The translations under genes and the position numbers were made by a program. DNA of 63,873 nt, filler included, from Rhizaria sp. SCN 62-66 (Eukaryota): NCBI GenBank assembly GCA_001724265.1. It is 3 parts of 3 records of this genome, joined end to end, with 100 filler letters (N's around TTAATTAATTAA, not from the genome) between each part and the next. Parts side by side here need not be neighbours in the genome. Positions count along the whole stretch, not along the records: positions 1 to 25,348 come from MEDY01000414.1; positions 25,449 to 51,091 come from MEDY01000415.1; positions 51,192 to 63,873 come from MEDY01000532.1. One strand, 5' to 3'. Every line of letters begins with the position of its first letter. Position 1 is the first letter of the stretch. Of the stretch, positions 1 through 63,873 are shown piece by piece. Under the pieces are notes generated by a model. That model did not search any database and was not told the origin of the DNA. It saw only the letters and a list, made by a program, of their open reading frames with translations.

Positions 1-1
1 C

Positions 2-373
2 AAGCAGATCAAGAACGAGGAGACCTGGGTCGGTGAGGTCAAGAAGATCATCAAGCTCTACGGCTCCAAGCTCAAGCGCGTTGTGACCAACGTCAAGACT
101 CTCCGCGAGGAGGTCCGCAAGCTCTACATCAAGAAGCGCCAGATCCAGAACCTTAAGATCCAGCGCGCTCTTGAGAAGCGCATGGAGGAGGCCACCGCCG
201 ACCTCACTACGCTCGACTCCAAGCTTGACCTCGTCAAGACTCGCGCGACCGAGTTCTCCCGCACCCGCAAGGGCATCACCACCACCATCGACCAGCTCAA
301 GGGCAAGCTCAACGAGCTCAAGGGTGTCAAGGCCCCCGCCAAGCCCGCCGCTGCCCCCGTCAAGAAGTTCTAA
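2..373 (+). CDS. 3' part of a basic coiled-coil protein (5' end outside the window), function unknown
   Basis: Frame is open from base 2 (KQIKNEETWVGEVKKIIKLYGSKLKRVVTNVKTLREEVRKLYIKKRQIQNLK...PAAAPVKKF) and ends at TAA 371-373. Very strong C/G-ending codon bias and a heptad-like K/E/L pattern. Confidence 0.75.
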   Translation, partial: KQIKNEETWVGEVKKIIKLYGSKLKRVVTNVKTLREEVRKLYIKKRQIQNLKIQRALEKRMEEATADLTTLDSKLDLVKTRATEFSRTRKGITTTIDQLKGKLNELKGVKAPAKPAAAPVKKF

Positions 374-1026
374 TTGCGTCGCATTTAGAGCCTTTGGCGT
401 TGGTGCTGCTGTTCGAGGTGATGGTGATAGAGATGTTGTTGTTGCTGCTGTTGTTGGACGACGCTACGCGGCTCTTTGACCCTACAGGCTCTTTACAGCT
501 GTCTGTTTCGGTCTCGATGAAGAGTGTGCGCGACTGGGAAAGAGAGCGTTCTATAGTGAACCTTTGCTTGCTACTATGAGCACAAAGGCAGGGTGCACCG
601 AGCTTTGTGCAAGACGCGCTCTGATCAAGAGGGAAAAACTATTCAAAATACACCCCCATTTCAAACATTTATATCTGTTTATGTCCTCTCCTCTCGCATT
701 GTTCTTCAGTTGACCCGTTGGTCAACGTATCCTTGTTTTCGATGATGCTCAAGCTTTGCAAGTCTGGATCTTGGCAGGGTGATCGACAAAGTGGATGTTG
801 TTGTTTGTACAGACGTATTGTGTTGTTTATAATATTTCTCTAAACCCGTTTTTCAAAATATTCTCTCTTACCCCCTCGGATCATGCTTTTCTTTCGCACT
901 CTATCATCGCTTCATTTTCACATTCTGTTTTTTCTCTCTCGCCAAGTAGTCTGGCTCAACAAAGACTTCCGCAACCACAGCCTTTTCGAAAAACCACCCC
1001 TACAACCTTGCTTATCAGCACGACAA

Positions 1027-2571
1027 ATGAGCGTCATTCTGGAGACGTCTCTGGGCGAGCTGGTGATCGACCTGTACTGCGACGACTGCCCGCAGGCGGC
1101 GCAGAACTTCCTCAAACTATGCAAGCTCAAGTACTACAACAACACCATCTTTCACTCTGTCGAGAAGAACTTTCTCGCGCAGGCTGGCGACCCCACAGGC
1201 ACGGGTCAGGGCGGTGAGTCCGTCTATGCGCTGACGGAAACGCCCCCGCGCAAGTACTTCCCGAGCGAGATCTCGAAGAAGCACCGGCATAACAAAGTCG
1301 GCTTGCTCGGCATGTGCTCCGCGGGGGGCCCCGACCGCAACGGCTCCGCGTTCTACATCACGCTTGCCGGCAAGCTGGACTATCTGGACGACAAGCACGT
1401 CATCTTCGGCGAGGTCGCCGAGGGGCTCGACGTCCTGGTTCGGCTTAACTCTGTTTTCTGCGATAAGGCCAAGCGGCCCTACCAAAACATCCGCATCAAG
1501 CACGCCGTCGTGCTCGACGACCCTTTTCCGGAGCCGCCCGCGCTGGTGTACCCGGCCGAGTCGCCCGCCGCGCTGCCCGACAAGCTCGACGAAGGTCGTC
1601 TGCGCGACGACGAGGCGTGGGATGATGCTTACTCCGGAATGACTCCCGCAGAGGTGCAGAAGACTCTCAGGGCCCGCGAGGCCAAGGTGAACGCAACGCT
1701 GCTCACTCTGCTCGGCGACTTACCGGACGCGGACGTCGCGCCGCCCGAAAACGTGCTTTTTGTGTGCAAACTTAACGCGGTCACTGCTGACGAAGACTTA
1801 GAGTTGATCTTCTCCCAGTGCGGCGTCGTCAAAAAGTGCGAGATCATCCGCGACCGCGCGACGGGCCACAGCCTCAAGTACGCCTTTGTCGAGTTCGAGA
1901 CGGCGGCGCAGTGCGAGCGCGCGCGCGAGAAGATGGACGGCGCGGTGGTCGACGACCGGCAGATCAAGTGCGACTTCTCCCAGTCGGTCGCGGGCGTCTG
2001 GAACAAGTGGCGGCGGGGCGACCGCGAGCTCGGCGGGGCGGCGCAGAGGCCCGGCCAGGGCGGCGGCGCCAGCGGCAGCACGCAGCAGGGCCAGGGACAG
2101 CAGAGTGTGGCGGCGGCGCTGGGATACGGGTTCGGTAAGACTGTGAGCGTACCCTCTGTGTCTGGCTCTGCGCCGCCTGCGTCTGGCTCTGGTTCTAGCT
2201 CTAGCTCTAGCTCTAGTTTGAGCTCTTATGACCGCGACCGCGATTGTCGTGACCGTGACCGTGACCGTGATCGTGATCGTGACCGTGACCGCCGCAGTCG
2301 TGACCAGGACCGCGATCGCACTGACCGTGAGCGTGAGCGTGAGCGTGACCGTGACCGTGAGCGAAGCAGCAGCCACCGCGACCGCGACTATGACCGTGAT
2401 CGTGACCGTGAGCGTAGTTCTCGCGACTACGACCGTGACCGTGAGCGTAGCCGTGACCACAATGACCGCAGTGGCCGTAGTGACCGTGAGAGGCGTGATT
2501 ATGACAGGGAGCGCAGCGAGCGTGACCGGGAACGGGGTGATCGCGATAGGAGCGACCGTGAGCGTCGTTAA
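1027..2571 (+). CDS. PPIL4: Peptidyl-prolyl isomerase-like 4 (cyclophilin + RRM + RD/RE-rich tail; Cyp59/Rct1 family)
   Basis: Starts MSVILETSLGELVIDLY and includes NFLKLCKLKYYN and QAGDPTGTGQGGES (cyclophilin). PPENVLFVCKLNAVTADEDLELIFSQCG...YAFVEF is the PPIL4 RRM. Arg-Asp dipeptide tail. No introns; TAA stop. Confidence 0.95.
   Translation: MSVILETSLGELVIDLYCDDCPQAAQNFLKLCKLKYYNNTIFHSVEKNFLAQAGDPTGTGQGGESVYALTETPPRKYFPSEISKKHRHNKVGLLGMCSAGGPDRNGSAFYITLAGKLDYLDDKHVIFGEVAEGLDVLVRLNSVFCDKAKRPYQNIRIKHAVVLDDPFPEPPALVYPAESPAALPDKLDEGRLRDDEAWDDAYSGMTPAEVQKTLRAREAKVNATLLTLLGDLPDADVAPPENVLFVCKLNAVTADEDLELIFSQCGVVKKCEIIRDRATGHSLKYAFVEFETAAQCERAREKMDGAVVDDRQIKCDFSQSVAGVWNKWRRGDRELGGAAQRPGQGGGASGSTQQGQGQQSVAAALGYGFGKTVSVPSVSGSAPPASGSGSSSSSSSSLSSYDRDRDCRDRDRDRDRDRDRDRRSRDQDRDRTDRERERERDRDRERSSSHRDRDYDRDRDRERSSRDYDRDRERSRDHNDRSGRSDRERRDYDRERSERDRERGDRDRSDRERR
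2230..2568 (+). repeat. Coding hexanucleotide repeat (GACCGT/GAGCGT)n encoding the RD/RE tail of PPIL4
   Basis: Tandem gaccgt/gatcgt/gagcgt units are directly visible. Confidence 0.85.
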
Positions 2572-3243
2572 CAATTATTGTCATGGATGTAGCGCGATAT
2601 TCTGTCTAAACAGGCGCGCCCAGATTAAAAAAATGGTTATACTTAGTTGCATACATAGATATTATTTATCAAAAGTTCATTGATAGAATTTAAAATAGGT
2701 GCACACTCACTTTTGTTTGAGGGAGGGTTCGCAAAAACTCCGCCGGTGTGTGTACGTACATCGAAAGCCAGTCCAGTAGAAGATGACCTGGATGGATCTA
2801 GTTGGCAACGCTTTGCCGGACTGCTGTAATGCTGACGTGGAATGCTGGCTTTTGTACATTTTTTTATTCGGGTTTAGTTCCTTGTTTAGCATTTAGCTTT
2901 GCGACACAACGTTGCAGTATCTTCGTTTTGCGCCCAAAGTTTCCTTCGGTCATCGCCTTGGTCGCAACGTCCCTGCATCACATGCTATGTTTCCACCCCA
3001 GTTCTTCAGTAAATACGCCCATACTATTTTTTTCGACGATCTTTGACTTAGTTCCACACATGCATCCCGCCGTTTTTTGCCCTTGCTTTGTCTTGTCTGT
3101 CTGTGCACCTCAGAGTCCCCGTCGACTCCTCCCTATCTTTCCGCGGCGTCAGTTGGTCAGCACTCTATCGCTTTCCTCTTTCCCCCTGCGCAAAGAAGAC
3201 AGACCTAGGAGCCCGGACACGTTGGACACCACCGCCTTTTACC

Positions 3244-4146
3244 ATGAGGCATAACGCGCCTTTTGACGGCGTCCCGCACACCAGCGGGCCCGTCCCCGCA
3301 CCAATTCTGCCTACTGGTCTCGCCGGCCCCGCGCCACGCCCGCCCATGCCCGCCGCAGCCGCCGCCTCCGCTGCCGCCGCCTCCGCCGCGAGCGCCTCTA
3401 TGCCTCCCGCGTCCCCTAGCGGGCCCCGCACCGAAGTTTTGCCTACGGGCCAGCTCATCCGCTTCGTTTGCCCCAAAAACACGGCCTGCGACGAAAACGA
3501 GTGCCGCTTCAACCACACCAACCGGACGACGTGCCGCTCGCAAGACTTCTGCGCCACGCTCGTCTGCCCCTACAACCATCCCAACGGCCCGCTGTGCCCG
3601 CGCTTTCCCACCACGTGCACAAACATCGTCTGTTCGAACCGCCACCCAAAGCCCGCGCGCGTGTGCAAGCTCTCCAACTACCGCGCGCAATGCCCATACC
3701 GCGACCGCTGCGGCTTCCGCCACCGCGACGACACGCCCGACACGATGATCGCGCTCAAGGAGACTACCGCAAAGGTCGCACGCACGGCGCGCGTGTGTGA
3801 CAGCGTGCTCCGCGCAACGTGCCGCTACGGGCCCAAGTGCCACTTCAGACACTTGGACGAAGAAGAAGATTCCCCCGCCTCCGCTGCGGCCGCCGCCGCC
3901 GCCGCGGGGGGTAACAACAGCAGCGGCGGTGGGCTGGCGCTGGGCGCGCTGGGCCAGCCCCTGTCGCCGTCAGCGTCTTCCTCGGCCGCCGCGGCCGCTG
4001 CCTTGGCGATGAATGCCACGCTCGCAGCCACGGGCATGTCCCAACAACAGCTCCTGACACTGCAGGCCTTTTTTGCCGTCAATCCCTCCGCGGCCGCTGC
4101 GGCCACGACAGCTGCAGCCGCGGCGGCGCAACAGCACCACCAGCAT

Positions 4147-4196
<50 letters not shown>

Positions 4197-4518
4197 GCAG
4201 TCCGCGGTCGCCAACGCCGGCCTGCTGCACCAGCTCCAGATGCACCAGATGCAGCAGCTGCAGCAGCAGGCACAGGCACAGGCCCTGTCCCAGTTCCGCA
4301 ACCAGCAGAACGCACAGGCGCAAGCGCAGGCGCAGGCCCAGGCGCAGGCCCAGACTGCGCAGGCGCTGGCACACGTGCACGCCCTGTCGGCCGCCGCCGC
4401 GCTCTCGCAGTCTCAGTCCCAGTCGCAGGCGTCGCAGTCGCCACAGCTCCCGGTGGGCTCGCTTCTGCAGCATCACTCTCACTCCCACTCCCACTCCGGC
4501 TCCAGCGTTGGCATCGGC

Positions 4519-4569
<51 letters not shown>

Positions 4570-5771
4570 GGCGGCGGCGGCGGCGGTGCTGACATGAACG
4601 TGGCGTATATGCAGGCCTTGCAGGCGCAGCAGGTGTTTCAGACACAGCTTATGCAGGCCCAGGCTCAGGCCCAGGCCCAGGCACAGTTTGGGATTAATAA
4701 CGTCCAGCAACAGCAGCAACAGTTGTTGATGTCGTTGTACGCTAATCAGCTACAACAACAGCAACAACAACAGCAGCAGAATCAGCAGCAGCAGCAGCAG
4801 CAGGGGCAGCAGGGGCAGCGACAGTCTCGCCAGGCGGCCAAGTCTGCCGGCACAACTCGCAAACAAAACAACAACGCGGGCAACGCCAACAACAACAACG
4901 ACGGTGCTTCCGCGTCTGGCGCCGCCGCCGGCCTCGGCCTCGGCGGCTGCGGCAGCGAACGTGACTCTGTGTTGTCCTTGCATTCGCGCGAGTCTCCCTC
5001 GCTTTCCGTGCGCGACGGCGCCGGCGCTGCCGCGAATGTGGTCGGCGGCATCGGCGGCGGCGGCGGCGGCAGCAGCAGCGACGACGCGACGGCCGCGGCG
5101 CTGACGCAGCTGCAGAGCCAGATCGCAAACCTCGCCAGCAACAGCGGCAACCGCCGCGGCAGCGATGCTTTGGACCTGAGCATGCAGCTTGCTGCGCTTG
5201 ATCTGGCTGCGGCCGGCAATAGCAACAACGGTAAACCTGGCAGCAGCCACAACAACAGCGGGGGCGACCTCGCTGCCCACGGTCACTTCAACATGATGCT
5301 GCCGACTCTGGACCTCACAGACGGCCCGCGCTTTGGCTCCGTGGCCACTTCGACTCCGGGCTCGCAGTCCGTCGCCGCCATGCGGTCGTTCTCGGACATC
5401 CGCGTCCCGCCATCCACGCTCGCTCCCTCGAGCACGGCCACGGCCAACTCGGCTTCCGCCGGCGCCGGCGCCGGCAACTCTGGCAACGGGCTGCCGAGTC
5501 CGCCCGCGCTGGGCTTCTCCTGCTCCGGCTTCACTGCCGGCTCTACGATGAGGCTAGGCGGGGGAATGGGCGGCGGGCTCAGCGGTTTCAACGCCGGTTA
5601 CCTGGCTGGCCATGGCTACATGCCTGCCCACGGTCACTCGATGTCGCTCTCGTCGCCGGTGGCCACAGGTACTTCCGCGGGTGCCTCCGGAACCTCTGGG
5701 TCCGCCGGGACCACGACGTCTGACCCGCTGCACATGCGCGCCTTGCATCCACAGCTGCACCAACTGGCGCT

Positions 5772-5810
<39 letters not shown>

Positions 5811-6153
5811 CGGCAGTAGCATTGGCAACAGCGGCTTCACCGGCAGCAACAGCAGCAGCGACCTCGGCGGCAGTCTCCACTACGGCGGCGCCGGCCACAT
5901 GCTTTCCTCCCCGTCCAGTCACTATGACCGCACGCAGTCCCCGTACAGCCACCACACCGGCGCCGGCTGCGGCAGCGGCCCCAACGGAGGCTTCTTCGAC
6001 TTCGGCTTCGCGTCGGCCGCCCTCAACAACGTAGGCAACCAGGGCTCGAGTGCCAGCGAGGGCGTGGACCTAGGCCGCGCCGGTAGCATGGGCGCGGTGC
6101 AGGGCCAGGACGGCGGCGGGAGCGGCAGCGGCGGCGCCGCAACCATGATGTAA
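3244..6153 (+). CDS. Multi-CCCH zinc-finger RNA-binding protein with a long Q/A/G/N-rich low-complexity C-terminus
   Basis: ATG at 3244 (accATG) where GC-rich codon usage begins. Five CCCH fingers: CPKNTACDENECRFNH, CRSQDFCATLVCPYNH, CPRFPTTCTNIVCSNRH, CKLSNYRAQCPYRDRCGFRH, CDSVLRATCRYGPKCHFRH. Poly-Q and poly-G tracts follow. TAA stop. Confidence 0.85.
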
Positions 6154-9100
6154 GCTGAGGGATTGAGTCCGTGACCTGAATCTGTGTTGCAAAGGAAACG
6201 CGAAGCGCGCACACACAGAAACATATTAGCAGACGAGCGAATGAATGTGCCGTTCGTCACGTGTCACTTCGTTTTGTTAAGCTTACGTACGCGCTGCGAT
6301 TTCTCTTTGTATTGCGAAGTTAAACAAAATGTTTTTAATAACGTGGTTTAATGTGAAGTTTTGTACTTAAAAGCGAACAAGTGGCTGTTTCGTTTGGTTC
6401 CAAATTCTTCTGATCTCTTCAATGACTGGTCAGTGTCCGAATGCCACCAGCATTGTTGTAGATTTAGATGCTGCATTACTTGGCGACGAGTTGAATTTAA
6501 TGGCTTGACAAACAAATTATATTGAATAACGTACTTACGAGCTTTGACTGAAACACAGTGAAGTTGTGTGACTGTAGCCGAAAGCTACAGTCAGACTGTT
6601 GGATGTGACGCATATCAACCCGCATACCGAAGCTTGAAGCTATTCGCTCCACGGCGTTATTGCTCACGTAACATAGTCGATGTCTGTCCACGTGCTTCGA
6701 TTACAACGAATGAACTCTAACGCGAACAAACTGTATTCTGCGTTGTTGCAATCCGTGCCGATTCCAATTTCGATTCTAATACCGGCGTTAAATGATTGCC
6801 ATATCATCGATTTCACTCAAAACATTTATCGTCATCTTTCTCGTCACATTTACTTTCTGAGTCCCATATTCTATTTCGCCTCGATTCACTCACCACCCGG
6901 CAATCGCACGGCTTATATCTTCCCTGTGAGTCTCTTTGGTGTCACGCATCTGCTTTGCTGCCTACGCTGCCTTTGTTGCAGCGTGACATGCCACTATAAT
7001 CTGCATGCGTTTTTTGTGTCTTCTATTCAATGATCGCACGTGTGACTGGATATTTTGTGACGTGTTTTGTGCCTGTGCGCGTTAATGGTGCTAATTATAT
7101 GAAATGTGTGTTGCTATAGTGGCACATGTTGGCTCATATTGAATCCACTTTCACGTTTGCGCGTACACTTACTAACACAGCGCAATATGATACGGTGTTG
7201 CCCGTACATTACCATATCAACAACACCGCCTGCAACAAGATCAATGTTCCCCAATCACCAGACTAGCCGCTTCACGTGAGTGTACACATTCCCGTGTAAC
7301 TACCACGACCACAGCACATGATAAGCTCCTTGTCGTTGTTTCTCGTGGATGTGCTTGTTTCTTCATCGTTCACTGCTTCCCTTTTGCCCTTTGTCTTTGT
7401 GTTCTCTTCTGTCTATTGTTCTCTGTCCAATGATCAGTTACTAATTGCGTCACCCTCAGTTGCCGGCTCGTGTGTTTTTATTGTCTCGCATGAATGCGCA
7501 CAACGTTGTCGCATCCCGTCTTCATTCCTTGTGCATTGTCTTGCGATGTTTTTCCTCTGCAGGCCAGTGGTCGCGCGTTATAGCGCGAGGCCTCTCCCCA
7601 CCTGCCCCTCGGAAAGCACAAAAAACAACAGCGACAACAACGAATGTGACAGGATTGCAATAGCAGCCACCGCAGCCATGCTGTAGAACACATCAACCAT
7701 AACAAACAACATCAGGCATCACGATTACATCATTATGCCTGACGTGTTTCTGTCAGCACGGTATCTGTGCGTCGCGACTCTCCGTCTTGCGGCGCACATT
7801 AGCCAATCAGCCGCAACAGTAATCACTGCAATAGCAATAACTCCGACTTCATAATCAATAATAACGACAAGCACTTGCACTACGCGTCTTGTGTTAACAG
7901 GGGGAAGTTCAGTATAACCCGTGCGAACGACATGTTTTGCCGTGTCCTGCTATGCTTTGCCCATGTTGGACGCGAATATCTGTTTTTTTCTTAAACAATC
8001 AAATCAGTTCATTGTTACTGACTTGTAGGGTTTCACAGTTCATTTTGTTCATTTGTCTTCTTGGCTTTCTGTGTTATCACCCCTATCACAATGTTTAACC
8101 ACCACTTAAAGTTGTGTATTTTCGCCTCTCCGAAATCCTCTTGTCGCAACCGCCTCTCTCTCTACGTGTTATCTTAAGGCAAGATGACTTATTTTCGGCT
8201 TAATTGACGTGTTTTGTCTTGTTTTGTTTCATTTTCTTTGCGTATGTCTTTTATGTATGTGTCTAGTATATATTTTATGCCCTTTCTCTGAACTCTCTAT
8301 GCTGAGTAGGTTTGCTGAGTAGGTTCAAACTCTGAGTCATACGTGTTTTTCTGTTCTTTAGCTCACATGTTGTTTATGTTTGCCCCCATTTATACCGTGT
8401 TAAAACATACCACCCCTGAATCGACCACACACCACACAATGCCATGCTTTCATTTTTGGTATATGTTTAATCTACAACTACTATCGTTCATATCACCATC
8501 GACTATTCTTAACTTGCCATCATCACTTTTATCGTGAGTCGTCGCATGCATTGTTGCGGTCAGACAAAACCACAACTTCTTGTTGGCTGTACACTGTGCC
8601 AGTATCTTTACTGGAGCGTTCGACCTTTTTTTTGTGTACTTTTATTCGCGACACAGTCTCTGTGCCTCGCGCCACCCTGCGTTCGTTATTTCCTCCGCTA
8701 ATCAGCGCCTCCGCAACAGCAGCAGCACAGGCACGGCTATGTGAGGCGCGCCTCGACGCACATATGATAATAACACACTCGAGAACGTGCGGTTACCGAC
8801 AGGTAGCTGCGCGTGTCTGATCCTGTGCGTGCGCGTGAAGGCGCTGTCGACTGAGGCCGCATTTGGGGGACCTGTCCCCCCCGTATATTTCGGGGATATA
8901 CGTGTGTGGTGCTGGTGGAAATAAGATATTTGTTGATAGTCATTTGTAGTAATTAAATAAAAACAGATTTGTTTACCTATTAGACTTTGTTTGCCGCCTT
9001 TTTCAACATCAAATGCAACTCCACCACACGTTCTTCGAGTCTCTGTCGCAACCACTGGCCAGCCAGCCACTCAACGACTGGCAGCAACGGCTCGTTTGAA

Positions 9101-9438
9101 CCAAAAGCGTCCAGTGTGTGACAAACGTGAGTCATATTCGAGTGTCTGTATAATATACGATTAGAAGCGCACCGAAATATGCCGCTATCAAATTATTTCT
9201 CTTTTGACGGAACTCTGTGGTTGATACACGAACTAAGGGCCCGCAGAGGCCCGCTTCTCGGTAACCGTGCGCTCACTTAACTGTCTTATCGTACAACTCC
9301 ATTTCTGTCACACGTGCTACAAATTACACGAGGTATAGGCAAATTCTTATAATATTTTACCAGGCAACCTTGGTTAATTACTAAACCACCCAAGCTTCCC
9401 CTCCGCAGCGCCTCGCCCTTGGCCTTGCACGGCCCCAT

Positions 9439-12400
9439 ATGAGCCTGCCCCTGGCCCCCGCGTCAGAGTCTGCTGCGGCCGCCGCCGGCGAGCTGCTGTG
9501 CGTTCTCTGCGACCACGACCCAGCGCAATTCCACTGCTCCGTCTGCAAGCAGTCTTTGTGCAAGGACTGCGACAGCGACATCCACAGCACCTTCCAGCTC
9601 CGCCTCCACATCCGCACACCTCTGCCCAGGTCAGCCAACAGCAACTCGGCCGACCTGGCCGCCGATAGCTCCGTCTCCAGCGCGGACTCGGTTCCGCCGG
9701 CGCCGCCCACGCCGACGTCAGCGACGGCATCGACGCTGCAGATCCCGCCCTCGTCGCGGACCGAGCTGGCCTCTGCGTTCGACGAGGAGGAGGAGGACGC
9801 GGTGTTGTCCAGCACCGGCGGCGACACGCTGGCTAACGACAACAGCGGCGCCAGCACCGGCCCCGTCGCCGCACCCATGCAGGGTCCGCAGCCGCTGCTC
9901 GCTGGCACTTCTCCTGTCCAGGCGGACACTGCAACATCAGCCTCAGCCTCGGCCTCAGCCCCTGCCTCTGGCTCTAGCGCCGCCTCGGGCACAGTCGCAT
10001 CTACGGCTCCCCCAGCGGGTCCCGGTGCGCTGCCATCGGCGGCCGCGCCCGCCTCCGCGGCGGCGCTGCGGCCGCCGCTGCCCGGGAACGCCGCGCGCAC
10101 CCCGCCCAAGCCCTTCAGCGGCCACGGCACGCCCGCACAGCCCTACAACAGTAACCCGTATAGCAACAACAGCAGCGGCAGCGGCAGCGGCTATAACCAC
10201 CTGCGTGCCCCAGGCTTCGGCAGCGGCAGCGGCAGCTACCCCGCGTACGGCAACGCCAGAGGCAGCGGCGCCGGCAGAGGCAACAGCGCGGGCGACGACG
10301 AGGGCGACCTTCTGCCCGGGCTGCCCTCGACCTCGCCGTTCCCATACATGCGCACCGTCGCGCCCACGGCGCACGTGCCCCATAATGCGGAGGCGGGGGG
10401 TGTCACGGGCACCGCGACCAGCGACTCGTCGCATTCGTTCCCGCCGAACCCCGCGTTTGCGCACAATCGCAACGGCAGCATCGACGGCCACATGAGCATC
10501 AGCAACAGCAGCGACAACAATTCTGATAACAGCGGCGGCGGCTTTGGCGGCCGCGGCAGCTCCAGCCCGCCCATGCCGCCCTCTTCCCACTCCCCCGGCG
10601 TCCCCCCGCACCCGCACGCGCACTCGCAGTCGCAGGGCCCCGGGACGGGCCTCGGGCTCGGACTGGGCATGGGCGTTGGGGGGCCCGGGGTGGCTGCGGC
10701 GATGCCGTCGCGCACTCTTGGCCGTCCCCGGCCCGCGGCCGCCACTGCGGGCCCGCACTTTGCCGCCGACAACAGCGCGTTCGCCTCATGGGGCAATGAT
10801 AACATCGCGATCGGCCGCAGCGCCAGCAGCAGCGCGGGCGTCGGCGCCAACAACGCGAGCGCCATCATGGCGACCGCGCACGCGCACACCGTGTCTGCGC
10901 ACGCGGACGCGGTGCCCACGCCGGTCACCCCGGTCACGGCCGAGGCGGCGGCCGATGCCGCACACGCCGCCGCGCTGCTGCTGCCGCCTTCGCCCTCGCC
11001 GCAGCCGCAGCCCCCTCAGCCGCAGGCACAGGCGCAACAACAGACGCAAGACGCCGCCGCCGCTGCCGCCGCCGCCACTGCCGCGGACAGCACGGATGCA
11101 GTGCCGGCGGGTTCACCACGCGGCCGCAGGGGTAGCGCGCGCGCGCTGCCGCCCTCGGCCGCGCTGCACGCAGTCGCCGCGCCCGCCGCGCCGCCCGCGC
11201 AGCTCTCGCCCCCACAGCTATCACCCGCGCCCACCGCGGGGACGGCCGGCGTGACGGGGGCGGGGGAGGGGAGTCCCGCGTTCTTGCCGCACCCGCTGCC
11301 GCTGCCGGGCGGGCTGGGCAGCTACCCCTCGAACGCGTCCGCGGACGCTCAGTCACCCGCCACCGCCTCAGCCACGGCCAAGGCTGGGGATGGGATGAGA
11401 GGAGCGGCGACGCCTGGGGCAACAACGGCGACGACGGGGACGTCGAGCAATGCTTTTTCTTCTCCGTTTGCCGCCGCCGCGAACGCCAGAGCCTCCGGTA
11501 CATCTCTAAACAACAATAATAGCACTGCCAATGCTGGTGCAGTTGGTGCCAACAGTAACGCCGACAGAGCGCCCTCGGCCGCGGCCTCACACAGCACAGT
11601 CGGCTCCCCCGGTGCCCAGATGCCCGCCCACAGCAACAGCAACCGCGGCAGCACTAGCAGCGGCAACAATGCCAACGCTGTGGGGGCTCCCTCCGCCGTG
11701 CTGTCACCGACCGACGCGATCGTGGCGTTCCGACAGCAAATCCTGTCCTCGCCCGTGGGCCGGGAGCGGGTGCGCGCGCTGGCCTCGGACACCGAGGACG
11801 AGGACGAACTCAACAGCATTGAAGACGGCTTCGCCGTGGACGGCGGTGGCTACAAGAGCGCTGGCGCCACCGCGAGCGATGGCACGAACAGGAACACACA
11901 CGGCAACATTGACACTGTCGCTGATGCTGGCGCTGGAGCTGGGTTTGCTAGTCCTAACCCCGGTCGCAGCAACGCAGACGGCAGCGGCGGCGGCGACGGC
12001 GTTGGCGCGAGTGCGAGTGTGAACAGTGCGCTCCCAACCGAGAGGCGCCTTGACTTGGATTCGCCGGCCCCCGTCCCGCCCGCGCGCAATACTAGCTGGA
12101 GCGCTGTCGACCCCAGCAAGTCTGCCGCGGTTACCGAGGCGCCTGCAGAGTCCACGTCGACCGCACCCGCTGCCGCTGCCGGTGCCTCTGCAACTGGGAC
12201 TGATGCTGCGGGTGGCAATGCGACGATTACGGTTACTCCTCCGACCCCAATGCTGTCCGCGGTCTCTTCTTCCTCGTCAAATGCAACCACCAACGCACCC
12301 GCAAGCTCTAGCTCTAGCTCTAGTGCAACAGCAGCAACTGCCGCCCCCGCCGCCCCCACAGCAAGCACTAGCGCCGCTCCTGCTTCTGCGTCTACGACTG

Positions 12401-15400
12401 CGCCAGCGGCTGCTGCGCCCGCAAGCGGCGACGTGGATAACGACGGCATGCAGGTGACCGTGATGCCCGACGGGCGCGTGGTCAAGCAGCGGCCCTCGAT
12501 CGTGCAGACCATTCGCGCGGGTGGCAGCTACGTGTCCGGCCTGCTCTCGCCCACCGCGCCCGCGACGGGCTCCGCCGCGCCCACGCCCCTCGTCGGCGCT
12601 AACCCGAACCCCAGTGGCAGCAGCAGCGGCGGCAGCGCTATGCTTGCACTGCCCAGCTCAAGCGCGAACACAGGCTCGACCGCCAACGCGAACCCTAATT
12701 CTAGCTCAAGTTCTAGTTCTAACACTGGCGCTGCTTACGGCGCTGGTTCGAGCTCGAGCGGCAGCCTCGCGTTGGCCGCCAGCGCGCGCACGACTCGCGC
12801 CGCGTCGATCAGCGTGGGCATGACACCTCAGACGCCGCGGATGCTGGCCGCGTCGCGGGGCTCCTTCTCCGCAGCCAACACCGCGGGCGCAGGTGCGGGG
12901 GCGGGGCCCGGCAGCGCGGGGTACAACAAGTACCGTGCGGCCGCGATGTCGCTCGAGGTCAAGCAGCAGTCGCTGGCCAACGACATCGACGACGCTACCA
13001 GGCAGCAGCAGCAACAGCAGAAGCCGCAATTCGGCGTCAGTACGTTCAACAAAATATTCGGTAACAAATGAATTGATTACAACATCATGGTATCTAAGAC
13101 GAATCTAAAACTATAATCTAATATTTTACTTTGTACTCATTCTTTGTTCATTTGTTCAATTTTTGCTGTTTTTCTCCACTCAGACGGATTCGACCCCACG
13201 TCCGCGATTGCGCAGGCGCTGGCGAACAAGCTGCACCCGTCGGGCACGCTGACATACAACTCGCTCGAGGTCGCGGCGTGCGAGTCGGCCGCGGCGGAGA
13301 TCTACGCGCGCATCGCGGCGCTGGCGCCCGAGGCGCAGGCGACGGGCCACCACGCGGGTCGACTCAACGAGCTGCTCGCCACCGCCCACTCCAAGGCGGC
13401 GCAGGCGGCGGACCTGGAGCGGCGGCAGCTCTCGGAGCTGGACCAGCTACGCGAGTACCACAAGCGGCTCCTGGCGGCCGCGGACCGCGCCAAGGAGGCC
13501 GAGCGCGCGGCGCGGCTGCAGTGGGTCGCGCACAACGCTGACGCTGTCGCCGCCGCCGCTCGCGCGATGGCGCTGCCGGAGGGCGCGCTGCCGCCGGGAG
13601 TCGGACTGGGCGCCGACGGTGCGCAGGTCGCGCTGCCGCCCTCGCTCGCCGACCCCAGACTGGTTGTGCCGTACCATCTGCAGCCGCAGGGCGCGGGGGG
13701 TAATGCTGGCGCTGGTACGGGCACCGGGGTTACCTCTGGGATGCACAGTCGCAACCCGTCGCTCGGTGGCAGCAACTCGCTGTTTAACCCTAATAACATG
13801 AATGGCGGTATGACCCCCGGTGTGAACAGAAATGGCGACGCCAACGTCAATGCTCCCGCTGCCGCTGCGGTGCTGCCTGGAGGGTTCTCATACCCGTATC
13901 CCCCCATGAACAATCACGCTGCTGCTGCTGCCCCTGTTGTGCCCGCCCTCGTGCCGGGCTCCGTGCTTGTGCTGGGGCCGGACGGCGCTCTGAGGGCCAA
14001 CGGGGCCGCCGTGCCTCCGCAAGCGCTCGCCGCGCTCCTGGCGCAGACGCTCTCCGCGGCCACCAACACCAACACCAGCCCCAACAGCAACAACGCGGCT
14101 CTCGCGGGCCAGATGGTCGCCGTGAGCAGACAGGGTACGCGCCATACGTCCCCCGTTGCGCCCATGCACGGGGCCGCGTTCAGCGGCGCCGGCGGACTGA
14201 CGGCGGGGCCTCGGTCGTCCCCGAATCAGCAGGGGCCGTTCGCGGCTCAGTTCCAGCCGCAGTCGTTGCAGCCCGCCGCGATCGCCGTCATCGACGACAA
14301 CATCGTTGCCAACACTCGCGAGCCGCCGCCGCAGTCGCCTGCGATGACGATGAATGCCGCCGGGGCGAATGCTGCGGGCCTCTCGGTGCATTCGCTGGGC
14401 CTTGTTGTTTCTGACGCGAATAACAACAACAATATGAACATGAAAAATAACCAGCAAAGCGAGGTCTTCGGATCCGGAGGCTACGATCCCAACGCTGCCG
14501 CCGGCGCCGGCGTGACCGGTGCGCCTATGCACAACTACGGCCGCCCGGCCGAGGTGCTGAACGACTCCATCAGCGATCTGACCGACGGCGAGTCGCTCTC
14601 CGGCTCGGTTTCAGCCTCGGCAGCCTCGCTCTTTGCCCTCCCACCCCCGCGACCCTTCGCAGCCGACAACACCGAGCAGCAGCAGCAGCAGCAGCAGCCG
14701 AGGCCTGAGAGCAGCATCGACCTGGAGCGTGTTCCGCAGACGTCCCCCGCCGCCTACTACCAGCACCAGCGCGGCCCGCTCTCTCAGCATCAACAAAAGC
14801 AGCAGCAACAACAACAGAAGGAGTTCAGCGGCGGCAGCAGCCATGGTAGTCCGTTTGCGCCACTCTCGTCCGGCAGCAACGCCAAGCGCAGCAGCGCTAT
14901 CTTTACCTTCGGACTGCCGGAGTCGCATGGCGAGGCTGCTCTCCATGCGCCGGCGCAGGCGCAGGCGCAACAGCACGGTACTGGTGTGCCGGCTGCTGCG
15001 AACAGCGCTCAACAGCAGCAGCAGCAGCAGCAGCAGCAACGGCAGACAGGTCCCAGTAGTGATGAAGAGCCGTGGGTTGAGAAGGGCGGTCACGCGCACT
15101 CTGCTCACGGTCGCCCTGCTGGTCACGGCCACGCCTACGATGGCCCAGAACGTCATGGCAGCAACGGCCTCGGTCTGCCGAACGACTCGCCCTCCGCTGC
15201 GGCCGCCAGTCGTCACTTGAGCAGCGGACAGCAGCAGCGAGGCGACAAGAGGGGCAATGGTTCCCGCCCTGTGTCAGCCTCGTCGTCGGTGTCGTCCTTA
15301 GGGGCGGACCGCGGTAGCCGCCACAACGGCGACAACGCCCAGGGTCGGAACAGCCAGCGCCCTCAGCAGCGCGGCTACGATAATGACTCTGGCGATAACG

Positions 15401-18183
15401 GCGCTCACGAGTACGACGGCAACACGCGCACGCCACATCAGCTCCACAGTCGCGGCCAGGGCCAGGGCCAAGGCCAGGGCGCGGCGGGCAAGCGGGGCGG
15501 CGACAGCAGCGGCACGCGCAGCCGCACGCGCACCCCCGGCAGCATCGCCGCCTCGCTGTACAACGACTCGGACTTCGGCGCCAAGCGGTACATCAACGAC
15601 GCTCGTCAGGGTCATAATGCCAAGGGCGCTGGTTATGACGGCGATGATAATGATATTGATCAAGGTGGCGACTACGATGATAACGCCAACAATGCACACG
15701 ATGCGTATAAGCACGCGCGTGGCCGTGAGCGTCAAGCGTACGCGACGGTTGACGAGGACGCGCTGCTCCACTCTGCCTTTGAAATCGTTGACGACGACAA
15801 GAATAACCAGGAGAGCGACAACATGCACGACATGTACAACGATGATCGCCGTAGTTACCTCAACAACGAACGCACCCGCCCCCCGTCTGCCTCCGACTCT
15901 CGCCGTAACGGCGGCGCGCGGCAGCACCAGCCTTCTCGTCCTTGCAATCGCAACGGCAATCAATACCAGCAGCCCCAACAGCAGCAGTCGCAGCAGCAGC
16001 GGCTGGAGCCCCGCTCCGCGGACCTGTCGCGTCCTCCGTCGTCCTTCGGCCAGCGGTACAACAGCTACGAGCACACCGCCCACGACGACAACGACACTCG
16101 TGACCGTGATCGTAATCGCGACCGTGGCCGCGACTATGACCGCGAGCGCGACAGCGAGAACGACCGCTTCAGCGTTGCGCCGAGTGTCGAGCGGCCCGAG
16201 TCGGCCGCCCGCCGCCGCGCTGAGGTCACAGCGCGCGGCGCGTACGAGCCCGTGCCGCCGCGCCGCGCCGCCGCGGGGAACTTTGGCGTCGCGCCGCCGC
16301 AGCGCGGGTGGGCCGTTCTTCCGCCCTCCGGCTACCCGCACTACGCCCAACAGCAGCAATACCAGCAGCAACAGCCCTATTCACAGCAGCAGTATCCGCA
16401 ACAGCAGCAGCAGCGTCGGCTTCTCCCCGCGTCGGTTTCCGCCCCGCCGCCCCCGCAGCACGCGCCGCTGATGCGCGGCCCGCCCCTGGCCGTACTGCCC
16501 TCCGGTGCCGCGGCCCAGCTCGCCGCCGCGCGCGCCGCTCTTGCCGCGGCACAGCTCTCGCAGTCGCACGCCGCCGTTGTCGCCGGCGGCGCCGCGGCCG
16601 AGGCGGCGCTGCTGCAGGCGGCGCACGCCACGCGGCAGCGGCGCGGCACGGCGCAGGCGGCCGCGCTGGCCACGGCGGTCGGCGCGCGCGAGGCCGAGGC
16701 GCTGCGGCGCGGCCAGGGAGCTAAGGCGGCCGCCGTCGTGTGCCGCCACGGCGGCTACATGCAGTGGCTCATCGGCGGCGACGGCGCCGCGCTTGTCTCG
16801 GCGCTCGTGCCGCAGCAGGCGCAGCCGCACCCGCAGCAGCAGCAACAGCAGCGCCCTGTGATGCCGCAACAGCACATGCAGCAGCAGCAGCAGTCTCAGC
16901 AGTATCAGCAGCATGGCCCTGCAAGCCGAGACTATGACCGTGACCGCGACCGTGACAGCGCCTATGCTTGCGACGGCGACCGCGGCCACGATCGCGACTA
17001 CAGCCGTGAGCGTGCGCGTGCGCGTGGCTACGAGCGTGGCTATGACCGTGAGCGCAATGATACCGGTGACCGTTATAATCGTGTTGATAACCACCGTCAC
17101 TACGATCGCAAGGACGCACGCAAGAGCAGCCCCGTTAATGATCGCGACCGCCATTATGACGACGATAACGATGACGAAGGCCGCGATAACTGCGATGACA
17201 ATGACTATAATCGCGTTCGCTCTCACAATATCAACCGGCGTGATGACCACCCGTCACAGTCTCAATCCCGCGCGCACCATGATGACCGTAATCGCGACTA
17301 TGACCACGACCATGGCCATGAACGTGACCACGACCGCGATCATGACCTTGAGCGGGAGCGGGAGCAGGATCGTGAGTATGGCACTCGCGATGTCAGGCCG
17401 CCGAGACCTAGCCCTCGCACCGTGCTCTCCGAGCAGCGCGCCTCCAACGGCCACATTCACCCTGGCCCTAACGGCGGTGACGATGATGCCGCTGACGACG
17501 TTGTGGACGCCGACGACCGTGACGCCCACACGACTAACGACGACGACGACGCTGCCTCCGCGTTCGTGGACCCCGCAGCGGCGGAATGGGCCGCATTCGA
17601 CCCGTCGCGCCGGCCCACGCGCTCCTCGGCCTCGTCGCCCGCCGCCACGCCCGTGCCGCCGCTCCCGCTCAGCGCGCACTCGCTGGCCCAGTCGCACTTG
17701 AGCTCCAACGCTAGCGTCAGCGCCGGACAGCAGCAGCAGCAGCTGCTGCAGCAACAGAAGCGGCGCCCGACTGCGCCCCCGCCGCGCGCCTCGTCCCCTC
17801 CGTCCAACCCAGCAGGATCTGTGAAGCCGCCGGCTGACAACGAGAAGGGCGTGCTGCCCCCGCCGCGGCCGCCAGTGCCGTCGCGCATCGTCACCGCGAC
17901 TCGCCGTCAACCTCCTTCGCAGCAGCAGCCGCAGCAGCTAGCGCAGGGGCCGCAGCAGCAGGGGCAGCAGCGGGTGGCGTCGGCGGCGGCGGCCGCGGTG
18001 AACAAGAAGTACCGCCGCGAGCGCCAGGCCGCGCTGGCGATGCTGCTCGCGGCCGGCGCCGCTAACTCTGCCTTGCAGCAGCAGCAGCAGCCTGAGGACG
18101 GCGCCGGCGCTGACGTAGATGCTGATGCGGAGGCTGGAATCGGTGGGTGGGACAATGTGGGCGACCAGAGGCTTGTCCGATGA
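9439..18183 (+). CDS. Very large (~2866 aa) protein with an N-terminal B-box zinc finger, a short coiled coil and extensive disordered regions; two exons (9439-13039, 13184-18183)
   Basis: CVLCDHDPAQFHCSVCKQSLCKDCDSDIH...H is a B-box. ORFs 9439-13071 and 13144-18183 are joined in phase 1 by an AT-rich intron GTACGT(13040)...CTCAG(13183). An alternative donor at 13061 is also in phase. TGA stop. Confidence 0.8.
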
Positions 18184-18648
18184 CAACTCCCGCCAAACAA
18201 CTGTGGCAATGTGAAGCAACTGTATCATGAAGGTACGCCACTGATGTGGTACGCCTTTGGAAAATGTAACTTCTAAACTTACTTTAGCTCTTCTTAAAAG
18301 ATCAATACTCTGTGATCGTCGCTTACCTAATGTGATAACAATATCAAGCAATACACTGCAATTAGAATCTCTCTTCAAATGTGGGAATCTATCGATAAAC
18401 AATCTTATTGTATTGAAAAGCTTTGCTCTGCAAAGCGAAAATAAATGAAACTCGGAAAACTATGAATAATGTGACCATTAAGACGTATAGGTACAATACA
18501 GGGTCGCTACGTTGCACTGACTGCCTCACTCACCTGAGCCATAAACCACGTCCATGGCCGTGACCTTGGTGAGCAGCGGAATGTAGTGTACGCAGCGAGA
18601 CCAGTATCAACATAGTGGGCGCGATCGTTGGGTAACAAGCCTCGCCGC

Positions 18649-20573
18649 TCACTGGCGGCCCTGCATGAGCATCTGCAGCGCGGCGTTAGGGTCGCCGCTC
18701 GCGGCGGAGAGCGCCTGGAACGCGGTGTTCTCGTCCACGCCTGCGTGCTGGCTGAGCTGGCACACGAGCTGGACCTGCTCCGGACTCAGCTGCGTCGCCG
18801 CCGCCGTCGCCGCGGCGCCGTAGGCGAGCGCGGGCGGCGCCACGAGCCCGACGCCTGCGACGGCGCCGAAGGGCGGCGTGAGCGTGGCGGGCGCGTGCGT
18901 CGGCAGCACGTTGCCCTCGAACGGGACGGCCTTGGAGGTGATGAATAGCATGTCGTTGTGCGCGCGGACGACCTGGGCGCCACGCTAGTCGGCCGAGACC
19001 TGCAGCATGAACGTGCGGAAAAAGGTCCGGATGAGCCGGTTGGTGGTGTCTAGGAACTCGCCCGACACACGCACCGTGACCACGGGCGCCTCGGGGATCG
19101 GCACGGCGTCGATGGTGAAGGCGTCGATCTCGTGGTACGTGGTGGGCAGCTTGCCCAGCAGGTCACGGATTGCCGCCACGCCCGTGCGCGCGTTGTTGAT
19201 GTTCGGGGGCGAGATAAAGGGCTGCGCGACAATGTTGCGCGCGACGTTGGTATAGACGGCGAGCTTGTTGGCCTGGTTGACGCTGGCATCGCTGGCAAGC
19301 GAGATGGACAGGCTCGCGTCGGCCGCGTACAGCGTGAATAGACTCGGGTTGCGCGTGTCCAGATAGACGAAGAAGTTGCGCACGAACTCCTGCACCAGAT
19401 CGTCGACGTCGGGGCTGATGCACGACCCGGCGGGCTCGGGCACGCGCGCCGCCGCGGACGTCAGAACTGGCGGCAGCGCGAACTGCACCGACGGCACGAA
19501 CGCCTGAGCGGGGAGCAAAAGATAGGAACAAAAAAAAAAGGAAAAGCAAGTTTAGGACACACAAATTGAGTATGTTTCGAGTGGGGGTGCCAATCCAAAT
19601 AATAATATGTTGTCAGGAACAAATATAAATGATGTGTGCGAACACGTGTTCTTCGATTGACAAGGAGCCGTACCTGTCCGTTGAGCACGGTAAGCGAGGG
19701 AAACGACTGCGACATAAAATAGGAGAAAATGCGAAAGTCCATGCGCGTCAGCACGGGGTTCCCGGTCAAATCAAGGACCTCCATCGTGTCGCGGAAGTTG
19801 GACAGCCCCGAGAATGAGTCGATATCGTTGACCTGGTTGTTGGTCAGCGAGAGCCCCTTGACCTGGCTCGTGGCCTGCGTGAGCGGCTTAAGCACGCGCA
19901 GATCGCTGATCTGGTTGTCGCTCAGATCGATGAGGTTGACGTCGGGGCAATTGTTGCCGATGATGTTGCAGAGCGCGCGGACGAAGCCCTGGTTGTTGAA
20001 GTTCGTGTTGGGGTACGACGCGCGCAGCGAGGCCAGGTTGAGGAACTTTTGGTTCGTGTCGTACTTGCTGCCGATGACAGCGTAGAGCTCGGCCTCGAGC
20101 TTCGACGTTGCCTGTCCGCTGTTGTTGGCGCGGTGCAGTACGGCCTGCACGCCGCCGCGGACGTCGCGGTTGATGCTGTCGACGAGCTTGCTCGCGACCT
20201 TGGCGTCGACCTCGATCGTCGCAGTGCCTACGCCGGGCTGAAAGTTGTTCTTCATGATGCTCAAGTTGGGGGACTTCTTGCGGAGGAAAGCGGCGAAGTC
20301 GCGGAACTGCCATTGAGGGTTGAAGTTGGAGCACACGATCGTGGTGGTGGCCGAGTTGTTGTTCTTGAGCTGTGGACCGCGGCCGCCGCGGTTGTTGTTG
20401 TTGTTGTTGTTGTTGTTATTGTTATTGTTGTAGTTAGCATTGTTGTTATTGTTATTGTTGTAGTTGTTGTTGTTATTGTTGTTGAAGTTAGCATTGTTGT
20501 TGTTCGTGTTGCTGCTGTAGCGATTCCCGCCACCCGAGAAGCGATTGCCGCCACCACCGCCGCGATAGGACAT
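18649..20573 (-). CDS. NXF1: Nuclear mRNA export factor NXF1/TAP/Mex67 (RGG/N-rich N-terminus, RRM-like, LRR, NTF2-like, UBA-like C-terminus); exons 20573-19674 and 19503-18649; in-frame TAG at 18987-18985
   Basis: KYDTNQKFLNLASLR followed by LRRs (IDLSDNQISDL, LSLTNNQVNDI, LDLTGNPV). NTF2-like region includes LVQEFVRNFFVYLD, LGKLPTTYHEIDAFTID and RTFFRTFML...HNDMLFI. C-terminal QVQLVCQLSQHAGVDENTAFQALSAASGDPNAALQML resembles TAP-C/UBA. Intron GTACGG...CTCAG. Confidence 0.9.
20390..20505 (-). repeat. (AAC/AAT)n trinucleotide tract encoding poly-Asn in the NXF1 N-terminus
   Basis: Run of gtt/att triplets on the + strand. Confidence 0.85.
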
Positions 20574-21212
20574 CAAGGAAAGACTTGAAACGCAAAGAGC
20601 GTAAACCTGTTAGTACCAAAGTATTGCGGCTGCTAGCTTAGCAATGTATGATCGCGAGTGCGAGAGGGTTGGGCTGAAAATGGCGAGAAAATGGTGGGGA
20701 GATAGGTGAGGAATCGTGGGTCAAGACGTGCTTAGCGCGAATGCAGATAATGGCACCATAGCAACACATCGACAGATTTAATAGACATCTAGTAGAGATA
20801 ACCCATATATGTACGCGATATGAACGCGACATCGCTATAGTACGACGATTAGAGTGCATACCATTGGGGCAAAGTTGCGTCTCAATAAAACCTGCACCGC
20901 GCTGCCTTCGAACATTTTTTTCGGTCCGCGCTGGAGCCACCACAAATCGGTTTTGGCCAATCGAATCATTTTGCACTCGACCACGGTGACTCAAAGCAAG
21001 CATATCTTCATCGTTAAACTGTGCAATGTGGCAGAGCTCTTTTGCTGGAATATTATCGAGTGTCTAGAGTGTGGAATTATTATTGATACACGAATAGATG
21101 CATGTTTGCTGCAAATGTATTCACTTAAAGATTGCATCGGACTCTCAGATAACGTGCTTGTTTTGCTCACTCATATATTATCATATCAACTGGCTCCTCG
21201 TCTAGCCTAGCT

Positions 21213-24200
21213 ATGTCCCACGCTGTCCACAGCTCGTCAGCTACCCGCATTGATCATGATACTATTGGCGAAGTCGCTGTCCCTGCGAACGCGCTTTGGA
21301 GCGCACAGGTCCGTCCATATCCCACCAGATCTAATCTCAATCTCATCTCACCATCCCACCTCTCACCACGACTCTGACTCACGGAAACACAACTCACATT
21401 GGTACCTCGCTCACTCTTCAACTTGCAGACGCAACGGTCCCTCGACAATTTCAAGATCGGCGGCGTCGCCGAGAACATGCCGCTGCCTCTGATCCACTCG
21501 CTCGCCCTCATCAAGGCCGCTGCCGCGCGCGCAAACTACCCCGCGGGCGACGCCGTGGGCTCGGTCATCGAGAAGGCCGCGCTTGAGGTGGCCGCCGGGC
21601 TCCATGACGCGCATTTCCCGCTCAAGATCTGGCAGACTGGCAGCGGCACGCAGACCAACATGAACGGTTCGTCTCATCTCTTTATCTTTTACAAAGCTCT
21701 CTCGATATCACCATCACGAACGACATGATCTCACACGTATGCACTATAAATGATTGTAATGTGATTTCCTTGTTTGGCTTAGTTAACGAGGTGATTGCGA
21801 ACCGTGCGAACCAGCTGCTGGGCCTGCCTTTGGGCCAGTGGAGCAAGGTGCATCCCAACGACCACGTCAACAAGAGCCAGAGCTCCAACGACACCTTCCC
21901 CACCGGTACGCGCCACAATCAACTTGAATAGGACCAGAATGTGTGGGAACTAAGAAAACATTGGTGCGATGTACTATACTTACAATCTGACGTAGCTAGA
22001 GCTCTTTCAGGCTTATCCCTATCTTGTGTGTGTTGTGAACTTTTCTTGTCTCTCTTTAGGGATGCACGTGTGCCTTGCCCTCGCGCTTCGCAACCAGCTC
22101 CTCCCGGCTCTTGCGCGCCTTCGTGCCGTTTTTACCACGCTTTCTGAGCGTCACAAGAATGTCATCAAGATTGGTACGCATCCTACTATCTCGAATCACT
22201 CCTTGTCTTGCGTGAACGGCCACTCCTACTCTCGACTTTTTATGCACGATTGGAGATAGATTTGAACATATTGGGTCTCCTGCTTATTAATGCTGCTGCT
22301 GTCGACTCGCACCTCTCATTTTTGGGTCTGTTATCTTTATCTCAATCACGATGTGTTTTATAACTTAGGCCGCACCCACTTGCAGGACGCCACGCCCCTG
22401 ACCGTCGGCCAGCAGTTCACCTCGTACGCGCACCAGCTTACGCTCTCACTGCGCCGCCTGTGTCCGTTGCTTGCCTGTCCCGAGCCCGTCGCTCTTCCGC
22501 TTAAGGCCGGTGACGGCGTCAACAAGGATGGCGACGATGACACCGTCCCCGCGCCCGCTTTCTCGGTCCCTCGCTACGCCCTCATGCCCGACCCCATCAA
22601 TGCCGGCGCTGACCTGGATAACACGGCCGCCTACAGCGCCAACGGTGGCGGCCAGGCACAGTGGCCCCCGCTACTGGCGCTGGCGCAGGGCGGCACCGCC
22701 GTCGGTACCGGGCTAAACACCGCAAAGGTACGCACATATTCGTGCATATTCTCCGCGAAATTGCTACAATTGTCAGGTCATGCCATCCGCACATGTATTA
22801 TTGATCAACCCGTGTTAATTATTGTTTTTGTTTTATTATGTGATTATACAGGGCTTTGACGTTGCCTTCTGCGACCAGCTCCGAGCCATCGTCAACCACC
22901 ACGACACTACCAACAACTCCAACGCCAACGCCGCCGCATCTGCTGATTGCGACTTCGTGCTGCCGTTCTACCCCGCGGAGAACAAGTTTGCCGCGCTGGC
23001 TTCGCACGACTGCATCGTCGAGCTGTCTGGGCTCGTCACGGCCGCGGCCACGGGCCTCCACAAAATCGCCAACGACCTCCGGTACGAACATTTGACTTAA
23101 ATTACATCCCACATATTGTTTTCAATTACAAGTTGTTGTCAGTACTGTATTATTTTTTAAATATGTACATGGTTTACTTTTCGAGTCGGCCAATTGATCT
23201 AATTTGATCTTGATGATATATCTTTGGTTTCGCAACAATCTTTTAGGTATCTCGCCTCCGGTCCCCGCGCCGGCCTCGGTGAGCTGACCCTGCCCGCCAA
23301 CGAGCCCGGCTCCAGCATCATGCCTGGCAAGGTTAACCCCACGCAATGTGAGGCGCTCACCATGGTGTGCACGCGCGTTGTGGGCAACAACGCGACGGTC
23401 GCGATGGCTGGGGCGTCGGGCCAGTTCGAGCTCAATGTGTACAAGCCGGTGATCGTGGCCACGACGCTGCAGTCGATCCAGCTTCTCGGTACGTCGCGAT
23501 ACAAACATGTGACGATAACAAAACAACATACTACGCCTTGGTGATGCTTTGTCTTGTCTTCTTCATTGATCTGTTTTGCTCTAAGATCCCTGTCAATGCT
23601 GACATGACTTTGTGCACCTCTGCTTTCTCATTGTTCTTTCCAGCTGATGCGACTGAGTCGTTTACCGACAACTGTGCTGTCGGCATTCAGGTCAACGAGG
23701 TTCGTCTCTTCTATCGCAGACTATCAACATCGAACTCCTGACAGCCACAATTTCAATCTACCTGCATAACTCCGACTTCAAGCTGCACCTTACTTATACT
23801 TATATCTCCTGAATTGCAACCTCAATATCCCTGACACTCATGATGCCCTTGTTGGCGCGCCCATCTTTCCCCTGTATTCCCCCGACCCCAGGACCGCATT
23901 GACTCCCTGATGCGCTCGTCCTTAATGCTCGTCACCGCCCTCAACCCGCGCATCGGCTATGAGAACGCCGCGCGCGTGGCCAAGCTCGCCTTCAAGGAGA
24001 ACTGCACCCTCCGCGAGGCTGCGGTCGACAAACTCCAGGTACGACGCACCAAAACACGCCATATGCTCGACATGAACAAGCGTGTCGCTCTGAACAAGCG
24101 GCGACGCTTCGGGCTCGAAACTCTTATTCCTTCTTATTGTATCCTTCATCGTTACCTAACTTCAATTCGTTCTTCTAAATATGACGTTCTGCGCTGTTTT

Positions 24201-24268
24201 CATAGCTTCTGAGCAATGACGAGTTTGACAAGTACGTTGACCCCCGTCAGATGCTCGGTCCCAAGTGA
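21213..24268 (+). CDS. FUM1: Class II fumarate hydratase (fumarase), 10 exons: 21213-21308, 21429-21666, 21783-21905, 22060-22173, 22369-22727, 22852-23081, 23247-23488, 23644-23699, 23892-24038, 24206-24268
   Basis: Spliced motifs [79 protein letters not shown], the signature [15 protein letters not shown], and [18 protein letters not shown]. All nine GT-AG introns keep frame. TGA stop. Confidence 0.95.
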
Positions 24269-25062
24269 GCGAAGCCGTTGTTGCAATGTAAACGCGCAAC
24301 AAATAACACACCAATGAATGAGCAATGACGACTTCAAATGAAGTGAAAGTGCGCATGCGTGACGTTGTTCTTGATCAGTTCTACCAGAGGTTATATGCGA
24401 AATCTTATATGTGGCCAGATGATCATATTATGGCACTGAGATACATGCATTGAGTTTGTATGACAAATGTGCGATGATAACACTGAAACGAGATCCATGT
24501 TTTTATCAACATGAAGAACCTGTAAGAATCAAAAAATCAATCCTTGCAATACACCAACAAAAGAAAACAAAATGCCGTATGACTTCGTAAAACTGCGGTG
24601 GTTTAGTGAAAACAGATCATGTGTATTATCAACTCATATTCAGGCACATTCACAGTCGAATGTAGCACGTTTCAAGTTCTTCAACAAGCAACGGTGCTTA
24701 TTCAGATTGCGCAACAGTGATACTGTGATACAAAAATAGAAGATAAACACAGGGCGCCATGCGCGCTCGCTACATGCGGAGGAGTGAGAGCAAGTTCAGC
24801 CTAGCTGAATGCAACAAAGCAAAACAAACTGACACGTATTCACACACGATGTGCGCATACGTTGTCATCTCGATTCAACTCAGAAGCTCAAACGATTTTC
24901 TCACTCGCACAAACATGTGCAGATGGTACGTGCAAAGCTGGCCCCTGGTCCTATACTCTCCCGTACTCACCCATCCCACGTTCAAAAACACTCAATTTCA
25001 CACGTATGCGCGCATGCGATTACGCCGCGGCTGCGGTGTGTTCATGTTCAGCGCTGCCGCAC

Positions 25063-25348
25063 TCAGTTGTTGGCGGGCATCTGGGGCGGGGTGTCGATGG
25101 CGACAGCCTGGAAGTTGGGCGGGATAACGGGCATGAACTTGGAGTCCTTGGGGCAGAGCGCCTCGACGCCGTCACGCACCACCGACGGCGGGTTCGCGAA
25201 CAGGTTGGGGATCCACGAGCAGACGGGCAGCGCGGGGCACGGCTTGACAATCTGGGGGCCCGAGGCGTCCATGTGCAGGCAGCCGTTCTTCTCCCAGTAG
25301 ATGAGCGCCTTGTCGGCGCGCAGCATCGACTCGAGAATCTCGACGCAA
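25063..25348 (-). CDS. 3' fragment of an unidentified Cys/Pro-containing protein, truncated by the gap
   Basis: Open frame from the gap (CVEILESMLRADKALIYWEKNGCLHMD...PQMPANN, TGA) with coding-type codon bias. Confidence 0.65.
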
Positions 25349-25448
25349 NNNNNNNNNNNNNNNNNNNNNNNNNNNNNNNNNNNNNNNNNNNNTTAATTAA
25401 TTAANNNNNNNNNNNNNNNNNNNNNNNNNNNNNNNNNNNNNNNNNNNN
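25349..25448. other. Artificial contig-joining linker (N44 TTAATTAATTAA N44)
   Basis: Exactly 100 nt, symmetrical, with a 12-mer that has stops in all six frames. An identical copy lies at 51092-51191. Confidence 0.97.
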
Positions 25449-25449
25449 G

Positions 25450-25563
25450 CAGCGCGTGTTCGAGACGCTCATCGGCAAGCAGAAGCAGTTCCAGCTCGCC
25501 ACGCAGCTCGTCCGCATGATCCTCAAGATCGACGACGTCATCCTCAACTCCGACTACGACTAA
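25450..25563 (+). CDS. CCT5: C-terminal fragment of T-complex protein 1 subunit epsilon
   Basis: [37 protein letters not shown] matches the CCT5 C-terminal motif ETLIGKxxQxxLATQxVxMILKIDD. TAA stop. Confidence 0.9.
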
Positions 25564-25975
25564 GCAGGCAGGATGACTGACGATGATGATTTGTAAAAAG
25601 TGAAGATAATGTATTTTCTTGCACATGTTATTATGAGACATAATAATGTGACTATTGTTATATTTTTAATACTAGTAATAAGAAAGCAAATGATAATAAC
25701 AAAACAAACAATAATACACAACAATACGAAGTTCTTAACCTGACACGCTATGTTTCAGCAACGCTTGCAATTGTTGCCATTGTCAACCGTAGTTGCTTAT
25801 TTGCGAGATTTATATCTTTTTAGAAGGAGTGATACGTTCTTTGTACTCTGAGGTGATGATCAACAAGAGTATAGCTACGGAGTCGATACAATCGACAGCA
25901 GGTGTGAGATTGTTTATTTTCGCACACATATCTAGTTATCATAATTGGTACGTACGGTATCACGCTGTGCATTCA

Positions 25976-26411
25976 TCAAACGCGCTTCTTGGCCCTTTGC
26001 GGACTCGGGCTCGCCTTGCGCCCCGCCTTCTTCTTCCCGCTGCCCTCGAGTCCGCCCTCGCCGATCCCGCCGGTCGCCGGCGCAGTCGCAACCGACGCCT
26101 TGGCCCTGGCACCTGCGCCACTGCCGCTGCCACTGCCGCTGCCGCTCTTCTTGCCTGCCTTCTCCGCGGTGAGGCGCGCGCGCTCTTGATCGCGCAGGTA
26201 CTTGGCAAGCCGCGCCTTCTTGGCGGCCTCCTCGCTGAGCTCCTGCCGCAGCGCGTTGGCCTTGAACAGCAGCGCGCCCCAGCCGTCATACACGACCTCC
26301 GCGCCGCGCGCCGACGCGTTGCTTGCACGGGCGTTGCTGCCGCCAGAAGATGCGCCAGGCACGGAGTCGTGGCCATCCGCCGCGCCCATGCCCGCGCCAT
26401 CGCCTTGCTGC

Positions 26412-26447
<36 letters not shown>

Positions 26448-29116
26448 TGCGGTTGTGTCGTCGTCGCCTCGGTTGGCACGCTCTGCGACTCAATAAGCAT
26501 CTCACTGAGGGCCGCGTTGAGCTCGTACACGTCGGCCGCGTCGAGAGGGTTCCCGCTCAGCAGCACGGCCACGCGCCGCTGCTGCCCGGCCTCGCGCAGC
26601 GCCTCGGCCACCACGCCCCACACGCGCCCGCTCGTCGCCGCGGCGGCCACCGCGGCAGACACTGGTACCGCCACCGCGGCCGGGCTTCTCGCGCCCGCGT
26701 TCGCGCCGGTGGCGTTGATCGAGGCCGCAGTGGCGAGCGCGGCGGAGCGCACGGTGCCTAGCACGGGCTTCGGCGCGACCACGTTTGCGGTCGCAGCGGC
26801 GGCGGCGGCGGCGGCCTTCTTGGCGGCCGCGGTCGCGGCGCCCGCACCCGCGCCCGGCTTGCCCTTGGCGTCGGCGCCGCCCTTAGTCTCGGCGGCGCGC
26901 GCCTCGGCGGCGGCCCTGACCGCGGCCTCGGCGGCGGCGGCCTGGTCGAGCGCCGCGGCCAGCTCCGCGGGCGGCCGGTCCACCAGCGGCGGCAGCGGCG
27001 GCCGGCGGCCGATGGCGTTGTGGCGTAGATCCAGCGCCGCGAGCGCTGTGCTGTGCGGCAGAGCGAGCGACAGCGACACGAGCGCCTGTGTCTCGAGCGC
27101 GTTCCACGACAGGTCCAGCGCTGTCAGCCGGCTGTTGGCCGCGACGCCCGTGGCCAGCGCGGCGGCGCCCAGGTCCGTGACGCGGTTGCGCGACAGGTTG
27201 AGCCGCGCCAGATGCGGGGTGAGCGAGAGCAGCTGCCCCAGCGCCGCCGCGCCGCGGTCGCCCACGGCGTTGTGCGACAGGTCCAGTTCCCGCAGCGCCG
27301 CGGGCGGCACGCGCGCCGTCGGCGGCGCGGTCGCGCCGGGGTCCGCCGCGGCGTCGGCCTCGGCCGCGGACAGCGGGGCCAGGCCGCCGCCGTGCGCACC
27401 GACACCGAGCAGAGCGCTGCCGCCGCTGCCGGCCGCGAGCGTGAGCGCCGGGGCGGGGAAGAGGTGCGCGGCGTCGGGGCCCGCGAGAGCGCGCGCCAGC
27501 GCCTCGGCGGCATGGCAAGTCAGGCCGCAGCCGGCGAGCCGGAGCACGCGCAGCCGGCACAAGTCACCGCGGAAGAGCGACGCCAGCAGCGACGCCGACG
27601 ACGACGACGCCAGCGGGGCGCGCGCGCCGCCGGGCGACGGCAGCGGCGACGCGTCGGCGTCGTGGTCGTACACGCCGACGCTCAGCGCCGCCGCGCCCGC
27701 GCGCGCACTCGCGCTGTTGCTGCTGGAGGTGGCGCTCTCGCCGTCAACATCAGCGTCAGCGTCAGCGTTGTCGTCGCCGTCCTCCGCAGCTCGGCCGCCG
27801 CCGCCGCCGCCGCCGGCAGCGCTGTGTGCGGGCAGGGGTGTGACGTGCGCGTTGGCGAGCAGCTCGGCGAGCGCGGCAACGCCCGCGGCGCCCGGCGTCG
27901 CGCCCGAAAGGTCCAGCGCGGTGACGGCGCGGTTGGTCGTCAGCGCGCGCGCGAGCGCGGCGACGGCGGCGGCGGAGAGCGACGAGTGCGCGAGGTCGAC
28001 GCTGGCGACGCCGCGCGGGGACGTGGCCAGCGCCGCCGCCAGCGCGACCGCGTGCGCGTCTGTCAGCCCGTAGCGCGCAAGGGTCAGTCCCGCGGTCGCC
28101 GCTGCGGGGGCGCGCGCGAGCGCGGCCGCAGAGGGGCTGCTCGTGTCGTAGGAGTAGGTTGCAGCGTCGTCGGCATAGGCGGGGGCGGGCTCTTCGTCAA
28201 GTGGGAGCGCGTGCTCGTGGTCCTGTGCGTCGTGAGCGTGACTGTCAGTTGCATCGTCGTCGTCCTCGTCCTCATCCTCGTCTTCATCGACGTCACCGTC
28301 GCTGTCAGCTTCAGCGTCAGCGCCGGACTCGGGCTCAGCGCCGTGCTCGTCGCCAAGAGAGCCGTCGCCGTGAGAGCCGTCGCCGGCCTCGGGGTGCCCG
28401 CCGCGCCGCTTCTTGCCCCTGCGCGCGCGCCGGCCGCTTTTGCCGTCGGCCGTCGCGGCAGCATCAGCGCCCGCAGCGGCGGCAGCGGGGGAGACGCGCG
28501 AGGCATCGACGCCGCTGCCGCGCCGCGTCGCGCAACTAGTCGCGCCGGCGCCAGCGCCAGCGGTCGCGCGGGCGCCGGAGCCAGGCCGGAGCGCGGCACG
28601 CGCGGCGGCGGCCTCAGCGGCGGCCTCGGCGGCGGCGAGCTGGACGAGGACCTTGGCGGCTGGCGCTGTGCCCAGCTTGTCGCAGGCGGCCAGGTAGGCG
28701 AGCTGACCCGAGGCCTTGAGGCGCGCGTATTCGGCCGGCGTCAGCGTGCCCGAGGACGCCGTGAGTGCGGCGACGCTGGGCGAGTGCACGAGCGCAGGCC
28801 CGCGCGGGTGCGGGCGGGGTGCGGCGCTGAGAGGTCCAGGGCTGAGAGGGGCAGAGGAGTGGGCGGGGCCGGGCTTCACGGCGGAGTACTGAGCGGAAAC
28901 ACCGGCTTGGCGGGATGAGGACGCGAGCGCGGAGGCAAGATGCGACAGGGAGTGCGGGTTCGCGGCAGAGTGCCCGGCGAGCGGCGGGCGAGAGGCGCTG
29001 CCGCCACGGGAGACCGGCAGCGAAGACGAATCTGGACGAAGCAGAACGGACGCGATGGCCGCCTGCTTCTCGCCCGCCTCATACGCGGAGAGCGACAAAG
29101 AGGGGCCGTGACTCAT
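25976..29116 (-). CDS. RNI-like leucine-rich-repeat protein (LRRC74-like) with Ala-rich insertions and a basic C-terminal tail
   Basis: AYLAACDKLGTAPA and LTLARYGLTDAHAVALAAAL resemble the LRRC74 N-terminus. Repeats include LRELDLSHNAVGDRGAAAL, LNLSRNRVTDLGAAAL, LDLSWNALE and LDLRHNAIG. The start could be upstream (ORF open to 29176). TGA stop. Confidence 0.8.
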
Positions 29117-29679
29117 ACTATGTACGGGCTGAGAAGGTTGGACCGTGTCTGTGCGGGGGGTTGGGCGAGTATGCACAATTTGGACGAGTCGCCCGTTACC
29201 AAGAGATGCTCGAGACCTAGAGGGGTTTTGAGGGAGATATAGGTGTGAGCCTCGATCACAATTGCGGTCAACAAAATTTTAATATAATGCAAATCTATTA
29301 ACACTGAGTTCTTTTAGTTGATGGCGCTTGGATTAACGGATTCCTGAACGCCTATACAACGTCTAAAACTAACTTTCCTGAGACCCATGGGGCGACACAT
29401 CTTCGCGGAAGTTGTATGTTTAGCCACTTTTAGCTCGACCGTTGACTTGTTTGCGCTATTATGGAGGCATTTAAGATCACTTTGCTATAATCCATGTCTT
29501 TGCATGCTATTTTAACGCCCCACAATTTCAACTACTCTGGTATCCAGACGCACGTGCTCGCAATGACGCGAGACTTCTAAAGGAGCCACTTGTCGACATC
29601 GCCCATGCTTCCTACACATTGTTTTATCAACACTAACCAACTGCACACCCAATGTATCCCCTTGTTTTTGCAGCTCCCT

Positions 29680-31304
29680 ATGGTTTCCGCAGCGGTCGGA
29701 TACCTTGGCACTCTTGTGAGTGCCATTTGCTGGGGAAGCAACTACCTTCCTGTGAAGAAATATGGTGCGTTCTCACTTTTTACAGTGTGTCTAGCCTCTT
29801 GTATGGCACATCACCGACAGGTCACCTGCTTCAGTTGCACAAGGTCTTAAGGACATCATTATCCCGGGCGTTTTGTTCTGAATTGCGCTTGATATCACAT
29901 CATAAACCTCATATTTCTTCTGCCTCACCTCTTTGCTCTTCGCTCATTTTTATTCGCTCTATGACGTTAATGCTCATAGATACTGGAAACGGCATGTACT
30001 ACCAGTTCATCATGTGCTTGTCGATCTTCCTCTTCGGGTTCTTTCTGTGCTGCATTCGTGGCTTCCCACCCCTGGCGCCGTTCGCCACGCTCACGGGCTC
30101 GCTGTGGACGCTGGGCAACCTGCTTGTGATCCCTATCATCCAGCGCGTCGGCATCGGCATGGGGCTCGTCTTTTGGTCCGGCAGCTCCATGTTCACCGGC
30201 TGGCTCATCTCTGTGCTGGGCGGCATGGGGCTCAAGCCTCAGCGCGACTCGGTCGGCTCGTGGCCGCTCAACATCGCCGGCGTCGTCGTCGCGCTCTCTG
30301 CGCTCGTGCTCGCCACGCAGATGCAGACGACCATCAAGCCGCCCTCGGACGTGCTTGCCGCCGCCGCGGCGGCGGCGGCCGCCGACGGCGACAAGCACGC
30401 CGCTGACACGGACAGCGCCAGCGCGCTCGCCGGCCTAGGCAGCAACAGCAGCAGCAGCTTCGCGCGCGACGCCAGCGTCAACGGACTCGTCTCGGAGCAG
30501 TTCAACGACGGCGTGGCGATGCACTCGACTTACGCGGGCAGTGGCGGTGTGGTGGCGAAGGAGCCCGCGTCGTTCGCGCCCGGCGACCGGCCCGCTGACT
30601 CGACGCGCGCGCCCACGGCGCCGCTGCTGCAGACGGGAGACCTCTCCACCTCAAGCTCCGACGCCGACGCCTTCGCAGGCGCCCCGCTCGACGGCGGCAA
30701 GGGCGCGGGCGTGCGAGCGGCTCCGCAGCACGCTGTCACAATCACCATCCCGGCGGACGTGCTGGGCAGTAACAACGCGGGCGGCACGGTCACGGCGACC
30801 AGCATCCCGGGCGTGACGGCCAGCGACCGGCTCGTGGGCGTCGTCATGGCGCTTGTCGCGGGCTGCTTCTTCGGCATCAACTTCAACGGCGTGCAGCTCT
30901 CGATGGAGCGCGATCCCGAGGCGAGCCAGCAGGCGATCGACTACGCCTTCTCGCATTTCCTGGGCATCTTCATCATGTCCTCGATCGTGTTCTTGCTCTA
31001 CTGCACCTACTGCGTCGTGTCCGAGAACAAGCCCCCGCAGATCCCCGGCGGCGGCATCTTCACGCCCGCCGCCGTCGTGTCGGGGCTGATGTGGGCGCTG
31101 GCGCAGACGGCGTGGTTCATCTCTAACGACGCGCTCTCGCAGTCCATTACGTGGCCGCTCATCGTCGTCGGCCCCAGCGCCGTAGGCGCGCTCTGGTCAG
31201 TCTTCTTCAAGGAGATCCAGGGCCGCCGCAACCTCACCCTGCTCGCCTGCGTCATCAGCGCCTCCGCACTCTCAGCCGGGCTCGTCGTCGCCAGCAAGAA
31301 GTGA
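29680..31304 (+). CDS. TMEM144: TMEM144-like multi-pass membrane protein (DMT/sugar-transporter-related); exons 29680-29764 and 29980-31304
   Basis: SAICWGSNYLPVKKYDTGNGMYYQF across the intron GTGCGT...CATAG. Also LWTLGNLLVIPIIQRVGIGMG, YAFSHFLGIF, SGLMWALAQTAWFISNDALSQSITWP and LWSVFFKEIQGRRNL. TGA stop. Confidence 0.9.
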
Positions 31305-31653
31305 GCGCAGTGCATTGGTTAAGTCGTAGTTAGAGAGCTGCATTAGGGTTGAGGAGACACGACCAAGCATTGGTACCGCGCAATTTCTCATGCAAGGCTT
31401 GAGTGATATTAAAATATGAATTGATCCCCATCATGTCTGTGTCAGTCTGATCGAGCGCTAAAGGGTGTGATGATTCCGACGTACGATAGTTGTGTGGATC
31501 AATAATTCTTCGTTCATATTTTGATTACAGAAATTGAGACGGATCAATGACCATGGTGTATTTATTTTGAAGAGAAACTCAAATATATAATCATAGTTCA
31601 CGTTTTGACATCGTATATCGCGATACGCATTCGATATCACGCGTCATCCGTTC

Positions 31654-34600
31654 TCAACCGTTTATGCCCAGGGGCCCCGTCGCCGGCGCCGCCCCGCCGC
31701 CGGCGCCGGCCTCAGCGAGCGACGCAGTCCTGCCCGGCAGCGTGCGGATCCACGCCGCGACGTCGCCAATCTCGGGCGCGGCCGCGGGCTTGGGGCCCAG
31801 CGCGAAGGCGGCCGCGAGCGCCGCGGGCGAGCCGGCCTGCACTGCGGCGCGGCAGTGCGTGATCACCTCGGCCTTGGCGCCGCCGTAGCGCAGCCGCGAT
31901 GCCTTCTGGATCACCTCATTCAGCGACTTGAGCGCCGTCGTCAGCGCCGAGTGGGTCGCTGCGCGCTTCGTCGACTCGTCTGTGATGCGCATGCGCGTTA
32001 TAAGATAATGATCAGAGAGTGTTTTTGAGTCAAGATACGTTAACAATACGCATTCGTTCCATAAATAATATGTTAGTAGTTTCATTTTAAACATCATAAT
32101 CGCATTTGATCTACTACTACTTGCACAAGATCATCGCACAACGTACCCTGGAGTTGGTTGTTCGCGTCGTTGATCTGCTCGAACACGCGGCGCACCTCGG
32201 CAGGCCGCTGTAGCAGGCGCGCGTCCTCGGCCGCTACGTGCAGGTTCTTGATGTCCGCAACCACTTCAGCGCTGTCCGCGGTCATGCGCGCACTGTAAAG
32301 AAAGAACAATCAAACGCAAGTGAAGACAAAATACAAAGTGAGATGCATAAAGCACAAAACAAGTGGTTGAGTACAAAAACAAACTTATCAAGATCCAATA
32401 ACAGTTGTGAGTCGCATGTATGCATATGCGCGCGTACCGTGTCGCGGTAAGACCCTTGATCGTGGCCATGATGGCGCCGATCTTCTCCGTCTCCTGCGGG
32501 AAGGCGCAGGCGGCGTGAGTGGCGCCAAGCCCGAACCAGTCGCCGATGTCCTGCACGAGCTCGCCCGCGAACTCGGCGTCGTCGCACGCGATCGCGATCG
32601 TTTCGCGGCCCATCGCCACCACCACGGGCGTCTGGTTATGTAGCGAGTAGAGCGCAACGGCCACCACGGCCGCCGTCTCGCCTGTGACGCCGCCGCCGCC
32701 GCTGAGGTCGGCGAGCCGAAACGCGCGGTCCGTGGCGTCGACGGCGAGCGCGTTGGCGACCACGGTAGCGTCGTCCAGGTGGAAAGCCTGACGCACCCAC
32801 AGCAGCAGCCGGTTCGCGTGCTCGCCGCGCACGCGCAGCGCCACCAGCCCCGCGGGCAGCGCCATGGCGGGCGCGAAGGGCGCGGGGAAGTAGCGCGCGT
32901 ACCGCGGCAGCGTGCGCGGAACCTCGAAGACGTGGTCGCCGTCGGCGCCGCGCAGCCCGACGACGCAGCGCAGCGTCACGTCGGCGGCCACGTTGCGGTC
33001 TACGGGCACGGGCACAGACACCACGGGCACGGGCCGGTCGGGCACGATGAGACGCGTGTGGCCGTGGAACAAGGCCGTCGACGTGATGGCCAGCGCCTTG
33101 ATGATGGCGTTGTTGTTGACGCCCAGCCGCAGCTCCAGCCCACCTGCAGAGAGCTGCGGCACCAGCTCCAGCACCAGCTTCGTGTGCGGCGGGATCAGCG
33201 GCTGCGCAGCGTTGCCTTCGGCGTCGGTCCCCGCACCGCCCGCGCCGGCGGCGTCCGCGCGCACCGAGAGCTCCGTCGTCTCCGCGCCTTTGACCTTGCT
33301 CCCACTGTTGCTGTTGTTACCATTCGAGCCCGTGGCACTGATGGCGACCTCGATCTCGCGCAGCTCTCTGAGCAGGGCCAGCTTCTCGTCCAGCAGCAGG
33401 CGCAGCTCGCGGGCCCGCGCAGCGGCGGCGCCGGCGTCGACCTCGCCCTCACCCACGGCCGCCACAGTCGCCGCCCCGGCCGCCGCAGAGGACGCGTCCG
33501 CCAGCGTCAGCGCCGTCACCGCGCCCGCCGCGCTGCACACCATCACAGCCATTCCCGCGCAAGCGGCGCCGGCGGCAGCGCTCGGGGCAGCGGTCGCGGC
33601 AAGGGCTGCGGGCGCGGGTGCGAAGGGGCCTGCGACGGCGGCGACGACGGGCCCCTCAACGGTAGCCTGGCACAGCAGCATGCCCGTGCGCGTATCGCGC
33701 GCCTCGACGCGCCCGCAGTCCCACACCACGACCAGCGCGGCGGTGGCGGCGCCCGCCGCGGCGGGCAGCCCGGGCGCGGCGGGCGGCGGCGGCGGCAGCA
33801 CAAGCAGTGCGACCACGGAGTCCCGCGCGCGCACCGACCAGGCCTTGTCGCCCGCAGGCGTGTAGGCGCCCACGACGCCGCCCGCGAGCGCGAACGCGAA
33901 GCCCATCGCGCCCGTCGTGTTGGCCGCCGCGGCCGCCGCGGCCGCCGCCGCCGCGGAGGCCGACACCGGCGCGGTGGGCGAGCCTGTGGGCGAGGCGAGG
34001 CTGGGGAAGGGCAGCGGGACGAGGTGCGTCGGCACGTCGCTCTCGTGATGCTCGGCAACAATGTCGACGCCGCGGTACACGCGGATCGCGTAGTCGTCCG
34101 CGCCCACAAGCAGCTCGCACAGCGCCGAGGGGCTTTGAGCACCAACCGCGCCCACAGCGCCCGCCGCGCCCGTCGTCGCGCTCGATGCGGTGATGAGGGG
34201 CGCGAGCGCGGGCAGCGGGCGCGCGGCCATGCACGAGACCGTGTCGCCGCACACGGACCAGTAGGCCTCGGCGCCGTCGGGCGCCGCGTAGCCGTGCAGC
34301 GAGCAGTTGCCGCCCGCGATGGCGAGCGGCTCCGCGGGCTTGAGCAGCGGCGCGAAAGCGAGCCGCGTCGCGCCGTCGGGCAGTGGCGCCGTGTACAGCG
34401 TGCGGTTCGCCTCCACGTCAAACGCGTGCAAGTGCTCCGCGGAGCCGCACAGCAGGTAGTCGCGCGGGACCGCTGTCGCCACCGCCGCCGCAGCAGTCGC
34501 TGACGTGGAATTGTCTGTGGAGGCGGAGAGGTCGGGTAGCAGCGGGTCGCCAGCGGCGTCGAGCGCGGCCAGCGAGGCGGGCAGCGTGCCCACGGCAAGC

Positions 34601-34797
34601 GCGGTCACAGCCGCGGGCAGGTTGAGCCGGCGCGTGATGAGCGCGGGGTCTTGCGCCGAGGGCGTGTAGAGCACGAGCGAGGACGCCGAGGTGGCCACGG
34701 CGAGCACGGGCGTCACGCCGTCGAAGCAGCCCACAACGGCCATCTGCGGCAGCACGCGGTCGTTGAGCGCAAACTCAAAACTGCGGACGAGTTGCAT
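31654..34797 (-). CDS. BBS2: Bardet-Biedl syndrome 2 protein (BBSome core); exons 34797-32438, 32292-32147, 31979-31654
   Basis: N-terminus MAVVGCFDGVTPVLAVAT, then AIAGGNCSLHGY, YWSVCGDTV, ELLVGADDYAIRVY, HVFEVPRTLPRYARY, ACDDAEFAGELVQDI, AEDARLL and LKSLNEVIQKASRLRYG. Introns have GTACG donors. TGA stop. Confidence 0.93.
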
Positions 34798-35342
34798 GGT
34801 GGGCGAGTGGTGTGGTCAACAGCGGACAGCTGCTGCAGAATGATAGACAAAGTTCGGTACGAACCGTTGGCAGGAGGTTTAGATCTCTGCCAGGGCTATA
34901 AAAGCTCAGAACAGACACTAAACAATTCCAGTTAGATAGTTACTTGATGGTACCAAGAGAAATTGCCCTTTATAAAGCAGATGATTGACTGGAACGTGTA
35001 CGTTTGCATGAAAAGAGGACGAGATACGTTGTACAGTGCAAGGTGAGACTAGTTCAATTTTGAAGTGTTATCTAGCATGGCCGAGTCCGTTGTTTTCAAA
35101 TACACTCTATATACAAAATATAGTACAAAATGTCGTTTGATATATTGGAGTGACACTTTAAAATAAGATGATGACTTTGTATAGTGCGTGAATTCGTAAA
35201 CGGGCTCAGCCTCGTTTTTGCCCGAGCTTGTGGCCTGTTCGCTGTGGCCACACGGCCAAAAACAGTAACGGCCGCTATATATCATGATGCCAGACTCGGC
35301 TCAAATCGATTTTGCACTATGGTGTTATTAGACCCACACCGC

Positions 35343-36830
35343 TCACACAGCCGCAGCTTCAGCCTTCTGTGTCTTGGTTGTTTGTTGCATATCCTGCGCT
35401 GGTTGCGTCTGCTGCAGCTGCTTCTGCTGTTGCTGCTGCTGCCAGAGCGACATGGCGCGCGTTTCGCTCATCCCTGCCCCCTTGGGCGCGCGATCCTCGC
35501 GCATCACGCCCTGCGCCTCGATCAGCCCGCGCCGCACGGCCGCGGAGCCCTGCTGGCCCGCCCTCTCCGTCCTCTCCCCCGATTCGCCAGATTGTGCAGA
35601 GTTGCGGCTGCAGCGGGCCAGCGCGCGCGCGGCGGCCGCGTCGGCCTCGGCGTCGTCGCGCGCGCGCCAGTAGCGGTCCACGGCCGTGGCGTCGCGCCGC
35701 GGCGGCCGCGGGGCCGGCACGGGCGCCGCCTGCGCGCCCAGTGACGCCAGCGAAGCGGGCAGCGGCACTAAAGCCGCGGACTCGGCTGCCGCACCAGCTA
35801 CCGCAGACTCGGCCCCACTGCTCGACGAAGAGAGCGCGGCGGCGGCGGTCTCGGCGCCCGCGCCCGCGGCGCCCGCGCGCAGTCGCTCCTTGGCAACGGC
35901 GCGAAGCCCATGCCAGTGCTATGCGCGCGCGCGCTCGCGCTGGAATTGCGCCTCGAGCGCGGGCGACACGAAGCGGCCGGCGACGATGTCGACGGCGTAA
36001 GTCCGCGAGTAGTACTCCCCAGCGCGCGCGCACTGCGCCTCGCGCTCCCGCGCCACGCGAGCGTCGTTATCCACCCAGTACCGGTTCGATATCACGTCGA
36101 ACTCGCGCCCGTCGCGGCCCGCATGCGCGGCGGCAGCGTCAGTCGCAGGGTAAGCAACGGAGGCAGAGCCGGTCGTGACATTGCTGTTTTCTGAGGCGGT
36201 GCTGTGCTGCGAGCGCGAGGGCATCTTGTCAAAGAAAGCCCAGAACTGGTTCGCGTCGACCTGCGCTCTGGTGACGCGGCCGTCGCTGCCGACGGGGCTG
36301 TGCGTGTTTGCATTGCCGGCGCGGGCCGCCGAGAGCTGGTCCAGCGCCGTCGCGCGCGCCGCGGGGCCGCCCGCTGCCGCGTAGGGCCGGTAGTGCAGCG
36401 AGCCCACGCCCGTGGTCGCCAGCGCGGACGACGTCGCGCGTGCCGCCGGTCGCGCCGACTGCGACTGCAATGGCGTCGCAGAGCCGTCCGGCACGGCGGA
36501 CGGATCAGTGACGGTGGAAGCGGAGGCGAGCTTGTTCGAGACTATGTTGAACTCGCGCTTGCTGCTCACAGTTGCGGCACGGTTCTGCGCCGACGCGCGC
36601 GCGGCGTCGCGGGCGAGCGCCTCGGCGGCGGCCATGCTCTCCTCGCGTTCCGCGGCGCGGTAGCGGCCCAGCAGCGGGTTGAAACTGTTCGAGTCCAGCG
36701 GGTTCGGCTTGCACGACTGCGCGCGGTCGCCGGGCGCCAGCTGCGGGGGTGCGCGCTTCTCAGAGGTGTACGTCTTCATCCAGTCGCCCCAGCTTGTGGT
36801 CAAGGCAAGCTTGTTGTCGGAGGACGACAT
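35343..36830 (-). CDS. Uncharacterised ~495 aa protein with repeated FNP/FNI/FDV-type motifs (possible ciliary/microtubule-associated protein); in-frame TAG at 35921-35919
   Basis: ORF 36830-35919 and ORF 35768-35343 are in the same frame, separated only by one TAG (ERARA*HWHGLRAVAKERL) with unbroken GC-rich codon usage. Repeated motifs: SFNPLLGRY, REFNIVSNK, REFDVISNRY, AVDIVAGRF. Function is inferred only. Confidence 0.7.
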
Positions 36831-37312
36831 TTTGGATGAGGGGCGCAGGGCAGAATCGATTAGTTGCGATTGAGGTGCTTTGACTGATGTCTGAAAGTGA
36901 AACGACGAGTCCTAAACGAGGGGTGCAAGACAGGATATGAAAACAGAAATATTAGCAATGTGTAAAAAATCATTCGAGCCATCACTGCATTCGTCAGTAT
37001 GTCGGCTGACGGTTGTTCTAATGAGTTAAGCATCGTTTCATTCGTCCACTTCACCTGAGCCAAACACACAAAAAAACGGTCGAGCAACGACACCGCTCTG
37101 GGGCAAAGTCGACACTCACTTTCAAGATCACAAGCGACCAGTTGCCATCGTTAAAGTTCATGTATATGTGTTACCCGATTTAAAACTGTTGTATTAATGC
37201 TTTCAATTTAATGCTGTCATGAAAGTCCATGATACATGCCTCTCTGCAGCTAATCTTGCTCACCTTGCTCATCGACTTCATTTGATCACTATTTCCCCAC
37301 AGAACAGCCACT

Positions 37313-38387
37313 ATGAGCACTATTGGGCTCGGTGACGCCGCTTCAGCTCAGGTATGAACGTTATCGCGTAATGATTTATTACATCCTCGAGTTACCACCC
37401 TCACAACAAAACATATACCTATCTTTTGAGACAACTTAGCTCACTCCCCTCTCATCACACTTATTCGCTTTTCTCGACGCGTCTCCGCCCCGTGCCACTC
37501 AGGCCGCCCACAACGAGCTCGAGCGCAAGCCCACCATTTCGCTGGTTGAGATGCAGGCCCCCGTGCCCGTATCGCAGAAGGACGCTTGGAAGCACACCCC
37601 CGAGGGCCGCGCCAACCCCCAGCTCATCGAAGTCCTGCAGGTACGTTCTTAAAGCTGTTTTGTTTTCACAATGTCTCTACAATATCATCCCATCCGACGC
37701 TGAAAGCTTGGCTACACGTTTAATCAGCTGTGTTTATCTACACGCACTGGTATCTTTGCTCATCGCCTCTCACAATTACGACACGCTTCTGCTTTGCTTT
37801 TTTTTCACTCCACACCGCCACAGGCGATCCTGCCCCCGAAGCTGATCACGGACGAGGCGACGGGCCAGGAGCTCGTCCAGCAGGTGTCGTTCACGCCGTC
37901 CTCTCGCGACGACGTGATCGCGCTGCAGCTACGGCTGGATCAGTCGCTGCAGGAGCGCCAGGCGCGCGAGTCGGGCCTCTGCCCCGTCCGCGAGGAGCTC
38001 TACGGGCAGACGCTCGACGAGCTGCTGCGCCAGGTTGCGCTCGAGTCGCCCGAGCGCGGGCTGCTGTTGCTGCGCACACGTGACGAGGCGCGCATGTCGA
38101 TCGCTGCCTACGAGGCGCTGTACCAGGCTGCGATGGCGTTCGGCACGCGCAAGACGCTGCAGGCCGAGCAGGGCCAGGTCGACGCGGCCGCCGAGGTCGC
38201 CGAGCTCGAGTCCGCAAAGCGCTCGCTCGAGACGCAAGTGCAGGACCTGCGCGGGCTGCTCGCGTCCGTTGAGCGCCGCGCCGCCGAGTCGCGCGCGCTG
38301 GCGGAGAAGAAGAAGGAGGAGGAGCTCGAGTTCCTGACGTACCAGGCGCAGCACCTCGAGGCCTTCCTTAAGTCCGCGCGCGAGTAA
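37313..38387 (+). CDS. DNALI1: Axonemal inner-arm dynein light (intermediate) chain p28; exons 37313-37351, 37503-37640, 37824-38387
   Basis: LQAILPP, QQVSFTPSSRDDVIALQLRLDQSLQERQARESGLCPVREELYGQTLDELLRQV, PERGLLLLRTRDEARMSIAAYEALY and AFGTRKTLQAEQG. TAA stop. Confidence 0.95.
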
Positions 38388-38794
38388 GCGCCCACGATCT
38401 AGCATACGTAGCACAAACATAGCAAGCATATCACCGTTGGGTGTGTGCCGTAAATTGTTGTCTTGATAGAAGGATAACTGACGCGCGCACTCACGACAAA
38501 CAGAGCAAAACGAACACATCTAAAAACAAATACACAATATACACAATTGATTCATGAAAGTTAGCTGCGACGTATTTTGAACGTAAGTTGTATTGATGAT
38601 AAAAAACATTCCTCCAAACTCCCTCAGCTTTGACGACACATCTGTTGGCATTACTGTAGTTTACACGCTCACGCAAAACAGAAGAAACTTAAGCTCCACT
38701 ACACATCATATTCGTATAAAGAAGACAAAGACACACAGGTTATGACATCCATTACTTTACTTCGCGATCTCAACGATTTGGGTCCTGAGACTCC

Positions 38795-41700
38795 TTAAAT
38801 CTCGACGAAGCCGTCGGCGACGAGCTTGGCGGCGAGCTTGGCCGTCTGCTGGAGCGCGAAGGCCTGGAGCTGGACGACGTCGCCGACCTTGACCTTGGTG
38901 CTCTTCTTGCCGTCGGCCACAGTCGCCGTCACCTCGGTGCGCGTCAGGAACTGCACGGGCTTGAGCGCCGCCGCGGCGGGGTCGGCGGCCTGGAGGCGGG
39001 CCTCCTCGGCCGTGCGCAGCTCCTCGGCCAGGGCCTTGAGCGCGGGGACATCGAGCTTGCCGTCCTTCTTGCCCGAGAAGCCGAAGATGAAGTCGGCGCC
39101 GACGAAGACGATGGTCTTGCCCGTCTCCTTGATGAGCGGCGCGAAGTCGGGGATCTGCGACATGAAGACCGCGAACGAGGGCTCCTCGGTGCGCGCCAGG
39201 AAGCAGTCGTTGTGCGTGTCCTTGCACACCATCTGAACCTGCGCCTTGATGAGCGAGACCGTGAGGTCGCGGATGCGGCGCTGCGAGGCGATGGCCTGCT
39301 TGAAGAAGTCGGTCGCCGAGGAGACGACGTGCTCGGCCTGCACCGAGAGGTTGGACGAGAGCGTGTTGATCATGTCCGACTGGTGGGCCATCTCGGCCAG
39401 AGCGCGCTCGCCGGCGACGTAAGTCAGGCGCACGATGCCGTCAGTGACGCGGCGCGCACCGATCATCTTGATCAGCCCCACCTCGGAGGTGTTGTCGCAG
39501 TGCGTGCCGCAGCAGGCCTCGGTGTCGGTGTCGACGATGTTGACGATGCGCAGCGAGTTGCCCGGCACGACGCCGCCCTGGTACAGGTGGAAGCCGTACT
39601 TCTTCTCGGCCTCGTCCTTGGCCTGCGTGTTCTTGACGATGGCCTTGGCGTTGCGCACGGCGCGGTTGGCCTCGCGCTCGATCGTCGCCAGCTGCTCGTG
39701 CGTCAGCGCGCCATAGTGCGTAATGTCGAGGTGCGCCTCAGAAACCTTCTTGCGCGCGCCGTTCTGCCACACGTGCGGGCCCAGCACGCGGCGCGCGGTG
39801 GCGTAGATGAGGTGCGTGGCCGTGTGGTGCACGCGCAGCTGCTCGCGGCGCGCCTCGTCGATGCGGCCCGAGACGGACTTGCCGATGAGCTCATCGGCCG
39901 AGGCGACGCAGGGGGAGATCTGGTGCAGCACGCAGGGGCCGACGCGGATCACGTCTACGACCTCGTACGTCTTGCCGTCGATCACGAGCGAGCCGGAGTC
40001 GTGGTCCTGGCCGCCCGACGTGGGGTAGAAGAGCGACTTGTCGAGCACGACCATGCCCAGAGGCTTGGCGGCATCGGTCATGACGGGCATCACGTCGAGC
40101 ACCTTGGCGCCCGAGAACTCGACCGCGCGGTGGTCGTGGTCGTCGTCGTACAGCGACACCGTCGGCTCCAGGTGCGCAGTCTGGTACAGCACAGTGGGCT
40201 GCGCCTTGGCCGTCTGCTGCTGGCGGTAGTCGATCTCGTACCAGAGGTTGAGCGGGACCTCCTGGCCCGTCATCTGCGCGATCAGGTCCGCGGGGATGCC
40301 CAGCGAGGTCACGCAGCGGATCCAGTCGTCAAGCGCCAGCGCGCCCTTCTGCTTCTTGAGCAGCTGATCAAGCTTCTTGCGCTGCTCCTCGTCGTGCGAC
40401 TTGTAGAGCTTGTACTCGCGCGAGATGATCTCGGCGAAGGACGAGTAAGGGGGGAACTCGCCGTAGAGCTCGGCAAGGTCCTTCTTGTGCGCGTCGCAGA
40501 GGTCCAGGATGCCCTGCACGCCACCGAGGGGCTCGAACCAGTTGTTCTTGTTCAGGATCGCGAACGCGCGGCGGAGCACGTTGCGGATGTTGGAGCCGCC
40601 GCCGGTGTTGGCGGGCAGCGAACCGTCCTAGAATAAAGTAACAAAAATTTAAGCATGCCTCGATGAGTGATGCGATTGAATATCGGAAAAAAGGGTCGTC
40701 AATATATTCGATACTCCACCAGACAATAGAGAATATACGTGTGGTGTGCACGAGTGGTGTGCGTACCTGGATGGTCATGAGCGCGGTGCGCGTGTGGTCA
40801 AGGACGAGGTAGGCGTCGCGCACAGGCTCGATGGCGGCGCGGACCTCGGCCACGGGGACGCCGATCTGGTCCGAGATCCACTGCCACGTCTTGGACAGGT
40901 CGTCGACCTCGTCGACGTTGAGCAGGCACGACAGCGGGCCGAACTTGTCCCAGATGGCGGCGTTGCGCTCGAGCTTGACGCGGTCCAGAAGGATCTGGTA
41001 GCCGGACGGGAAGACGTCGAGGTACGAGGTGGCCGAGCCGTTGATGAGCCAGGGGATGCGCTCGAGGCCGATTCCGACGTCGATGACCTGCGGCAAGGCG
41101 GGGGTGGGAAGCAGAGAGGGGGGTGACGTGGTGTGAGTAATGTGTGAAAGTGTGTGTGTGTGTGTGTGCGAGGGAAGTGTGAGTAAACGGAGGATTGATT
41201 GCGACGGGTTGTGATGCATACCTGGATCTGGAGGGGCTCGCGGGAGCCGTCGGGGAAGGTCTTGTACTGCATGAAGACCATGTTTCCGACCTCGAGACCG
41301 GAGACGAAGTACTCGATCGAGGGGCCGAGGTTGCCTCCGCCGGCCCACACGTCCTCGATGAACGTGATCTCCTCGGGCGGGATCTGCAGCTCCTCGGTCA
41401 GCCAGCGGAAGTTGAACTCGACGCACTCGTCGGCCCAGAACTTCTTGTCGTTGGGCTTGTTGAAAACCTGGATACCGAGCATGACGAAGCCGGAGTAGTG
41501 GCGGCCCGTGATGCCGATGTTGTCGAGGTCGTTGAAGCGTACGCAGAACTGCGGGCAGATCAGCGGGTTCGCGGGGGGCTCGAGCTCGCCCGTGACAACG
41601 TAGGGCTGGAAGCAGTAGATGCCGGCCTGCACGAAGTCGACGTCATCGCGCCAGCGCGCCACGACGGGGTAGCGCTTGATGGCCGTGCACGGGATGCGCG

Positions 41701-42351
41701 CGGAGGTCAGCGAGCGCTCGAACGTCTTGTACGCCTCACCGTAAGTGATCTTGCGCGCGAGCGGGCCAGAGCCGAGGCCACGACCGGAGCCGATGAAGCC
41801 GTACTTCTTGTCGCACTGCGAGTCGCCGCAGGTGATGCGGGACTCGTTGTAGCGCCAGAAGTTGGCTGCGCACTCAGGGCACGAGGCGCGGTGGAAGCCC
41901 AGCTTGCGAAGGGTCTCGGTGGGGTAGAACTTGTCCGGGTTAGCCGCAAACTCGGGCTTAGCAAGCTTCTTGAGCTCCTATCAGGTGTGCAGCGAAGCAG
42001 GTGGGGGGCGCAGGAGGGGTGAAACGAGGCGAAACGCGGGTGGTCAGCAGAGTCGATGGTGGCGATGTAGGAATGTTCGGGACACGTAGTATGCAACACA
42101 GCAACGACAAAGGCGATCAAAAGACACATGCGTAGAAACAAAATAGAGTGCTGCCGGAGATTTTGTGATTATATATGATCGATCAAGCGTGGGCAATGGA
42201 AAAATGTTACTTTTCGGGCACCTGCTTCAGCGCCTTCGCAACTTTGTCCTAAAGCAGCTTTTGCGTCCATAAAACGCGTGATAGAGCGCATGAAGCGCGG
42301 TCGTACCTTGGGAGTAAGGACCTTAACAGTCTTAACTTCTTCGTCAGCCAT
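38795..42351 (-). CDS. AARS: Alanyl-tRNA synthetase, archaeal type; exons 42351-42307, 41977-41222, 41087-40767, 40627-38795
   Basis: N-terminal zinc knuckle GFHRASCPECAANFW...TCGDSQCDKKYGFIG. Catalytic region RYPVVARWRDDVDFVQAGIYCFQP...PPANPL...RFNDLDNIGITGRH, WAGGGNLGPSIE and VIDVGIGLERIPW. Editing domain HHTATH...GPHVWQNGA...LDITHY...LYQGGVVPG...EACCGTH. TAA stop. Confidence 0.95.
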
Positions 42352-42634
42352 TGTTCTTGGGGAACTTCGCGTTAACGGAGGAATCGCGAGATCTCAACAC
42401 TGCTCCGTCGGCATCACGGACCGAGCCCAAGCCCGGCCGACCACAAAGCCAAAAGCAGTAAGTGACTGTGCGCACTTTCTCGCCACGGTCACCCATGATC
42501 ACTTGAAAAAAACCCGTTCATGTTATCAATAAACGTATTTTAATTTATTATTTGTCAATCTAAGTATTAAAAGAATCTATATATCATAATTACATGTTAT
42601 TCTAAGTAGTGATGCAGGGTGTACAGCGCTATGC

Positions 42635-44545
42635 TCACGGAAACCAGAGATCGTCCCCGGGCGCCTCATCAAGTTTGCTGCTTCCGGTCTGCTCCTGTAC
42701 CCAGGCCTGGGCATCCTCACGCTTTTGCTGCGCCGCGGTCTCCTCCGCAGTCCATCCGCGCATGCGCGCGGCGTCCGCCTGCGCGTGGTTGGGCGCCCCG
42801 CGCGCCCGGAGCGCCGCGGCGTGGGCCCTCTCGGCCACAGCCTCGCGGACCTGGCCCATCAGTCCCTCTTCCTCCGCGGGCGACAGCCACCACGCGGCGT
42901 CGCCCGAGAGCTGCCCGCGCGCAATGTCGCGCTCCAGCGCCGCCAGACTGCGGCCCAGTTGCCCCCACGCCGCAGCCGCCACGGCCGGGTCAGCGGAGCC
43001 GAAGCCGAGGGTCTGAGAGGAGGCTTCTACCAGCTCATCTCTGCTCTCGTCGTCGTAATCACCCTCGATGTCGCTGTCGTCACCGTCGTCGTTATCGGAA
43101 AGGTAGAACAGTCCGTCGTCGTAGCCTTCGGCCGCGGCCACGCGCGCGCGCCGCCTCGCAGCCCTCTTAGCCGCCTTCTTACTCTTTCTCACCTCCGCCT
43201 CAGACACGCTGCCACCGCCACCGTCCTGGCCCTGTTGCTGCTGCTGCTGCTGCTGCAACGTCGCCCCGGCGGCTCCAGTCCTCGCGGCGCCGGCCTTACC
43301 CGCCGCGCGCGCCGCCGCCGTCGCGGCTTGCGCCGCCGCGGCCTGTGCAGCCTTGTCGAGCGCGCTGAGCACCGCGCCGTGGCCCGCGCGCCGCGCCCAG
43401 TCCGCAGGCGTGAAGCCCGCGCCGTCGAGCGCGCGCGCGGGCGCCCCCGCCGCGACCAGCAGCGCCGCCACGCGCGGGTGCCCATGGGCGCACGCCAGGT
43501 GCAGCGCCGTCAGCCCGCCGCGCGCGGTTGCGGTCGCTGCTGGCGCGGGCACAGACACGGCTACAGCCGCGGCCGAGGCCGACGAGGACGTGACTGTCGC
43601 GGCACTGCCACCTCTGCTGCTGCTGCTGATGCTGCTCTTGCTGCCGACCGCGCCGGTGCAGAGCCCCATGCCGACCGCGGCGGCAGTGGCGGAGGCGGCG
43701 GCAGCGGCGGTGGTTTTAAGGTGCATGGCGGCGTAAGTCGCGCCCGCAGTCAGCGAGGCGTGCCGCGAGCTGAAGGTCCTGCTGTTGCGCGTGAAGGGCG
43801 ACGCAGTGAAGTCGTTGTTGTCTTCGTCATCGACGCCTGCGCCAACGCCAGCGCAAGCAGGCGACGGGCTCGACTGTTGTGCGGTATCACGAGTCAGGTC
43901 GTAAACGTTGTTCGTGTTGTTGTCATTGTTGAAGTTGTTGCTATGAGCCGCCGCCGCTGCCGTGGCGGACGCGGCTGCTGCTGCCTTGCACTCTGCTGGG
44001 AGCTCAGGCCCGACCGCGCCAGCCCCGCCCGGGTACTTGGTGCGCGCGAGTATGAGGCTGGGCGCCGCGTCGGGCGCGGCGCGGCGCGTGTGGCCCGCGT
44101 GCCGGTACTCGCGCTTGGTCTCGAAGCCGGGGTCCGCACGCGCGGCCAGCAGCAGCGCGACTGTGCTGGTGTGACCCGCGGCGGCTGCGAAGTGCAGAGC
44201 GGACGCGCCGATGACCGGCGTGCGCGCGTTGACCGACGCCTGCGCCTCGAGCAGCGCGCGCACTAGCGGGGCGGCGTTGGCGGCCGCGGCCAGCATCAGC
44301 GGCGTCTGGTTGCCCCGCACGGGCGAGAACTGGTTCACACTGATTCTGTTGGCTAGCTCGGCCGTCGGGGGCAGTCCGTCGGCCGTCACGGCGTAGCTGG
44401 CGTGCCGCGAGGGCAGCGCAGAGGCGCGCACGCGATCGATTGAAGTAGTCTGTCGTGAAAGGGTATCGTCGGAGGGGGAAGGACGCGAACGGGACTCCGT
44501 GCCGAGCTTAGAGTCCCGCAGAAGATCTAGGAAACGGCTACTCAT
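42635..44545 (-). CDS. Ankyrin-repeat protein with low-complexity inserts and an acidic C-terminal region
   Basis: Ankyrin motifs QTPLMLAAAANAAPLVRALLEAQASVN, SALHFAAAAGHTSTVALLLAARADP, LTALHLACAHGHPRVAALLVAAGA and GFTPADWARRAGHGAV. TGA stop. Confidence 0.88.
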   Translation of the reverse strand: MSSRFLDLLRDSKLGTESRSRPSPSDDTLSRQTTSIDRVRASALPSRHASYAVTADGLPPTAELANRISVNQFSPVRGNQTPLMLAAAANAAPLVRALLEAQASVNARTPVIGASALHFAAAAGHTSTVALLLAARADPGFETKREYRHAGHTRRAAPDAAPSLILARTKYPGGAGAVGPELPAECKAAAAASATAAAAAHSNNFNNDNNTNNVYDLTRDTAQQSSPSPACAGVGAGVDDEDNNDFTASPFTRNSRTFSSRHASLTAGATYAAMHLKTTAAAAASATAAAVGMGLCTGAVGSKSSISSSSRGGSAATVTSSSASAAAVAVSVPAPAATATARGGLTALHLACAHGHPRVAALLVAAGAPARALDGAGFTPADWARRAGHGAVLSALDKAAQAAAAQAATAAARAAGKAGAARTGAAGATLQQQQQQQQGQDGGGGSVSEAEVRKSKKAAKRAARRRARVAAAEGYDDGLFYLSDNDDGDDSDIEGDYDDESRDELVEASSQTLGFGSADPAVAAAAWGQLGRSLAALERDIARGQLSGDAAWWLSPAEEEGLMGQVREAVAERAHAAALRARGAPNHAQADAARMRGWTAEETAAQQKREDAQAWVQEQTGSSKLDEAPGDDLWFP

Positions 44546-45564
44546 CTTCCAGTCGATTCAGGCCGCTCCTTTACAGAGCTCTCAGGGGCGAAACAAGTTG
44601 CTATATTAATGAAAAGACGTGGGCCCAGTGGTCATGTAAGAAATTCACCAAAAAACCCATTGTTATTTAAAATCACGGACTATTGACGCTATTCTATGAA
44701 GTCATTTTGTCTCGTCACAGCAAGTCAAACCCACCTTGATTTTTTCGGAACAGCATTCTGATGTGTCGCAACTTCAAGTTCGATCAATGCATGTCTCAAT
44801 AAAACAGTTGTTTCATACATTTATATTACTATGGCAACACACAACCATGTTATTAGATATGGTTATTGCCAACTTCTGTTTAAAAGGCATCATATTCGCG
44901 CAATAATTCCAACATGTTGTAAAGACGTACATGTAGACGCATCGTAATGATAAGACGAGCGGTCACCTATAGCACTAAAATAGTTTTTTCTCGGCGCAAC
45001 AAAGTACGATGAACGTTGACAATGTCAAAAAATGCGGCGTTGCAATGGGTAACAATGTAAGCAGAGACACAAGAGAGGATGACGCTTGGGTGAAGCACCA
45101 GCTTCGGAGGCTAGATAAACATCAATATAGATGTTTAATCATGTCAATTTTTTTATTTTAATACACACATGTACGTATAACCGTTATACGTTTATATTAA
45201 ATCTCCGACCCAATGTCTTGCCTATAAACGATGTCTATTTATGACGTTTTCAAGTCGTCCTTGCAGCCTTTTGGTTTCTTCGTTCTCGCCAGCGTGGCCG
45301 CTGAGGGTTGACTGTCGACCAAGAGCCGAGGTTAGGGCTCGGGTGTTCCCTTCTGCATGTTTCTTGACGCATTTTCTCGGTAAACCTGGGTGTTTAGTTG
45401 CACGTACTTCTTTTAGTGTCGGATTTCAATATCTTCACATTACTTTCACTTTCGACACTCACGATTCTCGCCGCTTTTTTGCTTGTTAACGAACACCTTT
45501 CGCCGTTCCTTTGCATAACGTAGCTCGCCCCAGGGCAAAAACCCGCAAGTTGCGTCACAACGCA

Positions 45565-46568
45565 ATGAGTACATCAAACCGGGTACCCTTCGCCGGAGGT
45601 GGAATCCCCACAAACATCAACGAACGTCCGGACTCGCACGATAGTCTTGGAATGTGGTCTGCAGCGCCTTTTCACGCCACTCACGCTGCCTCCTCGGACC
45701 TTGCCCCACCCTCCCTGCCCTACGGTTCCTACGCCACCACCACGCACGCAAACGCGCATGCTGACTTTGCTATGCCTAGATTTGGCTCTGCGGCACACCT
45801 ACCTCTCGGTAATAACGGCTCAACTTCAGGTGGTGCCAGAGGCTCGTGGTGGGACTCTCCCCACCCGCAGTCAGGGACCTCGTCATCAGCTGCGTCATCG
45901 TCTGGTGTTGCGCATCTCACTGGGTCATCCGCTAACGCACCCGGCTTGATCAGCGCGACTACTACGTCATCTACGTCTCTTGCCGCGCCCTCTACTCTCG
46001 CGCGCGGCGCTGGACCCGCGTCAGGCGCCGACTCGTGGCCTTCGCTCGACTTGCACTTCTCCTCTCTCTCGCATGTTTCGCAGACCTCGACCGCGGTCTC
46101 CGCGCCCGGCAACTCTGCTTTCGGCTCTGCTCAGACTTCTGGTGCCGCATCGACCAACGCTGACTTGGCGCACAACCCGCACTGGCCCGCTTTCGGCTCG
46201 CAAAACTACCTCTTCGAGCCCAGCGGTGGCAGCGGACTTACGACTAGCTACGCTTCCCCCGCCGCGTCCGACGCCGGCTCCCCGCAACTCAACGCCGTGT
46301 CGGGCGCCAGCAGCATCGGATCTGGCTCTGGTACCGGCATGATGTCGCCGGAGCAACTTGCCAACGCGCTCAAGCTCGCATCGCTCTCTGGAAACAATGG
46401 CAACAACGGTAACGGCAACAGCAACGGACAACAGCAGTTCATGCATCAGCAATTGATGCATGCACAGCAGCAACAGCAGCAACAACAGCAACAGCAGCAG
46501 GCACGTATGCAGGCCCAGCAGGCCCTTGTCCAGGCTCAGTTCATGTCCTCGCAGGGAGCGCGACCCGG

Positions 46569-46601
<33 letters not shown>

Positions 46602-49389
46602 ACAACAGCAGCTTGGCCAGCAGAACAACCAGCAGCAGAGCAACCAGCAGCAGAGCTGGCAACAGCAGCCGCAGCAGCAGCCACAGCTGCAGTCGCAACA
46701 GCTTTCCGATCTCAACGCTGCGATGGCCGCCCTGCTGGCCGGCCAGGGCCAGGCCGGCGCGGGTTTCAACAACGGCAACGCGGGGTTCTCTCAGCTGCAA
46801 CAGCAGCTTCAACAGCAGCAACAGCAGCAACAACAGGCCAACTCCAACAACAATCTGGTGGCACTCCAAGCGTTCATTGCGGGCCAAATGCAGCAGTCTC
46901 AGTCGCAGGCGCAGGCCCAGATGCAAACCGCTCAGCTGCAGGCGCTGCTCCTCCAAGTCCAGCAGCAGCAACTGCAGCAAACCCAGCAGCAACAGCAGCA
47001 GCAGCTGCAGCGTGGCGTCGGCACGATCAACCCGTACGCCTCGCAGCTCAACGGCCAGTCGTCGAACGCCGTTGTCGCTGCCGCTGCCGCCGTCGCCGCG
47101 GCCGCCGCGTCAGGGGCCAACGGCGCCGGCTCCGCGCTGGGCGACCTGTCCCCCGACCCGCTGCTCGTTGCGCAGTCGGCGCTCGCCGCAGCCTACGCTA
47201 GAGCTGCCTCTGCGGGTGGCGCGGGTGGCGCTGGCGCGGGCTACAACAACCTCGGCGCGACCTTGGGGACGTACGGCAACGGCAACAACAAGGCGCAATT
47301 CGGCAGCGCGCAGGGGCACGGCAACGGTGGCGGGAACAAGAAGCGGAGCTCGTCGCGCCAGGAGTCGTACAACACGGCCACTGGCGCTGCTAACGACGGC
47401 GCTTTCGGCGCGAACTCGTTCGCCCTTCAGCAGCAGCAGCAGCAGCAGTACCAACTCTTCCTTCAAATGCAGCAACAACAGCAGCAACAACATCAGCTCG
47501 CCATGCGCTCTGGTGCCTCTGCTAACGGCAACAGCAACCTTCCGTCCTTCTCGGCGGCCTCGCAGAACCCTCAGCTGCAGTCGCACCTGGCCTCGTTGTC
47601 GCCTGCTGACCTCGCCGCCGCCGCCACCGCCGCCGCGGCTGCCGCGGCTGCCTTCGGCCAGACCTACGGCCCAGGCAACAGCGCCGCAGCAGCGGCGGCC
47701 GCAGCCGCAGCAGCCGCCGCCGCCGCTGCCGCCGCGACCAACCCGGGCGGCAAGCATCAGCACAAGCGCGGCGGCAGTAGCCTGGGCGTCGGCCGCGGCG
47801 GCGCTAACGGCGCGCACGCAGCGGTCGCGTTGCAGACGGCACAGTTCCTGGCCGCGCACGAGGCCGCGAACGCGGATGCGTGGCAGCACTCGGGCCCGCC
47901 TCACGCGCTCGCGCGCGCACACACGAGCCATGGCCACTTCGGCGGCCACGGCCACGGCTTCGGCCACGGCCACGGGCACGGGCACGGATACCACGGCCAC
48001 GGGCACGGGCACAACCACGCCGCGCTCAGCCACAGCCTCGGATTCGCGCACTCGGACCTCAACTTTGGACTTGACGGAGGTTATGGTAACGGTGCCAACG
48101 GCAGCGCCGCGGCAGCAGCGGCTGCCGCAGCCGCGGCGATGTCTATGGCAGGCGCCGGCAACGCCAACGCGAAGCCGCCGGGCCCGTGGCCGCCGCTGCA
48201 GCCGAACCTGCGCCTGTCTGCGCGCTTCGTGTGCGACGAGTCGCTGCCGGACCGCGCCGTGGTGCCTCGCGGCGCGCGTCTGCTCAAGCTGTGGCGCATT
48301 GCCAACCCGGGCCCGCGGCCGTGGCCCGCCGGCACGCGCCTCGTGCACATGCGCGGCGACGCCACGGTGCCTGAGTCGCTCGCTTTCCCGCTCTACGTCT
48401 CCGCGCCCGCGCCCCAGTCGATGTTCTCCACCGCGGCGGCCGCCGCGCTCGCCGCAAACGCAGCCGCCGCGGCCGCCGCGACCGCCGCAGCCGCCGCGGC
48501 TGCCGCTGGTGGCGACGCGGCCGCCGAGGCCGAGGCCCTGGCCGCTGCGGCGGCGCTGACGACGACGAAGCCCTCGTCCGCGGGCGCCGCACTGACGCCC
48601 AACGAGCTGCTGGGGTTGTGGGACGACGGCAGCGGGTGGCGCTTCGACCGGGGTCTTATGCGGCCCTCGTCTGCCGACTGGCCCGCGCCCGCGGGGCCGC
48701 CCGCCACGCGCGCGCTCACGCCCAACAGCTGCCCTCGCAACGGCCCCGGGAGCGCGGCGACGACGGCCGCGGACGCGCCCACGGGCGGCGACTGTAGCCC
48801 GGGATCCACCGCCGACACCGCGGCCGCCAACGCCGCTGCGGGCGCGTCGGGCGACTGCGGGCCGTCGGGTTCCAGCGCCCACGCATCTCCCGCCGTGTCG
48901 TCGTCGATGCCGCCTGCGCTGTCGCCCGCGACGTCGGTGGCCAGCAGCACGATGCCCGCGCTCTCGACCACGTGCACCACGCCCGTCGCGGCCTACATGG
49001 CCGCGCACACGACCACCAACAGCGCCAGCCCCAGCCCCACGCCCAGCGCAGGTGGCGCGGGCGGGCCCGCGAACGTTAACGCGTCGCTAGCGGCCGCGCT
49101 TGCGCTGACGCACGTCGGTGTCGGCGAGCCCTGCGTGCGGCCCGGTGAGGAGGTCGTGGCGGGCGCCCTGCTGCGCGCGCAGACCACGCCCGGCTCGCGC
49201 TGCCTGGCCGTCTTCCGCCTCGCCGTTGGCGACGTGCCCTTCGGCCCACGGCTCTGGGTTGACCTCATCACCGACGGCTCACCCGCCGTCGTCGCTGTCG
49301 AGGACTGCGACGGCGACAGCGTCGAAGGCGACTGCTCCAAGGACAAGACCGCGTCTAACGGTGTCAAGGTCGAGGTTGTCTCTGAGTAA
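45565..49389 (+). CDS. Q/A-rich protein with a C-terminal NBR1 FW (NBR1/ILRUN-like Ig) domain split by an insertion
   Basis: SARFVCDESLPDRAVVPRGARLLKLWRIANPGPRPWPAGTRLVHMRGD is the first half of the FW domain. VRPGEEVVAGALLRAQTTPG...FRLAVGDVPFGPRLWVDL is the second half. Poly-Q and HG repeats. TAA stop. Confidence 0.8.
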
Positions 49390-51091
49390 GCGCCGGGCGG
49401 TGTCATCGGTGTGCTTCTGAGAAGTACTTTCATCGAATTATAATTGTGTTTTCGCGTGCGACGGACGGATGTTGAGGCTTCTGTGATGATGTGCTGTTCT
49501 CTGCTGTTTATACTGCTATGCTTTATTGGTGTTCTAATTTGTGTATTGTGCCTTTGTGTTCTATCGCCGAGTTTGGAGATGTGGACTGGGGCCCGTACAC
49601 TCTGAGACACCACTTAGTCATAACAGAAACTTCATGTATTGCTCACGAACATATGCTTTAACGTTGCCTCCAGATTTGCGTGCTTGCTGTTTGGATGTTG
49701 TTGTCTTATTTCTTCAGTGCGCTCGCATTGTGCGCGTGTACTGTTGCAAGTTTGACACCAAACAACATGTGGGGGTTGATACAAACAGGTTGTGCATGTG
49801 GCTGGCGAGAGAGCGATGATGTTTGTCAGAAAGAGAACGGATGTTCGACGTGGTCATGACGTATGCACTTTTGTCGCCGTTTCACATGCTGACTCGCTCT
49901 CTCTATCATACCCCACTGTTCACCGGTAACGACTCGACCGCCCCTATTCCCCAATTCTCTTTCGTCATATCATACCTACGCATGAAAAATCCACGTCGTG
50001 CATATACGCAACACACCACACAACAAAGGGTAGTGTTTTTCATGTGCTTTGATGGTTTTTCTTCAGTGTTTGGTCTAATGGCGCGATAATGCGCATCACA
50101 GTGAAGCTTTGTGCGCCCTGTTTGGTCGTGGTACGCGTTTTCGTACCGCACCCGCTTCGCGTCCTTTGCTCCTGGGTGCTCTCTTGTCGCGGCTCAATCC
50201 ACAACATTTTCTTTGCATGGATAGTATGGACTATTTTTCTCTGCTGCGCACCTAAACCTCCTTCGATCCCTGTGTCCCAACGCATACTCACTGTTTGTGA
50301 GTCTGCCTGGTAATCGACTGGTGGGTGACGGGCCGCAGACGCCTCTTCTGTGACTCACCTTGTCAAGGTGTGATTGATTTATGTACTTTTTTTTTGTTTT
50401 TGTCTAGTCCTCTCTCGGTTACATGTTCTCTGCCATCACAAGACGTCATTATTTGTCGCCGTTTTTGTGTTGCATTCTTTTCACGATTATATGTGTTGTC
50501 AGTCGTTGACAACGGTAGTTTTTAATATCAGCTTTAGTGTGTATGTGTATGTTGTATGTTTTCTTCATGTAGTATCGTATGACCCTCCTGGATACGTGTC
50601 GATCAATATTGAAGTTTAGATATCGCTAGTTGTTACCCCTATACCGTGTTTCTCGTGTATATGTTAAAATCTGTATGTGTTAGTATTTTAGGACAATACT
50701 TCATCAAAAAATCGTCAAAATTACGCAATTTATCAATCTTTTTTTGTTGGTTTTAATCCTGAGTGACGCCATTTTCGTTGTGACGGTGTATGTCGTTATC
50801 AGCGCTCATTGACAGTCACCACACTCAATGTTCCTGTCATTCACATCGACTTTCTCCCGCGGCGGTGATTTCACAACGTACCGATTTTCCATATGCATTC
50901 TTTGTTTCGAGCGATATTTGAACGCGTTGCCACTGTTGACCCACATTTTTCGGGTTCTGGCACACAATCACAGCATCGCCCGTTGCACTAACGTAACCCC
51001 TATGTAGCGTCAACTAAAAAACGCCAAAAACGCAGTTTTCGGCAGGTAACTTCCACAATAGAAATCTCTGTGAAATAATCGTCAAAGCTTA

Positions 51092-51191
51092 NNNNNNNNN
51101 NNNNNNNNNNNNNNNNNNNNNNNNNNNNNNNNNNNTTAATTAATTAANNNNNNNNNNNNNNNNNNNNNNNNNNNNNNNNNNNNNNNNNNNN
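51092..51191. other. Artificial contig-joining linker (N44 TTAATTAATTAA N44)
   Basis: Identical to 25349-25448. Confidence 0.97.
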
Positions 51192-51219
51192 CACCTCGCC
51201 TCGCCTCGCCTCGCCTCGC

Positions 51220-52736
51220 TCACCGCGCCGCCATGGCCCTGATCCTGCGCAGCGGCGCCACGAGCGCCGCGCCGGCGTTGGGCAGCATGAGGCCCAGCGG
51301 CATAACGCCCGCGAGCGCCTCGGCGACCGCGGTGACTGTATGCAGCAGCGACGGGTCCGACGACAGCGGGTTTACGCGCGGCGGCAGCGCCTCAGTCCCG
51401 GGCGCCTCAGGGGTGCGGGAGCCAGCGGTGTGACTTTGAGGGGACCCAGTGAGAGCAGAGGGCGTGTGGCTATGCTGCGAGTTGGAGCACGAGTGCGAGT
51501 GACCGTGGGCGCAGGAGTGACCGTGAGCACCATGCGTACCCAGCAGCTCTTGTTTCTCACTGTTGTCACTCTCAACACCAGCAGCATCATTGTTATTGCA
51601 ATCACCGTCATCGTTGTCATGCTTGCAGTCGCCGCATTCAGCAGTCCCGTTGTCCCTCACGCGGACACGGCCCTGACCACCACCACCAGCAGCAGCCTCG
51701 GTGCTGCTGACCGCCAGTCCCGGCCCTCGAGGCCCGCGGCTGCTGCGCGCGGCGACTACCACTTCCCAGCCCGCCTGCGCCTGCGTCAGGCCCAGCGCGG
51801 CCGCCAGCGCACGGACCAGGCACGGCGCCGCCGCGGCGAGCGGCAGCGGGGACAGCAGCAGCAGCAGCAGCGCCGCGTTGGTGCCACCGCCGCCGCCGAC
51901 GCCGGCTGCAGCGGCAGCGGCCGTGAAGAGGGAGTTGGTCGGCGAGAAGAGCAGGGGGGAGAGCAGCGCCGACAGCAACGAGAGGGCGAGGAGCGGGAGC
52001 GAGAGCAGCAGGTGCAGGGTGACGTTGTAAGGGGACCAAAGGGTGAAGGGCAGCAGGAGCACGACGGCAGTGGCCACGGGTGGCAAGAGGAACAGCAGAG
52101 TTGGCACCAAGGGGCTGCGAGACAAAGAAAGCACAAATAGGATGACGTATTTAGATAATTCGAGTATATCAATAAAATTTGTAGAAACAAATTGATACTA
52201 GAATTTTTACATATTACAATCAGCATTTTCACCAACTAATCACCATATATCTGTAGAAATGTGCAATTTAGTGTGTTTTCTCTGCTCGTTGCGTACCTTA
52301 TAAGCTCTTGCGTCGATGCTGCCACAGCCTCTGCGGGTGCCGTGCCAATCACAAACGGAACAAGCGCGGGCAGCCAGCTCTCCAAAAGCCCCTTGTTAGC
52401 CAGCGTGCGGTCTGTAGTTAGATAGGTCGTACTGTGCGCGAACAGCACGCGCGCGATGTCCACGAAGAGGAAGAGCAACGCGGCGGCGACGTGGGCGGTC
52501 AAAGAGGCCCAGTAGGGGGCGCCCGGGTGCGAGAGAGCAAGCGGAGTGCCAGCGCCGACATGGAAAGGGCGTTGGGGTAGGCCGTCCAGTTGCTGTTGTT
52601 GCTGTCCGTATTGTCCTTGATGTACAAGTGGTCGTGAGACACTATTGGAAGTTGACAACGATGAAGACGACGATGACGATGATGGGGTCGGTTGTTGCGG
52701 GCGTGAACGCACGCTGGGAGCAAGCTCAGTGTCCAT
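51220..52736 (-). CDS. Unidentified multi-pass membrane protein with a His-rich loop; exons 52736-52297 and 52114-~51220; 3' end possibly lost in the gap
   Basis: In-phase intron GTACGC(52296)...CGCAG(52115). Several Leu/Ala/Pro hydrophobic stretches and HGAHGHSCAHGHSHSC. The apparent TGA at 51222-51220 overlaps a possible GTGAG donor next to a (GAGGC)n repeat at the contig edge. Confidence 0.6.
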
Positions 52737-53137
52737 AATGTACAATTAGATACTGAAAACAAGCTTGAATCAAAGAGACACCTGTTGCAGAGCGGACTTT
52801 GATTGGATCAGGCCGACCAAGTGTGGAAGAGACAAGAGATCAAAACTTGAGTCTGAAGATAGGAACAAAAATACACGACAATGAGACATAACATCAAAAT
52901 CATAAGATATTATTATAATATCATTAACTAAATCGATAATTGTATCTATTGAGATCCGCGTTGATCAATCATGACGACCATATATCGTGTTCTATCGTTA
53001 AAAAAATAACATCAAGAGCACTCCCCCCTTCTTCGCTGACTCGCCACGAACTGACAACTTCGACTCAGACGCGCTGGTCGGTGTTTTCCCTCCTTCCTTT
53101 TCGTTTAAATGTTTGTTTTATCACGACTAGCACTTGC

Positions 53138-55529
53138 TTAGAAGCCCATGCTCAGCGCGACGACCGCGACAAGCGCGACAACAGCGCTGCTGACGGTGTA
53201 GAGCGCGGCGCCGTTGACCTTGGCGCACTTGCCGCTGACGCAGGAGCCGGACGAGCAGTCCGCGCCGGTCTCGCAACTGTAGTCGTTAGGGCAGCCGCCG
53301 CAGTCGCTGCCGCCGCAGTCGACGTCGGTCTCGTCGCCGTCCTTCTCTTCGTTGGCGCACGTGGCGGGCAGCGCGTCGTAGGTCGCGGCGGAAGGCACAG
53401 CGCGGATTCCGAGCGCCGCCGTGGCGTCCTTCTGCAGGCCCGTGCTGGGGGACGTAGAAGCCGTCTTGAGCAAGTCGAGCACGTCCTCGTACAGGGCCGT
53501 GCTGGGCACGGTGACCACGGTGACGACGGTGAGCTGTTGCGTGACCACGGGGTCCTCGCTGACGGAGCGCTTCTTCGAGGCCTTGTTGGCGACTGTGTCC
53601 GGGATGGGGCCCAAGCTCTGGCTGGAGACCTTGACGTACTTGGTGTTGACGCCCGCCGCGGCGGCGACGACGGCGGCGAGGGCGTCAACCTTGGTGAACG
53701 GCAGCAGCGCGTTGGTCGAAACAGTGAAAGTCTGCGTGATCGTCTCGATCGGGGCCTTGCCGGCGAAGATCTCGTTCACAGTCACCGCGGTGTTCTGGGC
53801 GAGCACGCCGAGGGTGGAAGTCTTGCTCTTGATCACGACGGAGGCGTCAGTCGCCTCGGCCGTCGCCGCAGTGGGCGTCTTGAAGCCGTTGCAGTGCACG
53901 TACAGGGGCCTGGATAGAAAACGATACATATAAAAACAATGATAGAAATGAGGTTATGATATTTTCGATAAAAATAAAGCTAGAATATAATATGGCAATA
54001 GATTCGTAATGGTGAGAAGAACATTTTCTTGACACTCAGTTTGTCAACGTACTTGGAAGCACTCGCAGCCGCGTCGTCCCCCAGAGTGACGGTCAGCACG
54101 ACGGGCTGCCCCGCCGTGTAGGTGGTCAACACACCGGTCGCCCTCATCGTCGACGCCACGGGGGACTTGACGCCGATCGAGAAGGCGCACTCGGGCGCGG
54201 CGGCGGGCTTGGTGCCGACCGCCCATTCCTTGGGCAGCGTGACAGTGATCACGTCTCCGCTGTAGAGCGCGACGGGCAGGGGGCGCAGGGCGAGGGTGAG
54301 CCATCCGGCGACGCTGCCCGCGGTCGCGGTCTGCGGGATCACGCGGGCCGCGGCGAGGCCCACGGTGGGGAGGCGTACGGGCCCGAAGGTGATGTTCGCG
54401 ACGGTGCCGCGGAGCGTGGTGGACTCGCCCTCGTAGAAGGCCGCCGAGCCACCGATGACGCCGTCGTGCGCCTTGGAAAGCGTGACGTTGTTGCAGTCGA
54501 TGTAGAAGCCCTCGGACATCTTGGCGATGGTCTCGTACGCGATGAGCGTAAGCTCGGTGCCCGCTGTGATGCCGACGGCGTCGTAGGGCGCGCCCGCGGT
54601 CACGCAGGGACTGTATTCGGGGTGGATGACGTAGCCGGGGTTGAGCTGCGCGGCCGTGGGCAGCGAGAGGATGACCTTGTCGCCCATGTAGACGGGGAAG
54701 TTGAGGGTCGGGAACATGAAGCGCACGGAACCGGACTCGTACTGGTTGGTGACAGAGCCGATGGTCGTCATCGTGGCGTCCGTGAGCTTGCGCGAAGTGA
54801 CGGCGGGCAGCTCAAAGTTCTCGGTGACAACCTTGGCGCCGGCGTCCGTCACGGCGATGGTGGCGGTGGACTTGGCCGTCACGGCGTGCGCCGTGTTGAA
54901 GTTCTTGCATACGATGGTGAGGGCGCCAGTGACAGTGTACGTCATGGGAATGTTGTACTTGTTCACGTCAACGTTGGGCTTGAGGATAGGGATGTCGGCG
55001 CCGCTGTTGACGTTGCAGGGCGCCATGTAGTCGATGGTGAACGTCGTGGGCAGAGTGAGCTCGATCACGGCGTCCGTGGTCAGGGCCTTGGAGTTGGCGG
55101 TCGAGATCGTGATCGTGGTGCTCGAGAACACCTCGCTCACAGGGGGGTCGTACGATGCAGTAGAAGCCTGGGCATGTCATTGTATGCGGGCAATTGTAGG
55201 AGAAACGAGATTGCATTAGTGGTGACGTATATAGGACGTTTAGGAGAAGAAAAATAATTGAGGTTTTCGAGTGAGAGTTGCACTGGTTAACACGAGCTTG
55301 GGAGTGATAGATAGATAACTAGAGTAAAGCCAGAGACGCATATGGCATAGTATGTAAAGTTCTAATTCGCGGACACAGTTTAAGCTTTGGTTGTCTCTGG
55401 TGAAGCAAGAAAGACGCCACAAATTTGAGCGCTTCGTCAAGAGCTTTGAGAACGTACAGCGTTGGCACCTGTGGCGAGGCACAGGGCAGCGACGGCAAGG
55501 AAACCGAGGAAAGTACCCAGGAACCTCAT
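53138..55529 (-). CDS. Secreted, probably GPI-anchored surface protein with Thr-rich beta-sandwich-like repeats and a Cys-rich ETDVDCGG module; exons 55529-55458, 55167-54053, 53909-53138
   Basis: Signal peptide MRFLGTFLGFLAVAALCLATGANA. Three related units (IELTLPTTF / VILSLPTAA / ITVTLPKEW, ending IVCKNF / IDCNNV / VHCNGF). CANEEKDGDETDVDCGGSDCGGC module. Hydrophobic C-terminus NGAALYTVSSAVVALVAVVALSMGF. Both introns have GTACGT donors. TAA stop. Confidence 0.82.
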
Positions 55530-56025
55530 CGCAGTGTGTGGTCTGTGACATGGCCAGTGGGGTAACAAAGGGTATTGAGGAGATACAGTAGCGCACAGCG
55601 GCAAAGAGGAAGGGCGAGAGAGGAGTGGGTGAGTGGGGTGGGTGAGAGTGGAAGTTGTGAGACAGTTCACAGACTGATAAGTGCAATTTTCAACATGATG
55701 AGTTTATCTTTATATATTTTAGAGATTTTCTGACTCCATATAGCTGTAACAAACTCGACTGACGATCCTGGTAAGAGATTCGGCGCGGAGAAATATTGGC
55801 GAAGGGGACCCCTTCTTTGCTTTTCCAACCAGTGGACCGAAAAAACTGTGCGCGCGCCTGCCGCCTGCCTGCCTCATATTTTCTTATAACCAACTTTAGC
55901 GCGCGCAAACCAAGAGCTAAACATAAAATATTGTGTATTTCAAACACATTTATAAACAAAACTACATAATATATAATCTTTAAAATCCTGACATGAAATC
56001 ACATCGCAAAAGCGCTGCGTGACGA

Positions 56026-58152
56026 TTAGAGCATCGCGAGCACACTCTTGTCAAACATCTTGCTCACCTTGCCCACCGTCACCCCGCCGGGCCCCGCCAG
56101 TTCCACGGGCAGCCTGCGCACGCACGCCTGCGTCTCCTCCTCGGCACCCGTGGCGGTCTGATTTACGTCCTCGTCCTCGCCGGCACCGGCACCCGCCGTC
56201 GCCTCCGCACTCGCGCCAGCGGCAGTGGCGGCGCGCGGCGCGGCGTTGCGCCCCCAGACGCGGACGACCTCGCCGCCCTCGCCCGCGACGGACCGTGAGA
56301 CAACGAGCGCGAAGATGGCGTCGTAGCCGCCCGCGCCGGGCACGCCCGAAAGGACTACACCCGGCACGGCCTCGGTGGCGTCGAGCAGGCGCGTCTGCGA
56401 GGTCGGCTCCACGGGCACGCCCGCCGCGTCGCCGATGCTGCGCAGGCCCGCGCGGACGAGCGCGAACCGCGACGCCAGCGTGTGCATCGCGCGCACCGTC
56501 GCGGCGGCCACTCCGCCGTCGCCGCTTGCCTCAGCAGAGCCAGCCGCAGTCGCAACCGCGAGAGTATCCCAGTCGCGCCAGGTGTGCTTCGCGCACAGCG
56601 CGAGGCCAGCGTCGTACCCCGCGCCGTCACGGTCGTACAGCGCGATGAGCTCGGCGATGGCGCGCTCGACGGCCGCGTTGCGATGCGCCTGCGCCTGCCA
56701 CTCGGCCTCGGCGCCGGGGGCCGTGGCGCGCCAGTGCAGGATCGACTTGACCATCGAGGGCGTCTCGGAGCCGCCCTGGAGACAAGTCAAACGAATGACA
56801 GGACAAAAACATTGGGGAGAAAAATATCAGTTTGGATTGGAACATATGTTATTATCGATTTGCGATTGAGAATAACATGCATGAGCGAAAATTTTCGTCG
56901 CAAAAAGTCAAGATTTAATAAAGTTATCTCCCAAGTTTATCCTGTTCTGCGGTGTTAAAAACGTACCTGGACGTCGCCCAGCAGAAGCTGCAGCCCCGGG
57001 GGCAGCACAAAGGGCGCGGCCGTGTCGTCCCAGCCCGCCTGCTGCGCGTCGTCGCTGCCGCCGCCGGACTGCTTCAGCATCGCCACCAGCGCGGCGGCGG
57101 GGATAGGGGCTGTGGCGGACAGGAAAGGCGCGATCACGCGTGGGGAGAAGCGCGTGTAGATATGGGTACCGAAAAAAGCGGCCGCAACGTCGAAGCCGCT
57201 GCCGACCTTGCCCTGGGCGGCGCAGTGGGCGAACTGTGCGAGGCTGCGAGTGCCGAATCATGACAACACATAGTGGCGTGAGATGTTACGAGTAAGTTAC
57301 AATAGTCAGTGATATGTCACAATACCAGGCTAAATGTCACAGATATATAATATTGTAATGAAATATATCTCAATAAAGATGTCCTGTTAACTACTTGTGT
57401 TGATAGTGTTAAATACGCTGCTTAGTTCTGTTGACATACCGGTACGCAAGGAGACGGTCGGGTGAAGAGGGCGCGCTGACGTCGAAGCCGAAGTGCGCAA
57501 AGAGCGCCGCAACAAGCGAGCACACAACCGCGGCGCTGCTGCCGAGGCCCGTCTTGGTGGTGTAGTCTGCAGGGTCGTCGTTATCGAGCGGGAGAACGGC
57601 GTTCGCGCTATCAGAGCTAGCAGCAGAGCACGCCTTGTTGTCGTTGCTGGCGTCTCTGCCACTGCTGCCGCTCTTGGTGCTCTGCGAGGCAATCGGAAGA
57701 GACGAGTAAAACGAGCGGTCGCCGCGCACGTGCACGACAAGCCCGCCCGCGAGCTTGGCGACGAACTTGTCGGCGCCCAGCTCGTGCTGCACGGCCGACA
57801 GCACGTGCTGCAGCGTGGTGACGACGAACGAGTTGGCCGCGAGGTCACCCGAGAGCGCCAGGCCCGACGCGTTGCCCGGCGCGGGGTACGTAACGGCCAT
57901 CGAGAGGGGCGCGTGGCAGCGCTGCGGGGTGAAGACGACGATGGGATAGGTGACGGAGCCATCGGAGTCTGTGTTGTTGCTGGTGAGAGAAGAGACAGGG
58001 AGAGGGAAAACGCTCGAGTGGAGCTGTGCGTTAACGCTGAGAACAATGCCGGTGTTCGGGCGCTCCAGAACAAGGTAGCCACCGGTCACAAGAACCTTTG
58101 CGCCCGCGGAGGCGACGGAGCCCTCGAGCACCACGGTTTCGGGGCACGACAT
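56026..58152 (-). CDS. ERG8: Phosphomevalonate kinase, ERG8 (plant/fungal GHMP) type; exons 58152-57440, 57243-56967, 56775-56026
   Basis: ASAGAKVLVTGGYLVLE, KTGLGSSAAVVCSLV, LAQFAHCAAQGKVGSGFDVAAA, GDVQGGSETPSMV, AAGVPVEPTSQTRLLDA and GVPGAGGYDAIF. TAA stop. Confidence 0.93.
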
Positions 58153-58488
58153 CGAGCTATACAGTTGGGAAAAGACGCATAAATAGGGGTAAAGATCACC
58201 AGTTAGACTACCAATTTGCTCAAATATGTAAAAATATTCATTGTGATTGTTTTATTAACGATATTGCTATTGACGGTGTTTTTGTCGCGCTGGTCATGGT
58301 TTTATCAAGCGCTCACGTCGCTTCTCTCGTCTTCCCTCTTGCCCTCCCCACTTCCATCTCTTTCTTCGCAGGCAGACTGCCGATAAAGCTAACTAGAACA
58401 ATCGCTCGCGGATATTGATTTTTGGCGTAGTAGTCCTTCTGCGGTTTGATTTGAGTTAGATCTACGTCGATCCTTGGCGCCAGCGCTC

Positions 58489-59855
58489 ATGTCCGGCGTT
58501 CCTTCAGCTTTGGCCACAAGCCCAGGTCAAGCTACTCCGGCTGTCCCTAGCGCTGCGCCACAGCTCAGCGGCAGCGACGACGGGTTTTTAGACGACGTCA
58601 CATGGGGGTTTGATGATGCCAGCGCGAGCTCATTATAGTCTAGTGCGCTCTTGAGCCAGGGTGCTGGCTCCACTGCAGCCACTGAAACAGCCTCTGCTCC
58701 GCCGGCTGATACTGTTGTTGCTGCTGCTGCGCCTGCTGCTGCTAGCGCCGCTGCGAACGATTATGACGACGATGACCACTGTGTGGACTACAATATAGGG
58801 CGCAATTACAACAACTTCGTCCCGAAAAGCATTGCGCGTAACAGCACCAGCTCCTTCTCTAACAGCCATAACATTGCCGCCAAAAGTCACGCTACGTATC
58901 TTCACCACAGCGACAACGTAAACAGCGGTACGCGGAGTGACGTCAACGCTGATATCAACCCCACCGCAAACAACGACAGCGCCGGTGTTGGCGACGAGAA
59001 TGACGACGTGTACTTGCCCGACAGTGACAGTGAAGCGGTCACAGCGCCGCCGCTCCCGAACCGCTCTGCCGCGAGCTCTGCTGCACACAGTGTCAATCAC
59101 GCGGGGGCTCCTCACAGTCACCCGAATGGTACTCACGGACGCGCTAGTCTCAGTCGCAGTGCGCACGGCAACTCGGTGCCCCCGATTGTGTTCCCAGTAG
59201 CCCACAGCTACGGTCATGGTCACAGTCATGGTTCGATGAATAACAATTCAAACACAACTCACGCACGTCATGCCAACAGTACTCGTACTGCGTCTGCTGC
59301 TGCTGAAGCGTTTGTGCCTTCGCTGGCAGCAGGCCCGCCCGCCCCCTACGCCTCTGTGTTCTCGGAACTCGAGCATCAGCAACAGCAGCTCAAGCTACAA
59401 CAGCAGCAACAACAACAGCAACAACAAGCGCATCACGGTCACGGGCACTCTCACGGTCCCGGCCGAAACTGCGCCCACGACCATAGTAACCCGAATGACA
59501 ACAATGGAAGCAGCAGCAGCGGCAGCCGCGGCAGCAGCAGCAGCACAGCTGGCAGTAGCACTCCAAGTGCGTCTCGCTCTCCAGCGAACGCGCGTAGCTC
59601 TCGCGGCAACGCGAGTGCGAACGGCGCGGCGGCAAGCGCGCGGACTCGCAGGGCCAATAGGGCTCCGCCGGACGCCGTGACTCCGCTGCACACGCAGTCG
59701 GGCTCGGTGCTGCTGTTCGGCGCCTTCTCCGCCGCCGCCGCCTCGGCCTCCGCAGCCGCCGCCGCACGCCGACGCCGACGCCGTGACCGTGCAGGCAGCA
59801 ACGGCGACGGCGACGGCAACGGTAGCGGTAGCGGTAGCGACAGCGCTACACGCAC

Positions 59856-59888
<33 letters not shown>

Positions 59889-62515
59889 ATATAGCCGCCG
59901 TAGTGTTGGCGGCGACAGCGCGGGCGTCGAGGACGACGGCGAGCTGGGCTGCCGCGCGCTCGAGCTCACTGTCGCCAGCAGGGACGTGGTGCTGTGGGCC
60001 GCGCGCGCGCTGGACCCGGACGAGGTGACCGTGAGCAGCGGACAGGGCTCCGGGGCGCGGGTGCGACTCATCAACCCGAACAGGACCGCTGCTCACGGTC
60101 GCGGTCGCGGGCGCAGCAATATGGCTGCTCACGGCCACTCGGAAGATGATGACAATGATGAGAACGGTGGCAATGACAGTGACAGCGAAAGCGGGGAGGA
60201 TGTGTGCGAGTATTACCGCGAATACTTCGAAGAATTCTCAGACGACACGGATAATACTGACAACCGTGATCTTAACAATGTTTCGCATAATCGTTCTCTG
60301 ACTGTGTCTACACTCCTTGTTCACGTCAAATCGTGGCTGTGTCTGTTGCTTGGCCTGCCAGCCACCCTTGCCGCGCCCACAGCAAGCCTGTTTTGGTCTG
60401 GTGGCAGCAGCAACAGCAACAGCAACAACAGTAGCAGCATCAGTCGTATGCTGCCGCCCGCGGGTGCCGTGCGCGGGAGCGCGACCGCAACCATCACTGT
60501 TCCGTCGCACTCAAGCGCACGTACATCCTCCGCGAAGAGTGACAGGGGCCAGAAAGTGCGCACGGTCACTACTGTCCCGGTTGCGCTGCTCACAGTCCCG
60601 CCTTTGCCGCGCCCGGCCGCGCTGTCGCTGCGGAACACGCGGCCCTTCTTCCTCCTTCTCGCGCTGGCGCTTACCGTGCCCGTGTTCGCGCTGCTGCTCG
60701 CCCACTTCGCCGTCGCGCCGCTGCTGTACTGCGAGACGCTGCCGGGCTTCTGGTACGGCTACAACAGCCGCTACAGCCTCACCATCGACGCGCTGCGGCC
60801 GCTGTCGCACCAGTGGCCCCGGTCGGGTCTCGCCGCGCTGCTCCTCGCGCTGGGGCTCCCGCCGCGGCCGCTGTGCCGCCCCGCGGCGCTGTACGCGGCG
60901 CCGCTGCTGCTCGCCGCCGCCGCCGCCGCCGCCGCGCTGCTCGCGCCGGCGCTGCTCGCGCGCGCGCTCGCCGTGGACAACACCGCCGCGGCGCACCTGC
61001 AGAGGCACCAGCAGCCGTACAGCAGCGTCTCTGCTGCGGGGGCCGCCTCTTCAGCACGCCAGCAGCTGCAACAGCAACAACAAATGTCGATTAAAGATGA
61101 CTCTGCTTGCAGTCAAAGTGAAAACTCCGCATTTTTGTTCTTTTCTGAGCCCGGTGTTGTGAAAGTCACTGTTTTGGCGCGGCGTATGCTGCGCCTTCTG
61201 CAGCCAGCGCTGACAGCCCGCTTCACGCAGTCTGTTAATCAACAGTCTCGCGATCAGCGTCACAGCGGTGGTGCGGTGGGCAACATGAGTCGCAACAGCA
61301 GCGGTGCTGATGGGGACCCCGCAGCTACTGCAGCTGTTACAACGTTCAGTCACTCTTCAGGATCGGGACGACGTCGTGTAGCAACAGCGGCACCAGCAAC
61401 GGCTACAGGCGTTGGTCTCGTGCGGCTGCCGCAGTCACGCTGGGTTGTGCCTGTCACCGTCATCGCGCCTGCAGTGCCAGCGCTGTCTAAAGGGGTGCTT
61501 ACGCGCTACTCGCAACACAACAATGACAACAAGGGAGCAGCTGCCCAAAGATCTAAGGGGGCACTTACCCGTCGCCCCAGCTTGTTCCTGCCCCCGGCCC
61601 CGCTCGCGCTGTCGCTGGCGCTGGCGCTGTCAGCACTGCCGCTGCCGCTGCCGCAGGGCCTTGCGTCCCCGCTGACTCAGGCCCTCACCACGGTCGTAAC
61701 GCCGTCGCTCTTCCCCCTGCTGCTGCCGCTCGCGCTGCTCTGCATCCTGTACCAGCCCGCGCTCGCCAAGCTGCCGTTGCCGCTCGCGTTCCCGCTGCTG
61801 CTGTGTCTGCTTTCGCTGCCCGCGGCCGCCGCCCAGGCCGCCGCCGCGCTGGCCGCTGCGCCGCACGCCGCCGTCGCGGCCACGGCGCCGCGTTTGCGTC
61901 CGCGCGCCGCCGCGCTCGCGCAGCTGCTATTCCTGGTCGCCATCCCACTGCTCGCGCACGACGCCGTCAACGGGGACGTCGCGGCCATCTTCTCGCTGCT
62001 GCTGCTCGCGGCCGCGGTTTGCGGCTCCATCGCCGTCGTCGGCACGGCGGGCGCCGGCAGCTGGGCCCACGCCGGCGACGCCGCGACCAGGGCCGTGGCG
62101 GTCGCCATAGCTGTGGACAGGGACGTCGCCAGGCAAGCTAGGGCGAAGGGGGAACTCTTTAGACAGGATCAGAAACAGTTTGTTTCTACACAAGTGTCTC
62201 AGGAGAGCGTGTATGTCCCGAACTTACCGTATGTTATCCAGAACAAGAGTATTGCGCGTAACGCTGCTCTCGCTCAACACGAGGATAAGGAAGATGAAGA
62301 CGAGAGTGTTGGCGTTGCTTTGTGGAGTCACCGCATCAATACGACACTCCCGGACTCTGAGTCCGACAACAGTGACAGTCCTGGTGTGAGCGAGATTGAC
62401 GAGTCAGTTCTTGCGCCGTGGTCAATTGCCTTGGCTCTTGGTCCCCGTACGTCTCTCTTACTCTGTGTTAAGTGGCTATTTGCACCACTTCTTAGCACTC
62501 GCGCAACAGCAACAT

Positions 62516-62547
<32 letters not shown>

Positions 62548-63501
62548 ATAACAATGACATCAGGACAAGTTGACGCTTGGCGACTAAACTTCCTGCTATC
62601 CCTGCTGCTCACAGTCATCTCACTGCTCACAGTCATGCTCAACGGCCTGGCCACCCCGTCCGCCGTGGCGACTGCAGTGTGCCTCACTGTCACACTGTAC
62701 TGTGAGCTGGTCGTGCGCGCCGCTCTCGCAGCGGCAGCGGGCGGGCAGGTGGCGTTCGCGCTCCAGACGGCGCTGTTGGCCACGATCAACAACACACTCA
62801 GCCACACCACTGTCACTGTTTCTCAGCCTGATGGCGACGTCAATGCCACTCCGCGTTACAGCGCTGACGCAATGACATCCCGTCAGCGTCGCCGCTTACT
62901 GCGCTCGCTTGTGCTTGTCCTCCCGTCCGGTGCCCGCATCTCTGCCGCCACCGTTGCCGACGAGTCGCCGCTCTCGTTTGCCTCCCGCTGCCGACTGCTC
63001 CTCACCTCGCCAGCACCAACAGCTTCCGCAACAGCAGTAGCCGCAGCAACATATGTGCCCGTCGCCCCGCTGCCCCCCACGGGGGCGTCGCCCTCGCGCC
63101 CCTGTCTGCTGTGGGCGCTGCTCCTGCTCCTGCTCGCCCTCGGCACCGCGGCCACGGGCGCGGACGGCGAGGGCAGCCTGCTGCTGGCGCTGACCGCCGC
63201 GGGAGCGGTGGCGGCGGTGGTGCGTGTGTGCTCAGAGTGGGGGGGGCTCGGACTTGGACTGAGTCTTTGTAGTCGCAACCGTGGCGGTGGCAGTGACAGC
63301 GCAGGATGTGGCGTTGACGTCAGGAGTATCTGGCTTTTCGATGACTCTGCGAATACCAGCAGTCAAAACATCGATAGCGAGAACGACAGCGACAGCGACA
63401 GTGACTCTGACAGCTACAGTGACAGTTATAGCGGCAGCGAGAGTGGGTCTGAGACTGAGCGCAGCGATGAAAGTGACAGTGATGAACACACTCATCCATA
63501 A
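58489..63501 (+). CDS. Large (~1670 aa) unidentified multi-pass membrane protein with a disordered His/Gln/Asp-rich N-terminus; in-frame TAG at 58636-58638
   Basis: ATG 58489 (MSGVPSALATSPGQ...DDASASSL*SSALLSQGAG) is in frame with the 58651-63501 ORF. Many Leu/Ala-rich hydrophobic segments from ~60300 onward and an acidic SD tail. TAA stop. Without readthrough, the first in-frame ATG is ~750 nt further downstream. Confidence 0.7.
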
Positions 63502-63812
63502 TTAGAGTGAAAATTAGCTTCAAGCAGTGTTGTTTGAAACATCATCAGTGATTATGGCGAGGCGTTGCCGATATCGCCGCTGTTGCTGATGTGGCTGCTC
63601 AAAAATGAAACAATAGGGCATGTTGATGAAGTACTACTTAGAATGAATACCTAGCTCAACTCAATACATTTCGTTTTCAATGAAACTCATCGTCAATCGC
63701 GCTGGCATTCTGTGAACACGAATGTAGTGACTATATTTAAGTTCCAGTGTACCCTGCCCTCGAAGAAGACGAACAAAAAAAAACAGACCGTGTACAAGTA
63801 CAAAAAGAAGAA

Positions 63813-63873
63813 CGCTGCAGGCCACGTGGCTGCGACGCCACGAGGCCTGCAGCGAAAAAAAAAAAAAAAAAAA
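63813..63873 (+). other. GC-rich hairpin followed by a poly(A) run at the end of the window
   Basis: CGCTGCAGGCC-A-CGTGGC-tgcgac-GCCACG-A-GGCCTGCAGCG forms 11 bp + 6 bp stems with one A/A mismatch and a 6-nt loop. It is followed by 19 A. Confidence 0.7.

What the first reader, a model, noticed from the sequence alone, without database searches (positions are those of the whole stretch)
18649..63501. Probable variant nuclear genetic code: UAG read as an amino acid while UAA and UGA remain stops
Seen in sequence: three genes, one on each of the three contigs, contain exactly one in-frame TAG in otherwise uninterrupted coding sequence (18987-18985 in NXF1, 35921-35919, 58636-58638). I found no in-frame TAA/TGA or frameshift in any gene model. 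Of 19 gene ends I could define, 10 are TAA, 9 are TGA and none is TAG; 17 of these do not depend on assuming readthrough. Established: reassignment of UAG alone, uncoupled from UAA, is very rare in nuclear codes. It is known as UAG=Leu in a sainouroid rhizarian and UAG=Gln in the fornicate Iotanema. Inference: this protist decodes UAG as sense, at very low usage in its GC-rich codon pool. The amino acid cannot be fixed from three sites. Gln (CAG to TAG) and Leu both fit the contexts VSAD*RGAQ, ERARA*HWHG and ASSL*SSAL.
Basis: partly seen in the sequence, partly recalled or inferred. Interest (0 to 1): 0.93.

Follow-up and report, generated by a model that had tools for sequence, protein, structure and literature searches.

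The report
Rare in-frame UAG codons, probably translated
An uncultured, GC-rich protist from wastewater-type metagenomes carries single in-frame UAG codons inside otherwise intact conserved genes and never ends a gene with UAG, so it probably reads UAG as an amino acid, although only three sites could be examined.

Summary
All three TAGs are present and in frame. Two sit inside conserved coding sequence. Site 1 lies in the NTF2-like domain of NXF1, with the TAP-C tail downstream. Site 2 lies in a ciliated-eukaryote protein family whose 45%-identical ortholog runs uninterrupted across the position, with conserved blocks after it. Site 3 is probable: 199 coding-like codons without an ATG follow the TAG.

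The site 1 and site 2 TAGs are not assembly errors. An independent-study contig, 15 database contigs and a JGI locus all carry them.

Of 18 gene ends, 9 are TAA, 9 are TGA and 0 are TAG. Composition predicts about 24% TAG, giving P about 0.007.

Caveats:
- Random nonsense mutation in this codon pool would give TAG 67-69% of the time, so "only TAG" proves little.
- Usage is 3 of 14,178 codons, far below every known UAG-reassigned lineage.
- No tRNA, eRF1 or RNA evidence could be obtained.
- The amino acid is open. Site 2 favours a polar residue (Glu in the nearest ortholog), not Leu.

Best reading: UAG is translated (confidence 0.68).

The parts
18985..18987 (-). In-frame TAG no. 1, inside the NTF2-like domain of the NXF1/TAP-like gene
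   Evidence: Sequence. The Pfam NXF_NTF2 match spans it. The alignment to human TAP 1jkg_B spans it, with TAG opposite Asn in a loop. A contig from an independent study covers 18494-20375 with 0 differences.
18649..19416 (-). Last exon of the NXF1-like gene: NTF2-like domain plus TAP-C-like tail, ending at TGA 18651-18649
   Evidence: log-odds 0.68 before and 0.59 after the TAG. In public protein collections the product appears only cut at the TAG: 177 or 170 aa, in 3 cluster members from 8 contigs.
19461..20609 (-). Upstream exon region of the same NXF1-like gene (LRR domain)
   Evidence: Pfam LRR_NXF1-5, E 5.6e-10.
35919..35921 (-). In-frame TAG no. 2 (codon 304 of 495)
   Evidence: It is opposite Glu in the 45%-identical ortholog P0130. 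The same TAG is in JGI locus L001.
35343..36830 (-). Gene of site 2: unnamed conserved family with a repeated REFD/N-x-x-SN-R/K-Y motif, ending at TGA 35345-35343
   Evidence: No Pfam match. 15 relatives in the representative library; P0130 is colinear to the C terminus. The window's own product appears in databases as two pieces split at the TAG: P0128 (303 aa, 7 contigs) and P0129.
58636..58638 (+). In-frame TAG no. 3 (codon 50 after ATG 58489); probable, not proven
   Evidence: 199 coding-like codons without ATG follow it; that stretch is open in only 5 of 5000 shuffles. There is no GTACG donor on the + strand between 57886 and 58928.
58489..63501 (+). Gene of site 3: 1,669-codon low-complexity protein, ending at TAA 63499-63501

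Best explanation
The organism is an uncultured, GC-rich, flagellated eukaryote with short AT-rich GTACG introns. It translates UAG as an amino acid instead of terminating at it, and UAA and UGA are its stop codons.

Inferred, not shown: a tRNA with anticodon CUA (or a very efficient near-cognate reader), together with an eRF1 that no longer recognises UAG well. UAG has been purged from gene ends and has so far re-appeared at only about 0.02% of codons. That pattern fits a recent or weakly tolerated reassignment, the 'codon capture' picture (recalled concept).

The amino acid is unknown. Site 2 points to a polar residue (Glu or Gln) rather than Leu.
For: 1. Site 1. The TAG lies inside the NXF_NTF2 domain match and inside the alignment to human TAP. 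The last beta-strand region and an 'LSPEQ...' TAP-C-like tail follow it. Codon-usage log-odds is the same on both sides, 0.68 and 0.59.
2. Site 2. The ortholog P0130 (483 aa, 41-46% identity) is one open frame across the position. It shares conserved blocks after it (WHGLR, AVDRxWRARD, IEAQGV, SLW). More distant homologs also conserve H/G just after it.
3. Site 3. 199 ATG-free coding-like codons follow the TAG.
4. The site 1 and site 2 TAGs are not assembly errors (site 3 was not checked in any other assembly). A contig from another study has 0 differences over 18494-20375, and no variant is listed at 18985-18987 in 4 of 4 runs laid. Database copies from 8 contigs (site 1) and 7 contigs (site 2) stop exactly at the TAG. 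L001 carries the site-2 TAG.
5. 0 of 18 gene ends are TAG, against 9 TAA and 9 TGA. TAG is 24% of off-frame stop triplets (140 TAA, 262 TAG, 675 TGA). That gives P(0 of 18) = 0.007.
6. No other lesion is present. No TAA or TGA has coding signal on both sides in a gene's frame.
Against: - There are only three sites in 14,178 codons and 3 of 18 genes. Every published UAG-only case uses UAG widely: 384 UAGs in 71 genes in the rhizarian exLh (PMC5304391, passages), and 78-91% of genes in phyllopharyngeans (PMC11687900, section 10).
- Random nonsense mutation would give TAG 67-69% of the time here. So 3 of 3 being TAG has probability of about 0.3 under the pseudogene reading.
- If the true TAG share of stops were 10-15%, 0 of 18 would have P of 0.15-0.05.
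- No consistent amino acid emerges. TAG is opposite Asn in a loop at site 1. At site 2 the column reads E3, S2, N2, R2, T, K, Q. Site 3 has no homolog.
- There is no tRNA gene in the window and no whole genome is held.
- I could not show that RNA contigs cover any TAG.
- At site 3 the 49 codons before the TAG have no clear coding signal, log-odds -0.03.
Confidence: 0.68

Rival explanations
1. UAG is still a stop codon but is leaky or ambiguous in this organism, through context-dependent or partial suppression by near-cognate tRNAs. The three genes would depend on readthrough, and UAG would be avoided at real ends because it terminates poorly.
For: UAG usage is very low, 3 of 14,178 codons. The base after the internal TAGs is C, C and T. 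After the 18 real stops it is G in 12, T in 4 and C in 2. By my own hypergeometric arithmetic from those calls, that contrast has P of about 0.06. A pyrimidine at +4 is the weak termination context (recalled).
Against: A truncation inside the NTF2-like domain would remove the TAP-C tail of an mRNA export factor, so low-efficiency readthrough looks costly. There is no shared downstream motif or structure; z-scores are 0.05, 2.10 and -0.04. This reading differs from the best one only in degree.
Confidence: 0.12
2. The TAGs are nonsense alleles, meaning recently inactivated genes or redundant copies, and the absence of TAG at gene ends is chance plus a preference for TAA and TGA.
For: TAG is the expected product of 67-69% of random nonsense mutations in this codon pool. 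Each gene has only one lesion. 0 of 18 is not extreme if the TAG share is 10% (P 0.15).
Against: 3 of 18 genes in a compact 64-kb sample would be dead while showing no frameshift and no TAA or TGA. The same site 1 and site 2 TAGs occur in assemblies from several studies and years. Downstream sequence keeps full codon bias. It also keeps ortholog-level conservation.
Confidence: 0.07
3. mRNA editing restores a sense codon, for example A-to-I editing giving UAG to UGG, as in the sexual stage of filamentous ascomycetes.
For: Fungal A-to-I editing prefers U at -1 and hairpin loops, and often edits UAG (PMC11156358 and PMC5496914; search-listing abstracts only). The site-3 TAG falls in a small hairpin loop in 2 of 3 fold windows.
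Against: It does not explain 0 of 18 TAG gene ends. Sites 1 and 2 show no consistent loop placement. Trp would be an odd residue at the polar site-2 column. That editing system is known only from one fungal group, and nothing here is fungal: the best named AlaRS matches are protists.
Confidence: 0.05
4. Gene-model artefact: the TAGs lie in unrecognised introns, or, for site 3, in a 5' leader.
For: Introns exist, and one ends in ...TCTAG. Site 3's TAG follows 'tcattatag', which looks like an acceptor. The 49 codons before it lack coding signal.
Against: Residues on both sides of sites 1 and 2 align with homologs, so nothing is spliced out. The four introns whose donor I read (at 13040, 40766, 21906 and 54052) start GTACG, and five measured introns have 28-53% GC. 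The ATG-to-TAG interval at site 3 has 59% GC and has no GTACG donor upstream.
Confidence: 0.04

Closest known systems
Rhizarian exLh (Sainouroidea), nuclear UAG = Leu (PMC5304391; passages read with find)
   Same: UAG is sense, and genuine stops are only UAA or UGA (56 and 15 in that study). It was recognised from in-frame UAGs in conserved genes.
   Different: That organism has 384 in-frame UAGs in 71 genes, at conserved Leu positions. Here there are 3 in 14,178 codons, and at site 2 the column is polar with 0 of 12 hydrophobic. AlaRS gives no sign of a close link to any named rhizarian: the best named match, Lapot gusevi, is 46% identical.
Iotanema spirale (Fornicata), nuclear UAG = Gln (PMC5304391)
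   Same: UAG alone is reassigned, uncoupled from UAA. Gln is one of the candidates here, since CAG to TAG is one transition.
   Different: UAG use there is abundant. Iotanema is a fornicate; this organism has BBSome and axonemal dynein genes.
Phyllopharyngean ciliates, UAG = Leu (three TARA MAGs) or Gln (Hartmannula, Trochilia) (PMC11687900; abstract and sections 6 and 10 read)
   Same: These are also metagenome-derived genomes with UAG as sense.
   Different: There, 78-91% of genes contain UAG, it makes up 6.5-31.8% of the synonymous set, and UAA is 92-98% of stops. Here 3 of 18 genes contain UAG and stops are TAA 9, TGA 9. This window is about 61% G+C. Its AlaRS sits outside the ciliate clade.
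Ciliate code in which UAA and UAG specify different amino acids (PMC10553269; title and start of abstract from the search listing only; UAG = Glu there is recalled, not read)
   Same: It is a precedent for UAG uncoupled from UAA, and possibly for UAG = Glu, the residue opposite site 2 in the nearest ortholog.
   Different: There UAA is also a sense codon. Here UAA ends 9 of 18 genes.
Stop-loss A-to-I mRNA editing of UAG in filamentous ascomycetes (PMC11156358, PMC5496914; listing abstracts only)
   Same: Genomic in-frame UAG in genes that still make full-length protein.
   Different: Those fungi still use UAG as a normal stop, and editing there is stage-specific. No RNA data could be obtained here.

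Membership tests
Nuclear code with UAG alone reassigned (UAA and UGA remain stops) | In-frame UAG inside conserved coding sequence, with coding sequence continuing after it | tested here: met
   Site 1 is met. Site 2 is met. Site 3 is only probable.
Nuclear code with UAG alone reassigned (UAA and UGA remain stops) | UAG absent from genuine gene ends | tested here: met
   0 of 18 ends are TAG, against 9 TAA and 9 TGA. One of the 18 ends belongs to an uncertain gene. P is 0.007 at the 24% share expected from composition.
Nuclear code with UAG alone reassigned (UAA and UGA remain stops) | In-frame UAGs align with one consistent amino acid at conserved positions | tested here: inconclusive
   Only one site has several homologs. 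Its column reads E3, S2, N2, R2, T1, K1, Q1 in 12 homologs. Site 1 is a loop, opposite Asn in human TAP. Site 3 has no homolog.
Nuclear code with UAG alone reassigned (UAA and UGA remain stops) | UAG widely used as an ordinary sense codon, as in all published cases | tested here: not met
   3 of 14,178 codons and 3 of 18 genes, against 78-91% of genes in phyllopharyngeans (PMC11687900, section 10).
Nuclear code with UAG alone reassigned (UAA and UGA remain stops) | Cognate tRNA with anticodon CUA | not testable with these tools
   ARAGORN and Rfam find no tRNA in the window. No genome is held.
Nuclear code with UAG alone reassigned (UAA and UGA remain stops) | eRF1 changed in its stop-recognition region | not testable with these tools
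   eRF1 is not in the window and no genome is held.
Nuclear code with UAG alone reassigned (UAA and UGA remain stops) | UAG retained in mature mRNA, or peptides spanning it | not tested
   RNA-library contigs lie on contig 1, but I could not show that one covers 18985-18987. The only read-laying run was used on contig 1.
Pyrrolysine/selenocysteine-type recoding by a local RNA element | Conserved stable structure just downstream of the recoded stop | tested here: not met
   The 120 nt after each TAG fold no better than shuffles; z-scores are 0.05, 2.10 and -0.04.
NXF1/TAP/Mex67 mRNA export factors (the gene at site 1) | LRR domain, NTF2-like domain and C-terminal TAP-C/UBA-like tail, in that order | tested here: met
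   LRR_NXF1-5 at E 5.6e-10 and NXF_NTF2 at E 3.9e-22. The TAP alignment includes a weak 'LSPEQ' tail match. TAP-C itself did not reach Pfam significance.

The most novel reading that the evidence does not exclude
This is a deep-branching, so far unnamed protist lineage. Its AlaRS sits in a clade of nine environmental sequences with no named member. It would be caught at an early stage of codon capture in a GC-rich nuclear genome: UAG already removed from all gene ends and only just re-entering genes. UAG may also encode Glu alone, with UAA and UGA still stops, a combination I know of in no published nuclear code.
Probability: 0.2. Interest if true: 0.9.

Novelty: new member of a known kind. 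Interest (0 to 1): 0.74.

Why it matters
The published nuclear stop-to-sense changes I read about use the new sense codon abundantly, and the trypanosomatid study ties its case to a GC-poor genome. So they show only the end state. A GC-rich genome (about 61% G+C, GC3 around 0.8) would be different. UAG has vanished from gene ends here, TAA still ends half the genes, and UAG occurs in only about 1 codon in 5,000. That would be a rare view of an early or weakly tolerated reassignment, and it would let codon-capture and ambiguous-intermediate models be tested directly.

There is also a practical consequence. Public gene calls already cut these proteins at the TAG (P0121 and P0128). Annotation of this lineage with the standard code is therefore wrong for a fraction of its genes.

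Tried and rejected
- Whole genome: none is held.
- Earlier scan notes: four look-ups were empty.
- tRNA and Rfam scans of the window found nothing.
- NXF1 relatives: the search for homologous proteins, restricted to 140-447 aa, returned only the window's own truncated product. Longer relatives were not searched.
- Site-2 protein with the search for homologous proteins: only its own truncated product came back. The 8000 scored candidates were swamped by low-complexity matches, and even P0130 was missed.
- The search for related loci, metagenome contigs, site-2 alignment: one locus, from the same organism, with no new sequence.
- The search for related loci, genome contigs with the dynein light chain and with the AlaRS clade alignment, and viral contigs with AlaRS: nothing. 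I had hoped for mis-binned contigs of this organism.
- ESM Atlas on P0130: no usable hit.
- RNA evidence: the poly(A) metatranscriptome run X5 and run X6 place contigs on contig 1, and X6 shows one spliced joint (23080 to 23246). Coverage over NXF1 is thin, with bin depth 0.9, and no listed piece spans the TAG.
- Hairpin-loop placement of the TAGs (editing rival): inconsistent across window sizes.
- Taxonomy: the AlaRS tree places the window in an unnamed environmental clade. The best named matches (Lapot, Colponema, ciliates, Platysulcus, Fabomonas, Ancoracysta) are only 43-48% identical, so no lineage can be named.
- Literature: searches found no report of a GC-rich wastewater protist with sense UAG. 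Supplements were not consulted.
Full report
**What the window is.** The 63,873 bases are three contigs joined by N spacers, and no whole genome is held for them.
- Coding regions are GC-rich, with GC3 around 0.8-0.95.
- They are interrupted by short AT-rich introns. Four whose donor I read begin GTACG: 13040, 40766, 21906 and 54052.
- The genes are typical of a flagellated eukaryote: cyclophilin-RRM, NXF1, a lyase, TMEM144, BBS2, axonemal dynein light chain, alanyl-tRNA synthetase, ankyrin and NBR1-like proteins.
- The DNA comes from bioreactor or wastewater-type metagenomes. It is found, nearly identical, in runs of several studies from 2015 to 2025.

**Site 1 (18987-18985, minus strand).**
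- The TAG is codon 144 of the last NXF1 exon.
- The Pfam NXF_NTF2 match (E 3.9e-22, model 1-157 of 158) spans it.
- The phmmer alignment to human TAP (1jkg_B, query 4-163) also spans it. The TAG is opposite Asn in the loop before the last strand, and a weak 'LSPEQ...' TAP-C-like match follows.
- Codon-usage log-odds is 0.68 per codon before the TAG and 0.59 after it, in the same frame. Both other frames are negative.
- A protein ending at the TAG would lack the end of the NTF2-like fold and the whole C-terminal tail.

**Site 2 (35921-35919, minus strand).**
- The TAG is codon 304 of 495.
- An exhaustive HMMER search of 1.84 billion representatives found 15 relatives.
- Two of them are the window's own product split at the TAG (P0128, residues 1-303; P0129, residues 355-495).
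- P0130 (483 aa, 41-46% identity) is a single open frame colinear with the whole gene.
- Opposite the TAG, P0130 has Glu.
- After the TAG the two proteins share WHGLR, AVDRxWRARD..ARAL.RC, IEAQGV and SLW blocks.
- In 12 homologs the column reads E3, S2, N2, R2, T, K, Q, with no hydrophobic residue.

**Site 3 (58636-58638, plus strand).**
- The TAG is codon 50 after the ATG at 58489.
- The 199 codons after it contain no ATG. They have log-odds 0.30, against -0.39 and -0.51 in the other frames. They stay open in only 5 of 5000 shuffles. Translation therefore has to start upstream of the TAG.
- The 49 codons before the TAG have no clear coding signal (-0.03), and no homolog was found.
- An intron reading is unlikely. 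The interval has 59% GC, against 28-53% in five introns, and there is no GTACG donor nearby.
- I rate this site probable.

**Are the TAGs real?** For sites 1 and 2, yes; site 3 was not checked in any other assembly.
- A 1,927-base contig from a different study covers 18494-20375 with 0 differences. None of the 4 runs laid lists a variant at 18985-18987. Absence of a row is not proof of coverage for the other three runs.
- The site-1 product occurs in public collections only as a 177 or 170-aa protein ending at the TAG. There are 3 cluster members, from 8 contigs.
- The site-2 product occurs as a 303-aa protein from 7 contigs.
- JGI locus L001 shows the site-2 TAG.

**Gene ends.**
- I define 18 ends: 9 TAA, 9 TGA and 0 TAG. 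One end (ORF 51220-52197) belongs to an uncertain gene.
- Two apparent TAG ends (21929 and 53980) and two apparent TGA ends (13069 and 32266) are ORFs running into introns.
- TAG is not rare as a triplet. In the five non-coding frames of the training genes the counts are TAA 140, TAG 262 and TGA 675.
- With a 24% expectation, 0 of 18 has P = 0.007. With 15% or 10% it would be 0.054 or 0.15.

**What weakens the case.**
- The codon pool is rich in CAG, GAG, AAG, TCG and TAC. Random nonsense mutations would therefore give TAG 67-69% of the time. The fact that all three internal stops are TAG has probability of about 0.3 under a pseudogene reading and proves little.
- Usage is 3 of 14,178 codons. 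TAG relative to CAG is 3 to 639, and relative to GAG it is 3 to 404. That is orders of magnitude below every published UAG-reassigned nucleus (PMC5304391, passages; PMC11687900, section 10).
- No tRNA gene lies in the window.
- eRF1 is out of reach.
- I could not show that any RNA contig covers a TAG.
- No downstream RNA structure distinguishes the sites.

**Weighing the readings.**
- Three single-lesion pseudogenes among 18 genes of a compact genome are unlikely on these facts. The site 1 and site 2 TAGs are fixed across samples and years, codon bias after each TAG is undiminished, and orthologs remain conserved downstream of sites 1 and 2.
- Editing and readthrough do not by themselves explain the missing TAG terminators.
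- I therefore hold that UAG is translated and not used as a terminator (0.68).
- The rivals are partial or ambiguous suppression (0.12), nonsense alleles (0.07), RNA editing (0.05) and model artefacts (0.04).

**Which amino acid?** It is open. GAG, CAG, AAG, TTG, TCG, TGG and TAY are each one step from TAG. Site 2 favours a polar residue, with Glu in the nearest ortholog.

**Who is it?**
- The AlaRS fragment has unnamed environmental relatives at 51-80% identity. With them it forms a clade of nine (SH-aLRT 100) on a long branch, apart from all named sequences.
- The best named matches are only 43-48% identical: Lapot gusevi, Colponema vietnamica, several ciliates, Platysulcus, Fabomonas and Ancoracysta. 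GILI01 is identified as C. vietnamica.
- One gene cannot place the lineage. It is not close to any sampled taxon, including the known UAG-reassigned ones.

**Comparison with what is known.** UAG-only reassignment is an established kind:
- the rhizarian exLh (Leu) and Iotanema (Gln), PMC5304391;
- phyllopharyngean ciliates (Leu once, Gln twice), PMC11687900.

This candidate shares UAG as sense and UAA/UGA as stops. It fails one feature common to all of them, abundant UAG use. It also differs in genome composition: about 61% G+C here, whereas the trypanosomatid case is tied to GC-poor genomes in the abstract of PMC12153298. I file it as a probable new member of a known kind. There is a bolder possibility of an early-stage capture, or of a UAG = Glu-only code.

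Noticed in passing
window 13040-13183; 40628-40766; 21906-22059; 22174 onward; about 53909-54052: The spliceosomal introns are short (the four fully delimited are about 140-155 nt) and AT-rich. Every donor I read begins GTACG(C/T), which is a very uniform 5' splice site.
   Followed up: partly
window 9385-18183 (+): The two long ORFs 9385-13071 and 13117-18183 are in the same frame. They are joined by a 144-nt GTACGT...CAG intron (13040-13183). So they form one gene of about 2,880 codons with an N-terminal B-box. The TGA at 13069 is intronic, not a gene end.
   Followed up: partly
window 31654-32130 (-): This ORF carries the BBS2 hairpin domain (PF23353, E 1.9e-4). It is therefore a further, last exon of the BBS2 gene at 32266-34815.
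   Followed up: partly
window 25063-25347 (-), end of contig 1: This is the C-terminal fragment of an unidentified, apparently very conserved gene. Other runs show many variants here, spaced in multiples of three at third codon positions (table 3), presumably from related organisms. It has no Pfam match.
   Followed up: no
window 38795-41902 (-): The AlaRS belongs to a clade of nine environmental sequences (51-80% identity) with no named member. That clade sits apart from Rhizaria, alveolates, stramenopiles, ancyromonads and Provora in a quick tree. Relatives of this organism therefore exist in public metagenomes.
   Followed up: partly
all 18 gene ends: The base after the stop codon is G in 12 of 18, T in 4 and C in 2. 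After the three internal TAGs it is C, C and T.
   Followed up: partly
window 6154-9384: This 3.2-kb stretch has lower GC (about 47-52%) and no ORF of 150 aa or more. One poly(A)-library contig (8722-9015) lies on it. It may be an intron-rich or non-coding gene.
   Followed up: no
window 35343-36830 (-) and homologs P0130-P0142: The site-2 gene belongs to a family with an N-terminal SWG motif and repeated R-E/D-F-D/N-x-x-S/T-N-R/K-Y units. It has no Pfam model and no named match in the ESM Atlas.
   Followed up: partly

What the first reader, a model, noticed from the sequence alone, without database searches (positions are those of the whole stretch)
18940..19030. In-frame TAG inside the NTF2-like domain of NXF1/Mex67
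The minus strand reads ttc cgc acg ttc atg ctg cag gtc tcg gcc gac TAG cgt ggc gcc cag gtc gtc cgc gcg cac aac gac atg cta ttc, i.e. FRTFMLQVSAD*RGAQVVRAHNDMLF. The stop lies between the conserved RTF strand and the ND.LF strand that closes the NTF2-like fold. The same frame then continues into an intact UBA/TAP-C-like domain ending at TGA. Termination here would remove the last strand and the UBA domain of a normally essential export receptor, so this is the strongest single site for UAG decoding.
Basis: partly seen in the sequence, partly recalled or inferred. Interest (0 to 1): 0.85.

Follow-up and report, generated by a model that had tools for sequence, protein, structure and literature searches.

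The report
In-frame TAG inside an mRNA-export gene
An uncultured wastewater protist carries a genuine TAG codon in the middle of its NXF1/Mex67 mRNA-export gene, and the surrounding evidence suggests this organism reads TAG as an amino acid rather than as a stop, though no RNA or protein data yet prove it.

Summary
TAG lies at 18987-18985 (minus strand), in frame, inside a two-exon NXF1/Mex67 gene. The Pfam NXF_NTF2 match runs across it, and a UBA-like three-helix end follows before TGA. The TAG is real DNA: it recurs in a second metagenome contig, in an independent 2025 run, and in truncated ORFs called on 8 contigs. A 15-nt micro-intron is unlikely. Eight checked introns are 116-195 nt and AT-rich with GT[A/T]CG donors, and the supposed intron encodes an "SAD" motif shared with homologues. 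Sequence after the TAG stays coding-like in the same frame, unlike 11 true 3' flanks. A second in-frame TAG (35921-35919) behaves the same way. None of 16 apparent gene ends uses TAG (8 TAA, 8 TGA). Best reading (about 0.5): UAG is translated here and has lost its terminator role. Against a settled reassignment, TAG is almost absent from coding frames (0 of 9,032 codons against about 97 expected), so any change is recent or inefficient. No cDNA covers the site, no tRNA(CUA) or eRF1 could be examined, and the encoded residue is unknown. Rivals are a nonsense allele or pseudogene, site-specific readthrough, RNA editing and a micro-intron.

The parts
19674..20573 (-). NXF1/Mex67 exon 1. It runs from ATG at 20573 to CAG at 19676-19674 and holds an RGG and poly-Asn N-terminus plus the NXF-type LRR domain.
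   Evidence: ORF. Pfam LRR_NXF1-5 PF24048 scores E 5.6e-10, 39.4 bits against a cut-off of 30.5. The exon end cag|gtacgg was read.
19504..19673 (-). Intron of 170 nt, phase 0, GTACGG...polypyrimidine...CTCAG.
   Evidence: Sequence; GC 0.40. RNA contig X11 record 1 ends at 19496, inside exon 2. The splice itself is inferred from sequence and reading frame, not seen as a joint.
18649..19503 (-). NXF1 exon 2. It holds the NTF2-like domain, a linker, a UBA-like domain and the TGA stop at 18651-18649.
18940..19398 (-). NTF2-like domain (the Pfam NXF_NTF2 match).
   Evidence: PF22602 scores E 3.9e-22 over profile 1-157 of 158. Foldseek top hits are NXF1 NTF2-like domains: 9i8a_B at E 3.2e-12 with TM by target 0.76, and 1jkg_B at E 6.0e-12. 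phmmer against PDB finds human NXF1 at E 2.7e-5.
18985..18987 (-). In-frame TAG. It is residue 173 of exon 2, in the beta-hairpin turn between the last two strands, and is followed by C.
   Evidence: Identical in L001 and in the X4 contig.
18985..18999 (-). The 15 nt GTCTCGGCCGACTAG proposed as a micro-intron, judged here to be coding (V S A D plus TAG).
   Evidence: GC 0.67 and 15 nt, against 8 introns of 116-195 nt and GC 0.30-0.48 with GT[A/T]CG donors. 'SAD' aligns with PSAD, PTAD and PNAD in P0017, P0038, P0005 and P0027.
18655..18783 (-). UBA-like three-helix C-terminal domain.
   Evidence: AlphaFold2 helices 241-254, 258-267 and 272-283, block pLDDT 91-97. Pfam UBA_8 E 0.005, below its cut-off. 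Aligns with homologue C-termini, with L265 nearly invariant.
35919..35921 (-). Second in-frame TAG, in an orphan gene (ATG 36830 to TGA 35345-35343). It is also followed by C.
   Evidence: 191 open codons follow. GC in the next 150 nt is 0.75. The codon model gives +0.75 in frame 0 against -0.19 and +0.12 in the other two frames. The gene has no Pfam family and no Atlas relative.

Best explanation
The TAG at 18987-18985 is a genuine genomic codon inside the coding sequence of a functional NXF1/Mex67 gene, and the ribosome reads it as an amino acid. UAG has probably lost, or nearly lost, its terminator role throughout this uncultured GC-rich, intron-bearing, ciliated protist, while TAA and TGA still terminate. 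UAG would be decoded by a suppressor-type tRNA (anticodon CUA is inferred, not seen).

In-frame TAG is extremely rare, so the change is either recent (UAG first vanished as a stop and is only beginning to reappear) or inefficient and still selected against. The site tolerates it because it lies in a solvent-exposed hairpin turn at a variable alignment column.

Shown: the TAG is real, the domain and frame continue across it, the downstream sequence is coding-like, no TAG terminators occur in the window, and a micro-intron fits poorly. Inferred: translation through UAG, the genome-wide scope and the tRNA mechanism. The encoded residue is unknown.
For: 1. The TAG is real and stable. It appears in L001 (100% identical over 3,654 bp), in the X4 contig from another study (0 differences over 18768-19361), and in ORFs ending ...VSAD on 8 contigs. 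No uninterrupted allele was found. The near-length search returned 1 protein, the window's own, among 7,120 candidates. The longer-length search returned none among 8,000.

2. The domain continues across the TAG. PF22602 covers profile 1-157 of 158. The human NXF1 alignment spans it. The AlphaFold2 model of the read-through product has block pLDDT 95-98 over residues 161-190, and the UBA-like bundle has 91-97. NXF1 structures are the top Foldseek hits.

3. Sequence after the TAG is coding-like. GC in the next 150 nt is 0.73 and GC3 is 0.94, with 111 open codons. At 16 TAA/TGA ORF ends the same measures are GC 0.19-0.61, GC3 0.16-0.64 and 0-44 open codons. A codon model trained on 9,032 codons of other genes scores +1.04 in frame 0 against -0.16 and -0.08 in the other frames, while 11 true 3' flanks score -1.1 to -2.0.

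4. The second in-frame TAG, at 35921, has the same signature.

5. None of 16 apparent gene termini uses TAG; 8 use TAA and 8 use TGA. If TAG made up 20-33% of stops, the chance of this would be about 0.03-0.002 (my calculation; the typical share is recalled, not measured).

6. UAG-only reassignments with UAA and UGA kept as stops are precedented (PMC5304391, passages read; PMC11687900, passage read).
Against: TAG is almost absent from coding frames. It occurs 0 times in 9,032 codons of 11 gene segments, where about 97 would be expected from position-specific base composition, although it does occur off-frame 18 and 39 times. Only 2 occur in roughly 14,000 codons overall. For comparison, the rhizarian exLh had 384 in-frame UAGs in 71 genes.

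The whole case rests on one 64-kb window, 2 sites and 16 termini. No tRNA gene lies in the window. No genome is held, so tRNA(CUA), eRF1 and a second NXF1 copy are untested. No RNA contig covers the site: depth is 0 in bin 18864-19095 for X5, X6 and X11.

The TAG aligns with a variable column (V, S, A, G or Q in homologues), so homology neither confirms a residue nor proves translation. The nearest NXF homologue is only 37% identical, so there is no orthologue test of selection. The second gene is a disordered orphan, and its TAG could be a true stop followed by an unusual GC-rich tail.
Confidence: 0.5

Rival explanations
1. Nonsense allele or young pseudogene under the standard code. TAG terminates, giving a truncated product of 472 aa that lacks the last strand and the UBA-like domain. 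The cell survives through another NXF copy, another allele or low basal readthrough.
For: In-frame TAG is nearly absent elsewhere (0 of 9,032 codons), as expected if TAG is a stop. With GC3 near 0.9, most one-step nonsense mutations, such as CAG, GAG, AAG, TCG, TTG, TGG or TAC to TAG, give TAG rather than TAA or TGA (inference). The populations sampled are almost clonal, with 1 difference in the 1,886-nt X4 contig and 0 in the other six long X4 pieces listed, so a shared recent mutation is possible.
Against: The TAG persists in all 8 contigs and in an independent 2025 run, and no intact allele was seen. The downstream 111 codons show no decay: the frame is open, GC3 is 0.94, the codon score is +1.04 and the UBA-like fold is confident. 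A second gene shows the same pattern. This reading does not explain 0 of 16 TAG terminators.
Confidence: 0.15
2. Site-specific (programmed or tolerated) readthrough under an otherwise standard code. UAG followed by C is leaky, and near-cognate tRNAs insert a residue often enough to make full-length NXF1.
For: Both in-frame TAGs are followed by C. That C at +4 is the leakiest context is recalled knowledge. The extreme rarity of in-frame TAG fits a codon that still mostly terminates.
Against: No stimulatory RNA structure is predicted at either site; the z-scores are +1.04 and +0.97, worse than shuffled sequence. Known programmed readthrough extends proteins at their normal ends rather than interrupting an essential fold mid-domain (recalled). 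This reading does not explain 0 of 16 TAG terminators, unless leakiness itself drives avoidance of TAG, in which case it merges with the best explanation.
Confidence: 0.12
3. mRNA editing converts UAG to a sense codon (for example A-to-I giving UGG, or U-to-C giving CAG) before translation.
For: It would explain in-frame TAGs in otherwise intact genes. Stop-correcting A-to-I editing of UAG is known in filamentous fungi (recalled, no paper read here). Promiscuous editing could also discourage TAG terminators.
Against: There is no evidence of editing. Across 18400-25340 the RNA-type contigs show no systematic A>G changes within the organism's own pieces, and the differences listed lie at 23334-25303 in multi-organism conserved sequence. 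No hairpin places the TAG in a stable loop. The prior for nuclear mRNA editing in protists is low.
Confidence: 0.06
4. A 15-nt (or 27-nt) GT..AG micro-intron removes the TAG from the mRNA.
For: The TAG is preceded 12 nt upstream by CAG|GT, so GTCTCGGCCGACTAG has GT..AG ends and a length divisible by 3. Removing it leaves a hairpin of 15 residues, within the homologue range of 14-24.
Against: Eight checked introns are 116-195 nt with GC 0.30-0.48, donor GT[A/T]CG and pyrimidine-rich tails. Seven were seen spliced in RNA contigs, and three or four more read by eye look the same. The candidate is 15 nt, GC 0.67, has donor GTCTCG and no pyrimidine tract. Its codons give 'SAD', matching PSAD, PTAD or PNAD in 4 of 45 aligned homologues, including the closest class. 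Any TAG ends in AG, and an in-frame GT within 60 nt upstream is expected by chance about 70% of the time (my estimate). At the second TAG the nearest in-frame GT gives an equally atypical 51-nt GC-rich segment.
Confidence: 0.04

Closest known systems
UAG-only stop-to-sense nuclear codes: rhizarian exLh (UAG=Leu), Iotanema spirale (UAG=Gln) and phyllopharyngean ciliates (UAG=Leu or Gln). Sources: PMC5304391, passages read; PMC11687900, passage read.
   Same: In-frame UAG inside conserved genes, while UAA and UGA are the only terminators. In exLh the terminators were 56 UAA, 15 UGA and 0 UAG; here they are 8 TAA, 8 TGA and 0 TAG. A CUA-anticodon tRNA is the expected decoder.
   Different: In-frame UAG is far rarer here: 2 in about 14,000 codons, and 0 of 9,032 in 11 genes, against 384 in 71 genes in exLh. 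The amino acid is undetermined. The organism is a GC-rich, non-ciliate, intron-bearing protist from wastewater whose p28 dynein best named hits are myzozoan alveolates. That is a single-gene hint only.
Human NXF1/TAP and yeast Mex67 (PDB 9i8a, 1jkg, 4wyk, 4wwu)
   Same: The LRR, NTF2-like and C-terminal UBA-like architecture is shared. The NTF2-like fold matches at Foldseek E 3e-12 with TM by target about 0.77.
   Different: Sequence identity is about 21%. The hairpin between the last strands is 4 residues longer than in human NXF1. Pfam TAP_C is not matched. The N-terminus is rich in RGG and poly-Asn.
UAR=Gln codes (Amoeboaphelidium, oxymonads, ulvophytes, many ciliates), as listed in PMC5304391 and PMC11687900
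   Same: UAG is read as sense.
   Different: In those codes TAA is reassigned together with TAG. Here TAA ends 8 of 16 genes, including p28 dynein light chain at Pfam profile position 186 of 187.
Tiny-intron genomes (15-16-nt introns of heterotrich ciliates; recalled, no paper read here)
   Same: A 15-nt GT..AG segment could be drawn around the TAG.
   Different: Such organisms have tiny introns genome-wide. Here all checked introns are 116-195 nt.

Membership tests
NXF1/TAP/Mex67 mRNA export receptor | NXF-type leucine-rich repeat domain | tested here: met
   PF24048 LRR_NXF1-5 scores E 5.6e-10, 39.4 bits against a cut-off of 30.5, in exon 1.
NXF1/TAP/Mex67 mRNA export receptor | NTF2-like domain of the NXF type | tested here: met
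   PF22602 scores 79.5 bits against a cut-off of 27, over profile 1-157 of 158. The top 10 Foldseek hits are NXF1 or NXF2 NTF2-like domains, down to E 3.2e-12. The match needs the TAG to be read through for the last strand.
NXF1/TAP/Mex67 mRNA export receptor | C-terminal UBA/TAP-C domain | tested here: inconclusive
   Pfam TAP_C gives no match. UBA_8 scores E 0.005, 16.9 bits, under its cut-off of 26. AlphaFold2 gives a three-helix bundle with block pLDDT 91-97, and the region aligns with homologue C-termini.
NXF1/TAP/Mex67 mRNA export receptor | Heterodimer with p15/NXT1 or Mtr2 | not tested
   No partner gene was identified in the window and no complex job was run.
UAG stop-to-sense nuclear code variant | UAG absent from genuine gene termini while UAA and UGA terminate | tested here: met
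   0 TAG, 8 TAA and 8 TGA among 16 apparent termini. The sample is small, and only some ends were confirmed by homology: p28 at profile 186 of 187, TMEM144 at 332 of 332, and NXF1.
UAG stop-to-sense nuclear code variant | Frequent in-frame UAG at conserved positions of many genes | tested here: not met
   0 of 9,032 codons in 11 genes, against about 97 expected if the codon were unconstrained. Only 2 sites were found in the window, both at non-conserved positions.
UAG stop-to-sense nuclear code variant | Cognate tRNA with anticodon CUA | not testable with these tools
   ARAGORN finds 0 tRNA genes in the window, and no genome is held.
UAG stop-to-sense nuclear code variant | Altered eRF1 stop-codon recognition motifs | not testable with these tools
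   eRF1 is not in the window, and no genome is held.
Spliceosomal micro-intron | Size, composition and splice signals like the organism's other introns | tested here: not met
   The candidate is 15 nt, GC 0.67, with donor GTCTCG and no pyrimidine tract. Eight checked introns are 116-195 nt, GC 0.30-0.48, with donor GT[A/T]CG.
Spliceosomal micro-intron | Absent from mature mRNA | not testable with these tools
   RNA-type runs X5, X6 and X11 have depth 0 in bin 18864-19095.
Programmed stop-codon readthrough | Leaky context and/or a downstream stimulatory structure | tested here: inconclusive
   The base at +4 is C at both TAGs, but no stable local structure is predicted; z-scores are +1.04 and +0.97.

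The most novel reading that the evidence does not exclude
This uncultured protist is caught at an early stage of a UAG reassignment. UAG has already disappeared from all gene ends and is no longer an effective terminator, but it has only just begun to reappear inside genes, at about 0.1 per 1,000 codons and at tolerant positions such as a hairpin turn of NXF1. That would be a natural intermediate of the codon-capture or ambiguous-intermediate route, in a lineage (possibly alveolate) with no known code change.
Probability: 0.3. Interest if true: 0.8.

Novelty: new member of a known kind. Interest (0 to 1): 0.6.

Why it matters
Nuclear code changes that affect UAG alone are known from only a few lineages. 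All described cases are well advanced, with UAG used abundantly as a sense codon. An organism in which UAG has vanished as a terminator but is still almost unused as a sense codon would show what the intermediate state looks like. It would make the competing models directly testable, by asking whether a tRNA(CUA) is present and whether eRF1 has changed.

There is also a practical point. Standard-code gene calling splits this NXF1 into 177-aa and 100-aa fragments in public protein collections (P0001 and P0002). Genes of this organism may be mis-annotated wherever TAG occurs.

Tried and rejected
- **Whole genome.** None is held, so a second NXF1 copy, tRNA(CUA), eRF1 and genome-wide stop usage could not be examined.
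- **cDNA test.** Runs X4, X5, X6 and X11 were laid on 18400-25340. The RNA-type runs splice the fumarase introns but give no cover at the TAG. A part without cover proves nothing.
- **Orthologue test.**
  - The metagenome scan found only an identical contig.
  - Word-indexed searches at near and longer lengths found only the window's own fragment, or nothing. The 'shorter' lengths were not searched.
  - The full HMMER search found 97 proteins. Two are the window's own pieces, one (P0003, cubilin-like) is spurious, and the best real hit is 37% identical. No dN/dS or residue inference was possible.
  - I aligned 22 of the hits and then 45 of them.
- **Residue identity.** The TAG column is variable (V, S, A, G or Q), so no amino acid can be proposed. 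TAG=Q was used only because those tools need a residue.
- **Internal repeat in the second gene.** A DRYW...DDA motif recurs on both sides of its TAG, but BLASTP with composition correction switched off gives only low-complexity-type matches. I rejected this as evidence.
- **Protein Atlas.** The part upstream of the TAG found nothing usable. The AlaRS query gave no taxonomy.
- **Earlier findings of this scan.** Three look-ups returned nothing.
- **Frame picker.** My GC-block frame picker used a flawed score that favoured antisense frames, so I discarded it.
- **Gene at 51220-52206.** I dropped it from the terminator count because its TGA sits in G|GTGAGC next to a masked stretch and may be a splice donor. 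The TGA at 13069 is intronic, and so is the TGA at 32266.
Full report
**Observation.** The window is a metagenome contig from bioreactor and wastewater samples. It belongs to a GC-rich eukaryote with GC-rich exons and AT-richer introns and spacers. The window also encodes BBS2, an axonemal p28 dynein light chain, alanyl-tRNA synthetase, fumarase, TMEM144 and a cyclophilin-RRM protein, so the organism is ciliated and uses spliceosomal introns.

**The gene.**
- Exon 1 (20573-19674) carries an RGG and poly-Asn N-terminus and the NXF-type LRR domain (PF24048, 39.4 bits against a cut-off of 30.5).
- A 170-nt phase-0 intron follows (19673-19504; GTACGG...pyrimidine tract...CAG).
- Exon 2 (19503-18649) carries the NTF2-like domain, a linker and a UBA-like end.
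- PF22602 NXF_NTF2 matches with E 3.9e-22 over profile positions 1-157 of 158. That is 15 residues beyond the TAG.
- phmmer against PDB sequences aligns human NXF1 across the TAG, placing it at the turn PASNSG.
- An AlphaFold2 model of the read-through exon 2, built from a 46-sequence alignment, has mean pLDDT 84.2. Block pLDDT is 95-98 over residues 161-190. Strands lie at 157-171 and 177-194, with the TAG residue (173) in the turn between them. A confident three-helix bundle lies at 241-283.
- The best Foldseek PDB hits are NXF1 and NXF2 NTF2-like domains, such as 9i8a_B at E 3.2e-12.
- Pfam TAP_C does not match, and UBA models score only below their cut-offs.

**Is the TAG real?** Yes.
- L001, a separate 3,654-bp metagenome contig, is 100% identical and carries it.
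- A contig from run X4 (2025, another study) covers 18768-19361 without a difference.
- Public gene calls ending ...VSAD occur on 8 contigs.
- No uninterrupted allele turned up in the 5.8-billion-protein index at near or longer lengths.

**Is it a micro-intron?** The 15 nt GTCTCGGCCGACTAG do have GT..AG ends, but they fit this organism's introns poorly.
- Seven fumarase introns are seen spliced in the RNA-type contigs of X5 and X6.
- Together with the NXF1 intron they are 116-195 nt with GC 0.30-0.48, donors GT[A/T]CG and pyrimidine-rich tails. Further introns read by eye look the same.
- The candidate is 15 nt, GC 0.67, has donor GTCTCG and no pyrimidine tract.
- I aligned 45 of the 95 foreign hits. 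In these the hairpin between the invariant R and the ND motif is 14-24 residues long. The window has 20 if read through and 15 if the 15 nt are removed, so length does not decide.
- The residues 'SAD', encoded inside the supposed intron, match PSAD, PTAD or PNAD in P0017, P0038, P0005 and P0027. These belong to the long-hairpin class that contains the closest relatives.

**Does coding continue after the TAG?**
- At 16 TAA/TGA ORF ends, the next 150 nt have GC 0.19-0.61 and GC3 0.16-0.64, and the frame closes within 0-44 codons.
- After this TAG, GC is 0.73 and GC3 is 0.94, and 111 codons stay open.
- A codon-usage model trained on 9,032 codons of 11 other gene segments scores the downstream segment +1.04 per codon in frame 0. 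The other two frames score -0.16 and -0.08. Eleven true 3' flanks score -1.1 to -2.0.

**Wider pattern in the window.**
- A scan of all TAGs with at least 40 open codons on both sides found one other sense-like case. It lies at 35921-35919 in an orphan gene (36830-35343).
- There, 191 GC-rich codons follow that are coding-like in frame 0 (score +0.75).
- Both TAGs are followed by C.
- I corrected for stops that lie in introns (13069, 32266) and dropped one doubtful end (51220). After that, 16 apparent gene termini use TAA 8 times, TGA 8 times and TAG never.
- With a TAG share of 20-33%, which is a recalled typical range, the chance of none in 16 is about 0.03-0.002.

**Evidence against a settled reassignment.**
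- In the 9,032 training codons TAG never occurs in frame. About 97 would be expected from position-specific base composition, and TAG does occur off-frame 18 and 39 times.
- The rhizarian exLh, by contrast, had 384 in-frame UAGs in 71 genes (PMC5304391, passages).
- UAG is therefore not an ordinary sense codon here.
- No tRNA gene lies in the window, and no stabilising RNA structure flanks either TAG.
- The RNA-type runs give no cover at the site, so splicing, editing and decoding remain untested at the RNA level.
- No close NXF1 orthologue exists in the collections; the best is 37% identical.
- A sister organism is visible through a p28 protein that is 90% identical.

**Interpretation.** The most economical reading is that UAG is translated in this organism and has lost its terminator role, while being recent or inefficient as a sense codon (confidence 0.5). 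The rivals are:
- a nonsense allele or young pseudogene (0.15);
- site-specific readthrough under a standard code (0.12);
- mRNA editing (0.06);
- a micro-intron (0.04).

The remainder is unassigned.

**Comparison with known cases.**
- UAG-only reassignments that keep UAA and UGA as stops are described for the rhizarian exLh (Leu), Iotanema (Gln) and phyllopharyngean ciliates (PMC5304391, passages; PMC11687900, passage).
- UAR=Gln codes do not fit, because TAA ends 8 genes here.
- The Amoebophrya case (PMC6394959; abstract and outline read) differs, with all three stops reassigned and AT-biased third positions.
- The organism's placement is uncertain. The best named p28 hits are dinoflagellates, Amoebophrya, Chromera and Vitrella at about 52-55% identity, together with the rhizarian Lapot. 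This is a single-gene hint only.

**Verdict.** If true, it is a new member of a known kind of code change, possibly at an unusually early stage.

Noticed in passing
window 35343-36830 (-), TAG at 35921-35919: An orphan, Ala-rich, probably disordered gene carries a second in-frame TAG followed by 191 coding-like codons. No Pfam family or Atlas relative was found. REFNIVSN and REFDVISNRYW motifs are present.
   Followed up: partly
window 58639-63498 (+): A 1,620-codon open frame with much lower GC3 (about 0.5) than the other genes. Its only Pfam hit is a sub-threshold TFIIA match (22.8 bits against a cut-off of 36.2), so it is probably a low-complexity protein.
   Followed up: partly
window 9385-18183 (+): The two long ORFs appear to be one giant gene of about 2,900 codons, joined across a 143-nt intron (13041-13183). 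The protein has a B-box-like zinc-finger start and is rich in poly-Gln, poly-Asn and RD/DR repeats.
   Followed up: partly
window 21667-24210 (+), fumarase: The splice donors are unusual, with consensus G|GT[A/T]CG in 8 of 8 checked introns. Seven of the introns are confirmed by spliced RNA contigs.
   Followed up: yes
window 25349-25448 and 51092-51191: Four 44-base runs of N (masked stretches). Sequence next to the first, at 25060-25340, attracts contigs from several organisms with many third-position differences, so it looks like a highly conserved gene.
   Followed up: no
window 38795-42000 (-), alanyl-tRNA synthetase: The nearest structural clusters in the protein Atlas are archaeal AlaRS (TM 0.86 by query). 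The sequence-feature hits are bacterial and archaeal, and no eukaryotic cluster was listed.
   Followed up: no
window 37704-38387 (+), p28 dynein light chain; proteins P0103 and P0226: A sister organism with 90% identical p28 is present in JGI data as complete spliced 251-aa products. It would be the natural source of an NXF1 orthologue.
   Followed up: partly
window 6200-9300: A 3-kb AT-rich spacer with no Pfam match in any of the six frames, unusually long compared with the other intergenic gaps in the window.
   Followed up: partly
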